Positions 1 to 64,000 of a DNA stretch of 64,000 nucleotides are shown here, piece by piece. Each line of letters begins with the position of its first letter. Positions within the stretch are counted from its first letter, which is position 1. The DNA comes from an uncultured Solirubrobacterales bacterium (GTDB lineage: Bacteria; Actinomycetota; Thermoleophilia; Solirubrobacterales; 70-9): assembly GCA_963695835.1 (NCBI GenBank), contig CAVOHR010000001.1:855259-919258 (forward strand), given 5' to 3'. Below the pieces are notes generated by a model. The model saw only the letters and a program-made list of their open reading frames with translations. It had not been told where the DNA came from and did no database searches. Both the position numbers and the translations under genes were made by a program.

Positions 1-1676
1 CCGGCCGCCTGGCCGAAGACCAGTTCATCGGCTTCCGCCTGAAGCAGGGCGTCTACGGTCAGCGCCAGCCCGACGTGCAGATGGCCCGCGTGAAGCTGCC
101 GTTCGGCGGCGTCACCCCGGAGCAGATGGACGCCTTCGCCGACGTGGTCGAGCGCTACGCGCCGCTCGACAAGGGCCACATCACGACCCGCCAGAACATC
201 CAGATCCACCACGTGCCGCTGCGCGACATGGAGGCGCTGATCCGCGAGATCTCCGCCGTCGGCCTCTCCTCGCGCGAGGGCTGCGGCAACACGGTGCGCA
301 ACGTCACCGGCGACCCCTGGGCCGGCGTCGCCGCCGACGAGGTCTTCGACCCGACGCCGTACGCCGGCGCCTACATCCGCTACTTCGTCCGCCACCCGAC
401 GACCCAGCTGATGCCGCGCAAGATCAAGACCGCCTTCACCGGCTCCGACGAGGACCGGGCGATCACCGGCATCCACGACATCGCCTTCATCAGCCGCGAA
501 CGCGACGGCGTCAAGGGCTTCGAGGTGCGGGTCGGCGGCGGCACCTCGATCATGGCCCGCGTCGCCCCGACGCTTTACGAGTTCGTCGAGGCCGACAACG
601 GCGACTACCTCAAGGTCTCCGAGGCGGCGCTGCGGATCTTCGACCGCCAGGAGTGGCTGCGGGCCAACCGCGCCCGCGCCCGGATCAAGGTGCTGATCGA
701 CAAGATCGGGATCGACGCCTTCCGCGAACAGGTCGAGGAGGAGCTGCGCGGCGGCTGGGTGCGGGAACGCGACTTCGACGTCGAGCGGCTGCGCTTCGAT
801 GTCGACGAGGAGGCGAACGCGCCCGAGCCGCCGGCAACGGCAGCCTCGCCGGGCAGCGACCGCAGCGAGTTCGACCGCTTCCTCGGAGGCAACGTGCAGC
901 CGCAGCGCCAGGAGGGGTTCACGGCGGTCGAGGTGAAGGTCGAGCGCGGTGACCTGACGTCCGAGCAGTTCCGCGGCCTGGCGGCGATCATGCGCGAGTT
1001 CACCGGCGGCTACGCCCGCAGCACCGTGCAGCAGAACCTCGTCCTGCGCTGGGTGCGCGACGAGGCGCTGTACGAAGTCTGGGAGCGGCTCAAGGCGCTC
1101 GGCCTCGGCGAGCCAGGCGCCCGCGAGATCACCGACACGGTCAGCTGCCCCGGTACCGACAGCTGCAAACTCGGCATCACCAGCTCGATGGGGCTGAACC
1201 GGGCGATCAAGCGGCGGGTCGAGGAGATGGAGATCGACGACGAGCTGACCCGGAAGGTCCAGGTCAAGATGAGCGGCTGCCCGAACGGCTGCAGCCAGCA
1301 CCACATCGCCAACATCGGCTTCTACGGCGCCTCGCTGAAGGTCGGCGGCCGCCAGATGCCCGCCTACATCCCCCACCTCGGCGGCAACTACGAGGGCGGC
1401 GAGGTGATCTTCGGCACCCGGCTGAAGTCGCGCCTGCCGGCCAAGCGGGTGCCCGAGGCGGTCGGGCGCTGGATTAGACTGTATGAGGACGAGCGGGCCG
1501 ACGGCGAGGAGTTCAACGCCTTCGTCGAGCGGGCCGGCACCGGCCGCTTCGAAGCGGAGATCAAGGACCTCACCCTGCCTACCGAGTTCAGCCTGGAGAC
1601 GATGCGGCAGTTCATCGACTGGAACCGCTCCAGTCCCTACAAAGTGGAGCGGGGCGAGGGCGAGTGCGCGATATGA
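1..1676 (+). CDS. sirA: Ferredoxin-dependent sulfite reductase (siroheme/4Fe-4S, NirA/SirA family), 5' end cut by window edge
   Basis: The frame is open from the window edge (GRLAEDQFIGFRLKQGVYGQRQPDVQM...), so the listed ATG at 75 is internal. Cys cluster motif TVSCPGTDSCKLG...SGCPNGCSQHH. The stop overlaps the cysH ATG (ATGA at 1673-1676). Neighbours are sulfate-assimilation genes. Confidence 0.85.
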   Translation, partial: GRLAEDQFIGFRLKQGVYGQRQPDVQMARVKLPFGGVTPEQMDAFADVVERYAPLDKGHITTRQNIQIHHVPLRDMEALIREISAVGLSSREGCGNTVRNVTGDPWAGVAADEVFDPTPYAGAYIRYFVRHPTTQLMPRKIKTAFTGSDEDRAITGIHDIAFISRERDGVKGFEVRVGGGTSIMARVAPTLYEFVEADNGDYLKVSEAALRIFDRQEWLRANRARARIKVLIDKIGIDAFREQVEEELRGGWVRERDFDVERLRFDVDEEANAPEPPATAASPGSDRSEFDRFLGGNVQPQRQEGFTAVEVKVERGDLTSEQFRGLAAIMREFTGGYARSTVQQNLVLRWVRDEALYEVWERLKALGLGEPGAREITDTVSCPGTDSCKLGITSSMGLNRAIKRRVEEMEIDDELTRKVQVKMSGCPNGCSQHHIANIGFYGASLKVGGRQMPAYIPHLGGNYEGGEVIFGTRLKSRLPAKRVPEAVGRWIRLYEDERADGEEFNAFVERAGTGRFEAEIKDLTLPTEFSLETMRQFIDWNRSSPYKVERGEGECAI

Positions 1677-2368
1677 ACCCGGTGGCGACAGCCCCGGAGA
1701 TGGATGTCGAGGAGGTCGCCGCAGAGCTGGAGGGCAGGACGGCGGCCGAGGCGATCGAGTGGATGTTCGACGCCTTCGGCGAGCGCCACTACGTCGCCTG
1801 CTCGTTTCAGAAGACCAGCTCGGTCACGGCGCACCTGGCCAGCCGGGTCAACCCCGCGGCGCGCTTCTTCTACCTCGACACCGACCTCCTCTTCCCGGAG
1901 ACCTACGAGACGCGCGACAGGCTCGCCGAGCGCCTCGGGGTCGAGTTCGAGCGCTTCCACAACCTGACCCTGGAGGAGCAGGCGGCCACACACGGCGAGG
2001 CGCTGTGGAGCCGCGATCCCGATGCCTGCTGCGGGCTGCGCAAGATCGAGCCGATGCGCCGCGCCCTGTCTTCCGTAGACTGCTGGGCCGCCGGCGTCCG
2101 CCGCGAGGACTCCGCGAATCGCGCCAACACCCCCAAGTTCGGCTGGGACAAGCGATTCGGGCTGTGGAAGCTGAACCCCCTCGCGGACTGGACCGAGCGC
2201 GATGTCTGGAACTACATCCGTGAGCACCATCTCCCGTATAACCCGCTTCACGATCGCGGCTATCCGTCGATCGGTTGCACCCACTGCACCAAGCCGGTGG
2301 GGCCAGGCGGCTCTCCCCGAGCCGGGCGCTGGGCGGGCCTCGAAAAGACCGAGTGCGGGATCAACTAG
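1673..2368 (+). CDS. cysH: APS/PAPS reductase, Fe-S cluster type
   Basis: PAPS-reductase fold with the CCGLRKIEP...SIGCTHCT...KTECGI cysteine pattern of Fe-S APS reductases. ATG 1673 overlaps the sirA stop; GTG 1664 is an alternative start. Confidence 0.85.
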   Translation: MNPVATAPEMDVEEVAAELEGRTAAEAIEWMFDAFGERHYVACSFQKTSSVTAHLASRVNPAARFFYLDTDLLFPETYETRDRLAERLGVEFERFHNLTLEEQAATHGEALWSRDPDACCGLRKIEPMRRALSSVDCWAAGVRREDSANRANTPKFGWDKRFGLWKLNPLADWTERDVWNYIREHHLPYNPLHDRGYPSIGCTHCTKPVGPGGSPRAGRWAGLEKTECGIN

Positions 2369-2424
2369 CGGCTCTCTGGCGAGCCCTTAGGAATACTCCC
2401 CTCCCCCAATCTGACGAGGAACCC

Positions 2425-3501
2425 ATGAGCGAGACGATGACCGAGCTTTCCCTGACCCTTTCCGAGCGCCACACGGCCGACTTCGAGATGATCGCCAACG
2501 GCGGCTTCGCGCCGCTGAACGGCTTCCAGGGCGCCGCCGACTGGGAGCGCGTCTGCGCCGAGATGCGCACCGCGGCCGGCGAGTACTGGCCGATCCCGAT
2601 CACCCTGGCCGGCGATCTCGACTGCGCCGCCGGCGACGTCGTCTCGCTGCTCAGCGACGAAGGCAAGCCGCTCGGCCGGCTCACCGTCGAGGAGATCTTC
2701 GAGCGCGACCCTAAGCGCGAGGCCGAGCAGGTCTACGGCACCGCCGACGAGGCCCACCCGGGCGTCGCGGCGATCTACGAGGAGGGCGCCCGCTGCATCG
2801 CCGGCCCGATCGAGGCCGACGCGCTGCCCGACCATGAGGACGCCTTCATGCGCCGCTACCTCACCCCGGAGGAGTCGCGCAAGGCGTTCGCCGAGCGCGG
2901 CTGGAAGCGCGTCGTCGCCTTCCAGACCCGCAACCCGATCCACCGCGCCCACGAGTACCTGACCAAGGCGGCGCTGGAGACCACCGACGGGCTCTTCATC
3001 CACCCGCTGATCGGCAAGACCAAGGCCGGCGACATCCCCGCCGACGTGCGGATGCGCTGCTACGAGGTTCTGATGGAGAACTACTACCCGCAGGACCGCG
3101 TCATCCTCGGCGTCTTCCCCTCGAAGATGCACTACGCCGGCCCGCGCGAGGCGATCCTCCACGCGATCGCCCGCCGCAACTACGGTGCCACCCACTTCAT
3201 CGTCGGCCGCGACCACGCCGGGGTCGGCGACTACTACGGCACCTACGACGCGCAGAAGATCTTCGACGAGATCGACACCGAGGAGCTGGGCATCGAACCG
3301 CTTTTCTTCGAGCACAGCTTCTGGTGCAACGAGTGCGAGGGGATGGCCTCGGGCAAGACCTGCCCGCACGAGGTCTCGGCGCACGTGTTCCTCAGCGGCA
3401 CCAAGGTCCGCGAGATGCTCGGCAACGGCGAACGCCCGCCGCAGGAGTTCTCGCGCAACGAGGTCGCCGACATCCTGATTGACGCCTACAAGGAGGACTA
3501 G
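2425..3501 (+). CDS. sat: Sulfate adenylyltransferase (ATP sulfurylase, Sat type)
   Basis: Motifs QTRNPIHRAHEYL and GRDHAGVG. I moved the start to ATG 2425 (MSETMTE) because the upstream part of ORF 2275 overlaps cysH and is Arg/Pro-rich. Confidence 0.9.
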   Translation: MSETMTELSLTLSERHTADFEMIANGGFAPLNGFQGAADWERVCAEMRTAAGEYWPIPITLAGDLDCAAGDVVSLLSDEGKPLGRLTVEEIFERDPKREAEQVYGTADEAHPGVAAIYEEGARCIAGPIEADALPDHEDAFMRRYLTPEESRKAFAERGWKRVVAFQTRNPIHRAHEYLTKAALETTDGLFIHPLIGKTKAGDIPADVRMRCYEVLMENYYPQDRVILGVFPSKMHYAGPREAILHAIARRNYGATHFIVGRDHAGVGDYYGTYDAQKIFDEIDTEELGIEPLFFEHSFWCNECEGMASGKTCPHEVSAHVFLSGTKVREMLGNGERPPQEFSRNEVADILIDAYKED

Positions 3502-3507
3502 ACAAGC

Positions 3508-4062
3508 ATGGCTGGCGAGAAGGGATTCACCCTCTGGTTCACCGGGCTCTCCGGTGCCGGCAAGACGACGATCTCGAGGCTGCTCGAGGGACACCTGCGC
3601 GAGCGCGGCTCGAAGCTGGAGATCCTCGACGGCGACATCGTGCGCGAAAACCTCTCCAAGGGTCTCGGCTTCTCGAAAGAGGACCGCGACACCAACATCC
3701 GCCGGATCGCCTTCGTCGCCGACCTGCTCAGCCGCAACGGCGTGCCGGTGATCACCGCGGCGATCTCCCCCTACGCGGAGATCCGCGCCGAGGCGCGCGA
3801 GCTGATGGGCGAGCGCTTCATCGAGGTCTTCGTCAAGGCCTCGGTCGACACCTGCGCCGAGCGCGACGTCAAGGGGCTCTACGCGAAAGCGTTCGCCGGC
3901 GAGATCAAGGAATTCACCGGCGTGTCGGACCCCTACGAGGCGCCCGACAACCCCGAGGTCACCTGCGACACCGAAGCGGAAACCGCCGAGGAGTCGACGC
4001 AGAGGCTGATCGAGTACCTCGAGTCGCGCGACCTGATCCCGGCGGCTGCCGTCACTGCTTAG
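3508..4062 (+). CDS. cysC: Adenylylsulfate (APS) kinase
   Basis: P-loop GLSGAGKTT, FSKEDRDTNIRR motif, typical 184-aa size, directly downstream of sat. Confidence 0.9.
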   Translation: MAGEKGFTLWFTGLSGAGKTTISRLLEGHLRERGSKLEILDGDIVRENLSKGLGFSKEDRDTNIRRIAFVADLLSRNGVPVITAAISPYAEIRAEARELMGERFIEVFVKASVDTCAERDVKGLYAKAFAGEIKEFTGVSDPYEAPDNPEVTCDTEAETAEESTQRLIEYLESRDLIPAAAVTA

Positions 4063-4157
4063 AGCGCTGGGGTGGGGGAGGGCTGCCCGTGTCCCTCCTA
4101 CGACAGGGGTCGAAGTGCGGCAGCCGCCGGGCTTGGGCGCGTTAGCTTGCCGGCTGG

Positions 4158-4242
4158 GAAAGTGTTCGGTTCAATTAGATAGCTGCCGAGCGAACACTTT
4201 CTAAGTTGTTCGGTACAATTAGCTTGTGGCTGAGCCGAACAA
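4158..4242 (+). promoter_or_regulatory. Two tandem related hairpin modules in the fic leader
   Basis: H1 stem is gaaagtgttcg (4158-4168) / cgaacactttc (4191-4201). H2 stem is ttgttcgg (4206-4213) / ccgaacaa (4235-4242). Both loops contain (t/a)caattag. The fic GTG at 4226 lies in the H2 loop. Confidence 0.4.
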
Positions 4243-5251
4243 ATCTAAGAGAACCCGGCGCGGGAGGCCTTCTCGGGCTGCCGTCTATGAGCGACTGCGG
4301 GTGCAGATCGGGGAGCTTCGGGAGAAGCTGGGCGGTTTGCCCTCCCCCGAGGAGGCTGAGGGGATCTGGCGGGGGATCTGGTTGGAGGAGGCGCATCACT
4401 CGACCGCGATCGAGGGGAACACGCTTGTGCTCAAGCAGGTCGAGGTGCTGCTCGAGGAGGGTCGCGCGGTTGGGAACAAAGAGCTTGGCGAATACCTGGA
4501 GGTGCGCGGCTATGCGGATGCCGCTACCTGGGTCTACGGGCATGGGATACGGCCGGGCGATTGGCAGGATGGCGCCCTGATCAGTTTGGCCGAGTTGCGC
4601 CAGGTCTACACGCTCGCGATGACGCCCGTGTGGGACGTCGCGCCGCATCCGCAGGCCACTCCGCGCGAGCGCCCCGGCTCCTTTCGTGAGCACGACATCG
4701 AGCCGTTCCCCGGTGGGATGCGGCCGCCCGAGTGGACCGAGGTTCCGGTGCTGGTTCAGGACTGGCTCCGCGACGCTCAGAGGCTGCAAGAAGCCGACGA
4801 GGAGGCAATCCCCGAGGATCTCGCTCGCCTGCACGCCCGCTTCGAGCAGGTTCACCCGTTCCTCGACGGCAACGGGCGCACCGGGCGGCTGATCCTCAAC
4901 CTGCTGCTGGTCCGGCTCGGATATCCCCCCGCAATCGTCTACAAGCGCGACCGCGGGCGTTACCTCGCGGTGCTCCGTCGTGCCGACGGCGGCGACGCGG
5001 GGCCGCTTGGCGAGTTCCTGGCCCGGGCCGTGCTCGACAACCTCTACAAGTTCGTCGTGCCCGCGGTCGCGGGCCCGGCTCGCCTGGTGCCTCTGCCGGC
5101 CCTGGCGACAAAGGAGCTGTCGGCGAACGCCCTGCGCGTCGCGGCGGTGCGCGGCAGGCTCAAGGCCTCGAAGGCGGCCGATGGAACCTGGCGAAGCTCG
5201 GCTGCCTGGGTGAAGGAGTACGTCGCCAGCCGCTACAGGCGGGGGACCTGA
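4226..5251 (+). CDS. Fic family protein (AMPylase-type Fic domain)
   Basis: Canonical Fic motif HPFLDGNGRTGRL. N-terminal region STAIEGNTL is typical of Fic N-terminal domains. Confidence 0.85.
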   Translation: MAEPNKSKRTRRGRPSRAAVYERLRVQIGELREKLGGLPSPEEAEGIWRGIWLEEAHHSTAIEGNTLVLKQVEVLLEEGRAVGNKELGEYLEVRGYADAATWVYGHGIRPGDWQDGALISLAELRQVYTLAMTPVWDVAPHPQATPRERPGSFREHDIEPFPGGMRPPEWTEVPVLVQDWLRDAQRLQEADEEAIPEDLARLHARFEQVHPFLDGNGRTGRLILNLLLVRLGYPPAIVYKRDRGRYLAVLRRADGGDAGPLGEFLARAVLDNLYKFVVPAVAGPARLVPLPALATKELSANALRVAAVRGRLKASKAADGTWRSSAAWVKEYVASRYRRGT

Positions 5252-6036
5252 GGCTCGGCGAGGCCGTAGGTGTCGTAGGCGCCGAAGCGGGCGAAGGTCT
5301 TATGGGTCGGGCCGTGGTAGTCGCTCGAGGCGGTGGGGATGAGGTCGAGCTCGTCGCACAGCTCGAGCAGGTGGGCGGTCTGCTCCTTGGAGTGGGTCGG
5401 GTAGAAGGTCTCGACGCCGTCGACGTCGAGGGCCCGGATCAGCTCGTCGACCTCGGCCGGCGCGGAGATGTCCCAGTAGGGGTGGGCGACGACGGCGACG
5501 CCGCCGGCCTCCTTGATCGTCTCCACCGCCTGCTCGGCGGTCGGCCAGCGCCGCGGCACGAACGCCTTCGCCCCCGGCACCAGGTACTCCTCGAAGAAGG
5601 GGCCCAGATCCCCGGTCGCCCCCGCCGCCCGCGCGATATGCGGCCGCCCGATCGAGAGCGCGTCGCCGGCCTCCCGCACCGCATCCTCGAGGTGCAGCTC
5701 GAACCCCTCCCCCCGCAACCTCTCGACGATCTCCCCGGCCCGCGCCACCCGCTCGTGCTGAGCCCGCTCGCAAGCGGGAGCGATCGCCCCCAGATCCACC
5801 CAGTACCCGCACACATGCAGGTCTTCCGCGTACTCGTGAACGCACGACATCTCGATAGCGGGCACCAGCTCGATCCCAGCTTCCGCAGCTGCCTCAGCAG
5901 CCTCGGCGACCCCGGCAATGGCGTCATGGTCGGTCAGGGCCAGCGTGGTGACCCCAGCTATCGCAGCTTCCGCGACGACATCCGCCGGTGCCAGCTGCCC
6001 GTCGGAGACGGTCGAGTGGCTCTGCAGCTCGATCAA
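5233..6036 (-). CDS. PHP-domain metal-dependent phosphoesterase
   Basis: IELQSHSTVSDG...LALTDHDAIAG...VVAHP...SSDYHG is the PHP His/Asp pattern. The ORF is open to 6153, but homology-like sequence starts near TTG 6036, so the start is uncertain. Confidence 0.7.
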   Translation of the reverse strand: MIELQSHSTVSDGQLAPADVVAEAAIAGVTTLALTDHDAIAGVAEAAEAAAEAGIELVPAIEMSCVHEYAEDLHVCGYWVDLGAIAPACERAQHERVARAGEIVERLRGEGFELHLEDAVREAGDALSIGRPHIARAAGATGDLGPFFEEYLVPGAKAFVPRRWPTAEQAVETIKEAGGVAVVAHPYWDISAPAEVDELIRALDVDGVETFYPTHSKEQTAHLLELCDELDLIPTASSDYHGPTHKTFARFGAYDTYGLAEPQVPRL

Positions 6037-6142
6037 CAGGCCGCGCAGCCTATTGCGGCCCGGGGTTGAACGGTGGCCGGGAGGATGCCCGCCAAGCTCC
6101 AGCCCGAAATACCACGGGGACCGCGATCCGCTTGTGGAGGGT

Positions 6143-6225
6143 GATGGGGACACCCCTGAACGGGCGGATACTCAAAATGCCGGCCTCATTGGGCCGGCAT
6201 TTGTCCGGGCAGGGGTGTCCCCATC
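6143..6225. repeat. Nested palindromic element, copy 1 (upstream of accA)
   Basis: Outer 15-bp stem 6143-6157/6211-6225, inner 11-bp stem 6175-6185/6192-6202. The asymmetric segment gggcggatactcaaa (6162-6176) is shared with copy 2. Confidence 0.6.
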
Positions 6226-6258
6226 GCCCCGCCCCGCCCGTGAATAGACTGCGCCGCC

Positions 6259-8016
6259 GTGTTCGAGAAGGTGCTGATAGCCAACCGCGGCGAGATCGCG
6301 ATTCGGGTCGCGCGGACGCTGAAGGAGATGGGGATCGGCTCGGTCGCGGTCTACTCGGAGATCGACCGCGACGCCCCGCACGTGCGCGAGGCCGACGAAG
6401 CCTTCCTGATCGGCCCCGCGGTCCCCGCCGAGAGCTACCTGAACATCCTCAAGATCATCGACACCGCCAAGCAGGCGGGCGCCGGGGCGATCCATCCCGG
6501 CTACGGCTTCCTCGCCGAGAACGCCGATTTCGCCCGCGCCTGCGCCGAGGCCGGGATCGTCTTCGTCGGCCCGCCGGCCGAGGCGATCGAGGCGATGGGG
6601 TCGAAGACCCGGGCGCGGGAGATCATGGCCGAGGCCGGGGTGCCGATCGTGCCCGGCGCCACCGCGCCGGCCAAGGACGTCGGGGAGGCGCGCGAACAGG
6701 CCGAGGAGGCCGGCTACCCGGTCGCCTGCAAGGCGGCGGGCGGCGGCGGCGGCAAGGGATTCCGCGTCGCGATGAGCGCCGACGACCTGCAGGCGGCCTT
6801 CGAAGGCGCCGCCCGCGAGGGCGAGAAGTTCTTCTCCGACTCGCGCGTCTACGTCGAGCGCTACCTGGAGGACCCGCGCCACGTCGAGGTCCAGGTGCTG
6901 GCCGACTCGCACGGCAACGTGGTCCACCTCGGCGAGCGCGACTGTTCGATCCAGCGCCGCCACCAGAAGCTGATCGAGGAGGCGCCCGGGCCGCGCGTCG
7001 ACGCCGAGATGCGCGAGCGGATCGGCGAGATCGCCACCGAGGCGGCCCGCGCCGTCGGCTACCGCTCGGCCGGGACGGTGGAGGGCCTGCAGGTGGACGG
7101 CGAGTACTTCTTCCTCGAGATGAACACGCGGGTGCAGGTGGAGCACTGCGTCACCGAGATGGTCACCGGGATCGACATCGTCCGCGAGCAGATCCTGGTC
7201 GCGGCGGGCGAGCCGCTCTCGGTGTCCCAGGAGGACGTCGAGCTGCGCGGCCACGCGATCGAGTGCCGGGTCAACGCCGAGGCCGCGCACAAGAAATTCG
7301 CGCCGTCGCCGGGGACGATCGCCTCCTACCGCGAGCCCGCGGGCCCCGGCGTCCGGGTCGACTCGGGCGTCGAGGCCGGCTCCGAGGTGACGCCGACGTA
7401 CGACCCGATGGTCGCCAAGCTGATCGTCTGGGACGTCGACCGCGAGCACGCGACGCGGCGGATGCTGCGGGCGCTGGGCGAGTACGAGGTCGGCGGCCTG
7501 ACCACGCTGATCCCGTTTCACAAGGCGATCCTCGCCACCGAGCAATGGGCGAACGGGGAGACCTGCCGCGAGCTGATGGAAGACCGCGACTGGCTTAAGT
7601 CGACCGCTCCGGAGGAGGTCGCCGCGCCCGCGCCCGAGGAGGGCGGCGAGGTGATCGCCCGCGACTACAAGGTCGAGGTCTCCGGCAGGCTGTTCGAGGT
7701 CAAGGTGGTCGGCGAGGCGGTCGCCGGTGCGGCTGCCGCCGCCGCGGGCGGAAGGCGGCCGCCGAAACGGGAGCGCAAGGCCGGCAGCGCCGCGAGCGCA
7801 TCGAGCGAGTCGCTGCCCTCGCCGCTTCAGGGCACGGTGCTCAAGGTCGCGGTCGAGCAGGGCGCCATGGTCGAGCAGGGCGACCTGGTCTGCGTGATCG
7901 AGGCGATGAAGATGGAGAACGAGATCGCCGCCCACCGCTCCGGCAAGGTGACCAAGCTAAACGTTACGCAAGGGGCCGCGGTGTCCAGCGGGGACACCCT
8001 GGCCGTCATCGAGTAG
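6259..8016 (+). CDS. accA: Acetyl/propionyl-CoA carboxylase alpha subunit (biotin carboxylase plus biotin carrier domain)
   Basis: MFEKVLIANRGEIAIRVART N-terminus, ATP-grasp core, C-terminal biotinylation motif EAMKMEN. Confidence 0.9.
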   Translation: MFEKVLIANRGEIAIRVARTLKEMGIGSVAVYSEIDRDAPHVREADEAFLIGPAVPAESYLNILKIIDTAKQAGAGAIHPGYGFLAENADFARACAEAGIVFVGPPAEAIEAMGSKTRAREIMAEAGVPIVPGATAPAKDVGEAREQAEEAGYPVACKAAGGGGGKGFRVAMSADDLQAAFEGAAREGEKFFSDSRVYVERYLEDPRHVEVQVLADSHGNVVHLGERDCSIQRRHQKLIEEAPGPRVDAEMRERIGEIATEAARAVGYRSAGTVEGLQVDGEYFFLEMNTRVQVEHCVTEMVTGIDIVREQILVAAGEPLSVSQEDVELRGHAIECRVNAEAAHKKFAPSPGTIASYREPAGPGVRVDSGVEAGSEVTPTYDPMVAKLIVWDVDREHATRRMLRALGEYEVGGLTTLIPFHKAILATEQWANGETCRELMEDRDWLKSTAPEEVAAPAPEEGGEVIARDYKVEVSGRLFEVKVVGEAVAGAAAAAAGGRRPPKRERKAGSAASASSESLPSPLQGTVLKVAVEQGAMVEQGDLVCVIEAMKMENEIAAHRSGKVTKLNVTQGAAVSSGDTLAVIE

Positions 8017-8109
8017 CGACGTCGGCACTCCCCCGTTCGGACAATCGCCGGTCTAATTAGACCGGCGATTTGAGTATCCGCCCGCCCGGGGGAGTGCCGA
8101 CGTCGCTAC
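8013..8109. terminator. Nested palindromic element, copy 2; likely bidirectional terminator between convergent accA and sulfatase
   Basis: Outer 23-bp perfect stem 8013-8035/8087-8109 contains both stop codons. The inner 28-bp perfect palindrome is at 8043-8070. tttgagtatccgccc (8069-8083) is the reverse complement of the copy-1 motif. Confidence 0.6.
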
Positions 8110-9908
8110 CCCTTGGCGTGCTGCTTTTCTCGGCGTTCCTGGGCGCGTTTGCGCTGCAGTTCCTTGCGGGTGAGTGGGATTTCCGTAGCGTCTTCGGCGC
8201 AGCTTCGGCCGGAGCATTCCTCCAGCCGCTTCATTTCCCGGTCGAGGAAGTTGCGGACCGGGAAGTAGTCGGGGATCTTGACCAGGTTGTTGAGCTCGTT
8301 CGGGTCCTTGGTGATGTCGTAGAGCTCCTTCTCGCCGGTCGGCCAGGCGATGTACTTGTAGGGACCGAGGCGGACGCCCTCGTAGTCCCTGGGCGGAGCG
8401 AGGATCGAGGCCTTGGCCGGACGCTTGTAGCCGCGGGCGGGACGCTGGTTGACGCTCGACCCGCCGCTCGCCGAGGTGGTCGGCGTGGCGGCTGGGCCGC
8501 CGCCGTTCTCTTCGACGTCGCTGGTCTCGACGAAGGACTCGAAGAGGATCGGCCGGCGGCTGCGCAGCGCGGGGTCGCTCAGGTAGGGGGTCAGCGAGCG
8601 GCCGTCGACGCTCATGTCCGGTTCGACCCCGGCCAGTTCGGCGACGGTCGGCGCGATGTCGGTGTTGGCGGCCAGCTCGCCGGTCGAGCTGCCGGGTTTG
8701 ATCCCCGGGCCGCGGATCAGCAGCGGCATGTGGGTCGAGGGCTCGTAGGCGAGGAACTTGCCGCCGGCCAGCCGGTGCTCGCCGAAGAAGAAGCCGTTGT
8801 CGGAGGTGAAGACGATGTAGGTGTTGCGCAGCCGGTGCAGCGCCCCGAGCGTGTCGACGATCTGCTTGACGCCGTCGTCGACCCCGCGCAGCGCCTCGAG
8901 CTGCTTCTGCCAGTAGACGCGATAGGTGTGCAGTTCGGTCGGCGAGAGCGCCGCCGCTTCGCCGATGAAGCGCGGCTTGTCGGAGACGTTGCCCTCGTTG
9001 AGGCCTTCGGAGGAGTCGTGCGGCGGCGGCGCGCCGTGGAACCAGTCGTAGTAGCGCGGCGGCGGCTCCGGCCCGGCCGGGCGGCGGAAGTCGCCGTGCG
9101 GAGCCGTGTAGTCGACCTGCATGTAGAAGGGCCGGGTCGGGGGCGTGCCGGCCAGCTCCTGAGCGGCCATCGAGCTGAAGACGTCGGTCTCGTAGTTGCA
9201 GGGCAGGCCGTTGGCCGGCGCCAGCGGGCAGCCGATGTCGTCGCGGATCCCGTATTCGCGCGTTTCCCAGCTGCCCGAATCCCCGTAGGGCGGCGAGAGC
9301 ACGCCGTCGTTGTTGAGCGTGTAGCCGTAGTAGTAGTGGTCGGTGTCGGCCTTGAGCAAGGTGTGCCAGGCGTCCCAGCCGGGCGGCACGGTCTGGCCGT
9401 TGTCGAACGGTTCGTCGCCGTAGCCGTTGAGGAACTTGCCGATGTGGATCGTCCGGTAGCCGGCGCCCTGCAGCCAGGTGGCGATGTTGTGGCTGTAGGC
9501 GTTGCGGATCGAGAAGCCGGTGTAGCCGCCTTCCGGCGGGACGTTGCCGCGGACGTTGTGGTTGTGGGCGTAGCGGCCGGTCAGCAGGGTGACCCGCGAC
9601 GGGCAGCAGAGCGAGTAGGAGACGTAGTAGCGGTTGAAGGTCATACCGCGGTTGGCGATCAGGTTGAGCGTGTTGGGCATCGCCCGGGTCGCCGGCGCCC
9701 CCGGGTAGGCGCTGTAGGCGGCGTAGAGGCTGTCGAGCGTCTGGTCGTCGGTCTGGATGACGACGAAGCTGGGCCGCTGTTCGGCCGCCGCCGCGCCGCT
9801 CGGGTGCTCGGCGGCGGCGAGCGACAGCACGCAGGCCAGGGCAAGCAGTCCGGCCGCGATCGCCGGCAGGGCGCGGAGATGAAGCCGGGTTTGGCTGCTG
9901 AGATCCAT
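8106..9908 (-). CDS. Secreted sulfatase (formylglycine type)
   Basis: Sulfatase signature SLCCPSRVTLLTGRY (C-x-P-x-R). Signal-like N-terminus MDLSSQTRLHLRALPAIAAGLLALACVLSLAAA. The ORF is open to 9953, so the start is uncertain. Confidence 0.85.
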   Translation of the reverse strand: MDLSSQTRLHLRALPAIAAGLLALACVLSLAAAEHPSGAAAAEQRPSFVVIQTDDQTLDSLYAAYSAYPGAPATRAMPNTLNLIANRGMTFNRYYVSYSLCCPSRVTLLTGRYAHNHNVRGNVPPEGGYTGFSIRNAYSHNIATWLQGAGYRTIHIGKFLNGYGDEPFDNGQTVPPGWDAWHTLLKADTDHYYYGYTLNNDGVLSPPYGDSGSWETREYGIRDDIGCPLAPANGLPCNYETDVFSSMAAQELAGTPPTRPFYMQVDYTAPHGDFRRPAGPEPPPRYYDWFHGAPPPHDSSEGLNEGNVSDKPRFIGEAAALSPTELHTYRVYWQKQLEALRGVDDGVKQIVDTLGALHRLRNTYIVFTSDNGFFFGEHRLAGGKFLAYEPSTHMPLLIRGPGIKPGSSTGELAANTDIAPTVAELAGVEPDMSVDGRSLTPYLSDPALRSRRPILFESFVETSDVEENGGGPAATPTTSASGGSSVNQRPARGYKRPAKASILAPPRDYEGVRLGPYKYIAWPTGEKELYDITKDPNELNNLVKIPDYFPVRNFLDREMKRLEECSGRSCAEDATEIPLTRKELQRKRAQERREKQHAKG

Positions 9909-10016
9909 CGAATCCGTTTGCCGGGGCGACCTACAGGTTTCGAAACCGGCCACTGCGGCGAAGTTGCGAAACGCTAGAAGACGGGCAGGACGTGGTGACG
10001 CGGCAGGCGGCGATTG

Positions 10017-10700
10017 CTACGAGGCGCCGAGCTTCTTCGCCGCATCGCGGAAGTTTTTCACCGTTGCGCTGGGAGCTTTGCGGCCGTCGAGCTTCTCGTT
10101 GTGACGATTGACCCAGATCACCGGCACCTTCATCTTCAGCAGCGCCGCGACGTCGGTCTCATAGTTAGAGGCGATGTGGACCCAGCCTTTCTTGCCGCCG
10201 ATTCGCCGCGCGCACTCTTTGAAGTGCACCGGGTCGGGCTTGTAGCTGCGAACCTGCTGGGCGGTGACCACGAGGTCGAGTTCGGTCCGCAGGTGGCGGC
10301 GCGAGATGCCGAGCAGCTTGTCGTCGATGTTGGAGACGATCCCGATCTCGTAGCGCTTGCCGAGCCGGTCCATCGCCGCGTTGGCCTCGCGGAAGGGCAG
10401 CCAGTAGGCGACGCTGTCGGGCAGGAACTGAGCCCGCGAGGGCTCGATCTCCCAGCCGATTTCGCGCGCGATCTTGACGATCGTGCGGCGCAGCACCTCG
10501 GCATACAGTTCGTAGGAGCCGGCCATGATCTCGGCCTGGACCTCGAAGAAGCGGGCCAGGAACGGTCCCTCCTCGAAGCTGAAGCCGTCCTTCTCGGCCT
10601 CCTTCCTGCAGGCCTCGATGATCCCCTTCTCCCAATCGATCAGGGTGCCGTAGCAGTCGGTGGTCACCCACTTGATGGATTTGAGACTCGGCAGCGCCAT
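10017..10700 (-). CDS. HAD-superfamily hydrolase, haloacid dehalogenase type II-like
   Basis: HAD motif I in KWVTTDCYGTLIDWE. Start set at MALPSLK (ATG 10700), because the upstream extension overlaps the sucC leader. Confidence 0.7.
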   Translation of the reverse strand: MALPSLKSIKWVTTDCYGTLIDWEKGIIEACRKEAEKDGFSFEEGPFLARFFEVQAEIMAGSYELYAEVLRRTIVKIAREIGWEIEPSRAQFLPDSVAYWLPFREANAAMDRLGKRYEIGIVSNIDDKLLGISRRHLRTELDLVVTAQQVRSYKPDPVHFKECARRIGGKKGWVHIASNYETDVAALLKMKVPVIWVNRHNEKLDGRKAPSATVKNFRDAAKKLGAS

Positions 10701-10753
10701 GGAAGCGCGGCATCTTATAGGCTGCCGCCGCGCCCCAGCAGTGCGCATCGAAC

Positions 10754-11917
10754 ATGGACCTCCTCGAGTACCAGGGCAAGCAGCTTTTCGCCGCGCACGG
10801 CATCGCCGTGCCGAGCGGCGAGGTCGCCGAGACCGTCGCGGAGGCGGTCGCCGCCGCCGAGCGGATCGGCTACCCCTGCGCGATCAAGGCGCAGGTGCTG
10901 ATCGGCGGCCGCGGCAAGGCGGGCGGGATCAAGATCGCCGCCGGCGCCGGCGAGGCGCGCGAGCACGCCGAGGCGATCATCGGCATGGACATCCGCGGCC
11001 CGCGCGGCGAGGGCCCGTTCCGGGTCGAGCGCGTCTGGGTCGAGGGCGGCTCCGAGATCGCCGCCGAGTACTACGCCTCGGTGATCCTCGACCGCGGCGA
11101 GAAGAAGCTGCTGGCGATGGTCTCCGCCAGGGGGGGGATGGACATCGAGGCGGTCGCCGAGGAGGACCCCGGCGCACTGGTCAAGGAGCACATCGACCCG
11201 ATCCGTCCCTTCAGCGCCGCCGCGGCGCGGCCGATCGTCGACGCCGCCGGGCTCGACGAGGCCGCCCGCGAGGCCGCCGCCGAGATCCTCGCCAAGCTGG
11301 CCGAGACGGCGATGGCCGAGGACGCCAGCCTGATCGAGGTCAACCCGCTGATCCTCACCGCGGGGGGAGAGGTCGTCGCGCTCGACGCCAAGGTGACGAT
11401 CGACAACAACGCCCTCTACCGCCACGAGGGGCTGGCGGAGCTCGACGCCGAGGCGGTCGAGGACCCGCAGGAGGCGATGGCGCGCGAGAGGGGCCTCACC
11501 TACGTCAAGCTCGACGGCAACGTCGGCATCCTCGCCAACGGCGCCGGGCTCTGCATGTCGACCCTCGACGTCGTCGCCCAGGCCGGTGGCGCCCCGGCCA
11601 ACTTCCTCGACGCCGGCGGCGGCTCCAAGGCGGAGGCGATCGTCGACGCGCTGACCGTGATCACCTCCGACGAGAAGGTCACCGCGATCCTCTTCAACAT
11701 CTTCGGCGGGATCACCCGCTGCGACGAGATCGCCAAGGGCATCGTCGAGGCCTCCGGGCAGCTCGACCTGCAGGTGCCGCTGGTTGTGCGGCTCGACGGC
11801 ACGAACTCCGAGGAGGGGCTGGAGATCCTCGCCGGGGCGGGCCTCCCCAACCTGCACCAGGAGACGACGATGCTCGGCGGCGCGCAGAAGGTCGTCGAGC
11901 TGGCGGGCGCGGCATGA
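10754..11917 (+). CDS. sucC: Succinyl-CoA synthetase beta subunit
   Basis: MDLLEYQGKQLFAAHGIAVP N-terminus, ATP-grasp, GGITRCDEIAKGIV ligase-CoA motif. Confidence 0.95.
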   Translation: MDLLEYQGKQLFAAHGIAVPSGEVAETVAEAVAAAERIGYPCAIKAQVLIGGRGKAGGIKIAAGAGEAREHAEAIIGMDIRGPRGEGPFRVERVWVEGGSEIAAEYYASVILDRGEKKLLAMVSARGGMDIEAVAEEDPGALVKEHIDPIRPFSAAAARPIVDAAGLDEAAREAAAEILAKLAETAMAEDASLIEVNPLILTAGGEVVALDAKVTIDNNALYRHEGLAELDAEAVEDPQEAMARERGLTYVKLDGNVGILANGAGLCMSTLDVVAQAGGAPANFLDAGGGSKAEAIVDALTVITSDEKVTAILFNIFGGITRCDEIAKGIVEASGQLDLQVPLVVRLDGTNSEEGLEILAGAGLPNLHQETTMLGGAQKVVELAGAA

Positions 11918-12804
11918 GCATCGTCGTCGACAACGAGACGAAGCTCGTCGTCTCCGGGCTGACCGGGCGCGAGGGCTCCTTCCACGGGCTGCGCAACCGC
12001 GCCTACGGCACCTACCTGGCGGCCGGCGTCACCCCCGGCAAGGGCGGCCAGGACGTCGAGGGGGTGCCGATCTTCGACTCGATCCGCGAAGCGGTCGAGC
12101 AGGAGGGCGCCAACACCTCGATGATCTTCGTCCCGGCACGGTTCGCGGCGCCGGCGATCGACGAGGCGATCGAGTCCGGCGTCGAGACGGTGATCGCGAT
12201 CACCGAGGGGATCCCGGTGCTCGACATGCTGAAGACCTACTGGAAGGCAAAGGAGGCGGGGGTGCGGCTGATCGGGCCGAACTGCCCCGGCGTGCTCTCG
12301 CCCGGCAAGGCCAACGTGGGCATCATTCCCGCCCAGTTCTTCGACCCGGGCAAGATCGGCGTCGTCTCCAAGTCGGGCACCCTGACCTACCAGATCGGCA
12401 ACGAGCTGAAGCAGGCGGGCGAGGGCAACTCCTCGATCGTCGGGATCGGCGGCGACCCGATCGTCGGCTCGGACTTCATCGACATCCTGAAGCTGTTCGA
12501 GGCCGACCCGGAGACCGAGACGATCGTCATGGTCGGCGAGATCGGCGGCGACGCCGAGGAGCGGGCGGCCGAGTTCATCGCCGCCGAGATCTCCAAGCCG
12601 GTGGTCGCCTACATCGCCGGCTTCACGGCGCCGCCGGGCAAGCAGATGGGGCATGCCGGGGCGATCATCTCCGGGTCCTCGGGTACGGCGCAGGCGAAGA
12701 AGGAGGCGCTCGAGGCGAAGGGCGTTCGGGTCGGCGAAAGTCCCACCCAGACCGCTTCGATTGCCGTCGAGGTGTTGAGGGGACTGGGTGGGGGTTCCGC
12801 TTAA
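11914..12804 (+). CDS. sucD: Succinyl-CoA synthetase alpha subunit
   Basis: [32 protein letters not shown] and the active-site MGHAGAII motif. The ATG overlaps the sucC stop (ATGA). Confidence 0.95.
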
Positions 12805-12887
12805 CTTTTTTTGAAGACAGAATGCTGCCATCCGAGGGCCGCGCTTCAAAAAAAGTACAAGACGCTCCACCCCCACCCAGTCCCCTC
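12777..12887. terminator. Nested hairpin terminator after sucD
   Basis: Outer 19-bp stem 12777-12795/12869-12887. Inner stem ctttttttgaag/cttcaaaaaaag at 12805-12816/12844-12855 (T7/A7 tracts). Confidence 0.6.
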
Positions 12888-12965
12888 TTTCAGCCTCGAC
12901 TGCAACTCTGTGCGAGCTGATGTGTCACAAAGAGGGACCGGTCGCAAGCAAGCGAAGGAGGTTGC

Positions 12966-14609
12966 GTGGTTAGGCGCGGGATATTCGCCGCATTCGTGGC
13001 AGCTGTGGGCGTTCTGGCGCTCAGCGGAACTGCCTTGGCGCGCGATGCGTTTGTCACGAACTCCGGTAGCGGGACGGTTTCCGTCATCGACACGACCACG
13101 AACGCGGTGGTCGCGAACGTGGTGGTCGGGGGCGAACCGGTGGACGTGGCGATTACGCCTGACGGGACGCGGGCCTATGTGGTCAACAAAGGCTCGAACT
13201 CCGTTTCCGTGATCGGCGTCGCGACGCTGTCGGTGATCGCCAACATCGAGGTCGGCAAGGAACCCGACGGGATCGCGATCGCGCCCGGCGGTCAGTACGC
13301 GCTCGTCTCCAACTTCGGCGGCGACAGCGTCTCGATGATCGACACCGCCAGCCAGACGGTCCCGATCGGGCCGATCCAGGTCGGGAAGGAACCGGAAGGG
13401 GTGGCGATCGCGCCCGACTCGCGCTTCGCCTACGTCGCCCAGCGCAGCGGCGGCATCTCGGTGATCGATACCAACGGCTTCTCCGCGGTCGGCGCGATCA
13501 ACGCCGACCCCCTGCCGCACTCGCGGCTGGCGATCGGGCCGCGCGGCGGCCGCGCCTTCGTCACCAACCCCGAATCCGCGTCGGTCACCGCCTTCAACCC
13601 GGCCACCCGCGACCTGGTCGGCCCGCCGATCGGGATCGGCGCCGATCCGGCCGGGATCGCGATCGGGCCGGACGGCGCCACGGCGTACGCGGCGAGCCCG
13701 GCCAGCGGCGCGATCACGCCGATCGACACCTCGCTCGACCTGCCGCTCAGCAACCCGATCGGCGGCTTCCCGGGCGCGACCGGCGTGGCGATCGCTCCGA
13801 ACGGGCTGCAGGGCTACGTCAGCGACGGCGGCGGCTCGTCCGTCACCGTGCTCGACGCGACCCGCAACGCGGCGGTCGGGTCGACCGGGGTCGGCTCCAA
13901 GCCGACCGGCGTCGCCGTGGTCCCCGACCAGGGGCCGGTGGCCTCCTTCTGGATCTCACCGGACCTGAAGATGAAGAAGAGGAAGCTCACCATCCACGGC
14001 GCGGGCTCGCTCGACCCCGACGGCCAGATCGCCAACTACGTCTGGAGCTTCGGCGACGGCGGCCACCTCGAAGGCTCCGCTGCGACGCGCATTCACCGCT
14101 ACCGCAGGCCGGGGGAATACCTGGTCACCCTGGCCGTCACCGATGACGAAGGCTGCTCGACCGAACAGGTCTACACCGGCCAGACGGCCTCCTGCAACGG
14201 GTCGCCGGCGGCCGTCTTCAGCAGCCTGATCACCGTGGTCAACAACCGCGGCCCGGCTCTGCGGCTGGCCGGCGGCAAGCGGCAGCGGCTGAGCGGCCGC
14301 GTCAACGTGCTCGCCCGCTGCCCGCGCGAAGCGTGTGGCGTGATCGCCCACGGCGCCCTGGTGACCGCCTTCGAACGGTACGGCGAAAGGAAGCGGCGCC
14401 GGTTGCGGCTGCCCGGCATCCGGATGACGCGACCCTCGCTGAGCTGGCGCAAGCTCGGCGCGAAGCTGCCGCGCGGGCGGCGGCGGGCGGCGATGCGCGC
14501 GCTGCGGCTGGGCGGCGAAGCGGAGGTGCAGGTGGCGATCGTCGCCCGCGCCGAATCCGGGCTGCGCACCCTGCACTCGCGCACCGTGAAGCTGGTCATA
14601 CCGCACTGA
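12966..14609 (+). CDS. Secreted YVTN beta-propeller repeat protein with PKD domain
   Basis: Signal peptide, then repeated ~40-aa units (V.N.gs.tVSVIDt....v...i.VG..P.giAi.PDG..AYV). PKD-like segment ANYVWSFGDGG...YLVTLAVTDDEG. Confidence 0.8.
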   Translation: MVRRGIFAAFVAAVGVLALSGTALARDAFVTNSGSGTVSVIDTTTNAVVANVVVGGEPVDVAITPDGTRAYVVNKGSNSVSVIGVATLSVIANIEVGKEPDGIAIAPGGQYALVSNFGGDSVSMIDTASQTVPIGPIQVGKEPEGVAIAPDSRFAYVAQRSGGISVIDTNGFSAVGAINADPLPHSRLAIGPRGGRAFVTNPESASVTAFNPATRDLVGPPIGIGADPAGIAIGPDGATAYAASPASGAITPIDTSLDLPLSNPIGGFPGATGVAIAPNGLQGYVSDGGGSSVTVLDATRNAAVGSTGVGSKPTGVAVVPDQGPVASFWISPDLKMKKRKLTIHGAGSLDPDGQIANYVWSFGDGGHLEGSAATRIHRYRRPGEYLVTLAVTDDEGCSTEQVYTGQTASCNGSPAAVFSSLITVVNNRGPALRLAGGKRQRLSGRVNVLARCPREACGVIAHGALVTAFERYGERKRRRLRLPGIRMTRPSLSWRKLGAKLPRGRRRAAMRALRLGGEAEVQVAIVARAESGLRTLHSRTVKLVIPH

Positions 14610-14653
14610 TCCCGCACGTCCGGGGAGTGCGGCCGTTGCTAGGCTCGGCGGCG

Positions 14654-15766
14654 ATGGCGGCTGAGACGATCTCCTTCGCGCGCGGCGCTCCTAGCGCCGA
14701 CATCCTGCCCCGCGAGGCGGTGCGGGAGGCGGCGGGCGTCGCCCTCGCCGAGGACTGGGAGCGGGCGCTCTCCTACGGGACCGGGATCGGCCATCCCGCC
14801 CTCTGCCAGTGGGTCGCGGAGCGCCACGGCAGCCTCGATCCAGGGCAGGTGATGATCGCCAACGGCTCGCTGGAGGCGGGCTGGATGCTGTTCGACCACC
14901 TGCTCGAGCCGGGCGACCGGGTCGCCGTCGAGCAGCCGACCTACGATCGCACGCTGCTGATGCTGCAGCGGCTCGGGGTCGAGCTGGTGCCGGTGCGGCT
15001 GGAGGCCGACGGGCTCGACCTCGCCCAGCTCGAAGCGGCGCTGGACGAGGGGCCGCTGAAGCTCGCCCACGTGATCCCCAACTTCCACAACCCGGCCGGC
15101 TGCACGCTCTCGGCCGGGAAGCGGGTGCGGCTGGTCGAGCTGGCCGCCGAGCACGGCTTCTGGATCTTCGAGGACGACCCCTACCGCGAGCTGCCCTTCG
15201 AGGGCGAGGCGCTGGAGACGATGCTCTCGATCGACTCCGCCGAGCGGGTCGTCCACGCCTCGTCCTTCTCGAAGACGGTCAGTCCCGGCGTGCGGACCGG
15301 CTACCTCGCCGGCCCGGCGGCGGAGATCGCCAAGCTCGCCAGGCGCGCCAACGAGACCTACATCTCGCCCAACATGCTGGCCGAGGCGGTGGTGCTCGAG
15401 CTCTGCCGCTCCGGCGCGCTCGACCGCAACATCGAGTTCGTCAAGGGCGCCCTGCGCGAGCGCCGCGACGCCCTGGTCGAGGCGCTGCGCGAGCAACTCC
15501 CCGAGGCCGAGTTCGTCGTCCCCGGCGGCGGCTACTTCCTCTGGCTCGACCTCGCCGAGGGGGCCGACACGCCGGCGCTGCTGGCCGAGGCGAAGGGGGA
15601 GGGCGCCGCCTTCGTCGCCGGCCCCGACTTCATGATCGCGGGAGGCGAGAACAGCCTCCGCCTCTCCTTCGCCAGCGTGCCGCCGGAGCGGATCCCGGAG
15701 GGCGTGTCACGTTTGTCCAAGGCATTGGAACGGATCAGGGAGACGGCGAAAATCGAGACTGGCTAG
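14654..15766 (+). CDS. PLP-dependent aminotransferase (class I/II)
   Basis: MAAETISFARGAPS N-terminus, PLP-lysine motif SSFSKTVSPGVRTGY. Start chosen at ATG 14654 inside the longer ORF. Confidence 0.8.
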   Translation: MAAETISFARGAPSADILPREAVREAAGVALAEDWERALSYGTGIGHPALCQWVAERHGSLDPGQVMIANGSLEAGWMLFDHLLEPGDRVAVEQPTYDRTLLMLQRLGVELVPVRLEADGLDLAQLEAALDEGPLKLAHVIPNFHNPAGCTLSAGKRVRLVELAAEHGFWIFEDDPYRELPFEGEALETMLSIDSAERVVHASSFSKTVSPGVRTGYLAGPAAEIAKLARRANETYISPNMLAEAVVLELCRSGALDRNIEFVKGALRERRDALVEALREQLPEAEFVVPGGGYFLWLDLAEGADTPALLAEAKGEGAAFVAGPDFMIAGGENSLRLSFASVPPERIPEGVSRLSKALERIRETAKIETG

Positions 15767-15858
15767 GACGCAGGGAGGTCGGCAAGGGGAGCGCACTTTT
15801 GTGCGTGACCCGCAGACGGCCGACTGAGGACAACGCCAGGCGAAGATTTGCAGCCGTC

Positions 15859-16566
15859 TCAGCGGCCGTAGCGGTCGCTGGAGAGAACCAGCTGCTCCGG
15901 GATCGCCGCCCGCGGCGGCGGCGCCGGGTCGGCGCGGACCGAGACGGTCTCGGCGACGCTGCGCGAGACCCGGTGGGCGCCGGAGGCGGAGGCGATCGTC
16001 ACGCCCTCCTCGTCGGAGCCCTCGACCTCGCCCTCCAGACCGGGCTCGAGCCCGGTCGCTTTGAGGTAGTGCAGCAGCTCCTCGGCCTCGTTCTCGAAGC
16101 GCAGGACGACGATCTTGGCGCCCGGCTCGACGTCGGCCAGCAGGGCGCCGCGCTCGCGGGCGCCCTCGACGATCGGGTGCCCGTGCGGGCAGGTGGTCGC
16201 GCCGCCGATCGCCGCCCGCATCCGCTCCTCCAGCACCGGCGACATCGCGTGCTCGATCCGCTCCGCCTCCTCGTGGACCTCGTCCCAGGGGATGCCGAGG
16301 ACGTCGGTGAGGAAGCGCTCGATCATCCGGTGGCGGCGGACGATGTGGCTGGCGTGCTCGCGGCCGGACTCGGTGAAGCCGAGCGATTTGTCGGCGTTGC
16401 GCTCGACGTAGCCGTCCTCGACCAGGCGGCCGACCATCTCGTGCACCGTGGGGGGCGAGAGCTGCATCGCGCGGGCGATGTTGGCGCCGGTCATCGGCAG
16501 TCCGGCCTCCTCGAGCCAGAACATGCTCTCCAGGTACTCCTGCTCCGCGACCGTCGCCTGCTCCAC
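15859..16566 (-). CDS. DtxR/IdeR/MntR-family metal-dependent transcriptional regulator
   Basis: Winged-helix N-terminus (ARAMQLSPPTVHEMVGRLVEDGYV), metal-site region HRMIERFLTDVLGIPWDEVHEEAERIEH, FeoA/SH3-like C-terminus. Confidence 0.85.
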   Translation of the reverse strand: MEQATVAEQEYLESMFWLEEAGLPMTGANIARAMQLSPPTVHEMVGRLVEDGYVERNADKSLGFTESGREHASHIVRRHRMIERFLTDVLGIPWDEVHEEAERIEHAMSPVLEERMRAAIGGATTCPHGHPIVEGARERGALLADVEPGAKIVVLRFENEAEELLHYLKATGLEPGLEGEVEGSDEEGVTIASASGAHRVSRSVAETVSVRADPAPPPRAAIPEQLVLSSDRYGR

Positions 16567-16576
16567 CCGGTCGATA

Positions 16577-17392
16577 CTAGCCGCGCTCCATCAGCGTCGA
16601 GACGACCGCCTCGTAGAAGCCGTCTCCCATGGCGCCCTCGGTGACGGTGACGTTGTCCCAGCCGGCGAGCGCGGCGCGCAGGCCGGGATCGCGCTCGGGC
16701 CCGTTGGCGACGACGAAGAGGCGGCCGACCGCGGCGGCGACCTCGAGGTCCTCGACCGAGTCGCCGACGGCGATGCACTCGGCCGGGTCGTAGCCGCGGG
16801 CGCGGGCGTGGGCGGCGACCGCGTTCGCCTTGCTGACCAGCCTCGGCACCAGGTGGTAGGCGTGGGTGGGCCCCTCGATCGCCGCCATCTCGCGGCCGAT
16901 CGCGCCGTTGTCGAGCAGCCGCAGGTCGGTGTGGCCGTGGGTCTCGAGCAGCTGGTTGGCCGCGGCGACGTCGACCTTGCCGCGGAACAGGTGGGAGAGG
17001 ACGCGGCCGTGGTGCCAGGGCGCGTGGTACTCGAGCCGCCCCTCGAAGTGCTCGAACAGCAGCTTCGGGATGCCGCGCCGCTCGATCTTCTCGTAGACGG
17101 TCCCCTCCTCGTCGGGGACGAGGTCGCCGGTCAGCAGGGTCGTCTCGCCGTCGATCGCGAAGGCGCAGCCGGCCTCGTAGATGTAGGAGGACTGGCCCAT
17201 CAGGCGGGCCGCCTCGTGGACCTGCGGCTCGCGGCGGCCGGACATGACCACGACCTCGACGCCGGCCCGGTGGCAGGCCTCGAGGCCGCGCGACTGGGCG
17301 AGCGAGAAGCCGCCCGCGGCGTCGCGGAACAGCGAGCTGCCCCGCCCGAGCAGGGTGCCGTCGAGGTCGGTGTAGACGCATCGCAGCGGCAT
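16577..17392 (-). CDS. HAD-superfamily (Cof-like) phosphatase
   Basis: MPLRCVYTDLDGTLLG (motif I) and AVGDSVEDLE (motif IV). Start at ATG 17392; the longer ORF to 18277 is the antisense shadow of folP. Confidence 0.75.
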   Translation of the reverse strand: MPLRCVYTDLDGTLLGRGSSLFRDAAGGFSLAQSRGLEACHRAGVEVVVMSGRREPQVHEAARLMGQSSYIYEAGCAFAIDGETTLLTGDLVPDEEGTVYEKIERRGIPKLLFEHFEGRLEYHAPWHHGRVLSHLFRGKVDVAAANQLLETHGHTDLRLLDNGAIGREMAAIEGPTHAYHLVPRLVSKANAVAAHARARGYDPAECIAVGDSVEDLEVAAAVGRLFVVANGPERDPGLRAALAGWDNVTVTEGAMGDGFYEAVVSTLMERG

Positions 17393-17416
17393 CGTCGCGG
17401 TCGCTACGGTAGCCGG

Positions 17417-18313
17417 ATGCCGTGGCGACTCGCCGATCGAACGCTCGACCTCGCCCGTCCGCTGGCGGCGGGGATCGTCAACGTCACCGCCGACTCGATG
17501 TTCGAGGGGGCGCGCAGCGGAACCGCGGAGCGGGCCGTAGAGGACGGGCTGGAGCTGGTCGAGGCGGGCTTCGACATGCTCGACGTCGGGGCGGTGGCGG
17601 CGCGCAGCGGGCCACCGGTCGAGGCCGAGGCAGAGGCGGCGGCGCTGATCCCGGCGATCGAGGGGCTGGCGGCGACGGGCGTGCCGGTCTCGGCCGACAC
17701 CTTCTCGGTCGAAGTGGCGCGGCGGGCGCTCGACGCCGGCGCGGTGGCGATCAACGACATCTCGGGCGGGTCGGAGGAGATGTTCGAGCTGGTCGCCGAG
17801 CGCGGTTGCGGCTACGTGCTGATGCATATCGAGGGGCCGCCGCGGGTCGCGCGGCCGCCGCGCCGCTACGACGACGTCGTCGACCACCTGAAGTCGTGGC
17901 TGGGGGGGAGAGTCGAGGTTGCCTCGCGGCTTGGAGTAGATGTGGAGCAGATCGCGATCGACCCGGGACTGGACTTCGACCTGACCGTCGAGCAGGACCT
18001 GGAGCTGCTGCGGCGGCTGCCCGAGCTGCGTTCGCTGGGGCTGCCGCTGTACGTCTCGCTGTCCCGCAAGGACTTCGTCGGCGTGGTGCTCGGCGGCTCC
18101 TGGGAGGGGCGAGTGCCGGCCGGCGAGCGCGAGTGGGGGACGGTCGCGGCGGTCGCGCTGGCGGTGCGGGCGGGCGCCGACGCACTGCGCATCCACGACC
18201 GCAGCTCGCTGCAGGCGGTGCGGGTGGCGGGTCGGATCGTGCGCCGGGGCGGCGTCTGTGACGACTTGTTCTCGCATAGCGAGAACAAGTCGTCACAGGG
18301 GAGTCCGGGATAG
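17417..18313 (+). CDS. folP: Dihydropteroate synthase
   Basis: GIVNVTADSMFEG, DMLDVGA, AINDISGG and RIHD motifs. The last ~20 codons run through a 20-bp perfect hairpin. Confidence 0.85.
   Translation: MPWRLADRTLDLARPLAAGIVNVTADSMFEGARSGTAERAVEDGLELVEAGFDMLDVGAVAARSGPPVEAEAEAAALIPAIEGLAATGVPVSADTFSVEVARRALDAGAVAINDISGGSEEMFELVAERGCGYVLMHIEGPPRVARPPRRYDDVVDHLKSWLGGRVEVASRLGVDVEQIAIDPGLDFDLTVEQDLELLRRLPELRSLGLPLYVSLSRKDFVGVVLGGSWEGRVPAGEREWGTVAAVALAVRAGADALRIHDRSSLQAVRVAGRIVRRGGVCDDLFSHSENKSSQGSPG
18256..18298. repeat. Perfect 20-bp-stem hairpin (3-nt loop) inside the folP 3' end
   Basis: ctgtgacgacttgttctcgc-ata-gcgagaacaagtcgtcacag, 15 bp upstream of the helicase GTG at 18313. Confidence 0.8.
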
Positions 18314-20589
18314 TGGCGAAGAGCCTGCTGGAGACTCCCTGGGCGATCGCGATCGACCCGGCGCGGCGGGACGGGCGGATCGTCGCCGAGTCCTCCGAGG
18401 ACGCGCGTCCCTCGAAGCCGGTGGCGATGCCGCGCTCGCTCGACCCGGGCCTGGTCGAGGCGCTGCGCCGAGCGGGGATCGAGCGCCTCTACTCGCACCA
18501 GCGCGAGGCGCTGCGCGCCGCCGCCGCCTCGAACCTGGCGATCACCAGCGGCACCGCCTCGGGCAAGAGCCTCGCCTTCAACCTGCCGGTGCTCGACGGG
18601 ATCGCCCGCGACCCCAAGCGCCGCGCCCTCTACCTCTACCCGACCAAGGCGCTGGCCCAGGACCAGGCGCGCAAGCTCGCCGCGCTGCGCCCGCCGGGAC
18701 TGCGCGAGGCGATCTACGACGGCGACACGCCGCGCGAGGAGCGGCCGGCGATCCGCCGCCGCAACAACCTCGTCCTCACCAACCCCGACATGCTGCACGT
18801 CGGCCTGCTGCCGAACCACAAGAGCTGGGGCGACTTCCTCGCCAACCTCGGCTGGGTCGTGGTCGACGAGGCGCACACCTACCGCGGCGTCTTCGGCTCG
18901 CACGTCGCCAACGTGCTGCGGCGGCTGCGGCGGGTGGCGCGGGCCTACGGCGCCGAGCCGCGCTTCCTGCTCGCCTCGGCGACGATCGCCAACCCGCTCG
19001 AGCTGGCCGAGGGCTTGGTCGGCGAGCCGTTCGAGCTGATCGACGACGACGGCGCGCCGCGGGCGGGGCGCGAGATCGCGATGTGGAACCCGCCGCTGAT
19101 CGACAAGGCCAGCGGCACGCGGCGCTCGGCGCTCTCGGAGGCGGCGGACCTGCTCGCCGAGCTGGTCTCCCAGGGCGTGCGGACGATCTGCTTCCTCAAA
19201 AGCCGCCGCGGGATCGAGCTGATCCAGCGCTTCGCCGGGGAGTCGCTTCAGCGCCGCGGCAAGCCCGAGCTGGCGGAGCGGATCGCCCCCTACCGCGGCG
19301 GCTACACGCCGCAGCAGCGGCGCGAGATCGAGGCGCGCCTGGCGGCCGGCGAGCTGCTCGCGGTGGTGGCGACCGACGCGCTCGAGCTGGGAATCGACAT
19401 CGGCGAGCTGGACGCGGCGATCTGCGTCACCTTCCCGGGCACCGTCGCCAGCCTGCGGCAGATGTGGGGACGGGCCGGGCGGCAGCGGCGCGGCCTCGCC
19501 GTCTACGTCGCCGGCGCCGACGCGCTCGACCAGTTCTTCTGCCGCCACCCGGACGAGTTCGTCGGCCGGCCGGTCGAGGCGGCGATCCTCGACCCCGAAA
19601 GCGAGCAGATCGCGGCGCGGCATCTGCTCGCGGCGGCCTACGAGCTGCCGCTGAGCGCCGAGGACGACGAGGTGCTCGGGCCAGGCTGGCGCGAGCGGGC
19701 GGAGCGGCTGGTCGGCGCCGGCGAGCTGCGGCGGGCCGGCGGCCGGCTGCTGCCACGCAGCAGCGAGTTCGTCGCCGCGAAGGTGCCGCTGCGCTCGGCC
19801 TCGGCCGACTCGGTTGCGGTGATCGAGCGCGACTCGGGCGAGATGCTCGGCCTGGTCGAGGCCGAGCGCGCCTTCACGACGATCCACCCGGGCGCGGTCT
19901 ACCTCCACCTCGGGCGCTCCTACGAGGTCGAGCAGCTCGACGTCGAGGGGCGGCGGGCGATCGTCTCCCGCTTCGACGGCGACTGGTACACGCGGCCGAG
20001 GAAGGAGACGGAGATCTACATCGAGCGGGTGCGCGAGCAGCGGACTACCGCGGGGGTCGAGCTGCACTTCGGCGAGGTCTCGGTGACCGAGCAGGTGATC
20101 GCCTTCCAGCGGGTCTCGATCTCCGAGCAGGAGCCGATCGACGTGGTCGCGCTGGAGCTGCCCGAGCAGAGCTACCTGACGCAGGCGCTCTGGTACGTGC
20201 TGCCGCCGGCGCTGAGCGGGGCGCTGCCGCCCGACGTCCTGCTCGGCGCCCTGCACGCGACCGAGCACGGCCAGATCGCGGTGCTGCCGCTGATCGCGAT
20301 GTGCGACCGCTGGGACATCGGCGGCCTCTCGACCAACGTCCACTTCCAGACCGGCCGCCCGACGATCTTCGTCTACGACGGCCATCCCGGCGGGGTGGGG
20401 ATAACGCTGCGCGGCTACGAGCAGTTCGAGCGCCTGCTCGGCGACGCCGAGCGGCTGATCGCCGAGTGCCCCTGCGAGTCCGGCTGCCCCTCCTGCGTGC
20501 AGAGCCCGAAGTGCGGCAACCTGAACGAACCGCTGCACAAGGCGGGCGCGCTCGAGTTGATGCGCTCGATGCAAGACTCCGCGCCGTGA
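18313..20589 (+). CDS. SF2 DEAD/DEAH helicase with C-terminal DUF1998 Zn domain (MrfA/YprA/SftH-like)
   Basis: GTASGKS, DEAH (VVDEAHTY), helicase C motifs QMWGRAGR. C-terminal four-Cys motif CPCESGCPSCVQSPKCGNLNEPL. Confidence 0.85.
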   Translation: MAKSLLETPWAIAIDPARRDGRIVAESSEDARPSKPVAMPRSLDPGLVEALRRAGIERLYSHQREALRAAAASNLAITSGTASGKSLAFNLPVLDGIARDPKRRALYLYPTKALAQDQARKLAALRPPGLREAIYDGDTPREERPAIRRRNNLVLTNPDMLHVGLLPNHKSWGDFLANLGWVVVDEAHTYRGVFGSHVANVLRRLRRVARAYGAEPRFLLASATIANPLELAEGLVGEPFELIDDDGAPRAGREIAMWNPPLIDKASGTRRSALSEAADLLAELVSQGVRTICFLKSRRGIELIQRFAGESLQRRGKPELAERIAPYRGGYTPQQRREIEARLAAGELLAVVATDALELGIDIGELDAAICVTFPGTVASLRQMWGRAGRQRRGLAVYVAGADALDQFFCRHPDEFVGRPVEAAILDPESEQIAARHLLAAAYELPLSAEDDEVLGPGWRERAERLVGAGELRRAGGRLLPRSSEFVAAKVPLRSASADSVAVIERDSGEMLGLVEAERAFTTIHPGAVYLHLGRSYEVEQLDVEGRRAIVSRFDGDWYTRPRKETEIYIERVREQRTTAGVELHFGEVSVTEQVIAFQRVSISEQEPIDVVALELPEQSYLTQALWYVLPPALSGALPPDVLLGALHATEHGQIAVLPLIAMCDRWDIGGLSTNVHFQTGRPTIFVYDGHPGGVGITLRGYEQFERLLGDAERLIAECPCESGCPSCVQSPKCGNLNEPLHKAGALELMRSMQDSAP

Positions 20590-21083
20590 TGAGCGAGGGG
20601 CGGCGACAGGTCTCGGTGATCGGCGCGGGGGACTGCGAGCAGGACTCGGACGTGGCGCGGCTCGCCGAGGAGATCGGGAGGCGCCTGGCCGGGGAGGGCG
20701 TGACGGTCGTCTGCGGCGGCCTGACCGGCGTCATGGAGGCGGCGTCGCGCGGCGCCGCCGAGGCGGGCGGGACGGTGATCGGGATCGTGCCCTGGGACTC
20801 GCCGGCCGAGGCGAACCCGCACTGCACCTACGTCGTCTCGACCGGCATCGGCTACGCCCGCAACCTGGCGGTCGTCGCCAGCGGCGAGGCGGTGATCGCG
20901 GTCGGCGGCGAGTGGGGGACGCTGTCGGAGATCGGTCACGCCCGCCAGCTCGGCCGCACCGTCGTCGCCCTCGACAGCTGGACGCTGAAGGGTGAGGGCT
21001 CGATGGAATCGGCGCCGGGCATCGTCGCGGCCGGGAGCCCCGGAGAGGCAGTCGCGGCGGCCCTCGCGGCGATCGATTCCTGA
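20589..21083 (+). CDS. TIGR00725/LOG-like (SLOG) Rossmann protein
   Basis: VVCGGLTGVMEAASRGAAEAGG and GGEWGTLSEI motifs. The start overlaps the helicase stop (GTGATGA). Confidence 0.7.
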   Translation: MSEGRRQVSVIGAGDCEQDSDVARLAEEIGRRLAGEGVTVVCGGLTGVMEAASRGAAEAGGTVIGIVPWDSPAEANPHCTYVVSTGIGYARNLAVVASGEAVIAVGGEWGTLSEIGHARQLGRTVVALDSWTLKGEGSMESAPGIVAAGSPGEAVAAALAAIDS

Positions 21084-21158
21084 CTTTCGCGCGGAAGCCC
21101 GCTGCAACTTTTTACATTCGCTGACCACAAGTTACATTCGCCCCCGTAGTCTGGCAAC

Positions 21159-21407
21159 ATGTACGACGTGAGGGAGAGCTGGACAGACGAGCGACTGGAC
21201 GACTTCGCCGCCCATGTCGACCAGCGGTTCGACGCGGTCGACAAGCGATTCGACGAAGTCGATAGGCGCTTCGACAAGGTCGAACGTCGCATGGAGGACG
21301 GCTTCTCGCGCCTCAACAACCGGTTCGACGCGATGCAGCACACGATGATGGCGGTCGGGGGCGGCGTCATCGTCGCTCTGCTCGGGATCGTCGCGACGCA
21401 GCTCTAG
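21159..21407 (+). CDS. Small C-terminally membrane-anchored coiled-coil protein with RFD heptad repeats
   Basis: QRFDAVD-KRFDEVD-RRFDKVE-RRMEDGF...NRFDAMQ, followed by a single TM segment MMAVGGGVIVALLGIVATQL. Confidence 0.55.
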   Translation: MYDVRESWTDERLDDFAAHVDQRFDAVDKRFDEVDRRFDKVERRMEDGFSRLNNRFDAMQHTMMAVGGGVIVALLGIVATQL

Positions 21408-22842
21408 TCCAGGTCGCGGATCCCGCGCGGGCACCTGGGACGGGCCAGAGCTCTCGCAGGGCGAGGATCGCGAAGGCGTGCGACCAGGCGAGCGGCGTGG
21501 TCGACCGCGGGACGCCGGTGTGCGCGTCGACCCTCTCGGGGAGGAGGCCCGCGGGCGTTGCGGCGTGCCGCAGATCGCCCATCAGCCGCAGCGCCGCGCG
21601 CCGGTCCCGCAAGGCGGTTCCGCGGAACCGCCCTGGCTCGGCGGCCGAGAGCGCCGCGAGGCTCCACGCCGTCCAGGCGGTCGGCGCGGTCCAGGGATCG
21701 TCGCCGCCGCTCCAGTCTTCGGAGGGGACGATGCCGTAGCGGGTGGCGTGGGCGGCCGGCCGCAGGAGGGTGCGGCGGGCGAGCGGAAAGAGCGCCTGGA
21801 GCCGGAAGGGCCGTACCGCCCAGGCGGCGGCCGAGTCGAGGCCCGAGCTCCGGTTGCCGGCAACCCGAACCAGCTCGCCGCCGCCGCCAAACGCCGTCGC
21901 AATCCCCCGTTCCTCCCGCCGGCGGGCCGTTGAGGCGATCGCGTTGGCGAGATAGTCGCCGGCGTCACCCTCCTGGTAGTCGGCTCGGTCTCGCCAGGCG
22001 TAGTCGGCGCGAGGCGGCGGCAGGCCGGCGGCACGCGCGGCCGCCGCAACCCAGCCGGCCGCGTCGCCCTGGGCCGCGCGTCCCGGTACCGGCTCGCCGG
22101 TTCCGCGGAACCGCGCGGCGGCGGAGAGGTCCAGCCCGAGCAGGAACCGGGCGACGCGACGAGCCTCGCCGCGGTAGCCGGCGGAGGCGAACGCCATCGC
22201 CACGGCGCTCGCGTCGCGCGGCCAGACGTAGGCCCAGCCTTCGCGCGCTCCGGCGGCGACGGCGCCCGTCCTCCGATCGGTCAGCGCCCGCAGCACGAGC
22301 AGCGAACGCCGGTACATCGCCCGCGCCCAGCGTGGCGCGGCGGCGCCCAGCGGTCGCGCTCGCGCGAGCCAGCGGCGGTCGGCGGTCGGCGCTCCCGACC
22401 CGCCGATCGATCGCACGACCACCTTCGTCCTTCCTCGCAGGTGCGCCACGGTCCGCAGCACGTTGGTCCCGGGCAGGTAGCTCTGAGTGACGGATTCCGC
22501 CCGCCAGAGCGGGATCGATCGACCTTCGATCCGCATTCGAGCGACGATCCCGGTGTCCGACGGCACGCTGCCGGCCGCCTGCCCGGCGGACGGGTTGAAG
22601 ATCAGCGAGCGGCCGGCCGGGCCCGGTGCCCAGCGACCGACCACGTCGCCGTAGGCGTCGACCGCGCCGGTCCGACCGCCGTCGCCGACCACGGCCGTGC
22701 CAAGGAACGGCGGCGGCAGCCCGGGCAGCGCCGGCGGCGTCCGCGGATCGGCCCGCGTGCCGCCCGACAGCAGAACCAGAGCGACCAAGCCGACCGTCCC
22801 GAGGGCGACGCCTGCACGAGTCCAAGCCACGAGCCAATCCAA
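21367..22842 (-). CDS. Glycoside hydrolase family 15 (glucoamylase-like), secreted
   Basis: GWAYVWPRDAS motif, N-terminal TM/signal segment, (alpha/alpha)6-type length. Confidence 0.7.
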   Translation of the reverse strand: MDWLVAWTRAGVALGTVGLVALVLLSGGTRADPRTPPALPGLPPPFLGTAVVGDGGRTGAVDAYGDVVGRWAPGPAGRSLIFNPSAGQAAGSVPSDTGIVARMRIEGRSIPLWRAESVTQSYLPGTNVLRTVAHLRGRTKVVVRSIGGSGAPTADRRWLARARPLGAAAPRWARAMYRRSLLVLRALTDRRTGAVAAGAREGWAYVWPRDASAVAMAFASAGYRGEARRVARFLLGLDLSAAARFRGTGEPVPGRAAQGDAAGWVAAAARAAGLPPPRADYAWRDRADYQEGDAGDYLANAIASTARRREERGIATAFGGGGELVRVAGNRSSGLDSAAAWAVRPFRLQALFPLARRTLLRPAAHATRYGIVPSEDWSGGDDPWTAPTAWTAWSLAALSAAEPGRFRGTALRDRRAALRLMGDLRHAATPAGLLPERVDAHTGVPRSTTPLAWSHAFAILALRELWPVPGARAGSATWTRAASRRSRAERR

Positions 22843-22905
22843 GCAGCCCCACGGACGCCCCGGCCGCTAGCCTTCGCCTGCGCGGCCACCCGCGCCCTCA
22901 TCCGA

Positions 22906-22948
22906 GGCGAGGTAGCTCAGTTGGTAGAGCACACGACTGAAAATCGTG
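22906..22948 (+). pseudogene. tRNA-Phe(GAA) 5' fragment (positions 1-43), attL-like junction
   Basis: ggcgagg-ta-gctc-agttggta-gagc-a-cacga-ctgaaaa-tcgtg, then tRNA structure is lost. Together with 54315-54344 it rebuilds a perfect cloverleaf. Confidence 0.85.
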
Positions 22949-23132
22949 TGGCGTTTCGACGCAAGTGCGGTTTCGGGAGCCGCGCAAACCGCTCTGGCAA
23001 GCGGTTTACGCCCAGATACCTCCAGCGTCGTTTTGGGCGATTTCGGTGGTTTTCCGGGGTCATAGCCACTTCATAGCCACTTCGAGGGCCTTTATGTGCA
23101 GGTAGGGCAGGTTATTGCTATGGTGAAGCCAG

Positions 23133-23477
23133 ATGAAGACCCTGCACTTGGACCCTACGGCCGGCGATCAAGCCGCCCTCGTCACGGAGGAGGTCGACAG
23201 GCTGCTGCGTGAGGGCAAGCGGGTCGCCGTCACCGTGGCCGAGGAGCAGGAGCTGCTTTCGCCCCAGCAGGCCGCCGAGCGGCTCGGCTTCTCCCGCCAG
23301 CACGTGATGCGCCTGATCGGCTACGGCGAGTTGTCCGCGCAGCAGCTGCCAGGTTCGAGCTACTGGAAGGTTCAGCTCGGCTCGGTGCTCGCTTTCGAGG
23401 AGCGCCGCGCCGAAGGCGACCACATCGCAGCCGAGTGGTCACGAGACCTCGACGCGATGGGCGCACCGCCCGAGTGA
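23133..23477 (+). CDS. Excisionase-type HTH DNA-binding protein, probable antitoxin of the downstream PIN protein
   Basis: LSPQQAAERLGFSRQHVMRLIGYGEL HTH. The stop overlaps the next start (GTGA). Confidence 0.65.
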   Translation: MKTLHLDPTAGDQAALVTEEVDRLLREGKRVAVTVAEEQELLSPQQAAERLGFSRQHVMRLIGYGELSAQQLPGSSYWKVQLGSVLAFEERRAEGDHIAAEWSRDLDAMGAPPE

Positions 23478-24040
23478 GCCGTACAGACCCGCCGCGCGCG
23501 GTCCTCGACACCGACATCATCTTCTCGCGCGTCCTGCATGATCTGATCGGGCGCGTCGCCAAACGCCTGCGGCTGCTCGACCTCGTCTGGAGCGAGGAGC
23601 TGCTGGCCGAGGCAAAGCGGTCGCTGATCGAGAAGAAGGGGCTGGCGGAGGAGGCCGCGGCACGCTGGGTCGACTACCTGCCGCAGAACTTCCCCGCCGG
23701 CCGCGTTGACATCTCCGCGGTCCCCGATGACCTTGAGGTTGCATCTCTGACGCGAAACCCCGACGATATCCACGTCTGCGCCCTGGCGATAGCCGGTGGC
23801 GCTGACCTCCTCTTTACCTTCGACCGCGGTTATCTGAAGGAGCCGCTGCAGCTTCATGGCGTCGAAGTTCCCAGTCTCGACCAGTTCCTCGTCGAGCAAT
23901 GCGAAGAGCAGCCGGAGGCTTTCAGGCGGATCGTCGAAAGTCAGGCCGAAGTTTGGGCGGGGGGTCAACCGGTTGACGAGCTGCTGGCGGCGCTCACGCG
24001 AGCAAACGTGCCGAATTTCGCTGCTGTCCTTGGTCCTTGA
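23474..24040 (+). CDS. PIN-domain protein (putative toxin)
   Basis: AVLDTDIIFS (first acidic residue) and NPDDIHVCALAIAGGADLLFTFD are typical of PIN folds. Coupled to the HTH gene. Confidence 0.65.
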   Translation: MSRTDPPRAVLDTDIIFSRVLHDLIGRVAKRLRLLDLVWSEELLAEAKRSLIEKKGLAEEAAARWVDYLPQNFPAGRVDISAVPDDLEVASLTRNPDDIHVCALAIAGGADLLFTFDRGYLKEPLQLHGVEVPSLDQFLVEQCEEQPEAFRRIVESQAEVWAGGQPVDELLAALTRANVPNFAAVLGP

Positions 24041-24104
24041 CCGACCTTTCGCGGTAACGGGCTTCGATATGCGGATCTGACTGGCGAACCGGCGTGGTTG
24101 GTCC

Positions 24105-24725
24105 CTACCGCCGCTTTGACTTGACTCGCTGGGTTTTGGGCTTGATCGCCGCCGCATCGCCACTCCGGGATTCGTCAGGGACGGCGAGCGGAAGCCCCTT
24201 GACCTGCTCGCGCGCCTTGCGGACGAGACGATCGAAGCTCTTGCCGTGGGAACGATTGACCCGCTGCTCCAGCTGCGCGTAGACATCCATGGTCATGGAC
24301 GAGTCGGCGTGGCCGACCTGGGCCATGACGAATTTGACATCGAATTCGTTGGCGAGCAGGGCGATCGAGATGTAGGTGCGCCGCAGGGTGTGGGGAGTCA
24401 CGTTGGGAAGCGGCGGCAGTCCCTTCTCCGCCAGACGCTCGCTTGCCAGGGTCGCAGCTTTCGTGATGATCTGTGCGACCCGCCAGCGCGACATCCGCCC
24501 GCCGCGCAGGTTCGGAACGAGGTAGGCGTTCGGTCCGGTTGGCAGTCCCGCGCGCCGCAGCCGGTCGATGTGCTCGATCACGACCTCGACCAGGTCGGGG
24601 CTCATCTCGACCTCGCGGACGCCGGTCTCGGTCTTCGCGTCGGGGATGCGAAATACGCTCTCGCCGAGATGAGCCCCGACCTGGCGACCTCCCAGATCGG
24701 CTACGGGGAGGCGGACGCGAGCAGC
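24105..24725 (-). pseudogene. Tyrosine integrase, C-terminal catalytic half only (N-terminally truncated)
   Basis: IPDAKTETGVREV, HTLRRTYIS and GHADSSMTMDVYAQ motifs. Upstream of ~24725 the frame is only the shadow of a plus-strand gene. Confidence 0.8.
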
Positions 24726-24737
24726 GAAGGTCGAGGC

Positions 24738-26090
24738 GGTTTTGCCTTCTCTGAGTGGGCTTCCCCGGACTCCTACTTCCTCGGTGTCGCCGACAAGCGG
24801 CTGCTCGTGCTCGCCACCAAGAACAACAGGCTGGTCGAGACCTCCTTCAACCTCGGCAACCACCACCGCGGCTCCGTAAGGAACGCGAGCATCTCCGGCT
24901 GGACCCTGACGGACGCCTACCTCGGCTCGGACGGCCACATCTACGCCTTGCTCGGGCGGGACAACCCGAAGCAGAGCAAGACCCGCGTGGTCATCGAGGT
25001 CCGGCAGTACGACCAGAATCTGCACCTCCTCGGCGTGGCGAAAGTGACCGGAGGCATCGACGAAATAGGCGTCTACGACGGTGTGGGCGACTCCGCTCCG
25101 GACATGGCCCTCTCCGGGACGACCCTCATCGTGCACATGTCCAGGCTGATCTTTCACATCAAGAATGACTGGGCCGATCATCACGAGGTCAATCTCTCCC
25201 TCGCCGTAGACACCACGACGATGACCGCGAGCGAAATCCCCGACAGCCCCTACGCGTCGCACTCCTTCCGTGAGTACATCGGCATCTCGGGAAACGACGT
25301 CTTCTTCATCGACCACGGCGACGCGTATCCGCGCGGCGTGCAACTCGGCGTCATGCCCGGCTATCTCGCTCCTGAACACGGCCGATTCTGGGACACCGTG
25401 GATTGTGGACCGACGGTCGGCACGCCTACCGACCCGGCGACCAGCGAACCACTGGGCGAGGACCCCTCCGATTGTTGGGCGGAACCGCGGCAGAGCGACT
25501 ACATGACCTTCACCGTGCCAAAGGACAACGCCGCCCTGGCCCACCACGACATGTCCAGCGTCAACTACACCGGAGTCACGGTGAACGGCTTCGCGGCGAC
25601 CGAAGCCGATGCGCTGATGGTCGGCCTGTCGGTCCCGAACGGCCACAAGGTAGACGGCGTGGCCTCGCACAGCTCGACCCTGATGGGAAACGTCTACCTC
25701 ACGTCCACCGACACGACGACCGGTGCCACCAGGCTGGTGTGGCTGACCAAGCGCGAGCCCAAGACGAAGAAATTCCTCGAGGAGCAGCCTGCCCTGGTGG
25801 ACCTCGGCAACGGTGACTTCGCGGTGCTCTGGGATGAGTTGCACGGCAAGCAGGTCACGATGAACTACCGGCTGGTGGACGAGACGGGCGAGATCCTAGC
25901 CAGCAAACACTGGACCGGGCACGCCTTCGCCGCGGTCGCGCAGCCCGTGCTGGCCGGAAACCAGATTTTCTGGGTCGGGGAGGGGTCGACCAAGGACAGC
26001 TATGACGTCGCGAACTACCTGTACGGCCTCGATGTCAAGAAACCGACCAAACCCGTGCTTCTGTCGCCGGAGGCCGCCCCGCTTCGTAGG
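24738..26090 (+). pseudogene. Fragment of a large hypothetical (possibly propeller-like surface) protein, no credible N-terminus
   Basis: Protein-like, lower-GC composition from GFAFSEWASPDSYFLGV to YLYGLDVKKPTKPVLLSPE. Both flanking parts of ORF 24246-26231 are Arg/Pro/Gly-rich junk. Confidence 0.45.
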
Positions 26091-26172
26091 CTCGCCGACC
26101 GGTGGCGTCCGTGGGTGACCAGCTGGGTCAGACCGCCCGTCGGGCGGTCTTTCAACAGGAGGACTGGACCAG

Positions 26173-26670
26173 TCAACCGCCGTCTTGTCCGGGGATCATC
26201 GGCACCGCCGACGGGAATACGGACGATCTGAGGGCGCCGCTGGCATGAGCGATCGTCAGATGTTCGTTGCTGGTCTCAGGTTCGATCGTCAATATCACCT
26301 GGCTCCAGTCATCGGGGACACCGTGCGGATGCCTGGGAGAGAAGTATTCGGTCAAGTAGAGCCAACCTTCGGCTTCTTCGGATTCCTCCGGTTCGAGCCA
26401 GCCGCCAGCGCCGAAGAGAATGAGACCTTCGGTGCCAGATGTGTCGGGGTCTCCTGAAAGTGACCAGCTACCTGGTGACAGGAGTTCCTGCTCTCGCCGC
26501 TGGTAGGCTGCGGCGCGCACGATGGGCCGGCGGATATATTCGCGGATGTCGAACGGCGAAGCGAGGGGACCTCGTTCCGCTCTCCCGATGCCCAAGGCCA
26601 GAAACCCATTCCGCAGCTCGGCCAGCCTGAGGCGCCATCTCGTCCGGCTATGTGTGGTGGCCGCCGGCAC
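26173..26670 (-). CDS. Hypothetical protein
   Basis: Acidic, protein-like composition (LILFGAGGWLEPEESEEAEGWLYLTEYF). The start is uncertain because it overlaps the next gene's signal peptide region. Confidence 0.3.
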   Translation of the reverse strand: MPAATTHSRTRWRLRLAELRNGFLALGIGRAERGPLASPFDIREYIRRPIVRAAAYQRREQELLSPGSWSLSGDPDTSGTEGLILFGAGGWLEPEESEEAEGWLYLTEYFSPRHPHGVPDDWSQVILTIEPETSNEHLTIAHASGALRSSVFPSAVPMIPGQDGG

Positions 26671-27064
26671 CTTGGGACTCTACACGGGTATCAGCACGAC
26701 AGCCGGTGCTGACGTTCCGGGCCCGGTGCGCGCCGACGTCCTCTGCGGCGGTGCGAACTCCCTCGTGTATCGGTTCAGGCCTCGGGCCTGCGACTTCCAC
26801 GACCGCAGGGATCCCATCAGCGGGCAGGCGGGATACACGCTGACCAGACGTCTGCGGTGGTTGCACTGGGGGCCTCGTTCCGCGACGGCGAGTGGGGAAA
26901 TCGAGTACCCGATGGCGGGCTGGTATCGAGTCCGGATCCGCCTCTCCGATCCACGCGCCGGTTGCGGGCGCACGGTGTTCACGAAGGCAAAGCTTCGCGT
27001 GCCCGGCCGAGCGCCGGGTGGGCTCAAGATCCCTCTGGACCGATGCCCCCTGACCGCAGGATGA
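26588..27064 (+). CDS. Small secreted hypothetical protein
   Basis: Signal peptide MPKARNPFRSSASLRRHLVRLCVVAAGTLGLYTGISTTAGA. The stop overlaps the next ATG (ATGA at 27061-27064). Confidence 0.55.
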   Translation: MPKARNPFRSSASLRRHLVRLCVVAAGTLGLYTGISTTAGADVPGPVRADVLCGGANSLVYRFRPRACDFHDRRDPISGQAGYTLTRRLRWLHWGPRSATASGEIEYPMAGWYRVRIRLSDPRAGCGRTVFTKAKLRVPGRAPGGLKIPLDRCPLTAG

Positions 27065-27516
27065 TCTCGATGCCTCGCAGCCACCGTCATCACGTCGTCG
27101 TCCTCGTAGGGCTCGCCTGCCTTTGTCTCGCCGCTCCGGCCGCCGCAAGCCCGTCGGCCGGAGGCCACGCCGCGGGCCTGTGGTATTCCAAAGGGCGCGC
27201 CTACGGCCGAAACTTCGCGGGCTGTATTCCTCCGGCCGTCGGCTGGGAAGGTCGCCAGATCACCGCCTCCGCGCCGCCGAGATGGACCTGTGGGCGACTG
27301 CGGAGGCTGTGGCATCACGCCGACGGGACCGATGGCGTGTTCTTCACCTTCCGTCTGTTCGGCCACCGATGGCAATGCCCGATAGTCGCTCGTCCCGACC
27401 ACAGGCGCCACACCACGCTCGGTTGCTTTCATGTCCACTGGAAGTCCGACTTCGAAGGCAAACGACCACCCGGGAAGCCGGTGGTCCGCTTCTTCCTTCC
27501 GTTCCCCGCCGGCTGA
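27061..27516 (+). CDS. Small secreted hypothetical protein
   Basis: Signal peptide MISMPRSHRHHVVVLVGLACLCLAAPAAASP. Translationally coupled to the upstream gene. Confidence 0.5.
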   Translation: MISMPRSHRHHVVVLVGLACLCLAAPAAASPSAGGHAAGLWYSKGRAYGRNFAGCIPPAVGWEGRQITASAPPRWTCGRLRRLWHHADGTDGVFFTFRLFGHRWQCPIVARPDHRRHTTLGCFHVHWKSDFEGKRPPGKPVVRFFLPFPAG

Positions 27517-28058
27517 GCGTGCACTTGCCAGACTGACCGCGGCCACCGATCCCGATCGTTTCGCATGGCGATTTTGGGTCCGGTCGAGGCCGCGCGATGG
27601 CCGGGGCCCCGACCGCGAGCGTCGGCGGTACCGAGAGCGCGATCGTTAGGCTGCTCGAGTTCTACCGCTTTGCGCGGAGGCTGTCGCACAAAGCCTTCCG
27701 CGGAAAGCTGCGCCGCGGTGGCTGCAATGCACCTTGGAGCTGGTGAGAGAGCGGACGCCGGGCTGAGCGTGGCGAGCCGAGCGATCGAGTTGCAGCTTTT
27801 CGGAACCCACCTTTAGAAAGGCTCCAGCGAGGCCGTCGGGGGTTTGTGCGACAGCCTCCGTCCATTGCAGGAGCGCGGGCGCGGTGGTTGATGCGCTCGC
27901 AACCACGCGAAGGCAACAGCCCGCCGATCACTCGACCGCCACCAACGACGACTACGACGGCTTATCGTTCGAGGCGTTGTTCGACCCCCTAACGCCCTAT
28001 TCGGGCCGGTCCCCGTGGGGGTTGAGGCGACGGGCTAGGATGTCGAATACAGGAATCG

Positions 28059-28544
28059 GTGGTCTTCAAGGTCTACAGCGACGGGAGCGGCATGACTGGC
28101 GGCCCTGCCGGCATCGGTTTCGTCGCTTACGTGGACGGCGAGTTCCTGCTCAAAGGGAACCGCGCCGTGGCGAGGGCGACCAACCACCAGGCCGAGCTCC
28201 GCGCGGCCGTGTTCGCGCTTGAGTCGATCCCCGAGGGGCAGGACGTCGAGCTCCTCAGCGACAGCAAGTACGTCGTCGACGGCTACAACACGTACCTCCC
28301 GAAGTGGCGCGAGCGCGGGTGGCCCGACAGCGGCGTCGGCTCCGTCGTCAACCGCGCCCTCTGGAAGCAGCTCATCGTCGCCGCCAAGCGTCACCGCGAC
28401 GTCCGCTTCAGGTGGACGAAGGGGCACGATGGCACCGAGGGCAACGAGCACGCCCACCGGCTGGCCACTCAGGCGCGGCGGGTGGCCGAGGGCCTCGAGT
28501 GGCTCGATGTCGTCCCGGCGGAGGAGCCTCCAACGCTCCCCTGA
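28059..28544 (+). CDS. rnhA: Ribonuclease HI
   Basis: Aligns by eye to E. coli RNase HI: YSDGS (D10), NHQAEL (E48), LSDSKYV (D70), TKGHDGTEGNEHAHRLA (H124 region). His occupies the D134 position. Confidence 0.8.
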   Translation: MVFKVYSDGSGMTGGPAGIGFVAYVDGEFLLKGNRAVARATNHQAELRAAVFALESIPEGQDVELLSDSKYVVDGYNTYLPKWRERGWPDSGVGSVVNRALWKQLIVAAKRHRDVRFRWTKGHDGTEGNEHAHRLATQARRVAEGLEWLDVVPAEEPPTLP

Positions 28545-28684
28545 CCTCGCGGACACAGGCGCGAAAGTTGCCCAGATCGCGGGTGTGATGCGGAGAGGTG
28601 ATTCGGGCCACGGGTCGCACCGGTACGGCCAGCTACCCGCTACCGCTCCGCGCGCAAAGCGGGAGCAGACCCCAGGCAGCACCT

Positions 28685-28794
28685 AGCTCCTCCTGTCGAC
28701 GAGCATCCGCGTCACGCCCGCCTCGCGGGCCACCTCGACGAGCTCATCGTCGGGTCGCTCGCAGAGAAAGAGATGCGTGTGGGAGTCGATCAAT
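28685..28794 (-). pseudogene. TatD-family hydrolase, N-terminal 36-codon fragment
   Basis: LIDSHTHLFLCERPDDELVEVAREAGVTRMLV, then a stop. The first codons form one arm of a 30-bp perfect palindrome. Confidence 0.6.
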
Positions 28795-28981
28795 CGACTC
28801 CCACACTATCCCCGACGCAGGCTCGCGACACTCGCGGATAGCCTTTGCCGCGCATGGGAGATTTCGCCGAATACTACCGGCAGATCTACGCCCGCGGCCT
28901 GGGCGGCGAGGCGCCGGCGATCCCGATGGCGCTCTGCGGATTGGCCCGACTCGAGGAGATCGGCCCGGGCCTGTTCGCCAC

Positions 28982-31288
28982 CTAACGACGGGAGACGTGC
29001 CGGCGTCGGCCCCGGTGACGCCGATGCTTGGCCGAGACCCAAGCGGCGGACCCCGCCACGTGCACCCAGCCGATCTGGACCTTGCGAATGCGGTTGATCT
29101 GCACTACCTGCTTGCAGCTGTCGAGGCGACGCCCGCTGAAACCGAGCAGCAGCTCCGCCGACTCACCTGGGATCACCCGCCGCACGACCTGCCGCGGCAA
29201 CCGAAAGCGCAGGAGCGACGTGCGCCCGACTCGCGTCGCCCGGCGCCCCGGCCGCCCGAGCTTCAGTTTGCGCGAGTAGCGCTTGTGGGCCTTCCAGTAG
29301 ATGAGCGTGGCTCGCTTCAGCTTCACCTTCGCCTTCTGCTTCAGCGCCATCTTCTCTTCGATTCCCAAGACCCGGCGCCGGTCCTTGCCCCGGCGCTTGC
29401 GGGCCACCGATTTGATCGTGCGCAAGGCAAGCGGGCGACAGGCGTGCTTGCTCTCGCGCTTGGCGGCTCGTCCGTATCCGTCGGGCTGGAAGTAGAACGA
29501 CCATTCCTTGCTCAGCGGGGCAGCCGGGATCGTTGCGCCGCCGTATGTCCAGTCGGGACCCGGAGTCCATTCCGCCCGCACGTCGTAGGTCTGGCCCTGG
29601 ACGAGCGGTTCGCCGAGGATGAACATCCCGGCTTCGCCTCCGTTGACGTCATAGTCGGAAAGCAGACAACCGGGCAAGACCGCGGCGCTTCCTCGCTTGC
29701 GCACTTCGATCTTCTGGACGGAAGCTTCTTCCGTCGGCTCGGACCCAAGCGGCGTGTAGAGCGTGACCGCGATGCCGATCGGATATTCGATCGGTTGGCC
29801 ACTCTGCTTGCATGCCGCGACCGGATCGGGAATCTCGCCGCCGAAGCCGTCTTCACCCCGCCAGCGGCCCACGGGATAGCCGAAGGGCTCGATCAGCCGG
29901 TTCTGGGCTTCCTTGATGTCCGCGACCGCCCAGCCGCCGCTGACTTCCGCGGCACCAACCACCCCGGATGCGGGCGAGCCGAGCAGCGGCCGATGGTAGA
30001 CGGTTGCCAGCCAGCCACCCACCGGGTCCGCGACGCCGGGTGAATACATCACCTCGCCATCGCAGCTGGTTCCTACCGCTTCGCAGCGGTCCCAGGGCTC
30101 AGTTCCGGTGAAACCCGCTTTGCCTTCTCGCTCGTTGTGCGCGGAGAGCCCTTCGAGTTCGTCGGGATGCAGGGCCGTGTAGGCGGAATGGTTGCGCGCA
30201 GCTTGGCTGATGAGGGCATCGCCGGTGAGTGGCGGCAGACCCGCGTCAGCGCGAAATTCGTCCGCCCGGCCGATCAGCTCTTTCGTGTCGGCTTGGAGGT
30301 TGCCGATTTCGGTCGGCGCCGGCGGCAAGTCGGTGCTGTGCAGGTAGATCGCGTGCTGGTCCCACGCAACCAGGTCGGCACCGCCGTCAACCACCCAGTT
30401 CGTCGGCACGCCCGAGGGCCATTCAAGGCCCGAGCGGCGAAAGAGAAAGGGCGAGTAGCGCGTCCAGATCCCGTAGCCGAACGACATGAAGCGAGGGGCG
30501 CCCTGGCCTGGGGCCGTTTCCACCACCGGGGTGAAAGCGGGCGACCAGTGCGCGCCGCCGTCCCATGAGTCGCGGCCCGATTCGTTCGAGATCAGGAGAT
30601 CGCCTTCGGCCAGCGTCACCGGGTACACCTCCGCCGGCAGCAACTGCCCGCCTTCGCCGAGCTTGTACGTGCCGCGCAACGGCACCCCGCTTGCCGAGCC
30701 TTCGTTGCCGTAGCGGATCAAACGCATGCCGAGGACCGTCCGCTTGACCCCCCAGCCGACCGTTCCAGGGATTTCCGGCATTGTGACCGTGGTGGTGCTT
30801 CCGCCCGCAGCGACGATCTTCAGCGCGAACTTCCCTTCGGCTTCCAGCGAAACCCAGGTCGTGCCATCGTCAGACACCGCGACTCCGTTGGAATACGGAA
30901 CGGTCCCTTCGAAAGTCGGACTCAGGGGTTCCGATTCTCCCTCTGGCCCGACCCGGAATACCCGGTTGAGCGGCTCTTCGCCATATTCAGTGTGGGTGGC
31001 GAGCACTCTGAACGAGCCGTCCGTCGCGGCGCCCGCCACGCGAGCCCGCTCGTAGCCCGCGAGCTGGACCAAGTGCCAGCTGCCACCGCCATCGTCGGTG
31101 ACGCTGAGGCCGCCCATAGCCTGATCGAGCCAGGTTTTTGCATCGGCAACCGTGAGCGAATACACCTGGTCGCCTGGCGCGGGCACGACTCGCCAATCGG
31201 CCCGCGCAACGGCTGCCGTCCCGAGCAGAGCGACGGCGGTCGCGAGGAAGGCGGCCCGCGCCGCCGCGATCCGGTTCCCGCCCCTCAT
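28982..31288 (-). CDS. Secreted protein with BNR/Asp-box repeats plus CAP/SCP (PR-1-like) domain
   Basis: Signal peptide MRGGNRIAAARAAFLATAVALLGTAAVARA. Asp-boxes are TDDGGGSW, SDDGTTW and SWDGGAHW. CAP-like region is AARNHSAYTALH...GWLATVYHRPLL. Start placed at ATG 31288. Confidence 0.65.
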   Translation of the reverse strand: MRGGNRIAAARAAFLATAVALLGTAAVARADWRVVPAPGDQVYSLTVADAKTWLDQAMGGLSVTDDGGGSWHLVQLAGYERARVAGAATDGSFRVLATHTEYGEEPLNRVFRVGPEGESEPLSPTFEGTVPYSNGVAVSDDGTTWVSLEAEGKFALKIVAAGGSTTTVTMPEIPGTVGWGVKRTVLGMRLIRYGNEGSASGVPLRGTYKLGEGGQLLPAEVYPVTLAEGDLLISNESGRDSWDGGAHWSPAFTPVVETAPGQGAPRFMSFGYGIWTRYSPFLFRRSGLEWPSGVPTNWVVDGGADLVAWDQHAIYLHSTDLPPAPTEIGNLQADTKELIGRADEFRADAGLPPLTGDALISQAARNHSAYTALHPDELEGLSAHNEREGKAGFTGTEPWDRCEAVGTSCDGEVMYSPGVADPVGGWLATVYHRPLLGSPASGVVGAAEVSGGWAVADIKEAQNRLIEPFGYPVGRWRGEDGFGGEIPDPVAACKQSGQPIEYPIGIAVTLYTPLGSEPTEEASVQKIEVRKRGSAAVLPGCLLSDYDVNGGEAGMFILGEPLVQGQTYDVRAEWTPGPDWTYGGATIPAAPLSKEWSFYFQPDGYGRAAKRESKHACRPLALRTIKSVARKRRGKDRRRVLGIEEKMALKQKAKVKLKRATLIYWKAHKRYSRKLKLGRPGRRATRVGRTSLLRFRLPRQVVRRVIPGESAELLLGFSGRRLDSCKQVVQINRIRKVQIGWVHVAGSAAWVSAKHRRHRGRRRHVSRR

Positions 31289-31301
31289 CGGCTCGCCAGC
31301 C

Positions 31302-31601
31302 CTATGCCGGAGCCTCGATCTTGGGGAAGAGCGGCGGGACGCGTTTGACCGCCTGGCCGCCGGGGCGAGAGCCCAGTTCGGCGAGCCCGCGCGACTCCTC
31401 GCCCAGCGCCGCCAGCAGGCGATCACTGGTTTGCGGCAGGTAGGGGACGAGGGGCAGCGTCGTCACCCGCAGGCCCTCGGCGAGGTTGTAGAGGACCTCG
31501 TCGAGGCGCTCTGGGTCGGCCTCGTCCCTGGCCAGCTCCCAGGGACGCGTCTCCTCGACGTAGCGGTTGAGCCGCCGCACCAGCCGCCAGGTTTCCTCCA
31601 C
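31302..31601 (-). pseudogene. metG: Methionyl-tRNA synthetase, C-terminal ~95-aa fragment
   Basis: WRLVRRLNRYVEETRPWELARD...LYNLAEGLRVTTLPLVPYLPQTSDRLLAALG matches the MetRS anticodon-binding helix bundle. No catalytic domain lies upstream. Confidence 0.7.
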
Positions 31602-32483
31602 CCCTTGCCCATCTTGACCCTGAGGAGTTCCAGAGGCTTAGGACGCGCGCGGAGGACAGCGTCACATCCGGCCTTCGTCGGACCGGGGTCGCCGACGGCA
31701 CCGGGAGGTGAAGTCACCACCACAAGCAAGTCCAAACACCGCTATCGGAACTAAAAAGAGAGGCGTCAACCAGTGGCGCATACCGCTGCCTTCCCTGATG
31801 AATCGACGATCGCTGCGCTGGGACCTTAACAGCAGCGGGTCGACCACCACGCCGCGCATCGGATCGACATATGAACGCTCTTGTTGAGGCATCGACCGGA
31901 GCTACGGACCTGCTAAGGCTCTCGGTGGTCTTGTCTCCTTTCGTGTCGTTCGGAGCGCCTCAGCAACGCCACCCATGCTCTCGCTCCGGACGAGAGGGAG
32001 AAGTCTGGACCAATCTGCAGCTCGCCATCACTCGCGTGGGTGAGGAGCTGCGGTCGAGACCTCGTAGAAGCCGACCGGGACCAACGGCCCCCGGTGTCAG
32101 GCAGCTCCGCCCCGCAGCGCCGCCCGACCCTCGGCGGCGGACCGGTTCACCTTGGTCTGGCGTCAAATGTTTGGGCCGATCCTGATTTCGAGCGGGCAGT
32201 AGCTGGGATCCGCGTGGAGCACCTTCCGTGGGGAAGGATCCTGGCTCCGAGGGTGATCTACACAACGCAACCCAGGGAGCCTGACTCCAGAATCCCGACT
32301 CCAGTTTGTTGGGGGTAGATTACGGTCTCCGTCAAGCCCGGCCTGGTTCAAATCGGGGTTGAACGGACATTCGAATGGAAGCCGGGCGGTGATCTGTCCG
32401 TAACGTGCGAATGAGCATGCACGGCTGCACGCCACGGTCAGTGAGGCAACCGGCGCGACCCGCGAGGTTCCAGGATCGTCTCG

Positions 32484-34799
32484 TCAACCCACCCGAGGGG
32501 CGCCGCAGCGTTCTTGTTGATGCTTCCTCCGCTTCCGCGCTCGCATGAGGGCTCGCTTCCGTGCGCGACCGTGCTTGTGCCTCGCGGCGCGTGCAGCGCG
32601 CCCGTAGGCCTTCTGCGCCGCCTGCATACACCCGCCGTACGACTGCGCACCGCCGGCGCTTTCGGCCTGGCTCGAGCTCGTTCCCGAGGGAGGCGTCGTG
32701 CGCGTGAAGGGGCTGCCGGTGGCCGTCGGCGTGGATTCGAAGGAGGCGTAGACCGTCCTGTCGGCAACCAGCGGCATTCGACAGACCCCGTTGCCGGAGC
32801 AGTAGCACCCGCTGAACGTGGAGCCGGGAGCCGGGGAGGCCGTGAAGACGAGTTCGGTGCCTTCGTCGCCGACCCCCGAGCAGCTCGATTCACATTCGAG
32901 CCCCAGCGGCGAGACACTGACCTGGCCGTGACCGGAGCCAGTGATCACGACCGACAGGCGATGCGTCGGCGTAACGAAGTTGAAGGTGTCGGCGGGGGAG
33001 GTGGTGCTGCTGACCCCTTCCGATGCGATGATGACCACGTCGACCTGCCCGGGCGGGTGCTCCTCGGTCACCACGATGATTTCGTCTTCGGTGACGCTCT
33101 CCAGGTACCCATAGCTTGAGCCGAACTTGACTTCCTCGACTTCGGCGAGATTCGAGCCGTGGATGGTCACGAGCGTGCCGCCGCCGGTCGGCCCTTCGTC
33201 GGGTTCGATCGAGGTGACGACAGGCTGGGGAGTTATGTATTCGTACCGATCGGCAGCCGAGGTCGCGCTGCGCACGCCGTTCGATGCCGTCACGGTGACG
33301 TCGACCACCCCGGGCTCAAAGACGGAGGGCGCTTCGACCGTGATCGAGTCTTCTTCGTCCTCGATGATGTCAGCGCTGGTATCGCCGAAGCGGACCGCGA
33401 GTGCCCCGGAGAGGTTCGAACCGGAGATCGTCACCAATCCTCCCCCGGCCCTCGGGCCCAGGGACGGAGAGACGCCGGTCACCACCGGTCGCGCCACCAC
33501 CGAGTCGACTTCGAAGGCGCTGGTGCCTGCCGGAGACCCGATCCCCGTCGGCCCGTCGTAGCCCTGACCGGCGACGCAGATCGCCGCCCCCGAGCACCTC
33601 ACACCCCCGCTCCCCCCAGTCGATCCGGAGAGGACGTCGTAGATTCCGCCGTCCGTGCGGTGCGAGTAGAGGGTCCGCGCGGGGTATTCGACGCCGTGGG
33701 CCCCACCAGCGAGGGCGAAGATCGAGGCGATGATCGGCGAGGAGAGGCTCGTGCCCCCGAAGGTCACCCAGCCGTGGTAGGTGGTCGAGTCATAGATGGC
33801 GATGCCTGAGTAGGGATCACCGTCGGCGGATACATCTGCCTCCGAGCGCCCCGTGCCGCAGCCGACCTGCGACCAGTTCGGCAACGAGGTCTGCCAGGAC
33901 GGCGCCGCCACCGACGCGCAACCACTCCCGCCTTCGCTCCAGGCCGTCTCCGAGATCCGTTCGCCTCCCGAGAGGGCGAGGTGGGTGCCTCCGACCGCGA
34001 CCACTGAGGAATAGCCGGCGGGATAGTTCGCTCCTTCGCCGTAGGAGGGCTCCAGCCAGTTGTCGTAGCCCCAGTCACCGGTGCTCGCGGTGATCGCCAC
34101 GCCCGGATGGTTGTAGGCGCCGCTCTCACTGCCGCCGGTGCCGCCGTAGGAGTTCGATACCTCGTCTGCGCCTTCGGAGACGGCCCTGTCCTCGGCCACC
34201 GCCAGGTCGTAGTCGGAATTCGAAGCGGCCTCGACCAGGAGGACCTGACAGTTCTGACAGAGCGCGCGGGCGGTCTGGACGTCGAGGGAGATCTCTCCGG
34301 CCCATCCGGAGTCCACGCTCGGCAACGGCGAGGACTGTCCGTACTCGTTGATCTTGCGGAAGCAGTGGTTGGTGCTCGTGCATTCCGGCAGGCCGAACGC
34401 TTCGTCATAGACCTTGAGGTCAGATTCGGCCGTAGGGTCGTCGTAGGCGTCGACGATGGCGATCGTCTGCGGTTCCGGCGCATGCGTCGGCAAGGTGTAG
34501 GCCTGGTGCAGGTCGACCGGACGAAGGCCGTAGGCACCCGCCGCCGGGCCCGGACCTGCTTCCGATCGCGCCACGGTCATCCCCACCGGGCGCGAGCGGG
34601 CTCTCGCAGCGGCGGTCTGCGGCACAAGTCTTTCCGCCAGACAGCTCGCGTGACCCAAAAGCGGAACTCCGCAGACAGGTTCGACGGAATAGTCGGATGC
34701 GGGCAGCGGACGGACCGCTTCGGCCGCCATTGCCGCCTTGGGCACGGTCCATCCCGCGACGAGGAGCAGCGCAGCTCCGATCGCCGTAGCCGTCTTCAT
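32484..34799 (-). CDS. Secreted sedolisin (S53) peptidase with three IPT/TIG domains
   Basis: Signal peptide and pro-kumamolisin-like prodomain. Motifs IAIVDAYDDP, EISLDV, SNSYGG and GGTSLSSP. Repeated units of the form PVVTGVSP..GP..GG.LVTI.GSNL. Confidence 0.8.
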   Translation of the reverse strand: MKTATAIGAALLLVAGWTVPKAAMAAEAVRPLPASDYSVEPVCGVPLLGHASCLAERLVPQTAAARARSRPVGMTVARSEAGPGPAAGAYGLRPVDLHQAYTLPTHAPEPQTIAIVDAYDDPTAESDLKVYDEAFGLPECTSTNHCFRKINEYGQSSPLPSVDSGWAGEISLDVQTARALCQNCQVLLVEAASNSDYDLAVAEDRAVSEGADEVSNSYGGTGGSESGAYNHPGVAITASTGDWGYDNWLEPSYGEGANYPAGYSSVVAVGGTHLALSGGERISETAWSEGGSGCASVAAPSWQTSLPNWSQVGCGTGRSEADVSADGDPYSGIAIYDSTTYHGWVTFGGTSLSSPIIASIFALAGGAHGVEYPARTLYSHRTDGGIYDVLSGSTGGSGGVRCSGAAICVAGQGYDGPTGIGSPAGTSAFEVDSVVARPVVTGVSPSLGPRAGGGLVTISGSNLSGALAVRFGDTSADIIEDEEDSITVEAPSVFEPGVVDVTVTASNGVRSATSAADRYEYITPQPVVTSIEPDEGPTGGGTLVTIHGSNLAEVEEVKFGSSYGYLESVTEDEIIVVTEEHPPGQVDVVIIASEGVSSTTSPADTFNFVTPTHRLSVVITGSGHGQVSVSPLGLECESSCSGVGDEGTELVFTASPAPGSTFSGCYCSGNGVCRMPLVADRTVYASFESTPTATGSPFTRTTPPSGTSSSQAESAGGAQSYGGCMQAAQKAYGRAARAARHKHGRARKRALMRARKRRKHQQERCGAPRVG

Positions 34800-34806
34800 C
34801 CGACGC

Positions 34807-37386
34807 TCAACGTGCGATCTGGAACTCCCCGACGGCGAAACCCGCCGGGTCGCTGGCCGTGATCTCGATCGAGGCGACGGTCTGGGTGCCCGTCCCGTAG
34901 AAGCCGAAGTAGCGAGCCCCGGCGTATCCCTGGATGTCGACCGGCTCCGAGGAGGTGCCGTCCTGGGCGATGGCCTCGACGGTGAAGCTGTCGAAGGTGT
35001 TCGGCTCCGCGTAGAAGGCGAAGGCCTTGGTCCCTGCCGGGAGCGTCATCGTGACCGTGGACTCTGTTTCGGTGAAGTAGACGTCGCCGGTGTAGCCGTG
35101 GCTCCAGGTCGCCCAGCTGTTGGGCACGCGGCGATGGCTGAGATCGGGCGAGAACCCGATCGTCCCGGCCGGGTCGCTGACCCCGTCGACGGATTCCCCT
35201 TCGGGCCTGGAGTCCGGGCCGAACGCCGTCATCGTGTACGGGCCGAGCGTGGCGGGCGGCGGTCCGGTCCCGGGTGAGCCGTCAAAGGAGAGGTTGTCGC
35301 AGGCGACGGCGGCTTGGGCGTCGACGATCGGCAAACTGTTGGCCGGATAGCTGACCTGGGGTGAAAATTTGGTGGGGAACGGGAACGAGCTGCGACTCGC
35401 CACCATGCCGGTGTTCGTGCCGGCATCGCCGACGATGCAGCCAGCGGCCCGACTGGCGCCATAGTCGGGGTGTGTCGAGCGGACCAAGGCGGCGATCCCG
35501 GCCACCGCGGGAGCCGCCATCGACGTGCCCATGATCGGCCACCCGTCGGGCAGGTTCGCCGCGTAGGAACCGCAGTGAAAGAACTTGTAACAGGATTCGA
35601 CCGTGGTGCTCCAGATGCCGACCGTCCCGTCGCCGATCGGGCTGACGCTGACGCCACCGGGCGCCGCCACCTCCACGCCAGGGCCGAAGTCGGAGAAGCG
35701 CGCCAGCGAGCCATCCGAGTTGGTGGCCGCGACGGTGATCACGTTGCCGAGATCGGAGTTGAGGCCCATGCCGCTGGGAACGCCGGCCGCACAGTTGTTC
35801 CCTGCCGAGATCGTCCAGACGATGTCGCGGCCGATCGGGCCGCGGAAGAGCTCGCGGAAGGGGGTTTTGTATTCGGCAGCCTGCGCCAGCAGTTCGTTCT
35901 GCTGCGCGGTGGTCGCGCAACCGGCATGATTCCGCCCCAGCGACATGTTGATCACGCCGACGCCGGGCTGCTCGGCGACCGCAGTCGCCGCGGCGAGCCA
36001 CGACTTTTCCGAGGTGTCGGCGATGCCCGAGGTGGTTATCGGGCACCCCCAGGCGAAGCCGACCACGCCGATCCCGTTCGCCTTCGCACAGGCGATCCCG
36101 GCGACGTGGGTGGCATGGAGCGCCGGTCCACGCGAGCCGAGCTTCTTGGTGACGTTGAGATCCTCGTGGCCACCGAAGACCTGCCCTTCGTCCACGATCC
36201 CGACCCCTACATCAGAGCCCGTGGAGGTGTCCCAGGCCTGCGGCGCGCGCACCTGGGTGAAGGACCAGGTCGCCTGCGGACCGTCGTCGGACCAGTCGCC
36301 GGGTGGGACCGCGTCGGTCCCCACATCATCCACGGTGGAGTCACTGACCGCGGTGACACCGGAACGACCGAGCAACTCCTGCTTGATCTGTTCGAGGTCC
36401 TGCGGGGCTTCCCAGCGGAACTCGTAGACCCCGATCGCTTCGATCCCGCCCGACACCACCGCGCCGACTTCTTCCGCCGCCTCTTCGGCCTCGCTCCGAT
36501 CGCCCGGGGCGTCGGGCGTCCCGAAGGTGACCAGCAGCTCGTCGCGCAGCCGAACGCCGCCGGTCGGCAGGTCTTCCCCTTCGGCGATCCGATCCGGCGA
36601 GGCGGTGGTGAAGCTGTCGACCTCTCCGGGCGGCGCCGCCAGTTCACCGACCGTGAGCGGCACGCGCAGGACGAATTCGCGTTCGCATTCAGCGCCCGCA
36701 CAGCCGACGCCGGTGACCGTGAGCGTCTGCGCCTGCGGCGAGACCTCCGCATCGGCGGCGATCTGAACCCCTTCTTCGAAGGCGCTCGCGGTGACTCCAG
36801 CGGGCGCACCGCTGACGGTGCTCACGGCCGAGACCTGCGTCAGTGGTCCCGGCAGTTCGACCGGCACCGTCGAGCCCGGGGCGATTTCGAGAGCCCGAGC
36901 AGTGAGTTCCAGCGGCGGGGCCGGATCAGTTCGATCTTCGGCTGGCGCGGGGGTGGTCCCGGGACCCGGTCCAGGCCCCGGGCCGGAACCGTTCGATCGG
37001 GCGCCGATCGTCACCACTTTGCTCACCGAACGCTGCCGGTGCCGCTTTCCGGTTACCACGAGTTTCGCCGTGTAGGTGCCGGAACGAGTGTAGACGTGGC
37101 TCACCGGGTGCTTCAGGAGCGAGCGACCCCTCAGTACGGCGCTGCCGTCCCCGAAGTTCAGGCTGACCGACACGATCGGGCCGAATCTCTTGCCGGGCCG
37201 TGCCTTCGCCCGCAGGCCGATCGGCTCCCCTTCGGTCCCACCGCCCGGGCTCGTCAGGGAGAGCTGAAGCGACTTGCCCGATCGCGCGTGGCCACTGGCA
37301 TGCGCGCTACCTGCCGTCGCGGCAAATATGAGACAAACGAGACATGTGACCGTTAGACCTGCGCCGTGCCATTTCATTCTCGCCAC
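34807..37386 (-). CDS. Secreted subtilisin-like (S8) peptidase with N-terminal PKD-like domain
   Basis: Signal peptide. Catalytic triad motifs VGIVDEG, HATHVAGIA and GTSMAAPAVAGIAALV. PKD-like segment NFGDGS...YTRSGTYTAKLVVTG. Confidence 0.85.
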   Translation of the reverse strand: MARMKWHGAGLTVTCLVCLIFAATAGSAHASGHARSGKSLQLSLTSPGGGTEGEPIGLRAKARPGKRFGPIVSVSLNFGDGSAVLRGRSLLKHPVSHVYTRSGTYTAKLVVTGKRHRQRSVSKVVTIGARSNGSGPGPGPGPGTTPAPAEDRTDPAPPLELTARALEIAPGSTVPVELPGPLTQVSAVSTVSGAPAGVTASAFEEGVQIAADAEVSPQAQTLTVTGVGCAGAECEREFVLRVPLTVGELAAPPGEVDSFTTASPDRIAEGEDLPTGGVRLRDELLVTFGTPDAPGDRSEAEEAAEEVGAVVSGGIEAIGVYEFRWEAPQDLEQIKQELLGRSGVTAVSDSTVDDVGTDAVPPGDWSDDGPQATWSFTQVRAPQAWDTSTGSDVGVGIVDEGQVFGGHEDLNVTKKLGSRGPALHATHVAGIACAKANGIGVVGFAWGCPITTSGIADTSEKSWLAAATAVAEQPGVGVINMSLGRNHAGCATTAQQNELLAQAAEYKTPFRELFRGPIGRDIVWTISAGNNCAAGVPSGMGLNSDLGNVITVAATNSDGSLARFSDFGPGVEVAAPGGVSVSPIGDGTVGIWSTTVESCYKFFHCGSYAANLPDGWPIMGTSMAAPAVAGIAALVRSTHPDYGASRAAGCIVGDAGTNTGMVASRSSFPFPTKFSPQVSYPANSLPIVDAQAAVACDNLSFDGSPGTGPPPATLGPYTMTAFGPDSRPEGESVDGVSDPAGTIGFSPDLSHRRVPNSWATWSHGYTGDVYFTETESTVTMTLPAGTKAFAFYAEPNTFDSFTVEAIAQDGTSSEPVDIQGYAGARYFGFYGTGTQTVASIEITASDPAGFAVGEFQIAR

Positions 37387-37774
37387 TCCGTTAAGGCTCG
37401 CTGGTTGCAGGGCGCGACACCTTATTTAAATCGAGCGTTCCGCGGAGGCACCGTCGCCCAGCGACGGCGAATGGTAAGGAAGGGGTCACGAGTTCGAGTC
37501 TCGTCGGAGCTTTGGGGAAAGCGAGCACGAGGCGATCTGGATCGTGATCGCCGTGCGGAGGTACCGCGGCATTCAGCGGCAGGTGGCCAATGGAATGACC
37601 CACCGCACCTGCTCTCGCAACTGAGCGAGCGTCTCTCCGACCGTACGTGAGACGCCCGCCTTGGACGATTTGCGAGCGTCTGCTCATCCGACCACAAGTC
37701 GGCCGGGCCGCATCACCTCTGGGCGTGTGTCGCCCATCACGGTTCTCAGGGGGAGGCCACCCCGCTACGGGAAT

Positions 37775-38278
37775 GCCGTCGCGGTCCTCTTCATCGACCT
37801 CGACGAGTTCAAGCTCGTCAACGACACGCTGGGCCACGGCGCCGGCGACGCGCTGCTCGTCGCGGTCGCCGAGCGGCTGAGCGGAGTGGTGCGCGAGGCC
37901 GACACGCTGGGGCGCCTGGGGGGCGATGAGTTCGTCGTCCTCGCCGAGTGCCCGCCGGCAGAGAGCGGGCCGGGGGAGATCGCCGCGCGCGTCACCGGCG
38001 CGTTTACCGAGCCGTTCGCCGTGGAGCGCCTGCCCGAACCGCTGCGCCTCAGCGCCAGCATTGGGGTTGCGAGTTCCGCGGCGGGGTCCTCAGCAGAGCA
38101 ACTGCTCTGCGACGCCGACATCGCGATGTACAGCGCCAAGGGTCAGGTCGGAGGCTGCGCGCGGTATGAGCCGGGGATGGAGCAGGCGCTGGTGGGACGA
38201 AGCCTCCGCTGGCATGACGGGCCCGCGGGCAGCGCCGGAGACGGCGCTCAAGGCGTTGGCACCACCTCGACCCCGTAG
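37775..38278 (+). pseudogene. GGDEF diguanylate cyclase domain fragment (no sensor region and no start of the domain)
   Basis: VLFIDLDEFKLVNDTLGHGAGD...RLGGDEFVVL...DADIAMYSAK. Upstream sequence is non-protein-like. Confidence 0.7.
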
Positions 38279-38532
38279 CGTTGGGCAGCGGCAGCCAGCG
38301 TGGCCTCGTCCACTGGGTAGGTCGAGAGCACCGGTAGATCCTGCTCGCCAGCCGGGTTGAAAAGCGCGATGCCGACCAAGGTAGCGGCTGGGTCGTTTCG
38401 CAGCAGGTAGCGCACCCCGTCGAGGCCAGCCTCGTGGAACCAGGCGGCGAAACGTTGCGTGTGCGCATAGTCGGGGCTGGCGCTGAGCGAGAGGTCGATG
38501 CCGAAGCGCCGGCCCACGGGGCTCGTGCCCAC
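38248..38532 (-). pseudogene. Possible RES-domain toxin C-terminal fragment
   Basis: QRFAAWFHEAGLDGVRYLLRNDPAATLVGIALF resembles the RES-domain C-terminal strand pattern. The N-terminus is replaced by the IS fragment. Confidence 0.35.
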
Positions 38533-38752
38533 CGACTACTGGCTCTCCAACCTGCCCGCCGACACCGAGCCCGAGCGCTTGGCACGCCTCGCCCGCCTGC
38601 GCTGGAAGATCGAGCTCGACTACCGCCAGCTCAAGGGCGAGCTCGGGCTCGACCACTACGAGGGTCGGTCCTACCTTGGCTGGCACCACCACACCGCCCT
38701 GGTCAGCGCTGCCCACGGCTTCCTCCGACCCTGGAGCGCATTCACCCTTTAG
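38498..38752 (+). pseudogene. IS701-like DDE transposase, C-terminal fragment
   Basis: YWLSNLPADTEPERLARLARLRWKIELDYRQLKGELGLDHYEGRSYLGWHHHTALVSAAHGFL is a typical IS701/IS4-type C-terminus. Confidence 0.65.
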
Positions 38753-38789
38753 CCCGACGGCCTTCGCCTGAATCTGTCTGAAACGGGTT

Positions 38790-41700
38790 TTATACGAGAG
38801 CTAGATCGATCTCGACGCGGCGCTTGCCCATGCGTACTCTTAGCACTGCCACGTCCACCGGGTCACCCGCCTTGAGTCCGGCGATCTTGCCGCGATCCGC
38901 TGCGCTCATCTTGCGGCTGGAGACCAATCCGGTGAGGCCGTAGCGCAGGCGAACGAAGGCGCCGAGGTCGACCACGGCATCGATCGTCCCGCGCTCAGAC
39001 GCTCCCTCCGGATATGCTTCGCGCACCTGATTGAGAAGCGACGGCAGCTCGAAGTCGGGCATGCCCAGGTTGACTTCGAGCTTGCCCTTCTTGCTGCGTG
39101 CGATGCCGTTGATCCGGCCGCTCAGCTCCTGCCCGATCGAGAACAGTCGACGTGGGTCGAGCACCCGACCGCCACTCCCGATCGCCGTCTTGTGGACGAG
39201 GCCCACGGCATCGCCAAGATCAACGAAGACGCCGAACTCGACTACGTTGCCGACGGTTCCCTCGAAGGGCTCGCCCTCAGTGAGGCTGCGACGCGCCGCT
39301 TCCAGCTCAAGGTCTACACCCGGTATGGCGAGTTGAATCTGGCTGCGCCCGCGCTTTGCTTCAGTTGCCTTGACCTCGGCCTCGATCTCATCGCCGATGG
39401 CGAAGAAGCGCGACGGATCGGCGACGCCGAAGTCGCCGATTGAACTCTTGTGGAGCAGCGCTGTTCGCTTCACCTTGTCGAGCTGCACGATGACGCCGAA
39501 ATTCTGCACGTCGGTGACTGTTCCTGTCACCTGACTGCCCTCGGCGGGCAGCGCCGGCCGGGCGAGGTCGTTCGGGGCATCCAAGTGCTGCACCCTCGAC
39601 ACGCCGAGGGCGTTGGTCTGCCTCCAGACCTTGGCGATAATGCCGCGCCAGGTGTCGTCGTCGTAGAGAGCGAGCAGACTATCCCTGAGGACAAGGGACA
39701 TCAGCGGCGCTGCACGCAGCAGGGTCTCCTGACCCTGGATGAAGACCAAGCCGTCCCCGAGCAACTCGTCGAGTCCATCCGGAGCCTCCGCCACCTGTCG
39801 TTGGACCCACCCGTCGGAGCCGATTGAGGCAAGGCCGCCGCCGTTGCTTTCCTGCCACAGGTTGTAGGCCGTGCCTTGCCAGATCTGGGTGTCGGCAAGT
39901 GCGAGCAGCTGGTCGCGCAGCTCCTCGCTCATGTTGGGGCCCGCCAGCAGCTGGGCAGGCCGGGGTTCCTGGTAGGCCAGGGTGCTGGCATCGCAGAGTT
40001 CGGCCAGGCCGGTGGGGACACTGGTAATTCCCTGCTCGAACCAACCGTTGGCGTCGGGCGCCACGTCTCTCTCACCAGTCACCTTCCGCCATAGGCCGTC
40101 AATCAGACCCTGCCAGTAACTGCTGTCGTTCAGCTGGAGCAGCTGGTCGCGCAGCTCCTCGCTCAGCTCGGCCGTCGCCTTTAGGCGTCCGGGCTGTCCG
40201 GACTCCAGCTGCAAGAGGTCGTCGTCACAGAGTTCGGCGAGGCCGGGGGGAGCCTTCGAGATGGGCTTGATCACCCAGCCGTCGATTTTGCCGCGTCCTC
40301 CGTCGGCCTGGGTGCTGGAGTGCCACAGTTCGTTCACCGCTCGTCGCCAGGCTTTGCCGTCGCTTAGCGCCAGCAGCTTTTCGTGGGTCGCCTTGGACAT
40401 GTCGGGGCTGGCTCTGAGGATCGTGGGACTGCCCTGCTGGGCGGTCAGCCGCTCTCCATCGCATAGCTCCTCCAGCCCGTCGGGCAGATGGCTGAGGCGT
40501 CGCTCGATCCAGCCCGAGGCCTCCTCCGAGACCTCGGGCTTGAGCTGCACGAGCAGCGGCGTTCTCTCCGCTGTCCGAATCTTGCCGCGCTGGAGCGCCC
40601 TCATCGGCACGGTGAACTGGTGCACCAAACCGCGCGACTCGTCGCCATGCTCGAGACGGACCTCAACGGCACGGCCGTTGTCGCTCTTGCCGAACACGCG
40701 TGCGGGGTAGAAAGGAGCAGCCCCCTCCACGGGCGCGACCGACTCCGCCTCTTCGAGATGGCGTTGGAGCTCGGGCAAGCGGGAGGCCGCGATCGCGGCG
40801 TGGGCCTCGCGCAGATGCAGTGGCTTGACCTCAAGTGACGTCCCCGCTTCGAACTGACGCGTCGCCTCCTCATCGTCCCCCCTGAGCGTCAGCTCGTCGG
40901 CCGCCACGCAGACGTCGAGCCCGCTCTCGGTGTCCTGCGCGACTAGGAACGGTGCCCCCCAACCGGCGACGGGCTCAAGCGTGCGGGCACGACGCTCTTC
41001 TCCTGCCTCGATCGCCTCCGCCAAACCCGAGTCGAGCTCGCCGTCGCCCGGTTCGGCGACGGCGCGGACGACCCGGTCCTCACCGAGGCCTTCGTAGCCG
41101 ACCACCCTGAGCAGCAGATCGCCTTCGCTCGGGCTCTCGTCCCAGTCGAGACTCAGCTGCGGGCGGGACTCAAGGGACCCTGGCTCGAGGGGAAAGGGCG
41201 GTCCTTCATCAATCGCTCGATCGGCGCTGTCGCTCGTCTGCGTCCCTTTCTCCTTATCCCCACTCCCCTCGTTGGCCTCGAGTTCTTCTAGGTCTTGGAA
41301 CTGCGCCTCCATCTCGGGGTTGACGAGCGCGTCGCCTGGCTCTTGCAGCACCCCCACCAAATCGCCGGGACGCTGCTCCGCAGTCGGGGCACTCTCCATC
41401 GTTCCGGCCTCGGTCGGCTCGCCGTCGGGATCAAGCTCGGACTCTTCGACATCCTGTACCGCCAGCGGATCCGGCGGCGGCGGCGAGACCAGCTCGGCGG
41501 CCGTCATCGTCCCTTTGGCGTCGAAAGCGCAGCGGACCCGGGCTCCAACCGGCCAGTCGTCCTGGAAGATCAGGGTCTCCGCGGTTGTCGGACCGGGGAG
41601 ACCCCCGTCCGCCCCCCGCAGACGGTGCGAGACCTCAAGCGCAAGCTCGGTCCAGCTGCCGGCATTCGCAGCCCACTCGAATGAGGCAACCAGGCCGGAG

Positions 41701-44093
41701 AGAAGTCCTCCTCCCCCCGCTGCCCGTCGGCGCAGGGCGACGACGCGGTTGCACTGCTCGAGCCACGAGCAGTTCGCGAGCCGGTAGGTGACGTTGTCCG
41801 GCGATTCGGCTGCGACCCATCGGCTGCCGCTTCTGACGAAGGTGTAGTCGACCAGGGCGCGAGAAAGCACCGCTCGCACCCGCGGCGCTAGCTCCAGACG
41901 CATCGGCTCGGAGACCGGGGACTTGCGACCGGGAGAGAGGAATTCAAGCCGCTCACCACAGGTCGCGCTGATGCCGACGAGCAGGTCGTGGTTGACGCAG
42001 TTGGCGTTGGCCCAGGCCTCTTTGCGATCTCCAGCGCGCTCCCAGGCAGCGTAAAGCTTGAGTGCCAGGTCAAGCTCATCCCTGCACCCGAGCGTGATCG
42101 CTTCGTGGCAGCGCCTGGCGACATTCCGCGCGGTCGGCGTCCACCTCTCGTCGAAAAGCAGGACGCCTTTCGGCCCGATCAGGGTCGAGCCGCTGAGCAA
42201 CGTGATCGCCGTCACCGCCTCGACCGCGCAGGAGAGTTCGTCGGCTCCCGCGATCGCGCCCGCCTCGGCCGGGGAGCCGCTAAAGCCGAGCAGCTCGTTG
42301 CCCCAATCGGTGACGTCGCCCTCGGCGTCGAGCGCTCCTCGGCGTTCCAGCGCCGTGACCGAGCGTTTGAGCTCACCTTCGAAGGCGTCGCGGAACTGCG
42401 CCGCCTTCTCGTTCTTCTCGTTGACCCCCGGGCGTTTGAACGCGGCCGGCCAGTCGAAATCATTCGGGTTGTCGATCCCCGCCGCCTTCGCGGTAAGCAC
42501 GAGCGACTCAAGGTCGTCGCGGACCGCCTCTGGCGGGGTGTGATCGAGGAACTCCTCGAACTGGCCGCGGGTGTAGAGCGGGAATACCCAACCCGGCGCC
42601 TTCCTGCCGACCCGCCCCCAGCGCTGGCGCACCCCGTCCTTGCTGTGGGGAATGGCCAGGACGCTCTTGGAGGCCGTCGCCACATCCCACTTGCTCTGGT
42701 TGATTAGACCCGAGTCGACGACGTAGGTGACACCGTCGATCGTTAGCGAGGTCTCGGCAATGTTTGTCGAGATCACGATGCGTCGTTTGTCACCCTGCTG
42801 GCGTGCGCAGCGCGCGTCGCGCTGCTCGTCTTCGGGCGTGCTCCTCAACAGCCCGTAGACATCCCAACACTTCGCGATGCCCGCCTCGACTAGTTGCTTC
42901 TCGATCATGCTCACCGCCGCGTCGATTGCGGCTTTACCTGGAAGAAACCCCAGGACATCACCCCAATCGGTGCCTCTGGCAATTTTCACCGCTTGCTCGG
43001 CCACGAGCTGCGGCATCTGATCGCGCCAGCTGGCTACCGAGATCTCGCGTCCCTTCAGGACTCGAAGGGTGGCCAGGTGTTCTGCGATGTCTCGCAGTGG
43101 CTTCCCGCGGAACTCCTTGTCGTCCGCCCAGTCGGGATGATCGAGCTGGACGGGATCGTCGGGCCAGAGGGGTTTGCCGTACCCCCACTTCTTTTTGACT
43201 TTGATGTCGCCAAGCACCAGGACTTTCTTCTTGCCGCCGAAGAAATCACTGAAAAATTCGGGGTCGATTGTCGCGCTGAGCACGATCACTCGAAGGTTCG
43301 GGTGCTTTGGCAGCTCGGCTCGCAGCAGGGCGAGGATCACATCGATGTTCTTGCTGCGCTCGTGGGCCTCGTCGATGACGATGGCGCCGAACTTGTCGAG
43401 CGCTCCGTCGCGAAGCCAGTTGATGAGGCTGCCGTCGGTGACGAAAAGGAGCCGGCAGCCGGAGTCGAACACTGGTTTGCCCTTCACCCGGTAGCCGATG
43501 TCGCAGCCCGGTCCGACGCTGGGTGCGCCGTGAAGCTCTGTTGCGATGAAGGTCGCCACGTCGATGGTGGCGAAGACGCGAGGCTCGGTGACGATGATCG
43601 GTCCGCGGTCGGCCAAGTGCAAGGTGGCGTCATCCGGGGGAACCAGCAGACGGTAGGGCAGGAAGGTGGACTTGCCGCTGCCCGTGCCAGCGACGACGAT
43701 CGCAACCTGTTTCTTCTCCAAACCGGCCAGGAGCCGGTTCACATCGTTGTCGGTCAGACCGAAATCGAATCTGCTCAGATCGGATTTGACCGTGTCCCGC
43801 CTGTGCTCAGGCGGCAGCGGTCCGAGTCCGCCCAGGGGCCCGGTCGGGTTTTCCCTGTCCGCGACCTGTCCGACTGTCTCGAGGTCGATGTAGGGAACCG
43901 CCATCGAGCGCGCGTCCCGCGCGTGTCTCTGGCGGCAACGCGGGCAGCGGTCGGAGCGAGTGCCACCCCGCTCGACCACACCCTCGATCCAGGCGTCCGG
44001 ATAGACAAAGTCAGCTGGGTCGCCACGGCGACCGCAGTCCTTGCACTGCGCCTCCCAGCGGGTGGTGGTCGCGACGCCGCGGTCGGTGCTCAT
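38790..44093 (-). CDS. Giant Zn-ribbon / DEAH (RHA-like) helicase with four novel repeats and three C-terminal S1 domains
   Basis: CKDC...CPRC, AGTGSGKST, DEAHERS, SATI, TNIAETSLTIDG and QRWGRVGR. Four ~75-aa GW...P.GL.ELCD...LW repeats. Three S1 units (G..V.GTV..V..FG.FV.L......GL.H). The ATG overlaps the upstream stop (ATGA). Confidence 0.85.
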   Translation of the reverse strand: MSTDRGVATTTRWEAQCKDCGRRGDPADFVYPDAWIEGVVERGGTRSDRCPRCRQRHARDARSMAVPYIDLETVGQVADRENPTGPLGGLGPLPPEHRRDTVKSDLSRFDFGLTDNDVNRLLAGLEKKQVAIVVAGTGSGKSTFLPYRLLVPPDDATLHLADRGPIIVTEPRVFATIDVATFIATELHGAPSVGPGCDIGYRVKGKPVFDSGCRLLFVTDGSLINWLRDGALDKFGAIVIDEAHERSKNIDVILALLRAELPKHPNLRVIVLSATIDPEFFSDFFGGKKKVLVLGDIKVKKKWGYGKPLWPDDPVQLDHPDWADDKEFRGKPLRDIAEHLATLRVLKGREISVASWRDQMPQLVAEQAVKIARGTDWGDVLGFLPGKAAIDAAVSMIEKQLVEAGIAKCWDVYGLLRSTPEDEQRDARCARQQGDKRRIVISTNIAETSLTIDGVTYVVDSGLINQSKWDVATASKSVLAIPHSKDGVRQRWGRVGRKAPGWVFPLYTRGQFEEFLDHTPPEAVRDDLESLVLTAKAAGIDNPNDFDWPAAFKRPGVNEKNEKAAQFRDAFEGELKRSVTALERRGALDAEGDVTDWGNELLGFSGSPAEAGAIAGADELSCAVEAVTAITLLSGSTLIGPKGVLLFDERWTPTARNVARRCHEAITLGCRDELDLALKLYAAWERAGDRKEAWANANCVNHDLLVGISATCGERLEFLSPGRKSPVSEPMRLELAPRVRAVLSRALVDYTFVRSGSRWVAAESPDNVTYRLANCSWLEQCNRVVALRRRAAGGGGLLSGLVASFEWAANAGSWTELALEVSHRLRGADGGLPGPTTAETLIFQDDWPVGARVRCAFDAKGTMTAAELVSPPPPDPLAVQDVEESELDPDGEPTEAGTMESAPTAEQRPGDLVGVLQEPGDALVNPEMEAQFQDLEELEANEGSGDKEKGTQTSDSADRAIDEGPPFPLEPGSLESRPQLSLDWDESPSEGDLLLRVVGYEGLGEDRVVRAVAEPGDGELDSGLAEAIEAGEERRARTLEPVAGWGAPFLVAQDTESGLDVCVAADELTLRGDDEEATRQFEAGTSLEVKPLHLREAHAAIAASRLPELQRHLEEAESVAPVEGAAPFYPARVFGKSDNGRAVEVRLEHGDESRGLVHQFTVPMRALQRGKIRTAERTPLLVQLKPEVSEEASGWIERRLSHLPDGLEELCDGERLTAQQGSPTILRASPDMSKATHEKLLALSDGKAWRRAVNELWHSSTQADGGRGKIDGWVIKPISKAPPGLAELCDDDLLQLESGQPGRLKATAELSEELRDQLLQLNDSSYWQGLIDGLWRKVTGERDVAPDANGWFEQGITSVPTGLAELCDASTLAYQEPRPAQLLAGPNMSEELRDQLLALADTQIWQGTAYNLWQESNGGGLASIGSDGWVQRQVAEAPDGLDELLGDGLVFIQGQETLLRAAPLMSLVLRDSLLALYDDDTWRGIIAKVWRQTNALGVSRVQHLDAPNDLARPALPAEGSQVTGTVTDVQNFGVIVQLDKVKRTALLHKSSIGDFGVADPSRFFAIGDEIEAEVKATEAKRGRSQIQLAIPGVDLELEAARRSLTEGEPFEGTVGNVVEFGVFVDLGDAVGLVHKTAIGSGGRVLDPRRLFSIGQELSGRINGIARSKKGKLEVNLGMPDFELPSLLNQVREAYPEGASERGTIDAVVDLGAFVRLRYGLTGLVSSRKMSAADRGKIAGLKAGDPVDVAVLRVRMGKRRVEIDLALV

Positions 44094-45136
44094 CTGGCGA
44101 CCGCCCAGGCCGCTCCAGGCTCGAACCGGCCCGTTCTGCTGCGGTAGTGGTGGGGGCGCACGACCAGCGATCTCGGCCTTTTCTGCAGGTGGTGGGCCAC
44201 CGCCCGGTAGAAGCCGACCACGGCCGGCTCGAGGCCGGTCTGGAAAACCTCCAGCAGCAACGGCTCATCCGCTGTCGCCTCGCGCAGCTTGCGCCGGGAC
44301 AGCTCATACACGAGCAGATCGGTCTCGCCGGTCGGCCGCACCTGGCTGACCAGCCGGTTGCGAAGCCAGGCGGCGTCGACTTCCGGATCCATCTCCGGGT
44401 GGCGTATCGAGAGCAGAGCGACACGCAAGACCTGCATTCCCGCCAGCTCCTTCTGCTTCGGATCGTGCAGATCCAGGCAGGCCAGCGGGAAGGGCTTTGC
44501 CTCGGATCCGTCGCGGTAGACGATCCGTGCCGAGGTCTTCTTGTCTGCTGCGGCGCGGTCGGCGTAGCGACGCAGTCCCTTGGTTAGGGCGAAATTGTTG
44601 ACGCCGCTTGGCACCGCGACCTCCGTTTCGCGATTGACGATCGCCGCCAGCTGACCTTCCCAGAGAGCCTGTTGGGGATCGCGGTGGCGCGAGCTGCGGC
44701 CGGGCTGCCACGCCGAGGCAGGTGGCGCGGCCTTCGAGCGCCGCGGGGGCGGGGGCGGCTCGACCCGACCGACCTCAAGCGGATCCCTGATTTCAATCGC
44801 GATGCCGCCGCCGTCGAGATGCTTGCGCACGTCCTTCGCGTCGGCGAAGTCCGGCGCCAGGTCAGTCGCCTCGTCGATCCAGGGATGGCACGCGCCCGTG
44901 CTCGTCGCTGCCGCGGGGTGCTTCACCGTGGCGGCTTTTCCCTTGGTGGCAAGCGCCATCGCCGCCTGTTCGAGCTGATTGCAGATGGTGTCGTAGCGCA
45001 GGGCCTCGCTGCGGTCGCCTGGGGCCGCCTTCAACTGACGACGGGCGGCCAGCTTGGCATCCCCCGCCAGCGCTTCGAGCTTGCCCGCCCATTGCTTCGG
45101 CGTGAGCAGCACGAAGGTGGCGATCTCGCGGGTCAT
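44090..45136 (-). CDS. Hypothetical protein (348 aa), operon member
   Basis: Protein-like composition with ATGA overlaps at both ends (45133-45136 and 44090-44093). No motif recognised. Confidence 0.6.
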   Translation of the reverse strand: MTREIATFVLLTPKQWAGKLEALAGDAKLAARRQLKAAPGDRSEALRYDTICNQLEQAAMALATKGKAATVKHPAAATSTGACHPWIDEATDLAPDFADAKDVRKHLDGGGIAIEIRDPLEVGRVEPPPPPRRSKAAPPASAWQPGRSSRHRDPQQALWEGQLAAIVNRETEVAVPSGVNNFALTKGLRRYADRAAADKKTSARIVYRDGSEAKPFPLACLDLHDPKQKELAGMQVLRVALLSIRHPEMDPEVDAAWLRNRLVSQVRPTGETDLLVYELSRRKLREATADEPLLLEVFQTGLEPAVVGFYRAVAHHLQKRPRSLVVRPHHYRSRTGRFEPGAAWAVAR

Positions 45137-46677
45137 TCGCGCCCCACCCTTGAGGCGGTAAGGCGAGTCTCGATGGCCCGATCGAGCGCACTGACTCGAT
45201 CGGGCAGCACTAGCTGCGCGACGCTCTTGGGACGTGCTCCTTTGACCCTGGGGGCTGAGTGCGGCTCGAGGGTCGCCGCCACCGCATCGTGCTCGCGTGC
45301 GAGCTCGCGCGCCAGATCCCACTGCGCGCAGCTGGGCAGGTCGCGAGCGACCACGATCAGCGGCTGGGCGGGCCCAATCTCAAGGGCCCCAGAGACCGGT
45401 TGCCAGGGGAGGCGGCCTCCCGCCACACCCTCGAAGCGAACCGCCCCGCTGTCCTCAAGCACCTGCCAGGAGATCGTTCGGGCGGCGTCCTCGACGACCT
45501 CCACTCGGCGCTCGTTTTTGCCCCCTTCCGGGTTGTCATCGCTTGAGGCAGGTGTGATGGGCTCTTCCCTCTGGGCCAGCCGCCGAAGTAGCATTCCCAG
45601 CATGGCGGCGCTGCGGCAGAGTGATAGCTCCGCCCGCCGTGCGGCGCGATCAAGCGGATCGACCCCGCCGCGCAGGATTGAGCCCGAGCGGGGCGAGCAG
45701 GCGAGCAGGAAGTCGAGCTCGGCTGGATCCCAGATTCCGGACAGCAGCACGTAGCAAGCGCGCTCGGCACTGAGCAGTCCAGCGTCGATACGCTGCTGCA
45801 GCCTCGCTCGTAGCTCGTCGGGCAGAGGGGTTACGGCGAAGAGCAGTTCGCGAGCTTGGGCGGGCCCGATCGAGGCCGGGTCGTCGGTCCCCAGCTCGAT
45901 GCCGTGCGTTCGCGCGAACTGCCGCAGGCTGGCCGGAACCGCCTGCTCGAGATGCTGCTCGAAGCGAATCTCCATCGTGCCGCCGGAGCGGAAGGCCTCG
46001 GCAAGCGTGAGCGCCGCCAGTGCCCGGTTTCCCTCGTGCGTCGCCACGTGGGGCACCTGGCAGGTCTGCCAGACCTCGACCGCCAAACCGTCGAATTTCG
46101 CCTCATGCCGGTAGGCGGCGAGGCCGATGATGACGTTCTGGGAGGCGATACGCACCGGCCGACATTCGTGGGGGCGCGGCAGGCGCTCACCATGTGACTC
46201 CTCGAACTTGTCGGCAGTCTCGATCATGCGCTGCAAGCCGGCCTCACATGTGGCCTCCTCGGTGGCGATCGTCTCAAGGTAGAGCTGGGCGTCGGTGTCG
46301 AGCGGTGCCCGCTGGTTGCCGGGTGGGACGTCGGTCAGGTGCCAGCGCACGACCTCGCCGACGTTGGGTGCGGGCTCCTCTCCTTGGCGCTCGCATACCA
46401 CGCAGGCAAGCGAGCTGTGGTCGACCGCAGCGATCGGTAGCAGGTCGAGGTCGGCCCGTTGCGCACTAAGCAGCCGCATGGAGCTGAGGGCGCCAAGCAG
46501 GCTCTGCGACTTCGCCCGCTTCGGCGCGAGCAGGAAGGTGCTCTCCTCCAAACCCGGCCGCGCCTCCATCAGGAGCGCGGGAAGTTGCTCTGGAATTCTC
46601 AGGCCGGAGAGGTCCTTGAGTTCGTTCAGTTGATTCTCGGCCGCTGCTGGAAGACTTGATGCCCCCGATACGGCCAT
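45133..46677 (-). CDS. Hypothetical protein (514 aa), operon member
   Basis: Protein-like composition. GAGG lies 4 nt before the ATG, 10 bp after the nuclease stop. No motif recognised. Confidence 0.6.
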   Translation of the reverse strand: MAVSGASSLPAAAENQLNELKDLSGLRIPEQLPALLMEARPGLEESTFLLAPKRAKSQSLLGALSSMRLLSAQRADLDLLPIAAVDHSSLACVVCERQGEEPAPNVGEVVRWHLTDVPPGNQRAPLDTDAQLYLETIATEEATCEAGLQRMIETADKFEESHGERLPRPHECRPVRIASQNVIIGLAAYRHEAKFDGLAVEVWQTCQVPHVATHEGNRALAALTLAEAFRSGGTMEIRFEQHLEQAVPASLRQFARTHGIELGTDDPASIGPAQARELLFAVTPLPDELRARLQQRIDAGLLSAERACYVLLSGIWDPAELDFLLACSPRSGSILRGGVDPLDRAARRAELSLCRSAAMLGMLLRRLAQREEPITPASSDDNPEGGKNERRVEVVEDAARTISWQVLEDSGAVRFEGVAGGRLPWQPVSGALEIGPAQPLIVVARDLPSCAQWDLARELAREHDAVAATLEPHSAPRVKGARPKSVAQLVLPDRVSALDRAIETRLTASRVGRE

Positions 46678-46687
46678 GACCTCTGAC

Positions 46688-47347
46688 TCAGGTCGAAGGG
46701 TTGTTGTCGAAGTGCTGGAGTTCGAATCCGGTGTCCGGATGATCTAGGCCGTAGTCGAACCCCGCCGGTCGGTCCGAGTTGTCGTCGTAGACGAGGTGCA
46801 CCGCGACAGCGGTGCCCGGGTTTGCCGCAGCAATCCTCTCCATCTCGCGCCACTCCTTGCCGAGATTGAGGGCGGCGAGCTGGGGGACGATGTTGATGTC
46901 CATACCGCCGCCCATGCTGTGAGCGAAGACGTGGCCCTTGTGATCACCCTTTGGCGCCGAGGGATGGCCGCTCTGCCGGCTGTTGTCGCGTGACCCCTCC
47001 GGCGTAGTCGATTTGCCTACGCCGCAAACCAGCCGACCGGCAGCTACATCGAAGGTGTAGGTATAGGTGCCCAGCTGTACGTCGACCAGGGTGTTGCCGG
47101 TCTGCTCCTGATATTCGGCGGCCCAATTCCCGGCCAGCTCCGAGGTCAAGGCTGCGCCGTCCGCATTCGTGCTGGGGGAAGCGGTCTGGGTGCTACCGCG
47201 GCTGGACTTGTCGCTGCGGCGCTGAGTGGCACGTGGGGGGACCGAGCGTACGGTCGCCGTCCGCACCGGAGTGGGGGGCGAACTCGGAGCGGCACTGGCG
47301 GCGGCGGTGTGCGCATCGCTGGATGAGGTGGTGTTTCCGCAGGCCAT
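46688..47347 (-). CDS. Non-specific beta-beta-alpha-Me nuclease (Endonuclease_NS_2 / EssD-like domain) with low-complexity N-terminus
   Basis: GDHKGHVFAHSMGGGMDINIVPQLAALNLGKEWREME fits the GH..GG..N..PQ..N..E signature. The first ~70 aa are S/T/A/P-rich and there is no signal peptide. Confidence 0.6.
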   Translation of the reverse strand: MACGNTTSSSDAHTAAASAAPSSPPTPVRTATVRSVPPRATQRRSDKSSRGSTQTASPSTNADGAALTSELAGNWAAEYQEQTGNTLVDVQLGTYTYTFDVAAGRLVCGVGKSTTPEGSRDNSRQSGHPSAPKGDHKGHVFAHSMGGGMDINIVPQLAALNLGKEWREMERIAAANPGTAVAVHLVYDDNSDRPAGFDYGLDHPDTGFELQHFDNNPST

Positions 47348-47410
47348 TTGAAAATTGTGACGACTACTGGGCCGAGGCGCGTTCCTGTTGATTCGTCTGA
47401 TGACACTACC

Positions 47411-47509
47411 AGCGCCAAAAAGTCGGGGATTCCGCAGAGCGAGATCAGCAAGATCGAGACCGGCGACGCCAATCCCACCTACGCCACGCTTTCAGCGCTC
47501 GGAGAGCCC
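47411..47509 (+). pseudogene. XRE-family HTH fragment
   Basis: SAKKSGIPQSEISKIETGDANPTYATLSAL covers helices 2-5 of an XRE HTH. The first helix is missing, the downstream frame decays, and the fragment abuts the nuclease ATG. Confidence 0.5.
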
Positions 47510-47782
47510 TTCGGCGGACGCGGCCGTGCTCAAACTCCAGGCCGAGGCGAGTCCCAGCCCTTCCGACGTCTGATCGGCAGGCTTTGGCCCTGCTTGTCCT
47601 TGATGGCACAGAGTGGTAGTCCGCCGTTGGTCGCGATCTTTGTTGGTATTGCGGGTGCAGTTTTCATCCACAACTCCCCGGCACCGCCCCGGAACAACCG
47701 GGAAACCGAGCCACTTGAGACCCCGTTAGAATCACCTGCGGGAGCGGCCTGTCATCCGCATTCCCATGCGGTTTGCGGCCAT

Positions 47783-47856
47783 GGCGAGGTAGCTCAGTCA
47801 GGTAGAGCACGCGACTGAAAATCGCGGTGTCGGCGGTTCGATTCCGCCCCTCGCCA
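47783..47856 (+). tRNA. tRNA-Phe (GAA), intact, carried inside the island
   Basis: Acceptor GGCGAGG/CCTCGCC, D arm GCTC/GAGC, anticodon arm CGCGA-CTGAAAA-TCGCG, T arm GGCGG-TTCGATT-CCGCC, discriminator A. CCA is not encoded. Confidence 0.9.
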
Positions 47857-48057
47857 CTCTGAGGTCTTCACCTTTGACCTCCACCTATCTTCACGTTTGA
47901 ACCGGACGAACCGCGATTCGCGGTGGCGTCCGATGTCCATCGACTCCTCCGGGAGCGGCCATTCAACTTCCCCGCCCACGGCCACCGTTTCTCCCCACCG
48001 GTGGCCATCGGTTCTCCCCACGCTTTCTCCCTCGGCGACCGTCCCGGCGAGGCGAAG

Positions 48058-49560
48058 TCAGGTCGGCGCGCTTGCCGCGCCGATCAGGTCGTCCGCGGTC
48101 CGGCGCCGCCTGCGCCGCTTGGGCGCCAGCCCTTCGGCGGCACGCCGCTCATCCTCGGCCTGGCGAGCCGCGAAGGCGTCGGCGACGCGCAGGTTGCGGG
48201 CGACGAAGACGCTGGCGGCGAACAGCGCGATCGGCGCCAGACCCGTCAACCGGCACCAGCCCTTTGAGATGTCGTTGGAGGCCGGGTCCTTGACCGTGGC
48301 GTAGGCGCGCTCGGCGGCGGAGCGCCGCGCGTAGGAGCGGCGGTGCTCCGCAGAGGGGTAGTCGTGTTTCTGTGCGGTCTTGGCGTTGACCGAGGCAGGC
48401 ACCGTGATCGTGCGCTGGGCGCAGCAGGTAGGCGGGTGCTCGGGCGGGGAGATGACCTCCGGACGGGTGTGGCCGAGCTGCATCGACTCAGGCCGCAAGG
48501 GGCAGCGCAGCTTGCCCTGGGCGGCGGGGCAGCCGACGCGGTGGTAGCCGTCTGCGTCATAGCCCGCGAGCGGCGCCAGCTTGTGCTTGGCGAGCTCTGC
48601 GGCCTTGCGGTCGTGGGCGGCAGTCTCGGCCTCCGTAGCGCCGCGGGCGAGCGGTCCCAGTTCCAGCAGCGTGGTCGGCGTCGCCGGGCAGTAGAGCGCC
48701 CCGTTGGCGAGGGTTGCTCCCATGTGGGTTCCCTTCGGCCCACGGTCATGGGGATGCAGGTCCTGGACGAGATTTGCCCCCAGGCGCCGCAGCGGCAGCG
48801 CCCACGTCTCCGCCACCCGGTGGGCATAGCCCGAATCGGCGAGGACGTCGCCGACCTCGATCCCGGCGGCGGCCATCCGCTCCAGCACCGGCACGAGCGC
48901 CGGCGGCGGGTCGACCCCGCAGCTCGTGAGCCCGATGCGGCGCACCAGCTCCGCGACGGCGGGGCCGCGCTCCTCCTTGACGGCCGTGACGACCTGCAGG
49001 TAGTAGCCGTAGAAGGCCTCGTCGCGCTCGCCGGGCGAGTTGCCGCGCCGGTGTCCCCAGGTGGCCTCGGGGTCAGCGCAGCGCTCGCCGCCCTTCGGCG
49101 GTGGGCAGGAGAACGTCTCCAGGTCGGTCCAGTCGACGGCGTAGGAGCTCGTCTCGGGCTTCCCGCAGAGCTCGACGCTCGCCTCCAGCAGGGCGTCGAG
49201 GATCTCCGAGAGCTCCTCGCAGGGCTCCCCGTCGGGCTCGGCCTTGGCCAGTACCCTCGCCACGAGCCCGAAGGTGCGCTCCACCTGGCGGTAGGTGAGC
49301 CGGTGGGGGCCGTCCTTCCACTCGGCGATCACCCCGAGCCGCCTCTGATCTGCCTGGGGCAGCGCGCAGAGCGCCTCGTGCACCCGGCTCAGGTGCGCGG
49401 GGCGCCCGTCGACGGCGACCAAGAGCATCCCCACGAGCAGCGTGCGCACCGAGAGCTGGCGCCGCCGCGCCCCGACCGGCAGCATCGCCTCGATCCGCGG
49501 GGCGATGCCCGAGCGCTCGACGACTCCCTCCAATCGCTCAAGCTTCGCCTCAGCCTCCAT
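48058..49560 (-). CDS. DDE transposase (IS4/IS5-like fold), copy 1
   Basis: AVDWTDLETF, VLADSGYA and YARRSAAERAYATVKD...RLTGL are consistent with a D-D-E triad and an IS5/IS1182-style C-terminal tail. Family not assigned. Confidence 0.7.
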   Translation of the reverse strand: MEAEAKLERLEGVVERSGIAPRIEAMLPVGARRRQLSVRTLLVGMLLVAVDGRPAHLSRVHEALCALPQADQRRLGVIAEWKDGPHRLTYRQVERTFGLVARVLAKAEPDGEPCEELSEILDALLEASVELCGKPETSSYAVDWTDLETFSCPPPKGGERCADPEATWGHRRGNSPGERDEAFYGYYLQVVTAVKEERGPAVAELVRRIGLTSCGVDPPPALVPVLERMAAAGIEVGDVLADSGYAHRVAETWALPLRRLGANLVQDLHPHDRGPKGTHMGATLANGALYCPATPTTLLELGPLARGATEAETAAHDRKAAELAKHKLAPLAGYDADGYHRVGCPAAQGKLRCPLRPESMQLGHTRPEVISPPEHPPTCCAQRTITVPASVNAKTAQKHDYPSAEHRRSYARRSAAERAYATVKDPASNDISKGWCRLTGLAPIALFAASVFVARNLRVADAFAARQAEDERRAAEGLAPKRRRRRRTADDLIGAASAPT

Positions 49561-50461
49561 GGCCTCCTCCGAGCAATGCGACGGCGGTCTCCTCCTCGGT
49601 CTCGGGCAGCTCGGCCACCAAGTCGCCGAGCCGCTGGGAGCAGCGCAGCCCGGCCGCGTCCATGAACGCCCGCAGGCCGATCAGCTCGGCGCACTCGCAA
49701 AGCCAGCTCGCCCGCAGCCGCCCGGCCTCCAGGCGCGGCAGCGAGGCGTCCTTGCCAAGCGCGGCGTTCAAGGCGTCGCTGAGGTTGCGCCGCCCCGAGC
49801 TCTCGCCGCCGAGCAGGTAGCCCCGCCCGGCGAAGCGGGCGGCTTCCTCCAGGGGCGAGTGGAAGTGGGCCAGCACAGGCACCGCCCGCTCCCTGCGCCC
49901 CGAGACGCAGACCACGAGCCCCCCCGAGCGCCGGATGACGTCGCGCCCGCGCACGTGGCGAAGCTCGGCCCCGATCAGTCCCGCCCCCGCCCCCAGACAG
50001 ACAAGCGCGGTGGCGCGCATCCGCCGTGCCTCGGTCGGCTGCGCAGCGGCGAGGCGCAGGAAGCCCTCGATCTCCGCCTCCCCGTAGGGGGACTTGGCGC
50101 GCTCGCGCGGCAGCGGCGCCAGCTGCGGGGAGGGATGAGCCCGATGGACACGGGCCAGCGCCCGCAGGTTGGTGCGCAGGGTGCGTCGCGTCGCCGCGGA
50201 GACCGCCGGGCAACCCGTGAGGACGAAGCGCTCGATCGTCGCCTCCGCCAGCAGCGCCTCGGCGGAGAGCTCCATCCCCACCGACTTGCCGAAGGCGGCC
50301 AGCCGCCCGGCGGCGTAGAGCAGCGCCTTGGCCCGTTCGCGCCGGCGCGGAGCAGCCCGCCTCACCGCCGCACGGGCGAAGGCCCCCGCCTCGGGGGAGA
50401 GCGAGGCGGGGGCGTAGGCGGCGATCGCCGCTGCTGCGAGGTCGCCCTCTCGGGGACTCAT
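49550..50461 (-). CDS. Tyrosine-recombinase-like protein, apparently degenerate active site, copy 1
   Basis: Integrase-fold pattern RATALVCLGAGAGLIGAELRHVRGRDV...VSGRRERAVPV...GRLRASW. Box I Arg, the first His and the terminal Tyr are not evident. Overlaps the transposase start by 11 nt. Confidence 0.55.
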   Translation of the reverse strand: MSPREGDLAAAAIAAYAPASLSPEAGAFARAAVRRAAPRRRERAKALLYAAGRLAAFGKSVGMELSAEALLAEATIERFVLTGCPAVSAATRRTLRTNLRALARVHRAHPSPQLAPLPRERAKSPYGEAEIEGFLRLAAAQPTEARRMRATALVCLGAGAGLIGAELRHVRGRDVIRRSGGLVVCVSGRRERAVPVLAHFHSPLEEAARFAGRGYLLGGESSGRRNLSDALNAALGKDASLPRLEAGRLRASWLCECAELIGLRAFMDAAGLRCSQRLGDLVAELPETEEETAVALLGGGHGG

Positions 50462-50517
50462 GGTATCCGACAGTAGAATTACTATCGGACAGACCGACGT
50501 AGGATCGCAAGTCACCC

Positions 50518-50883
50518 ATGAACGAGAGCCCCGAGGCCCGCCTGCGCGCGCTCGCCGCCGAGCTCGCCGAGATCGACTTCGCCCTGCCGGGGACGATCAA
50601 CGTGGCGATGAACCGCTGCGGCAAGCCCAACTGCGCCTGCAAGGCCGACCCGCCCAAGCTGCACGGCCCCTACGTCACCTGGACGCGCAAGGTCGAGGGC
50701 AAGACCGTCACCCGCCGCCTCTCAGCCGAGCAGCTGGAGCGCTATCGCCCTTGGTTTGAGAACCGCAGGCGCCTGCGCGCGCTCACTGCCGAGCTCGAGG
50801 CGCTCTCCCTCGAGGTCGCCGAGCAGGCCGAGGGCTGGGCGCCTGCCGAGCCGCGCCGTCGCGGCGAACGACGCGGCCGCTGA
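50518..50883 (+). CDS. Small Cys-motif protein (DUF6788-like), copy 1
   Basis: GTINVAMNRCGKPNCACKADPPKLHGPYVTWTRKVEGKTVTRRL. Divergent from the recombinase-like gene across a 56-bp spacer that holds an imperfect palindrome. Confidence 0.6.
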   Translation: MNESPEARLRALAAELAEIDFALPGTINVAMNRCGKPNCACKADPPKLHGPYVTWTRKVEGKTVTRRLSAEQLERYRPWFENRRRLRALTAELEALSLEVAEQAEGWAPAEPRRRGERRGR

Positions 50884-51187
50884 GCACGCGCCGGTGTGGC
50901 CCCGCGCCGCTTAACGTGTGGTCGCTGCGAAGACTGTCCGCGGAATCCGCATCGGTATGCGGCTGGTGGCAAACGTGAAGACCTCACTCTGAGGTCTTCA
51001 CCTTTGACCTCCACCTATCTTCACGTTTGAACCGGACGAACCGCGATTCGCGGTGGCGTCCGATGTCCATCGACTCCTCCGGGAGCGGCCATTCAACTTC
51101 CCCGCCCACGGCCACCGTTTCTCCCCACCGGTGGCCATCGGTTCTCCCCACGCTTTCTCCCTCGGCGACCGTCCCGGCGAGGCGAAG

Positions 51188-52690
51188 TCAGGTCGGCGCG
51201 CTTGCCGCGCCGATCAGGTCGTCCGCGGTCCGGCGCCGCCTGCGCCGCTTGGGCGCCAGCCCTTCGGCGGCACGCCGCTCATCCTCGGCCTGGCGAGCCG
51301 CGAAGGCGTCGGCGACGCGCAGGTTGCGGGCGACGAAGACGCTGGCGGCGAACAGCGCGATCGGCGCCAGACCCGTCAACCGGCACCAGCCCTTTGAGAT
51401 GTCGTTGGAGGCCGGGTCCTTGACCGTGGCGTAGGCGCGCTCGGCGGCGGAGCGCCGCGCGTAGGAGCGGCGGTGCTCCGCAGAGGGGTAGTCGTGTTTC
51501 TGTGCGGTCTTGGCGTTGACCGAGGCAGGCACCGTGATCGTGCGCTGGGCGCAGCAGGTAGGCGGGTGCTCGGGCGGGGAGATGACCTCCGGACGGGTGT
51601 GGCCGAGCTGCATCGACTCAGGCCGCAAGGGGCAGCGCAGCTTGCCCTGGGCGGCGGGGCAGCCGACGCGGTGGTAGCCGTCTGCGTCATAGCCCGCGAG
51701 CGGCGCCAGCTTGTGCTTGGCGAGCTCTGCGGCCTTGCGGTCGTGGGCGGCAGTCTCGGCCTCCGTAGCGCCGCGGGCGAGCGGTCCCAGTTCCAGCAGC
51801 GTGGTCGGCGTCGCCGGGCAGTAGAGCGCCCCGTTGGCGAGGGTTGCTCCCATGTGGGTTCCCTTCGGCCCACGGTCATGGGGATGCAGGTCCTGGACGA
51901 GATTTGCCCCCAGGCGCCGCAGCGGCAGCGCCCACGTCTCCGCCACCCGGTGGGCATAGCCCGAATCGGCGAGGACGTCGCCGACCTCGATCCCGGCGGC
52001 GGCCATCCGCTCCAGCACCGGCACGAGCGCCGGCGGCGGGTCGACCCCGCAGCTCGTGAGCCCGATGCGGCGCACCAGCTCCGCGACGGCGGGGCCGCGC
52101 TCCTCCTTGACGGCCGTGACGACCTGCAGGTAGTAGCCGTAGAAGGCCTCGTCGCGCTCGCCGGGCGAGTTGCCGCGCCGGTGTCCCCAGGTGGCCTCGG
52201 GGTCAGCGCAGCGCTCGCCGCCCTTCGGCGGTGGGCAGGAGAACGTCTCCAGGTCGGTCCAGTCGACGGCGTAGGAGCTCGTCTCGGGCTTCCCGCAGAG
52301 CTCGACGCTCGCCTCCAGCAGGGCGTCGAGGATCTCCGAGAGCTCCTCGCAGGGCTCCCCGTCGGGCTCGGCCTTGGCCAGTACCCTCGCCACGAGCCCG
52401 AAGGTGCGCTCCACCTGGCGGTAGGTGAGCCGGTGGGGGCCGTCCTTCCACTCGGCGATCACCCCGAGCCGCCTCTGATCTGCCTGGGGCAGCGCGCAGA
52501 GCGCCTCGTGCACCCGGCTCAGGTGCGCGGGGCGCCCGTCGACGGCGACCAAGAGCATCCCCACGAGCAGCGTGCGCACCGAGAGCTGGCGCCGCCGCGC
52601 CCCGACCGGCAGCATCGCCTCGATCCGCGGGGCGATGCCCGAGCGCTCGACGACTCCCTCCAATCGCTCAAGCTTCGCCTCAGCCTCCAT
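51188..52690 (-). CDS. DDE transposase, copy 2
   Basis: Identical 500-aa product to 48058-49560. Confidence 0.7.
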   Translation of the reverse strand: MEAEAKLERLEGVVERSGIAPRIEAMLPVGARRRQLSVRTLLVGMLLVAVDGRPAHLSRVHEALCALPQADQRRLGVIAEWKDGPHRLTYRQVERTFGLVARVLAKAEPDGEPCEELSEILDALLEASVELCGKPETSSYAVDWTDLETFSCPPPKGGERCADPEATWGHRRGNSPGERDEAFYGYYLQVVTAVKEERGPAVAELVRRIGLTSCGVDPPPALVPVLERMAAAGIEVGDVLADSGYAHRVAETWALPLRRLGANLVQDLHPHDRGPKGTHMGATLANGALYCPATPTTLLELGPLARGATEAETAAHDRKAAELAKHKLAPLAGYDADGYHRVGCPAAQGKLRCPLRPESMQLGHTRPEVISPPEHPPTCCAQRTITVPASVNAKTAQKHDYPSAEHRRSYARRSAAERAYATVKDPASNDISKGWCRLTGLAPIALFAASVFVARNLRVADAFAARQAEDERRAAEGLAPKRRRRRRTADDLIGAASAPT

Positions 52691-53591
52691 GGCCTCCTCC
52701 GAGCAATGCGACGGCGGTCTCCTCCTCGGTCTCGGGCAGCTCGGCCACCAAGTCGCCGAGCCGCTGGGAGCAGCGCAGCCCGGCCGCGTCCATGAACGCC
52801 CGCAGGCCGATCAGCTCGGCGCACTCGCAAAGCCAGCTCGCCCGCAGCCGCCCGGCCTCCAGGCGCGGCAGCGAGGCGTCCTTGCCAAGCGCGGCGTTCA
52901 AGGCGTCGCTGAGGTTGCGCCGCCCCGAGCTCTCGCCGCCGAGCAGGTAGCCCCGCCCGGCGAAGCGGGCGGCTTCCTCCAGGGGCGAGTGGAAGTGGGC
53001 CAGCACAGGCACCGCCCGCTCCCTGCGCCCCGAGACGCAGACCACGAGCCCCCCCGAGCGCCGGATGACGTCGCGCCCGCGCACGTGGCGAAGCTCGGCC
53101 CCGATCAGTCCCGCCCCCGCCCCCAGACAGACAAGCGCGGTGGCGCGCATCCGCCGTGCCTCGGTCGGCTGCGCAGCGGCGAGGCGCAGGAAGCCCTCGA
53201 TCTCCGCCTCCCCGTAGGGGGACTTGGCGCGCTCGCGCGGCAGCGGCGCCAGCTGCGGGGAGGGATGAGCCCGATGGACACGGGCCAGCGCCCGCAGGTT
53301 GGTGCGCAGGGTGCGTCGCGTCGCCGCGGAGACCGCCGGGCAACCCGTGAGGACGAAGCGCTCGATCGTCGCCTCCGCCAGCAGCGCCTCGGCGGAGAGC
53401 TCCATTCCCACCGACTTGCCGAAGGCGGCCAGCCGCCCGGCGGCGTAGAGCAGCGCCTTGGCCCGTTCGCGCCGGCGCGGAGCAGCCCGCCTCACCGCCG
53501 CACGGGCGAAGGCCCCCGCCTCGGGGGAGAGCGAGGCGGGGGCGTAGGCGGCGATCGCCGCTGCTGCGAGGTCGCCCTCTCGGGGACTCAT
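52680..53591 (-). CDS. Tyrosine-recombinase-like protein, copy 2
   Basis: Identical product to 49550-50461. Confidence 0.55.
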   Translation of the reverse strand: MSPREGDLAAAAIAAYAPASLSPEAGAFARAAVRRAAPRRRERAKALLYAAGRLAAFGKSVGMELSAEALLAEATIERFVLTGCPAVSAATRRTLRTNLRALARVHRAHPSPQLAPLPRERAKSPYGEAEIEGFLRLAAAQPTEARRMRATALVCLGAGAGLIGAELRHVRGRDVIRRSGGLVVCVSGRRERAVPVLAHFHSPLEEAARFAGRGYLLGGESSGRRNLSDALNAALGKDASLPRLEAGRLRASWLCECAELIGLRAFMDAAGLRCSQRLGDLVAELPETEEETAVALLGGGHGG

Positions 53592-53647
53592 GGTATCCGA
53601 CAGTAGAATTACTATCGGACAGACCGACGTAGGATCGCAAGTCACCC

Positions 53648-54013
53648 ATGAACGAGAGCCCCGAGGCCCGCCTGCGCGCGCTCGCCGCCGAGCTCGCCGA
53701 GATCGACTTCGCCCTGCCGGGGACGATCAACGTGGCGATGAACCGCTGCGGCAAGCCCAACTGCGCCTGCAAGGCCGACCCGCCCAAGCTGCACGGCCCC
53801 TACGTCACCTGGACGCGCAAGGTCGAGGGCAAGACCGTCACCCGCCGCCTCTCAGCCGAGCAGCTGGAGCGCTATCGCCCTTGGTTTGAGAACCGCAGGC
53901 GCCTGCGCGCGCTCACTGCCGAGCTCGAGGCGCTCTCCCTCGAGGTCGCCGAGCAGGCCGAGGGCTGGGCGCCTGCCGAGCCGCGCCGTCGCGGCGAACG
54001 ACGCGGCCGCTGA
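53648..54013 (+). CDS. Small Cys-motif protein (DUF6788-like), copy 2
   Basis: Identical product to 50518-50883. Confidence 0.6.
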   Translation: MNESPEARLRALAAELAEIDFALPGTINVAMNRCGKPNCACKADPPKLHGPYVTWTRKVEGKTVTRRLSAEQLERYRPWFENRRRLRALTAELEALSLEVAEQAEGWAPAEPRRRGERRGR

Positions 54014-54271
54014 GCACGCGCCGGTGTGGCCCCGCGCCGCTTAACGTGTGGTCGCTGCGAAGACTGTCCGCGGAATCCGCATCGGTATGCGGCTGGTGGC
54101 AAACGTGAAGACCTCACTCTTTTTTCGAAGTGGCAATGGATCCGTTTCTCATAGCCACAATCCACCCGAAACCACCCGGAAGAACAGGAATCCAGGCCGT
54201 CTGCGGGTTGCAAGGATGGCTCGGTGACGATCCCGATTTTCCGCATTCCAAAGCGGTTTGCGGCCGATCCT

Positions 54272-54344
54272 GGCGAAGGAAATCGATTCTGGAGCCTGTG
54301 GCCTGAAAATCGTGGTGTCGTGGGTTCGATTCCCACCCTCGCCA
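54272..54344 (+). pseudogene. attR-like hybrid: degenerate tRNA-like 5' part plus authentic tRNA-Phe 3' half
   Basis: 54303-54344 (ctgaaaa-tcgtg-gtgtc-gtggg-ttcgatt-cccac-cctcgcc-a) completes the 22906 fragment. 54272-54302 (ggcgaagg...gagc...) only faintly resembles a 5' half. The 26 nt upstream match the upstream of the intact tRNA at 47755-47780. Confidence 0.75.
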
Positions 54345-54469
54345 TAGTTTTCCCCCTGCAAATCGACGTGTTTTTGGACTGAGTCGACCTTCGTGACCTA
54401 CGCCGCAGCCCGCAGGCGTGGCCGCAGGCGGGTCGTATTTGTTGCGGTAAGGGCCTCCGCGTCGCTCCC

Positions 54470-54900
54470 GCCAGAAATTCAGCTCGGATCAGCTCGCGGC
54501 GCAGGGCGGCAAGCACGTCGAGCATCGAGGGATCGCGCTTCTGGGAGTACCAGGGCGCCTCTCGCCGGCGACGATCGATGTCGGCTGCGGGGTCGGCGTT
54601 GAGCGCGTACCAGGCGACCGCCACGCTCTGGCAGAGCAGGCCGAACGGCACGGTTCGCTCGACCGCCCGCCGCACCCTGTTGCGTCGATAGACCCAGGTT
54701 CGCCGCGTCGAGTCGCTCGAGCCTGGCCGGACCCATGGATGGTCGCCCAACACCGAATCGGTTGGGTCGTCAGGCATTCCTGTCGCGACTGCTTTTCGTC
54801 CAGAGCGGGCGTGAGCGCGGCCCGCGGATCTCGCGCTGGGAGAGTCCTTCGACATTTGCCATCCGCCTGATCTCGGCCCACTGCTCCACGCTCAGCAATG
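54470..54900 (-). pseudogene. Decayed transposase remnants (HTH N-terminal piece and a C-terminal piece, several frameshifts)
   Basis: LSVEQWAEIRRMANVEGLSQREI (IS21-like HTH) around 54800-54890. APWYSQKRDPSMLDVLAALRRELIRAEF (transposase C-terminus) around 54480-54570. The 327-aa ORF is a chimeric read-through. Confidence 0.5.
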
Positions 54901-55134
54901 CCTTCCTCCTGTTTCGATCGCCAGATCGAGCCAGGGTCTGGGTCCGGTCGGATGGCTCCGGCCCTGCGCCAGGTGGACCAGTTTTAGGCCGGCGCAGGTG
55001 GACCAGTATTCAGGCGGCGCCTACAGTCGAAACCGGGGGAAGACCAAAGCCCCGCCAAACGCCGGCGAGCGATCGCGTGAGTCAAGGTCAAGCTGTCAAC
55101 TCGGGCTGTCCATCAAACAACTACGCTCATCCGG

Positions 55135-56112
55135 ATGCTTGTCCCTGAGAGGCCCTCAGTGCGTCGCCTGCCCGGATATGCCTTCGCAGCGCTTGGAGCA
55201 GTTCTCCTCGTGTGCATGCTGCCCACGACGGCCACCGGAGCTGGCTCGATCGCGCGTCCCGAGGCGAGAATCCTGAGCGCGTCGTGGGGTACCGACAACG
55301 CAGTCGGCTGTCCGACTGGCGAACAGGGTCTCGACAACATCCCCGTCACCTTCAACTGGTTCATCCGTCGCTCATCGATTCAGACCACGGACTTCCGAGT
55401 CGTGCGAAGCGATGGAAGTATCGCGACGCCGACCTGCGCACTTCAGTTCCCGCCGGACGAGTCGGACGAGGGTCAGACGGTGAATCTGATTGGCGATTTC
55501 GGGGATTCGGTGAATGGCCCGACGCCGGTTGCGATTCGCGTTGTTGGGGCGCTGCAGGGCAGGGCTCTCGGAGCGATTCGATGGAGGCAGATCCCGCCCA
55601 CGCCGAAGGCCGGGGTAGAGCCGCTGTCCGAAGGCCCCTACATCGTGGACGCGTGGACGCTCACGCCTGCGATCTACCACGGTGACGCCAACCGTTGCAC
55701 GGTCGGCAAGACCTTCGTCCGCGTGATGTGGTCCAACGGACTCACGGCCTACCCCACGGGTGCCGAGGTTGGCGCCCCCGTTGTCGCGTCCTACCGCGCC
55801 ATCTACAAACTGCCGAACGGCCAGGTCGTCGCAGTTGCCCCGCTCGATGTCGCCGATCTCCACGATCATGCGAACTCGGCCAACGCCGACAACATGCATG
55901 ATCTCTGCCTCCCGCGGCCCCCTCGTGGTGCGAAGCTCACGGGAGTGACGATCGGCGGCAGTCTGATTCAGGACCCCAATGGCGATCCGAACGTCGCTCA
56001 GAAGTTCAGAGCACCGCGGCCTGGCAGGCACACCCAGGCGCAGTGGTTGCTTAGCGGCGGGTATGTCGGCCAGACGGTCTACTCCGCTGTCCGCTGGAAT
56101 CGCGCCGCTTAG
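55135..56112 (+). CDS. Secreted hypothetical protein
   Basis: Signal peptide (VRRLPGYAFAALGAVLLVCMLPTTATGAGS), protein-like composition, no motif recognised. Confidence 0.55.
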   Translation: MLVPERPSVRRLPGYAFAALGAVLLVCMLPTTATGAGSIARPEARILSASWGTDNAVGCPTGEQGLDNIPVTFNWFIRRSSIQTTDFRVVRSDGSIATPTCALQFPPDESDEGQTVNLIGDFGDSVNGPTPVAIRVVGALQGRALGAIRWRQIPPTPKAGVEPLSEGPYIVDAWTLTPAIYHGDANRCTVGKTFVRVMWSNGLTAYPTGAEVGAPVVASYRAIYKLPNGQVVAVAPLDVADLHDHANSANADNMHDLCLPRPPRGAKLTGVTIGGSLIQDPNGDPNVAQKFRAPRPGRHTQAQWLLSGGYVGQTVYSAVRWNRAA

Positions 56113-56290
56113 CGCGATTTGCGAGCGCGTCGACTGCCAGCCGTAGACGCCCGCAACGGACGAGCCGCAGCAGTCTCCGCGACGCTCCGCGAGCTTCTCG
56201 CTCTCGCAAGACGAAGCGGGAGCGCCGTTCCTGACGCCCCCGCCGTCGCCGCGTCGGGTGGTTAGAGCCGCAGGCCGGCGCTGGCCGGCA

Positions 56291-56710
56291 TCATCGGCGC
56301 CCGCCTCGCACGGACGGCCGCGATGATCTCCTCAGCCGCTGGCGCTCTGCCATCCAGGGGCGGAGCTGCTCGAAGCCCCACTCGTCCATGCCGACCTCCC
56401 GCCGGCGCCCGCCCTTGCCGCGGCGGACGAGGATGGAGCCACGGTGCGGGTCGAGATCGCGCTCGCTGAGCGCGAGCGCCTCCTGGATGCGAAGCCCGCC
56501 ACGCCAGAGGACGGCGATCACGGCGCGCAGCCGAGCGCCGTGGCGATCACCTCCAACCTGGCGCATCACGGCGACGATCTCCTCGACGCTCGGCGGGTCG
56601 GCCGGATAGCGCATCCCCTTGTTGCGGGGCGGTCGTCCGGCGTGGTAGCCGGGCATCGTCGCCGGCGAGCGGCGGCGTCCGGCGGAGTCGAGAACGGTGG
56701 ATACGGTCAT
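56291..56710 (-). pseudogene. XerC/D-like tyrosine recombinase fragment (box I region only)
   Basis: RLRAVIAVLWRGGLRIQEALALSERDLD...ILVRRGKGGRRREVGM. The His-x-x-Arg and Tyr regions are absent. Confidence 0.65.
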
Positions 56711-56786
56711 GGGATCCTCCTCCCAAGAAGACAGCGGATCCCACCGCACTACCAGGACGGACCAGCAACCAGGTGGGCGAGCTGAG

Positions 56787-57197
56787 CTACGCGATCGGCC
56801 GCATTGCGTCGCGCACTGACGGCGCGAGCTGCTGGGTGTAGTCCCGGAGCTGAAGCTGAGGATCCAGTCGGCGAGATCGGGATCGGACGCTTCGATCCGG
56901 TAGCCGTTCAACTCGAGGAAGGTCAGCATGGCGACGAGCGCCAGGCGCTTGTTGGCGTCGATGAACGCCTGGCTCTCGGCGATGCCGTGCGCCAAGGCGG
57001 CGGCCTGCAACGCGATGATCGGCGTCTTCGTAGTCGGCGTAGCTGCGCGGCCGGGCGAGAGCGCCTTCGAGAGCGCCCTGGTCGCGAAGCTGATCGGCGG
57101 CCTGCGCGGGCGTGCCGCTGATGATCGCCGCGTACAGCCCGAGCGCGTCGACGAACTCCAGGTAGATCGGCTCGCCCGTGCCTTCCACCTCGGGCAC
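56787..57197 (-). pseudogene. doc: Doc (Fic-fold) toxin with two frameshifts and an altered catalytic motif
   Basis: The N-terminal 60 aa and last 17 aa are in one frame. The middle ~70 aa (IIALQAAALAHGIAESQAFIDANKRLALVAMLTFLELNGYRI) are in another. The motif reads QAFIDANKR where Doc has H-x-F-x-D-A-N-K-R. Confidence 0.65.
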
Positions 57198-57204
57198 CGG
57201 CGAT

Positions 57205-57459
57205 CTACTGTGGAGTTGACTCGGAGTCTGGGTCGTGCTCGGCGAGGATCTTCAACGCCTCGGGGTGCTCGGCGACCACGCGCTCGCCGATCGTGCGGAT
57301 CCTCTCCCGCAGCTGCTCGGTCGGCAGGATCCGAAGCTCGCCGCCGTCGAGCTCCTCGACCAGCACGGAGGTGCCCGGGGCATAACCGTGCGCCTCGAAC
57401 TCGCGGGGAATCGAAACCACGTTGCTGTTGCCGACGCGGCGGACCTTGACGATCTTCAT
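57205..57459 (-). CDS. AbrB/MazE/SpoVT-type antitoxin (Phd-equivalent)
   Basis: MKIVKVRRVGNSNVVSIPREF swapped-hairpin motif, directly upstream of doc. Confidence 0.7.
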   Translation of the reverse strand: MKIVKVRRVGNSNVVSIPREFEAHGYAPGTSVLVEELDGGELRILPTEQLRERIRTIGERVVAEHPEALKILAEHDPDSESTPQ

Positions 57460-57792
57460 GGCGCCAGTATACACGGGGATATCCCGAGACTTCGGCGCCA
57501 CGCGCGGCTCCCGGATCCGCCAGGTGGAGCGAGAGCCTCGGGTCCAAGCTGGGTCGATGTCCAGATGAGTGCCCTTCGTCCACGGCGAGAGTGAGCTGGC
57601 AGTCGGTCAAGAGTGCTGCAACCACGCGAAGGGAGGCGCGCGGTTCGCTGGCGCAACGGGACGACCTGACCTCGTGCTGCCGGTCATCCGGAGCCGAAGC
57701 GGAAGCGATGCAATCGTCGCTGCGAGTCCGCCGGTGACCCGAGTCGGCTAGCGTCGCCGTGCACTGCAATGGGGTGGTAAGGAGGAGCGAGC

Positions 57793-58653
57793 ATGGAATC
57801 CAAGGCGATCGACCCGGTCGACTTCCGCAAGGCGCAGCACAAGCACTGGGACTCTGCTGCGGTGGGATGGAAGGAGTGGAGCGAGTTCAATGACAGGGCA
57901 GACGGGCACATCAGCAAGCGGCTGGTGGAGCTCGCTGACGTGCAGTCGGGAAGCCGGGTCCTGGACGTCGCCGCCGGCTATGGCGAGCCGGCGCTCACCG
58001 CCGCGCGCAAGGCCGGCCCGGAGGGCCGCGTCGTGGCCACGGACATCTCCGCCGAGATGCTCGCGTTCGGGCGTGAACGCGCGGCGGCGGCCGGCTTGGG
58101 CAACGTCGAGTTCATGGAGTCGGACGCCTCCAGCCTCGATTTTCCGCACGCGAGCTTCGACGCCGCCGTCTCGCGCTGGGGAATCATCTTCGAGCCTGAC
58201 GCGGAGGCCGCCGCGGGGCGCATCCGAGGCTTCCTCAAGCCGGGCGCGCGGATCGCGATCAGCTCGTGGGGCGAGCCCGATCGGGTCCCCTTCCTCTCGA
58301 TTCCGATGAGGACGACGATGGAGCGGCTGAATGTGCCCCCGCCCCCGGCCGGAACGCCCGGGCCCCTCTCCCGGCCCACCCCCGCTGCGATCGGCGGGTT
58401 GCTCGAAGGAGGTGGGTTCTCGAAGGTTGCTGTGGAGCAGGACGAGGTCACCTTCGAGTTCGACTCCCCGGAGCACTTCACCGCCTACATCAGGGCGATC
58501 TCCGCCCCGATCCGGGCGATGATCGAGCAGCACGCAGGCGAGGCCCAGGAGGAGGCCTGGGACGCGATCACGCAGGCCGCAGCGGAGGTGGGGGGTGGCT
58601 CGAAGCCGCTGAGCTTCTCGAACGTGGTGCTGCTCGCCTCGGCAACCGCCTAG
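57793..58653 (+). CDS. Class I SAM-dependent methyltransferase
   Basis: Motif I VLDVAAGYGEPAL, acidic loop ATDIS, typical length. Confidence 0.8.
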   Translation: MESKAIDPVDFRKAQHKHWDSAAVGWKEWSEFNDRADGHISKRLVELADVQSGSRVLDVAAGYGEPALTAARKAGPEGRVVATDISAEMLAFGRERAAAAGLGNVEFMESDASSLDFPHASFDAAVSRWGIIFEPDAEAAAGRIRGFLKPGARIAISSWGEPDRVPFLSIPMRTTMERLNVPPPPAGTPGPLSRPTPAAIGGLLEGGGFSKVAVEQDEVTFEFDSPEHFTAYIRAISAPIRAMIEQHAGEAQEEAWDAITQAAAEVGGGSKPLSFSNVVLLASATA

Positions 58654-58680
58654 CGCCCGCCTCGCACAACTCGGGAGGCA

Positions 58681-59150
58681 GACCCGCGCGATCACGCCCA
58701 GCCAGCCCGGCATGATGCTGAGTGGATAAAGCGCCGAGGAGGCGAAGAAGAGCGGCATCATCACGAGCTGGCCAATGCCCATGAAGCGCTCGCGCTCCTT
58801 GACCGCTGCGGCGCCCGGTTGTGGCGCAGCTTGCGAATCTCCGCTTGGGGCATCGCCAAGCCTCCCTTCTCGGTGCTCGTCGATCCGCCGCCCGGTCACG
58901 GTGGTGAAGACCTCCTCCAGGCTCTGCAGTCCGTGGCGGGCGCAGAGCTGCGCCGTCGTGCCCTGCTCCACTAGGTGGCCCTCGTCGATGATCACGAGGC
59001 GCCGGCGCCGTTTGGGCCGAGCAGCCCGAATACCTCACCCGGCGCGACGGCAAAGGAGACCCCGGCGACCGCCTCCAGCTCGTCGAAGCGAACGACTAGC
59101 CCCTCGACCGAGACCGCCGGCACGGGAGGGCTTATGGATGTGGCGGCCAT
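58681..59150 (-). pseudogene. ABC-2 exporter remnant: ATPase N-terminus plus ATPase C-terminus plus permease C-terminal piece
   Basis: MAATSISPP...VFGLLGPNGAGAS breaks inside Walker A. It is joined out of frame to IIDEGHLVEQGTTAQL...SLEEVFTTVTG, then to FMGIGQLVMMPLFFASSALYPLSIMPGWL. Confidence 0.7.
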
Positions 59151-59584
59151 CAGTTCTCCGCCAGGCGCCGCAGCAGTTCGACTGCGTCGCGCAAGGTGGC
59201 CTGCTCTTCGGGTGAGAGCTGCTCGGCGATTGCACTTGCCAGCCAGCCCTCGCGCCGGCGGCGCTCCGCCTCGAGCGCCACCCGTCCCTCGGCGGTCAGC
59301 TCGACCGGAGCGCGGCGGCGGTCATTGGGATCGGGGCGCCGCATGACCAGCCCGTCTGCCTCCAGGTCGCTCACCGTCTGCGCCATCGACTGCGGCCTGA
59401 CGCGCTCGGCCTGGGCGAGGTCGCTGACGCTCAGCGCGCCCTCACGATCCAGCCTGCCAAGCACGGCGCCCTGGGAGAGGGGGAAGCGGTGCTCGGCGCG
59501 CAGCCGGCGCACCAGACCACCGAGCACGGCGCGAAGCTCGCTCGCCACCAAGGCGGGATCCGTGTCGCTTGCCATACCGGGCAA
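59150..59584 (-). CDS. MarR-family transcriptional regulator
   Basis: Winged HTH: LSVSDLAQAERVRPQSMAQTVSDLEADGLVMRRPDPNDRRRAPVELT. Confidence 0.85.
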   Translation of the reverse strand: MPGMASDTDPALVASELRAVLGGLVRRLRAEHRFPLSQGAVLGRLDREGALSVSDLAQAERVRPQSMAQTVSDLEADGLVMRRPDPNDRRRAPVELTAEGRVALEAERRRREGWLASAIAEQLSPEEQATLRDAVELLRRLAEN

Positions 59585-59602
59585 AATCTACAGGAAGCCT
59601 GA

Positions 59603-61540
<1,938 letters not shown>

Positions 61541-61635
61541 CGCCGGGCACCGTGGGAGGTGTCTGTCCGGCTCCGAGGCGCGCAGGGGCCGCCCGGTGCT
61601 CGTCGACGGCCGCGGCTAACACTCCGACGCGAACG

Positions 61636-62070
61636 TCACTTCGCTCTTGCGCTGATCTCGTCTGCGAGAGCTTTCGCGAGCCCTGGAGGCGAGCTGGGTC
61701 TGCGCGCCTTCAGGGTCTTGTACCGCTCCTCGATCGGCTGAAATGCGAGCTCACCCATCAAGTAGGCGTAGCTGGAGTCGCCCAAGCCGAGATCGGCGTG
61801 GGCGTCGACATGAACGACCTCAAATGGCGCAGCCATCCGCCCCGCGTCGATCGCTTCCCCCCAGCGGTAGAAGAGCTCGTTGTGATGCTCAATCACGAAC
61901 CCAGGCCGTCGCCCATCCAGTTGGCATCGCTCGGCCAGGAAGGCGATCGCGACATCGAGAGGCCATGGCGGATACTCCTCGGGTCGAGGCGCTCATCCGC
62001 TGAGTCCAAATAGTGGGCTGTGCCGCAAAGGAAGAAGTCGATGTCGATGTCGATGTCGAGTACCCGCACA
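61636..62070 (-). pseudogene. UPF0489-like protein, frameshifted
   Basis: VRVLDIDIDIDFFLCGTAHY is in one frame. EEYPPWPLDVAIAFLAERCQLDGRRPGFVIEHHNELFYRW...HVDAHADLG is in another. The shift is near 61985-62000. Confidence 0.55.
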
Positions 62071-62185
62071 AGACGGGGCACGTTAATCGGTGGTTGGCGC
62101 AGGTTCCCGCCGCCATCTTTCCGGAGTTGGCCGCCGGTGGATGAAATCCCACACACCTAGGCCCTAAGTGTGTAGACTTTTTGGA

Positions 62186-62788
62186 ATGCGATCCAGCGAA
62201 GTGCTCGACATCGCGCGTCATGCCGGAGGGATCTCGTCGGCCGCAGAGCTGATCGAGCGAGGTGCCCGCTGGGACGATCTCTACCGACTACGAGATAGCG
62301 GTGAGCTGATCGAGCTCTCCCGCGGCGTCTTCCGTGTCGCCGATGCTCCGGCGACCGCTCACCTCGATCTGGTGGCCGTGTGCCGCCGGGCGCCGGAGGG
62401 GATGATCTGCCTCAACTCCGCCGCCAGCTACTGGGACCTGAGCGACGAGATGCCCCACGCGGTCCACCTGGCGATAGCCCGCGGGAGGCATCGCCCGAGG
62501 ATCGCCTACCCGCCGACGCGGGTCCATGTCTTCGCCGCCGCGACGTTTTCACTTGGGCGCGAGATGGAGAAGATCGATTCGGGCGAGACGATCGCGATTA
62601 GCTCCAAGGAGCGCACGGTCGTCGACCTCATGCGGTTGCGCTCTCGCGTGGGCCGCGACCTAGCGCTGGGGGCGCTGCGCAGGTATCTCCAGAGCGGCGA
62701 TGCCAAGCCAGGCGAGCTGCTCGCGCTGGCACGCCGTCTGCGCGTCGGCTCGGTCATGGCCGAGGCGATGGAGCCTCTTCTGGCGTGA
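62186..62788 (+). CDS. abiEi: AbiEi-family type IV antitoxin
   Basis: SSEVLDIARHAGGISSAAELIERG...LYRLRDSGELIELSRGVF wHTH, and C-terminal SSKERTVVDLMR typical of AbiEi. Confidence 0.7.
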   Translation: MRSSEVLDIARHAGGISSAAELIERGARWDDLYRLRDSGELIELSRGVFRVADAPATAHLDLVAVCRRAPEGMICLNSAASYWDLSDEMPHAVHLAIARGRHRPRIAYPPTRVHVFAAATFSLGREMEKIDSGETIAISSKERTVVDLMRLRSRVGRDLALGALRRYLQSGDAKPGELLALARRLRVGSVMAEAMEPLLA

Positions 62789-63291
62789 CCGAGCGCACGC
62801 CCCGGGGGGCCTATCTCGACCTGCAGAAGCTCGCCCGCGACCAGGGTCGCAATACGCAGCAGCTCTTGCGGATCGACTACCCGACGCTGCTCGGCGATCG
62901 GGGCTTCCCGCTCCTGGGCTACCCATTGGAGAGCGTGATCGCCGAGAAGGCCGACACGATGATGTTCCTCGGCGATGCGAACACCCGCGACCGCGACTAT
63001 GGCGACGTCTATCTGCTCTCGCAGATTCATGCCATCGAGGCGGACGCCCTGCGTAGCGCGCTACGCAGGGTCGTCGAGCATCGGGGCCACGAGGTGCGCC
63101 CACTTGGGCCACTCCTGGAAACCCTTCGCGAGAGCCGGCAGCAGCCTTGGGAGGCGTTTCGCGCCCGCGCTGGCTTGGCCGGCCTGCCAGAGCGCTTCGC
63201 CGACGTCGTCGATGTGGTCGTCGATCTCGTTGACGGACTGCAGGAGGTCGACAACTCGACTTGGAATCCGGCTACACGGCGATGGGAGTAG
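62785..63291 (+). pseudogene. abiEii: AbiEii/AbiGii nucleotidyltransferase toxin lacking the NTase core (internal deletion)
   Basis: The N-terminal YLDLQKLARDQGRNTQQLL is joined to the distal part GYPLESVIAEKADTM...RDRDYGDVYLL. It is 168 aa instead of ~290. The GTG overlaps the abiEi stop. Confidence 0.6.
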
Positions 63292-63340
63292 GCGCGATGA
63301 CGCTTCCGCTCGTTGGGCCGGGTAACGCCCCTGGCATCGG

Positions 63341-63550
63341 TTAGGTGAACGGAGCGTCTTCGAGCGAGGAGAGCGCGAGCTCGATCAGCCGATCGGCGCG
63401 CTCGCCGGTGGGTTTGTGAGTTCCCTCCAGCCATGCCCGGACGGTCGACGGAGCGGTGTCCGTCGCTCTGGCGATGTCGGCGTCGGTGAGCCCGGCGATG
63501 TCGTGAACCCGGCGCGCCTCGCGTGCGTATGGGTGGACTGCCGGTGCCAT
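63341..63550 (-). CDS. Small HTH protein (Xre-like antitoxin-type HTH)
   Basis: GLTDADIARATDTAPSTVRAWLEGTHKP HTH pattern. Confidence 0.5.
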   Translation of the reverse strand: MAPAVHPYAREARRVHDIAGLTDADIARATDTAPSTVRAWLEGTHKPTGERADRLIELALSSLEDAPFT

Positions 63551-63604
63551 CTACAGCGTCACAGTAGCTGGATCGCGCGCGCGACTTTTCGTCCCTGCCA
63601 GGCT

Positions 63605-63646
63605 ATTTTCTACTAGAAACCTTATTCTACTGGTAGAGTAGAAAAT
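63605..63646. promoter_or_regulatory. AT-rich divergent promoter/operator with repeated TTCTA(C) half-sites
   Basis: attttctac (63605-63613) / gtagaaaat (63638-63646), plus the internal palindromes ttctaCtagaa and tctac-tg-gtaga. Confidence 0.45.
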
Positions 63647-64000
63647 ATGAATGAGGTAGAAAAGCGCTGGCAGAAGATCCTGGCATCCGTGCTGGAGGGC
63701 GCGACCGTCGAAGCTGCGCCGGGCGACAGCGGCGCCGACCTCGTGATCCGCACTCGCGATGGCCGGGCGATTGCGATCGAGGCGAAGTGGGCCGGCGAGG
63801 GCTGGCCGCAGGATGTCCGGCGCGTGGCGGCAACGGTCGGCGAGCAGTGGCCGGAGAACACCGTCCTTCTCGCACGGAGGCTCTCTCCCGGCGCGATCGA
63901 GTGGCTGCGGGACCGCGGCGCCAACTGGGCCGACGAGGTCGGCCAGGCGCGCATCATCGGGCCTGGCGGGTTGGTCGTAATCCGCGAAGTCGCTCAGCTG
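63647..64000 (+). CDS. Hypothetical protein, 3' end beyond window (possible restriction-endonuclease-like fold)
   Basis: Open frame MNEVEKRWQKILASVLEG...DLVIRTRDGRAIAIEAKWAG...LLARRLSPGAIEWLRDRGANWAD runs to the window edge. It is absent from the ORF track because it has no stop. Confidence 0.5.
   Translation, partial: MNEVEKRWQKILASVLEGATVEAAPGDSGADLVIRTRDGRAIAIEAKWAGEGWPQDVRRVAATVGEQWPENTVLLARRLSPGAIEWLRDRGANWADEVGQARIIGPGGLVVIREVAQL

Follow-up and report, generated by a model that had tools for sequence, protein, structure and literature searches.

A genomic island that splits a tRNA-Phe gene in a Solirubrobacterales genome and carries a tRNA-Phe gene of its own

The window, i.e., the whole 64-kb stretch of DNA that was analyzed, stems from an uncultured Solirubrobacterales bacterium and contains two parts of one tRNA-Phe(GAA) gene (22906-22948 and 54303-54344), which are 31.4 kb apart (Table 1). 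A 12-bp direct repeat, CTGAAAATCGTG, ends the 5' part (22937-22948) and opens the 3' part (54303-54314); three matches were found versus 0.18 expected, when a copy with one mismatch inside the tRNA gene of the island is counted. Joining 22906-22948 to 54315-54344 yields a tRNA-Phe(GAA) of 73 nt, which is accepted by ARAGORN. The fold of the joined RNA (-33 kcal/mol, z -3.5) has cloverleaf-like acceptor, D, and T arms and a predicted non-canonical anticodon arm. The proposal of an earlier, sequence-only reading that the two halves fit as one tRNA was thereby confirmed, and 23 related Solirubrobacterales species have, at this locus, an intact tRNA-Phe that does not differ from the joined gene. 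ARAGORN found a single tRNA within the 64 kb, the intact tRNA-Phe of the island.

Neither junction encodes a working tRNA, as had been claimed. ARAGORN did not detect a tRNA-Phe at attL, at attR, or in the reconstructed attP, and the right junction had no tRNA match in Rfam. The left junction (22906-23000) reached an Rfam tRNA score of 34.4 bits, which slightly exceeds the gathering score (29) and stems from the perfect 5' half. Past the core it continues with TGGCGTTTCGACGC, without a T arm or an acceptor strand; what is aligned as the "T arm" consists of a hairpin whose loop has about 19 nt, the acceptor stem contains two non-pairs, and the T arm is not credible. Given that the score passes the threshold, a crippled transcript from the left junction is formally conceivable. 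The common core is too short for a functional tRNA to be restored at either attL or attR. In a conventional tRNA-restoring element attP contains the 3' part of the target tRNA and the gene is rebuilt at attL, and the island shows neither of these features.

Table 1. Features of the split tRNA-Phe locus (positions in the window)
Feature	Position	Strand	Remarks
Orphaned 5' part of the host tRNA-Phe(GAA), attL junction	22906-22948	+	Acceptor 5' strand, D arm, anticodon arm; left core copy at the 3' end; identical to the 5' part of intact relatives
P' arm of the former attP of the island	22949-23132	+	Begins TGGCG where the tRNA has GTGTC
HTH_17/excisionase-like DNA-binding protein	23133-23477	+	Pfam HTH_17 2.3e-6; PHROG excisionase families ~2e-4 to 7e-4
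PIN-domain protein, toxin-like	23435-24040	+	Pfam PIN_3/PIN
Dead integrase, C-terminal 157-185 aa of a ~497-aa tyrosine recombinase	24105-24662	-	Pfam Phage_integrase positions 53-169
Perfect 20-nt inverted duplication where the integrase gene is cut off	24590-24609/24665-24684 (24590-24684)
Cargo	24669-47347		Genes listed below, plus several proteins without family
Cargo: RNase H	28059-28544
Cargo: TIG-domain protein	32484-34799
Cargo: S8 peptidase	34807-37386
Cargo: GGDEF protein	37661-38278
Cargo: 1767-aa DEAD helicase with S1 domains	38790-44093
Cargo: NS_2 endonuclease	46688-47347
Promoter-like region and leader of the island tRNA	47700-47782	+	Presumed promoter function; alignment with relatives
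Island-borne intact tRNA-Phe(GAA), presumed replacement	47783-47856 (ARAGORN call ends 47857)	+	ARAGORN; Rfam 72 bits
Tandem pair of a 3130-bp IS-like element	47855-54120		Later insertion, exactly at the 3' end of the island tRNA
P arm of the former attP	54121-54302	+	Contains a 26-nt leader-like segment (54240-54265), ending 37 nt before the core
attR junction: right core copy, then 3' part of tRNA-Phe	54303-54344	+	Variable loop, T arm, acceptor 3' strand
Degenerate remnant of a different, conventional element	54345-57750		3' of the tRNA; outside the island

The integrase gene is located 1.2 kb from the left junction, and its truncation had been noticed correctly: only residues 340-496 of about 497 are left. 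The fragment has kept the motif HxLRxxY..GH..Y, the first catalytic Arg is missing, as are all of the N-terminal DNA-binding domains, and a search for the N-terminal part elsewhere in the window found none. It is catalogued as a 166-aa product (P0001) on a contig of 1.43 Mb. The fragment is 72% identical to residues 340-496 of the integrase of a related element (locus L026), and full-length homologues elsewhere suggest that the integrase was responsible for the insertion of the island. The HTH_17 protein may be a directionality factor or, alternatively, the antitoxin of the adjoining PIN protein; a homologous HTH_17/PIN pair is present in locus L023.

Capsid, tail, terminase, and portal families were not found among the ten largest island proteins with Pfam and PHROGs, NCBIfam supplied no names for ten proteins of the island and the IS-like element, and PADLOC did not match the cargo to a defence system. 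IMG/VR scans with the split junction, the core plus P' arm, and the integrase family were empty. The element would thus be better called a genomic island than a temperate phage, and the term "lysogeny" would not apply to it. The IS-like copies (47861-50984 and 50991-54114) are bounded by CACTCT at all three junctions, have the terminal inverted repeat GAGGTCTTCAC(C/G)TTTG, and differ from one another at a single base (50276/53406).

For comparison, 80 related loci were retrieved via the flanking helicase, for which an exact-product look-up returned no record. An intact tRNA-Phe lies about 2 kb downstream of the helicase in nearly all of them, and in 23 of the 80 it is identical to the joined halves of the window, so that the predicted empty site does exist in related genomes. 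Seven further loci (L060, L085, L086, L088, L090, L092, L095) have the 5' half of the host gene broken at the same base (...CTGAAAATCGTG|TG...), and a decayed remnant with the same breakpoint in L005 is the eighth. A homologous tyrosine integrase is encoded within about 250 bp of the junction in each of the seven loci searched for it (all but L005), and the five full-length junction integrases are 52-59% identical to that of L026. All six loci with enough sequence (L060, L085, L086, L088, L090, L095) encode an intact tRNA-Phe of their own, which is located 0.6-1 kb past the integrase gene. The cargo of the related elements includes restriction-modification genes and ATPases. These loci show that the splitting strategy generalises beyond the island of the window. 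The integrase contexts of L081 (no tRNA nearby) and L082 (conventional core plus 3' half) were also considered as splitting cases and were uninformative, and protein look-ups that should extend L085, L090, and L095 returned 120 proteins, none identical to their integrases.

Two further explanations were weighed. An assembly artefact, i.e., a chimeric join or a mis-scaffolded repeat, has to be considered for a metagenome-assembled source, and assemblers can create exact tandem IS pairs. However, junctions of this type are present in nine assemblies that stem from different projects, both junctions of the window are precise and have the core in common, the integrase fragment lies on the 1.43-Mb contig, and the IS copies differ by one base, which makes an artefact extremely improbable. 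Two halves of one tRNA that are far apart on the same strand are also reminiscent of a true split tRNA gene, with halves that are transcribed separately and then joined, as in Nanoarchaeum. The chance of this is close to negligible, because the halves overlap by 12 nt like att-site duplications rather than abutting, the gene is uninterrupted in related species, the 3' part lacks a native promoter context, and an intact tRNA-Phe is present.

Conventional elements occur at the same locus (L003, L004, L009, L011, L023, L031, L069, L026) and rebuild the tRNA at attL. L026 has the same integrase type as the splitting elements; its integrase gene follows 113 bp after the rebuilt tRNA, and the T stem supplied by the element has a 1-nt insertion. 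Conventional tRNA-targeting elements with a crossover in the anticodon loop are known from actinomycetes, e.g., pSAM2 (tRNA-Pro) and pSE211 (tRNA-Phe). The island resembles such elements in the target position, with identity starting in the anticodon loop CTGAAAA, in the integrase gene close to the left junction, and in the terminal direct repeats. In contrast, a conventional element brings along the entire 3' part of the tRNA (identity over about 42 nt) and restores the gene at the left junction, whereas the island has 12 bp of identity and rebuilds none.

The tRNA-Phe of the island differs from the host gene at the anticodon-stem pair 28:42, which is G-C in the island and A-U in the host. 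In an alignment of eight element tRNAs the perfect cloverleaf is kept, with compensatory changes at four pairs and 100% of the cells paired; at 28:42 the two strands match each other in all eight (G-C or U-A) and differ from the host. The region upstream of the gene contains TAGAAT (47727-32) as well as a leader hairpin plus GCGGTTTGCGG (47755-80), and it is conserved 5' of the element-borne tRNA-Phe in L060, L083, L085, L086, L088, and L090. A strict scan for sigma-70 promoters and terminators around the gene had no matches. The reported recurrence of the upstream sequence before the right junction was verified, 24 of 26 nt being identical between 47755-47780 and 54240-54265. It had also been stated that the island tRNA would be near the right core without the IS pair; it is indeed close, but the gap is about 186 bp and not about 155 bp.

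This arrangement is relevant to the alternative that the tRNA was rebuilt at the right end, with the element giving the promoter and the 5' half, in which case the "island tRNA" of the relatives would be a hybrid right junction. The intact tRNA of L060-type loci is just about 2.7 kb from the left junction, leader-like sequences as before the island tRNA of the window precede the tRNAs of the relatives, and in L083 the island is upstream of an intact tRNA-Phe, all of which would fit. Nevertheless, the true right junction of the window is separate, 186 bp past the island tRNA when the IS pair is ignored, and its island side is not tRNA-like. In addition, a hybrid formed by crossover in the core would bear the 3' strand of the host and be mismatched at 28:42, at odds with the matched pair in all eight element tRNAs. 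Rebuilding at the right end is therefore very unlikely.

The attP site is a reconstruction, because neither an excised circle nor a free attP was found in the IMG/VR scan with the core plus P' arm. Its P arm is known from the window alone, and no further complete element could be recovered together with its two ends. The P' arm contains GCGGTTTnCG-type motifs at 22983-22992 (minus strand) and 23001-10, a near-copy, GCGGTTTCGG, at 22967-76, and two CATAGCCAC repeats (23061-69 and 23072-80), and it shares 76% identity with the remnant in L005. In the window and in L060, L086, L088, and L090, the arm motif GCGG(G)TTTnCG is located about +51 to +53 relative to the core, as it is in the canonical L026, where the tRNA 3' half plus 18 nt occupy the place of the 50 nt that follow the core in the splitting elements. 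The like distance indicates that these 50 nt were replaced in place and not deleted.

It has been considered that a conventional integration rebuilt the tRNA at the left and that a later deletion or rearrangement removed the 3' half on the island side, which was tolerated thanks to the tRNA-Phe of the island. The island is old and damaged, as seen from the truncated integrase with its inverted duplication and the IS insertion, and the relative L026, which does rebuild the tRNA, already has the insertion in the supplied T stem. A deletion would, however, shorten the distance between core and arm motif, which is kept; eight other loci with diverged flanks are broken at exactly the same base; and the own tRNA-Phe is found in a similar integrase-to-tRNA cassette in all six related loci with enough sequence. 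We thus regard a later deletion as unlikely.

The sequence-only reading had seen a faint resemblance to a tRNA in the island-derived flanks and had derived attP from a decayed duplicate of the tRNA of the element. The resemblance is not above chance in the window (shuffle test, p ~0.27 on the 5' side and ~0.06 on the 3' side); clearer T-arm remnants are retained in the relatives L092 and L095. The derivation of attP from the island's own tRNA is thus only partly supported: the 24/26 leader match and the spacing speak in favor of it, while the tRNA-likeness of the flanks, being non-significant, does not.

Taken together, the most probable explanation, to which we assign a probability of roughly 80%, is that the island disrupted the host tRNA-Phe within its anticodon arm without rebuilding it, supplies a tRNA-Phe of its own, and was immobilised later, i.e., that the logic of tRNA-dependent lysogeny operates in a family of non-phage islands. 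The 23 empty sites and the recurrence of the breakpoint at eight further loci, of which six have their own tRNA-Phe, bear out this central claim of the earlier reading. The split, the empty site, the short core, the lack of a tRNA at either junction, the island tRNA, and the recurrence in relatives are demonstrated; the point at which the strands cross, the expression of the island tRNA, and the dependence of the host on it are inferred. The region 22949-54302 (31.4 kb) would then be an integrative genomic island, with the chromosomal tRNA-Phe(GAA) gene as the site at which a lambda-type tyrosine integrase inserted it. The stretch in common between attP and the tRNA would have been just 12 bp, comprising the anticodon loop CTGAAAA and the 3' strand of the anticodon stem, TCGTG. 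[quoted passage not shown] Later, the integrase would have lost its first ~339 residues and the IS-like element would have landed, twice in tandem, just 3' of the island tRNA, and this damage would have rendered the island immobile.

The host may depend on the island tRNA. Precise excision would restore the host gene, and thus such a dependence would hold chiefly in the present state with a dead integrase. A more far-reaching scenario combines three assumptions: that the island copy is the sole functional tRNA-Phe, that the 28:42 difference blocks self-recombination, and that attP arose from a duplicate of the island tRNA. This combination is tentative, and we consider it rather doubtful as a whole. 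If it holds, no deletion of the island tRNA would be survivable after the decay of the integrase, and a selfish island would be locked in. The difference at 28:42 (core position 11) would stop the integrase from recombining attP, attL, and attR with the island tRNA. The attP would have begun as a duplicate of the island tRNA gene and its leader, and its tRNA parts would have been lost under relaxed selection. The locus would then be a worked example, outside phages, of how short-core, tRNA-disrupting att sites arise from tRNA-restoring ones.

The arrangement had been treated as unprecedented, which is not the case. The same logic, "tRNA-dependent lysogeny", has been shown experimentally for actinobacteriophages, together with the requirement for the element-borne tRNA (Guerrero-Bustamante and Hatfull, mBio 2024, PMC10865867). 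The phages (Fionnbharth/K4, LeBron/L, Cain/K6, Gaia/X, and Gordonia CQ2 and DL phages) target tRNA-Lys-TTT, tRNA-Ile2-CAT, and tRNA-Leu-CAA (PMC10865867). The island shares with them the features of tRNA-dependent integration, namely an integrase and an attB that overlaps a tRNA gene, a short core without a rebuilt tRNA, and an element-borne tRNA. Both groups have a tyrosine integrase with an N-terminal arm-binding domain, arm-type sites that flank attP, an attB inside the tRNA gene, a core of 8-17 bp in the phages and 12 bp here, no functional tRNA rebuilt, close relatives with similar integrases that rebuild the tRNA and lack an own copy, and an actinobacterial host. They differ in that the phages are temperate, whereas the island has no matches to phage structural or packaging genes and is dead due to its truncated integrase; that the target is tRNA-Phe-GAA and the host belongs to the Solirubrobacterales; and that the requirement for the element tRNA is experimental in the phages and presumed here. 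The same paper cites prophage Lj965 of Lactobacillus johnsonii, a Firmicute prophage, as leaving its target tRNA unrebuilt and carrying a cognate tRNA, and the likeness to the island consists of these two features as reported there (PMC10865867). Therefore, the island does not represent a new principle; new are the tRNA-Phe target, the Solirubrobacterales host, and an island without recognisable phage genes.

The phage study left open how far compensated tRNA-disrupting integration has spread beyond actinobacteriophages (PMC10865867). The locus and its eight relatives show the same strategy in uncultured soil Thermoleophilia, in island-like elements, and with tRNA-Phe as a new target. Island finders that rely on a rebuilt tRNA and a displaced 3' fragment will miss such elements or misplace their boundaries, and the only tRNA-Phe listed in a genome annotation will be a "foreign" one. 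The related attP sites range from conventional through partly decayed to fully decayed, and they could serve for studying the evolution of att sites.

The remnant downstream of the tRNA 3' part contains a Fic/DOC domain and a second integrase fragment (56291-56710, minus strand). The idea that this fragment and 24105-24662 are halves of one split integrase gene was rejected, because the two map to one and the same part of the catalytic domain (Pfam positions 8-86 and 53-169, respectively) and their sequences differ. The remnant also includes an IS21-like fragment, as read by eye.

The sequence-only reading had proposed that a host tRNA-Phe gene is split by the 31.4-kb island, and this was confirmed. 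The 5' part of the gene ends with CTGAAAATCGTG, and the 3' part begins with the same 12 bp (the core), followed by the variable loop, the T arm and the acceptor strand. Joining of the two parts yields a 73-nt tRNA-Phe(GAA) that is accepted by ARAGORN, and no tRNA-Phe was called by this program at the left junction, the right junction or the reconstructed attP. The only tRNA called in the 64-kb window is the tRNA-Phe(GAA) carried by the island, which has an Rfam score of 72 bits. When one mismatch is allowed, three copies of the 12-mer CTGAAAATCGTG are counted, compared to 0.18 expected, and the third is the variant within the island tRNA. With 34.4 bits, the left junction exceeded the Rfam gathering score, which is 29. 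According to the alignment, the intact 5' half accounts for this score. The "T arm" of the junction is formed by two inverted island motifs that pair around a loop of about 19 nt, and two positions of the acceptor stem do not pair. No tRNA match was obtained with Rfam at the right junction.

The flanking MrfA-like helicase was used to fetch 80 loci from species-representative genomes, all of them from uncultured Solirubrobacterales or related Actinomycetota. In nearly all of them, the helicase gene is followed on the same strand, about 2 kb downstream, by an intact tRNA-Phe(GAA), and in 23 loci its sequence is identical to that of the joined halves, so that the uninterrupted site anticipated for relatives was indeed found. 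The upstream region native to the chromosomal tRNA-Phe (…GCTAGCCTT…, followed by a leader hairpin) also matches the region upstream of the left part in the window. Therefore, the two parts represent one chromosomal gene that was interrupted by 31.4 kb. A true split tRNA gene is unlikely, because the halves overlap by 12 nt and the gene is present in one piece in the relatives. In one related locus, L013, the tRNA-Phe at the chromosomal position has an upstream region of the element type (CGTTAGACT…, leader) instead of the native type, and it lies about 2 kb farther from the helicase gene than usual. Either the native tRNA region may have been replaced by that of an element, or the element tRNA may have originated in this lineage. 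The reading frame adjoining the tRNA in the window, previously designated as a GH15 gene, has a Pfam GH15 match that spans just 62 residues of the 427-position model and a poor codon-position G+C signal, and it may be a pseudogene or frameshifted.

Features of the split tRNA-Phe locus, in order along the window, and of related loci
Locus	Feature	Positions	Details
Window	MrfA-like helicase	18313-20589	flanking gene
Window	"GH15 gene"	21367-22842	491 aa
Window	tRNA-Phe 5' part	22906-22948	
Window	left non-coding arm		184 bp, first from island left end
Window	HTH_17/excisionase-like gene and PIN gene		after left arm
Window	tyrosine integrase fragment		minus strand, last 157-185 codons, after PIN gene
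Window	20-nt inverted duplication	24590-24609 / 24665-24684	perfect
Window	ORF without family match	24669-26231	520 aa
Window	cargo		about 23 kb; RNase H, TIG-domain protein, S8 peptidase, GGDEF protein, NS_2 nuclease, 1767-aa DEAD helicase with S1 domains
Window	minus-strand block	38790-47347	part of cargo; DEAD/Helicase_C protein (1767 aa, three S1 RNA-binding domains), 410-aa and 514-aa proteins without family match, NS_2 endonuclease
Window	26-nt leader segment	47755-47780	precedes island tRNA
Window	island tRNA-Phe(GAA)	47783-47857	after cargo
Window	IS-like element, tandem pair	47855-54120	after island tRNA; 3130 bp per copy
Window	right arm		182 bp, island right end
Window	leader segment, second copy	54240-54265	in right arm
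Window	tRNA-Phe 3' part	54303-54344	
Window	remnant right of the tRNA	54345-57750	
Window	second integrase fragment	56291-56710	within remnant
L005	arm remnant	16485-16650	
L013	tRNA-Phe region	16015-16182	
L026	rebuilt tRNA-Phe	7865-7939	
L060	hairpin after element tRNA	13688-13740	
L085	element tRNA-Phe	9701-9775	
L087	tRNA-Phe 5' part	323-360	

Splitting of this gene is not confined to the window. In the related locus L060, the host 5' part ends with ...CTGAAAATCGTG|TGCC..., followed by a homologous integrase gene, a small antitoxin-like ORF and a PIN-like ORF (both read by eye). At a distance of 2.6 kb, this locus has an intact tRNA-Phe of distinct sequence. A metagenome scan for tRNA-Phe 5' parts followed by any base except G returned 12 loci, of which five are ordinary tRNAs from other taxa and six are split junctions of the window kind (L085, L086, L088, L090, L092, L095). 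All six have TGCT directly after the core and a homolog of the L026 integrase (see below) within about 250 bp, the full-length versions being 52-59% identical. Five of them also have an intact tRNA-Phe of their own, located 0.6-1 kb past the integrase gene. The sixth, L092, has a truncated integrase like that of the window, and its fetched sequence contains no tRNA. In L005, an arm remnant 76% identical to the left arm of the window is joined to a tRNA part truncated on its 5' side, with acceptor and D stem missing and the core mutated to CTGAAAAGCGTG. No tRNA is present within this 22-kb locus; the copy in this other species is older and has decayed further. Taken together, L060, the six scan loci and L005 make the window one of at least nine instances. 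An assembly artefact is thus unlikely, as the same junction type is found in nine independent assemblies and the contig of the window is 1.43 Mb long. In L087, the remaining locus of the 12 from the scan, the 5' part of the tRNA-Phe of a different host (acceptor GGCTGGG) breaks off right after CTGAAAATCGTG and is followed by unrelated sequence (AGCATCGC…). No integrase was found on this 1.1-kb contig, which may be artefactual or contain yet another type of element.

Conventional elements are present at the same locus. Seven loci (L003, L004, L009, L011, L023, L031, L069) contain an intact tRNA-Phe and, 1.5-6.7 kb further on, a second CTGAAAATCGTG plus 3' half, and L062 has the same layout, its core being the variant CTGAAAATCGCG. 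Elements that rebuild the gene after crossover in the anticodon loop classically leave such a signature. In the conventional locus L026, an integrase gene of the same type as the window fragment (67% identity) lies 113 bp after the rebuilt tRNA-Phe, together with excisionase-like, M48 peptidase and TraG/VirD4-like genes. The T stem supplied by the L026 element has a 1-nt insertion (GTGCGG…CCCAC), and therefore the rebuilt tRNA may already be impaired; L026 may represent a step on the way to splitting.

The breakpoint base is identical in all nine splitting loci, and the sequences that follow have diverged. In the window, L060, L086, L088, L090, L005 and also the conventional L026, a motif, GCGG(G)TTTnCG, follows the core at a distance of about 51-53 nt; in L026, the 50 nt between core and motif consist of the tRNA 3' half plus 18 nt. 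Four of its five matches in the window lie at the island ends or just upstream of the island tRNA, compared to 0.8 expected. A second repeat, (C/G)A(T/G)AGCCAC, is found at about +105 to +135, and both repeats look like arm-type integrase sites. The constant spacing between core and motif indicates an in-place replacement of the tRNA 3' half and not a deletion. T-arm remnants are still recognizable in L092 (…TGCTGTCTGGTTCAAC…) and L095 (…GGCGGTTCCCCGC…). Later loss of a rebuilt 3' half is unlikely in view of the recurrent breakpoint and the conserved spacing. It is also unlikely that the tRNA is rebuilt at the right end with a 5' half supplied by the element, because a separate true right junction is present in the window and the two stem strands match each other in every element tRNA.

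The attP had been suggested to be a decayed duplicate of the island tRNA. One part of the argument held: the 26 nt preceding the island tRNA are repeated in the right arm with 24 of 26 identities (z = 7.9 versus shuffles), the distance from segment end to core being 37 nt in the arm versus 34 nt in the tRNA gene. The segment is part of the conserved leader of element tRNAs, and its recurrence supports the view that the right arm was derived from a tRNA-Phe gene that had such a leader. It also includes the putative arm-type motif and could thus be an integrase site present in both places. The other part, a resemblance of the island-derived flanks to the tRNA halves, was not above chance (p about 0.27 and 0.06, shuffles). 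Descent of attP from the island tRNA is plausible but unproven.

Element-borne tRNA-Phe genes were compared for eight loci (the window, L060, L083, L085, L086, L088, L090, L095). Every cloverleaf pair is kept in all eight, with compensatory changes at four pairs. They share an upstream region (…CTATAGAAT…, followed by the leader TCCGCTTTC..GA.GC.GTTT..GG) that is unlike the native chromosomal promoter region. A strict sigma-70 scan called no promoter at the island tRNA, and hence we infer its expression. The anticodon-stem pair 28:42 is G-C or U-A in all eight element tRNAs versus A-U in the host, and the element tRNA consequently differs from the core at position 11 (T in the core, C or A in the element tRNAs). 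The element tRNA may thereby be shielded from the integrase of its own element, but common descent would explain the difference just as simply. In L060, the element tRNA is followed by the hairpin GGAGGGAAG…CTTCCCTCC, as is the rebuilt tRNA in L026, L010 and L050, and in L085 it is followed by a CTTTCTACCTGCAAAT motif that resembles the one in the second family of conventional elements. Capture of a rebuilt left junction may thus have been the origin of the element tRNAs.

The G+C content of the island is 0.64-0.69 versus 0.70-0.74 in the left flank. Pfam and PHROGs revealed no phage structural or packaging family among the scanned island proteins, including the ten largest, and PADLOC gave no match among the scanned proteins. 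The integrase had been described as truncated, and this was borne out: the fragment is 72% identical to residues 340-496 of the 497-aa L026 integrase, and the window contains no other piece of this gene. Neither the first catalytic arginine nor any of the N-terminal DNA-binding parts is present, and therefore the integrase is dead. The cut coincides with the perfect inverted duplication; both copies encode EMSPDL, and the 520-aa ORF begins inside the second one. The region 24590-24684 thereby suggests a rearrangement of the fold-back type. The minus-strand block, for which PADLOC gave no matches, looks like a candidate defence or nucleic-acid-processing module.

A system of this kind, tRNA-dependent lysogeny, has recently been described (Guerrero-Bustamante and Hatfull, mBio 2024; PMC10865867). 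A tyrosine integrase uses an attB within a tRNA gene, and attP shares just 8-17 bp with it, so that the tRNA is not rebuilt, and the functional hallmark of the system is that the element tRNA is required; in close phage relatives with longer cores the target tRNA is rebuilt and a phage-borne copy is absent. The targets listed are tRNA-Lys-TTT, tRNA-Ile2-CAT and tRNA-Leu-CAA, and the phages concerned infect Mycobacterium and Gordonia. The paper also cites a Lactobacillus prophage as another likely case, and according to the authors the prevalence elsewhere needs investigation. All structural characteristics of this system are found in the window, which differs from it in target, host lineage and element type; a requirement for the island tRNA would be the functional counterpart. 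The feature is real, as first read, and represents a further member of this kind of integration system, the principle of which is already known. Among the matches listed for the term "tRNA-dependent lysogeny", titles and abstract openings mention no case of tRNA-Phe or of a non-phage island. As far as the searched literature shows at this level, the extension to tRNA-Phe, Solirubrobacterales and non-phage islands is new, and so is the graded series from conventional to fully decayed att sites.

The IS-like element following the island tRNA forms an exact tandem pair, the copies of which differ at one base (50276 C versus 53406 T). Its insertion point coincides exactly with the final two bases of the island tRNA, CACTCT is present at all three junctions, and the terminal inverted repeat is GAGGTCTTCAC(C/G)TTTG. 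Each copy has three ORFs: one of 500 aa that is DDE-like by eye, one of 321 aa, and one of 121 aa (DUF6788). The first two have no Pfam or NCBIfam match and weakly match hypothetical proteins on Streptomyces and Rhodococcus plasmids (25-29% identity). Directly after the tRNA 3' end, the window contains TTTTCCCCCTGCAAAT, which also follows the tRNA-Phe 3' end in L003, L004, L009, L011 and L021; the first four additionally have a displaced 3' copy. Because of this shared sequence, the 3' part in the window may stem from an earlier conventional element that has left only a low-G+C remnant. Besides the second integrase fragment, a Fic/DOC domain is present in the remnant, and inspection by eye showed an antitoxin-like ORF and an IS21-like fragment.

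Follow-up and report, generated by a model that had tools for sequence, protein, structure and literature searches.

The window, which is the whole 64,000-nucleotide stretch of DNA that was analysed, carries four tightly packed open reading frames on its minus strand. These had been described in an earlier note on this DNA, and all four are present where it placed them:

38790-47347, minus strand: the whole operon, with four intact, tightly coupled genes
46688..47347, minus strand: gene 1, encoding a leader-tagged putative effector of 219 aa (open reading frame and translation)
45133..46677, minus strand: gene 2, encoding a 514-aa core protein (open reading frame)
44090..45136, minus strand: gene 3, encoding a stand-alone, predicted SAVED-like protein of 348 aa, counted from the ATG (open reading frame)
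38790..44093, minus strand: gene 4, encoding a predicted 1,767-aa Zn-ribbon / DEAH-RHA helicase (open reading frame)

The genes are translationally coupled, with ATGA start/stop overlaps at 45133-45136 (genes 2 and 3) and 44090-44093 (genes 3 and 4), both as previously reported. Genes 1 and 2 are separated by 10 bp (gtcaGAGGtc), and although this gap and its GAGG are as first described, the GAGG ends 2 nt before the ATG rather than 4 nt. The longest open reading frame of gene 3 begins at a GTG at 45322, upstream of the ATG, and homologue alignments back the ATG starts of both gene 1, because its MAC leader is kept in every locus, and gene 3, because M1 is nearly invariant across the 348-aa family.

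Outside the window there are 44 further loci (37 genome loci, L001-L037, six metagenome contigs and one conjugative plasmid) and the genes for the 514-aa protein, the 348-aa protein and the helicase core are collinear in these wherever the contig is long enough. The system is uncommon and scattered; a pattern scan finds it in 37 of 185,579 species genomes, and at least five phyla are represented (Actinomycetota, Gemmatimonadota, Acidobacteriota, Alphaproteobacteria and Planctomycetota). Two copies are decayed, L032 by an in-frame deletion and L036 by a frameshift. The strict synteny of the three genes agrees with the earlier proposal that the four genes act as one unit, and it is well supported that they constitute one system. 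The alternative offered with that proposal, in which a decayed toxin/immunity pair merely sits upstream of the helicase pair, is refuted, as the 514-aa gene is linked with the helicase and the 348-aa gene at each locus whose DNA reaches far enough.

Two segments can be distinguished in gene 1:

47297..47347, minus strand: conserved MAC leader, codons 1-17, MACGNTTSSSDAHTAAA in the window, consensus MACGNNxVSRxxLxSxP
46691..47158, minus strand: predicted nuclease domain, approximately residues 64-219 (the L036 homologue is 65% identical over residues 64-215)

The product has a M-A-C-G-N-T leader, a linker rich in Ala, Ser, Pro and Thr, and then a nuclease domain of the Endonuclease_NS_2 (beta-beta-alpha-Me) type. 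Its proposed relationship to Endonuclease_NS_2/EssD-type nucleases is borne out by a match of residues 120-198 to Pfam Endonuclea_NS_2 (PF13930) that lies above the gathering cut-off (38.7 bits against 27; E = 1.4e-9), and the DHKGH...N...N..E pattern is present, with DHKGH at residues 135-139. Close homologues of gene 1 bear the same leader, and the leader occurs in more loci than this nuclease. In all 45 loci the neighbour of the 514-aa gene starts with M-A-C-G-N-N/T or M-A-C-G/A-K-P-P, and a search of 866 kb of six-frame sequence for the leader pattern at a start codon returned 47 matches, 45 of which are the gene adjoining the 514-aa gene, with every one of the 45 loci contributing one. 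In an alignment of 33 effectors Met1 and Cys3 never vary and Ala2 hardly does, and the leader codons differ synonymously while the amino acids stay constant. The gene is co-directional with the 514-aa gene in 33 loci and divergent from it in 12.

What follows the leader varies between loci. Endonuclea_NS_2 domains are present in the effectors of the window, L038, L036 and L001, L028 encodes an EndoU_bacteria domain (E = 2e-12), and the L031 and L012 effectors have weak matches of the restriction-endonuclease type. Others can be read at motif level as a PD-(D/E)xK-like family and one putative ADP-ribosyltransferase-like protein, and the remainder include two large families with no assigned fold. 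Co-conservation of all four families therefore does not hold, since the EssD-type nuclease is confined to the nearest clade and a small number of further loci; the effector slot is conserved and the nuclease family is not, with a shared M-A-C-G-N leader on unrelated toxin domains. The nuclease is plausibly the effector of the system. The effectors show neither a signal peptide nor a transmembrane segment, and no known trafficking domain was found in them; such a domain is also absent from the 25 most frequent Pfam families listed for 33 of them.

The largest gene of the operon has a complex architecture, and the CxxC ribbon, full DEAH core, four repeats and three S1 domains that had been attributed to it can all be located:

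43935..44045, minus strand: CxxC...CxxC zinc ribbon, helicase residues 17-53 (motif search)
41994..43724, minus strand: DEAH/RHA core, helicase residues ~124-700 (motifs I, II, III, V and VI; tblastn)
39564..40499, minus strand: four tandem 78-aa repeats, helicase residues ~1199-1510 (P-x-G-L-x-E-L...W, fold not assigned)
38793..39563, minus strand: three S1 RNA-binding domains, helicase residues ~1511-1767 (Pfam S1, E = 9e-29; rpsA-like matches)

The CxxC pairs are at residues 17 and 50, followed by GTGSGKS at 136, DEAH at 241-244, SAT (motif III) at 273, TNIAE (motif V) at 443 and QRWGRVGR (motif VI) at 490, and Pfam reports DEAD, Helicase_C and three S1 matches. Gene 4 is thus predicted from its motifs and Pfam matches to encode a DEAH/RHA-type SF2 helicase with RNA-binding modules, in agreement with the original assignment. 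NCBIfam gives partial matches to HrpA (1e-55, 188 bits versus an equivalog cut-off of 722.75; TIGR01967) and HrpB (1e-52, 179 bits versus 546.15; TIGR01970); both scores are far below the cut-offs, and we reject orthology with either. Positions 199-447 of the HrpB model align with helicase residues 366-638, beyond RecA2. Residues 5-700 are 41-47% identical in most loci by tblastn (35% in L026), and the core is the sole part of the helicase conserved across all loci. The four repeats have an exact 78-aa period, starting at residues 1204, 1282, 1360 and 1438, but although they and the three S1 domains are present in the window they are not features of the system as a whole; the repeats are specific to one clade, with just one weak match elsewhere (L025), and the C-termini of other members have three to five S1 domains with or without Jag_N, or have KH domains. 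RNA-binding modules (S1, KH or Jag_N) are nonetheless always present on these variable C-termini.

The products of genes 2 and 3 had been described as lacking recognisable motifs, and for both this is correct at the level of sequence profiles, although neither is featureless. Gene 3 has no match in Pfam, NCBIfam, PADLOC or PDB sequences, and its family, which comprises 565 clusters at 50% identity among 1.84 billion representatives, shows no match to the Pfam SAVED profile in 30 members at E values up to 10. An AlphaFold2 (AF2) model of the protein has a pLDDT of 90, and its best 39 Foldseek matches in the PDB are all SAVED proteins (probability up to 1.0, E from 4e-4), including SAVED-CHAT (8tl0), Cap5 (8fm1) and Cap4 (7yib/6wam); the Foldseek TM-scores are only ~0.3 and a single AF2 model was used. 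Gene 3 thus models confidently as a SAVED-like protein with a two-lobed, CARF-like fold, a similarity at the level of fold. No nucleotide cyclase (CD-NTase, Cas10, mCpol or GGDEF-type) is conserved in or near the operon across the 37 genome loci L001-L037, none is among the 25 most frequent Pfam families listed for the neighbours, and clustering of the neighbours around these loci shows no further conserved gene family. The usual SAVED logic therefore lacks a signal source here, because no cyclase is conserved.

Gene 2 likewise has no match in Pfam, NCBIfam or PADLOC; its family has at least 137 homologues, every one annotated as hypothetical, and 48 invariant alignment columns. The AF2 model (pLDDT 79) suggests a SUKH/Knr4-like N-terminal domain and an alpha/beta C-terminal domain, and a segment at about residues 167-250 is very conserved. 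The SUKH/Knr4 similarity is weak: the N-terminal domain has Foldseek matches to Knr4 only, at probability 0.77-0.85 and E of about 0.3-0.6, none of them significant, and Pfam SMI1_KNR4 weakly matches 2 of 25 family members (E = 0.14). Some longer homologues carry a separate extra N-terminal SUKH_5/SMI1_KNR4 domain, in faint records. The conserved segment, with invariant H210, E215 and G232-E236, models poorly and looks enzymatic; the protein has no Foldseek match to nucleotidyltransferases.

The operon lies in an island bounded by two copies of a tRNA-Phe gene:

47783..47857, plus strand: intact tRNA-Phe (GAA), right island boundary (ARAGORN and Rfam)
22906..22946, plus strand: tRNA-Phe remnant, 5' two-thirds, left island boundary (blastn 93% over 42 nt; alignment)

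The interval of ~24.8 kb between them has a lower G+C content than its surroundings (G+C profile), in accord with the view that the island was horizontally acquired. Its reported defence-island context stands in part. There is a DDE transposase fragment at 38498-38752 and a MazE antitoxin gene and a weak AbiEi match at 57-63 kb of the window, but the integrase debris said to lie there was not found in the window. At other loci the neighbours include, in individual cases, integrases, T4SS coupling proteins, Wadjet JetABD, MkoA, PD-T4-6, MADS and restriction-modification methyltransferases; MkoA HMMs match neighbouring genes at two loci and L038 adjoins an N6_Mtase/Eco57I gene. Some loci sit among ordinary metabolic genes (e.g. 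L042). No secretion genes are conserved near the loci.

The claim that no named system has this gene set held in searches of PADLOC, Pfam, NCBIfam and the literature, systems reported after 2023 being covered by the literature search alone. PADLOC-DB v2 HMMs matched the four proteins just with Cas3 models (E = 0.007-0.04), in no significant stretch, and there is no match to components of Hachiman, Druantia, DISARM, Zorya, Gabija, Nhi, Hna, Shango or the other systems in that database. Several known systems nevertheless share parts of the organization. In Hachiman, the HamA nuclease is reported to be kept in check by the HamB helicase and set free when damage is sensed (PMC12278908), and the SF2 helicase sensor holding a nuclease effector resembles the logic that we propose here. 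Hachiman differs in having two genes and sensing DNA, as opposed to four components with RNA-binding modules and swappable leader-tagged effectors, and no sequence relation was found (no PADLOC HamA or HamB match). Mokosh (MkoA with MkoB or MkoC) also pairs an RNA helicase with a nuclease, and recognition of phage RNA has been hypothesised for it, but its helicase is Upf1-like SF1 (COG1112) and its nuclease of the PLD type, unlike the predicted SF2 DEAH/RHA and beta-beta-alpha-Me proteins here (10.1101/2022.05.11.491447); PADLOC MkoA, MkoB and MkoC models match none of the four window proteins.

SAVED effectors of CBASS and type III CRISPR systems (Cap4, Cap5, SAVED-CHAT and CalpL-type) are the sole high-probability Foldseek matches of gene 3, but gene 3 stands alone, without a fused effector, a cyclase in the operon or a Pfam SAVED sequence match. 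HrpA and HrpB align over RecA1/RecA2 and the HrpB-like region after them and share the complete DEAH motif set, whereas gene 4 adds an N-terminal Zn ribbon, a unique middle of ~500 aa and, at a variable C-terminus, repeats with modules of the S1, KH or Jag_N type, and its family is linked to mobile elements and sporadic in distribution. Lamassu and Avs-type systems have a constant sensing core with effector domains that are unrelated between members, as here, but their effector is fused to the core protein, whereas here it is a separate polypeptide sharing only a short N-terminal leader.

The locus belongs to a horizontally spread, so far undescribed system that is probably a bacterial conflict system with an anti-phage role. 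More specifically, we lean with modest confidence towards a mobile four-component system, most likely acting by abortive infection against phages or plasmids, in which a helicase sensor controls a tethered toxin. We infer that the three constant proteins (the 514-aa protein, the 348-aa protein and the helicase) would form a complex. The effector, in which a flexible linker joins the Met-(Ala/Gly/Ser)-Cys leader to an exchangeable toxic domain (here a putative Endonuclease_NS_2 DNA/RNA nuclease), would dock on this complex through its leader and be held inactive there. The helicase would survey RNA through its single-stranded-RNA-binding S1/KH modules, and engagement of foreign RNA or an RNA-containing intermediate would lead to ATP-driven remodelling that sets the tethered toxin free or switches it on, and the toxin would then degrade nucleic acids and halt the infected cell. 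Oligomerisation or the binding of an oligonucleotide ligand may be the contribution of the SAVED-like protein, and the leader could, as an alternative to docking, be where the effector is modified or processed. A bolder form of this proposal, which we offer only tentatively, is that the MAC-G-N leader is a universal effector adaptor of ~17 residues, possibly modified or processed at Cys3, that plugs any toxin into an RNA-sensing machine of helicase, SAVED-like and SUKH-like proteins.

Several of the same observations could be read differently. The copy on a conjugative plasmid, those adjoining integrases and T4SS coupling proteins, and the window copy in a tRNA-bounded island with toxin-antitoxin genes nearby all fit an addiction or stabilisation module, as does a toxin-domain effector encoded beside a weakly SUKH-like protein. 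In such a module the constant proteins would keep the MAC-tagged toxin neutralised until loss of the element freed it, with the 514-aa protein serving as a generic antitoxin via the leader and the helicase regulating or processing the transcript. We think this unlikely, as many defence systems are carried in such contexts too, so that the context does not discriminate; moreover, an ATP-dependent helicase of 1,500-2,000 aa that carries arrays of RNA-binding modules, together with a SAVED-like protein, far exceeds the needs of known toxin-antitoxin systems, and the divergent toxin gene in 12 loci is unusual for their coupling. The SAVED-like fold of gene 3 and the enzymatic-looking segment of the 514-aa protein suggest instead a signalling system, in which the SAVED-like protein senses a cyclic or linear oligonucleotide, the ligand triggers the toxin, and the helicase acts downstream, for example by feeding the nuclease its substrate. 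The ligand would be supplied in trans, by the phage, CBASS or type III CRISPR, or be made by the 514-aa protein or the helicase through an activity not yet recognised. There is some small chance that this is right, but the loci lack a conserved cyclase of the CD-NTase, Cas10, mCpol or GGDEF type, Foldseek matches the 514-aa protein to no nucleotidyltransferase, and the SAVED similarity is restricted to the fold.

Polymorphic toxins of inter-bacterial conflict combine a constant N-terminus with a variable C-terminal toxin, among them Endonuclease_NS_2 and EndoU, and have immunity proteins of the SUKH type (PMC3482391, PMC3113570). The loci described here draw on the same pool of toxin domains, with a constant N-terminus and a weakly SUKH-like domain encoded adjacently, and the MAC leader could accordingly be an export or trafficking signal for secreted C-terminal toxins with the 514-aa protein as immunity protein. 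We consider this quite improbable. The constant part is ~17 residues without export features, the effectors are devoid of signal peptides, transmembrane segments and known trafficking domains, and no conserved secretion genes lie nearby. The adjoining 514-aa protein does not co-vary with the toxin, retaining 40-50% identity across completely different toxin folds, and it is unlike a cognate toxin-domain-binding immunity protein because it is conserved whatever that fold; the obligately linked RNA helicase and SAVED-like protein would also have no role. It is more improbable still, to the point of being hardly credible, that an HrpA/HrpB-like helicase and its cofactors serve housekeeping RNA processing with a nuclease adjacent by chance. 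The partial HrpA and HrpB matches (1e-55 and 1e-52) and the resemblance of the S1 arrays to ribosomal protein S1 favour such a role, but the HrpA/HrpB scores are far under the equivalog cut-offs, the genes occur in 37 of 185,579 species genomes scattered over phyla, with plasmid and island copies and with the decayed copies L032 and L036, and the linkage to toxin domains is obligate.

If the locus is confirmed as a defence system, the family would be widespread in soil Actinomycetota and present also in Proteobacteria, Acidobacteriota, Gemmatimonadota and Planctomycetota. DEAH/RHA helicases are an enzyme class that serves RNA surveillance in eukaryotes, and such a helicase, carrying S1/KH arrays and likely sensing RNA, would be unusual for bacterial immunity, as would a SAVED-like protein without a cyclase partner, a weakly SUKH-like core protein, and separate effectors addressed by a short leader with an invariant cysteine. 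Should the adaptor reading be true, this would be an unrecognised immune family with trans-acting, leader-addressed effector exchange and a SAVED-like protein without a dedicated cyclase. The leader gives a directly testable hypothesis for how many toxins could be used by one sensing complex, and its sequence offers an easy way to catalogue effectors. In public annotations the effector gene is mis-called or missed, so that routine annotation does not reveal the system.

The operon that the earlier note proposed as a candidate defence or conflict system consists of four minus-strand reading frames at 38790-47347, all of which are present and intact in the ORF calls.

46688-47347, minus strand, gene 1, intact ORF encoding a 219-aa leader-tagged effector
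45133-46677, minus strand, gene 2, intact ORF encoding a 514-aa protein
44090-45136, minus strand, gene 3, intact ORF encoding a 348-aa protein
38790-44093, minus strand, gene 4, intact ORF encoding a 1,767-aa helicase

Both of the ATGA start/stop overlaps described previously are found in the sequence, and the 10-bp spacer ahead of gene 2 reads gtcaGAGGtc. Gene 1, assigned by its motif to the Endonuclease_NS_2 type, has a Pfam Endonuclea_NS_2 match above the gathering score; genes 2 and 3 have no matches in Pfam, NCBIfam or PADLOC. The helicase encoded by gene 4 is of the DEAH/RHA type; its NCBIfam matches to HrpA and HrpB are partial and far under the orthologue cut-offs, and every feature reported for it could be located: a CxxC...CxxC ribbon (residues 17-53), a complete motif set (GTGSGKS at 136, DEAH at 241, SAT at 273, TNIAE at 443 and QRWGRVGR at 490), four repeats, each exactly 78 aa long (starting at 1204, 1282, 1360 and 1438) and three S1 domains (Pfam). 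Scanning the operon for promoter and terminator consensus sequences yielded nothing informative, and tRNA was the sole match in an Rfam scan.

Searches found hundreds of homologues of the 514-aa and 348-aa proteins; every one with a source name is labelled 'hypothetical' or 'uncharacterized', save for one stray UniRef cluster name. In a set of 1.84 billion representatives the 348-aa family forms 565 clusters at 50% identity, and its edge is sharp (501 clusters at E up to 1e-10), so we regard it as an isolated family. When 185,579 species genomes were scanned by pattern, 37 loci came up, in Streptomyces, Nocardia, Rhodococcus, Micromonospora, Solirubrobacterales, Acidimicrobiia, Gemmatimonadales, Acidobacteriota, Rhodobacterales, Brevundimonas and Geminicoccaceae. 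Wherever a locus extends far enough, tblastn finds the 514-aa gene, the 348-aa gene and the segment encoding helicase residues ~1-700 collinear on one strand; their stops and starts usually overlap, and the same gene order is present in six metagenome contigs and one conjugative Paenarthrobacter plasmid. Because of this collinearity we reject the alternative that genes 1 and 2, as a decayed toxin/immunity pair, are upstream of the helicase merely by chance. The proposed co-occurrence of all four families holds for genes 2 and 3 and the helicase core, which are together in every locus with enough DNA, but not for the nuclease family, of which only the slot is conserved. L038, an added locus, has the same four genes, and its 514-aa protein is 71% identical to that in the window. 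As read from the genomes, the four components are co-inherited and their genes are translationally coupled, and we consider it very probable that they constitute a single functional system. Its distribution is rare and patchy, and on the evidence of the sequences the system is mobile and sometimes decayed.

Two loci carry lesions. The database protein P0276 was considered as a Rosetta-stone fusion of the 348-aa protein and the helicase, but it is a deletion derivative rather than a functional fusion, because RecA1 is missing and the junction in locus L032 is identical. In both (L032:11452-16140) the reading frame runs from the 348-aa protein (to about residue 313) straight into the helicase at ~359, an in-frame deletion having removed RecA1, and to judge from this structure they represent a decayed copy. 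In L036, a MAG, a frameshift (10001-11309) splits the 514-aa homologue, either because the gene is a pseudogene or through an error in the assembly.

Apart from the window, only L038, L036 and a small number of other loci carry the Endonuclease_NS_2 protein, and elsewhere a different gene occupies the effector slot directly upstream of the 514-aa gene. The slot genes all open with the same peptide, which reads M-A-C-G-N-N-H-V-S-R-x-Y-L-S-S-Q-P in most Actinomycetota, M-A-C-G/A-K-P-P-D-P in the Gram-negative members and M-A-C-G-N-T-T-S-S-S in the window. A search with a relaxed, start-codon-anchored regular expression (ORFs of at least 50 aa, six frames, 45 sequences, 866 kb) gave 47 matches, 45 of which are the gene adjoining the 514-aa gene, one per locus; this gene is co-directional with the 514-aa gene in 33 of the 45 and divergent in the other 12. 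In the aligned effectors Met1 and Cys3 are invariant and Ala2 nearly so. All synonymous forms of the Ala, Cys and Gly codons are used across the loci and the DNA upstream is unrelated between them; the constraint is therefore on the leader peptide and not on an RNA element. The leader is followed by a low-complexity linker and then by unrelated domains, an evidently modular layout in which the effector usually has a recognisable predicted toxin domain.

Effector types in the slot and the basis of each assignment
Endonuclea_NS_2: window, L038, L036, L001; Pfam
Endonuclease_NS_2-like motif: L025; by-eye reading only
EndoU_bacteria: L028; Pfam, E = 2e-12
Weak restriction-endonuclease type: L031, L012; weak matches
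Family of ~365 aa: E-x-D...D-F-K motif; motif-level reading only
Family of ~135-175 aa: invariant H-x-H within 'HVHVIHD'; motif-level reading only
ADP-ribosyltransferase-like: L024; by-eye, motif-level reading only

Pfam and PDB profile searches gave no match for the ~365-aa family, the ~135-175-aa family or the L024 protein. Metagenomic proteins closely related to the window nuclease also start with MACGNT or VACGNT when called full length, and gene callers often shorten or skip effector genes. Routine annotation hides the leader because public gene calls truncate or omit the gene: the effector at 46688-47347 is called as a 153-aa protein (P0372) for the window genome, and those at L041:8360-8821 and L043:9566-9994 are missing from the PLSDB and ENA gene tables.

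Several loci have variations on this arrangement. In L014 a second leader-like 50-aa ORF (MACANPPEPER..., 20082-20234, minus strand) lies ~10 kb from the system and may be what is left of an effector cassette that was exchanged. Three Streptomyces loci have, ~1.5 kb upstream, a member of the 'HVHVIHD' family without the MAC leader (L002:7869-8270, L006:7758-8237 and L007:7758-8237), and the leader-bearing gene adjoining the 514-aa gene is a different, divergent one encoding a 290-aa protein (MGCAKPGG...). The Endonuclease_NS_2 effector of L036 is in divergent orientation.

The 348-aa protein model has a mean pLDDT of 90 and a pTM of 0.63, the latter suggesting that the packing between its lobes is uncertain. 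Foldseek against the PDB returns SAVED-domain proteins (SAVED-CHAT, Cap5 and Cap4) as all of the best 39 matches, with a 3TM-SAVED protein and a viral SAVED protein lower down; E-values start from 4e-4 and probabilities reach 1.0, yet TM-scores are only ~0.3. At the sequence level, per-member Pfam scans (E up to 10) and a PDB sequence profile search give no support for SAVED, and from the model we read the protein as a stand-alone SAVED-like, two-lobed CARF-type protein. The 514-aa model (pLDDT 79) has no significant structural neighbour in the PDB or BFVD (Foldseek). Its sole coherent signal is a weak, non-significant one to Knr4/SMI1 (SUKH fold) over ~160 residues (probability ~0.84), with which there is weaker agreement from Pfam SMI1_KNR4 (E = 0.14, two of 25 members), from the additional N-terminal SUKH_5/SMI1_KNR4 domain in longer homologues, and from the role of SUKH proteins as classic immunity partners of nuclease toxins (PMC3113570). 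Scanning the members of both families one by one against Pfam at E up to 10 produced the weak SMI1_KNR4 match and nothing else, and profiles of four families (514-aa, 348-aa, small-effector and 365-aa-effector) had no match among PDB sequences. Scattered, low-probability Foldseek matches of the 514-aa model to restriction-endonuclease-like proteins and Bax1 were not taken as evidence, and a reading of its 'GGTME' motif as a degenerate GGDEF palm motif was rejected, as the fold search does not support it. The most conserved segment of the protein (~167-250, with invariant P167, R173, P174, Q180, N181, H210, E215 and G232-E236) includes the residues of lowest AlphaFold confidence (169-214, pLDDT <50), and may be an interaction or catalytic part that folds only in complex.

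The conserved part of the helicase across the loci is confined to residues ~1-700 (tblastn), and the C-terminal halves vary. They contain three to five S1 domains with or without Jag_N in the window, L008, L038, L043 and L044, and KH domains in L001, L005 and L042. The core is predicted to include an ATP-dependent RNA-type helicase with RNA-binding arrays. The strongest argument at hand for RNA as its ligand is that single-stranded-RNA-binding modules have been acquired repeatedly and independently. In the mechanism we propose, the constant proteins would form a complex to which the leader addresses the effector, there to be held inactive, most obviously by the SUKH-like domain of the 514-aa protein; engagement of RNA by the helicase would then release or activate the effector and lead to abortive infection, by analogy with Hachiman. 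No conserved cyclase was found among the gene families clustered around the 37 genome loci or among the 25 most frequent neighbouring Pfam families, and the SAVED-like protein may bind a ligand made elsewhere or RNA-derived oligonucleotides, or be an oligomerisation scaffold. We lean, by a narrow margin, towards an anti-phage or anti-mobile-element immune system working roughly in this manner, and hold the individual steps with less confidence than the whole.

As supposed previously, no named system was identified when the four proteins were compared with PADLOC, Pfam and NCBIfam; no component matches a PADLOC model, and we found no description of the gene set or the leader in the open-access literature. 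The logic of Mokosh is analogous, with an Upf1-like SF1 helicase and a nuclease of the PLD type instead, and the idea of homology through an HrpA-like (COG1643) helicase was dropped, as the Mokosh helicase is COG1112/Upf1-like (10.1101/2022.05.11.491447). The SAVED effectors of CBASS and type III CRISPR systems share only the fold of gene 3, and HrpA and HrpB only the helicase core. Polymorphic toxin systems draw on the same toxin pool and the same principle of constant N-terminus and variable C-terminus, but have export features and a co-varying immunity protein that are absent here. In Hachiman, the HamB helicase restrains and then liberates the HamA nuclease (PMC12278908). In kind this is a candidate helicase-plus-toxin conflict system, in which the leader-addressed, separately encoded and interchangeable effector may be new.

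A bulk scan of nearest neighbours at 38 loci identified genes of mobile elements (Phage_integrase, four; T4SS coupling proteins, two; rve, two) and of defence or methylation (N6_Mtase, two; a complete Wadjet JetABD; MkoA, two; PD-T4-6; MADS genes; type I/II methyltransferases). L038 adjoins an Eco57I-type enzyme, and some other loci are placed amid ordinary genes. There were no matches in INPHARED or IMG/VR that would indicate phage carriage.

The location in a tRNA-Phe island is borne out, the window operon lying at the right end of a lower-G+C segment of ~24.8 kb, which is bounded by a 5' tRNA-Phe remnant (22906-22946) and an intact tRNA-Phe gene (47783-47857); a 3' remnant (~54303-54344) lies beyond two tandem 3,130-bp units. 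The reported IS and TA surroundings are found in part, as a DDE transposase fragment abutting the helicase stop and MazE and AbiEi-like genes further right. Both tRNA-Phe remnants carry AAAATCGTG where the intact gene has AAAATCGCG, which suggests a composite insertion: two or more insertion events would have split the original tRNA-Phe, and the present intact gene would be built from element-borne sequence. The tandem units (47855-50984 and 50985-54114) are 99.97% identical, lie at the tRNA-Phe 3' end and are flanked by a 33-nt repeat; each encodes 500-aa and 321-aa proteins (no Pfam match) and a 121-aa DUF6788 protein, and together they may be a small integrative element in tandem. The same island contains three large minus-strand genes at 28982-37386, encoding proteins of 814 aa (no Pfam match), 771 aa (IPT/TIG) and 859 aa (S8 subtilase and PKD), together with an RNase H gene (28059-28544) and a short GGDEF gene (37661-38278).
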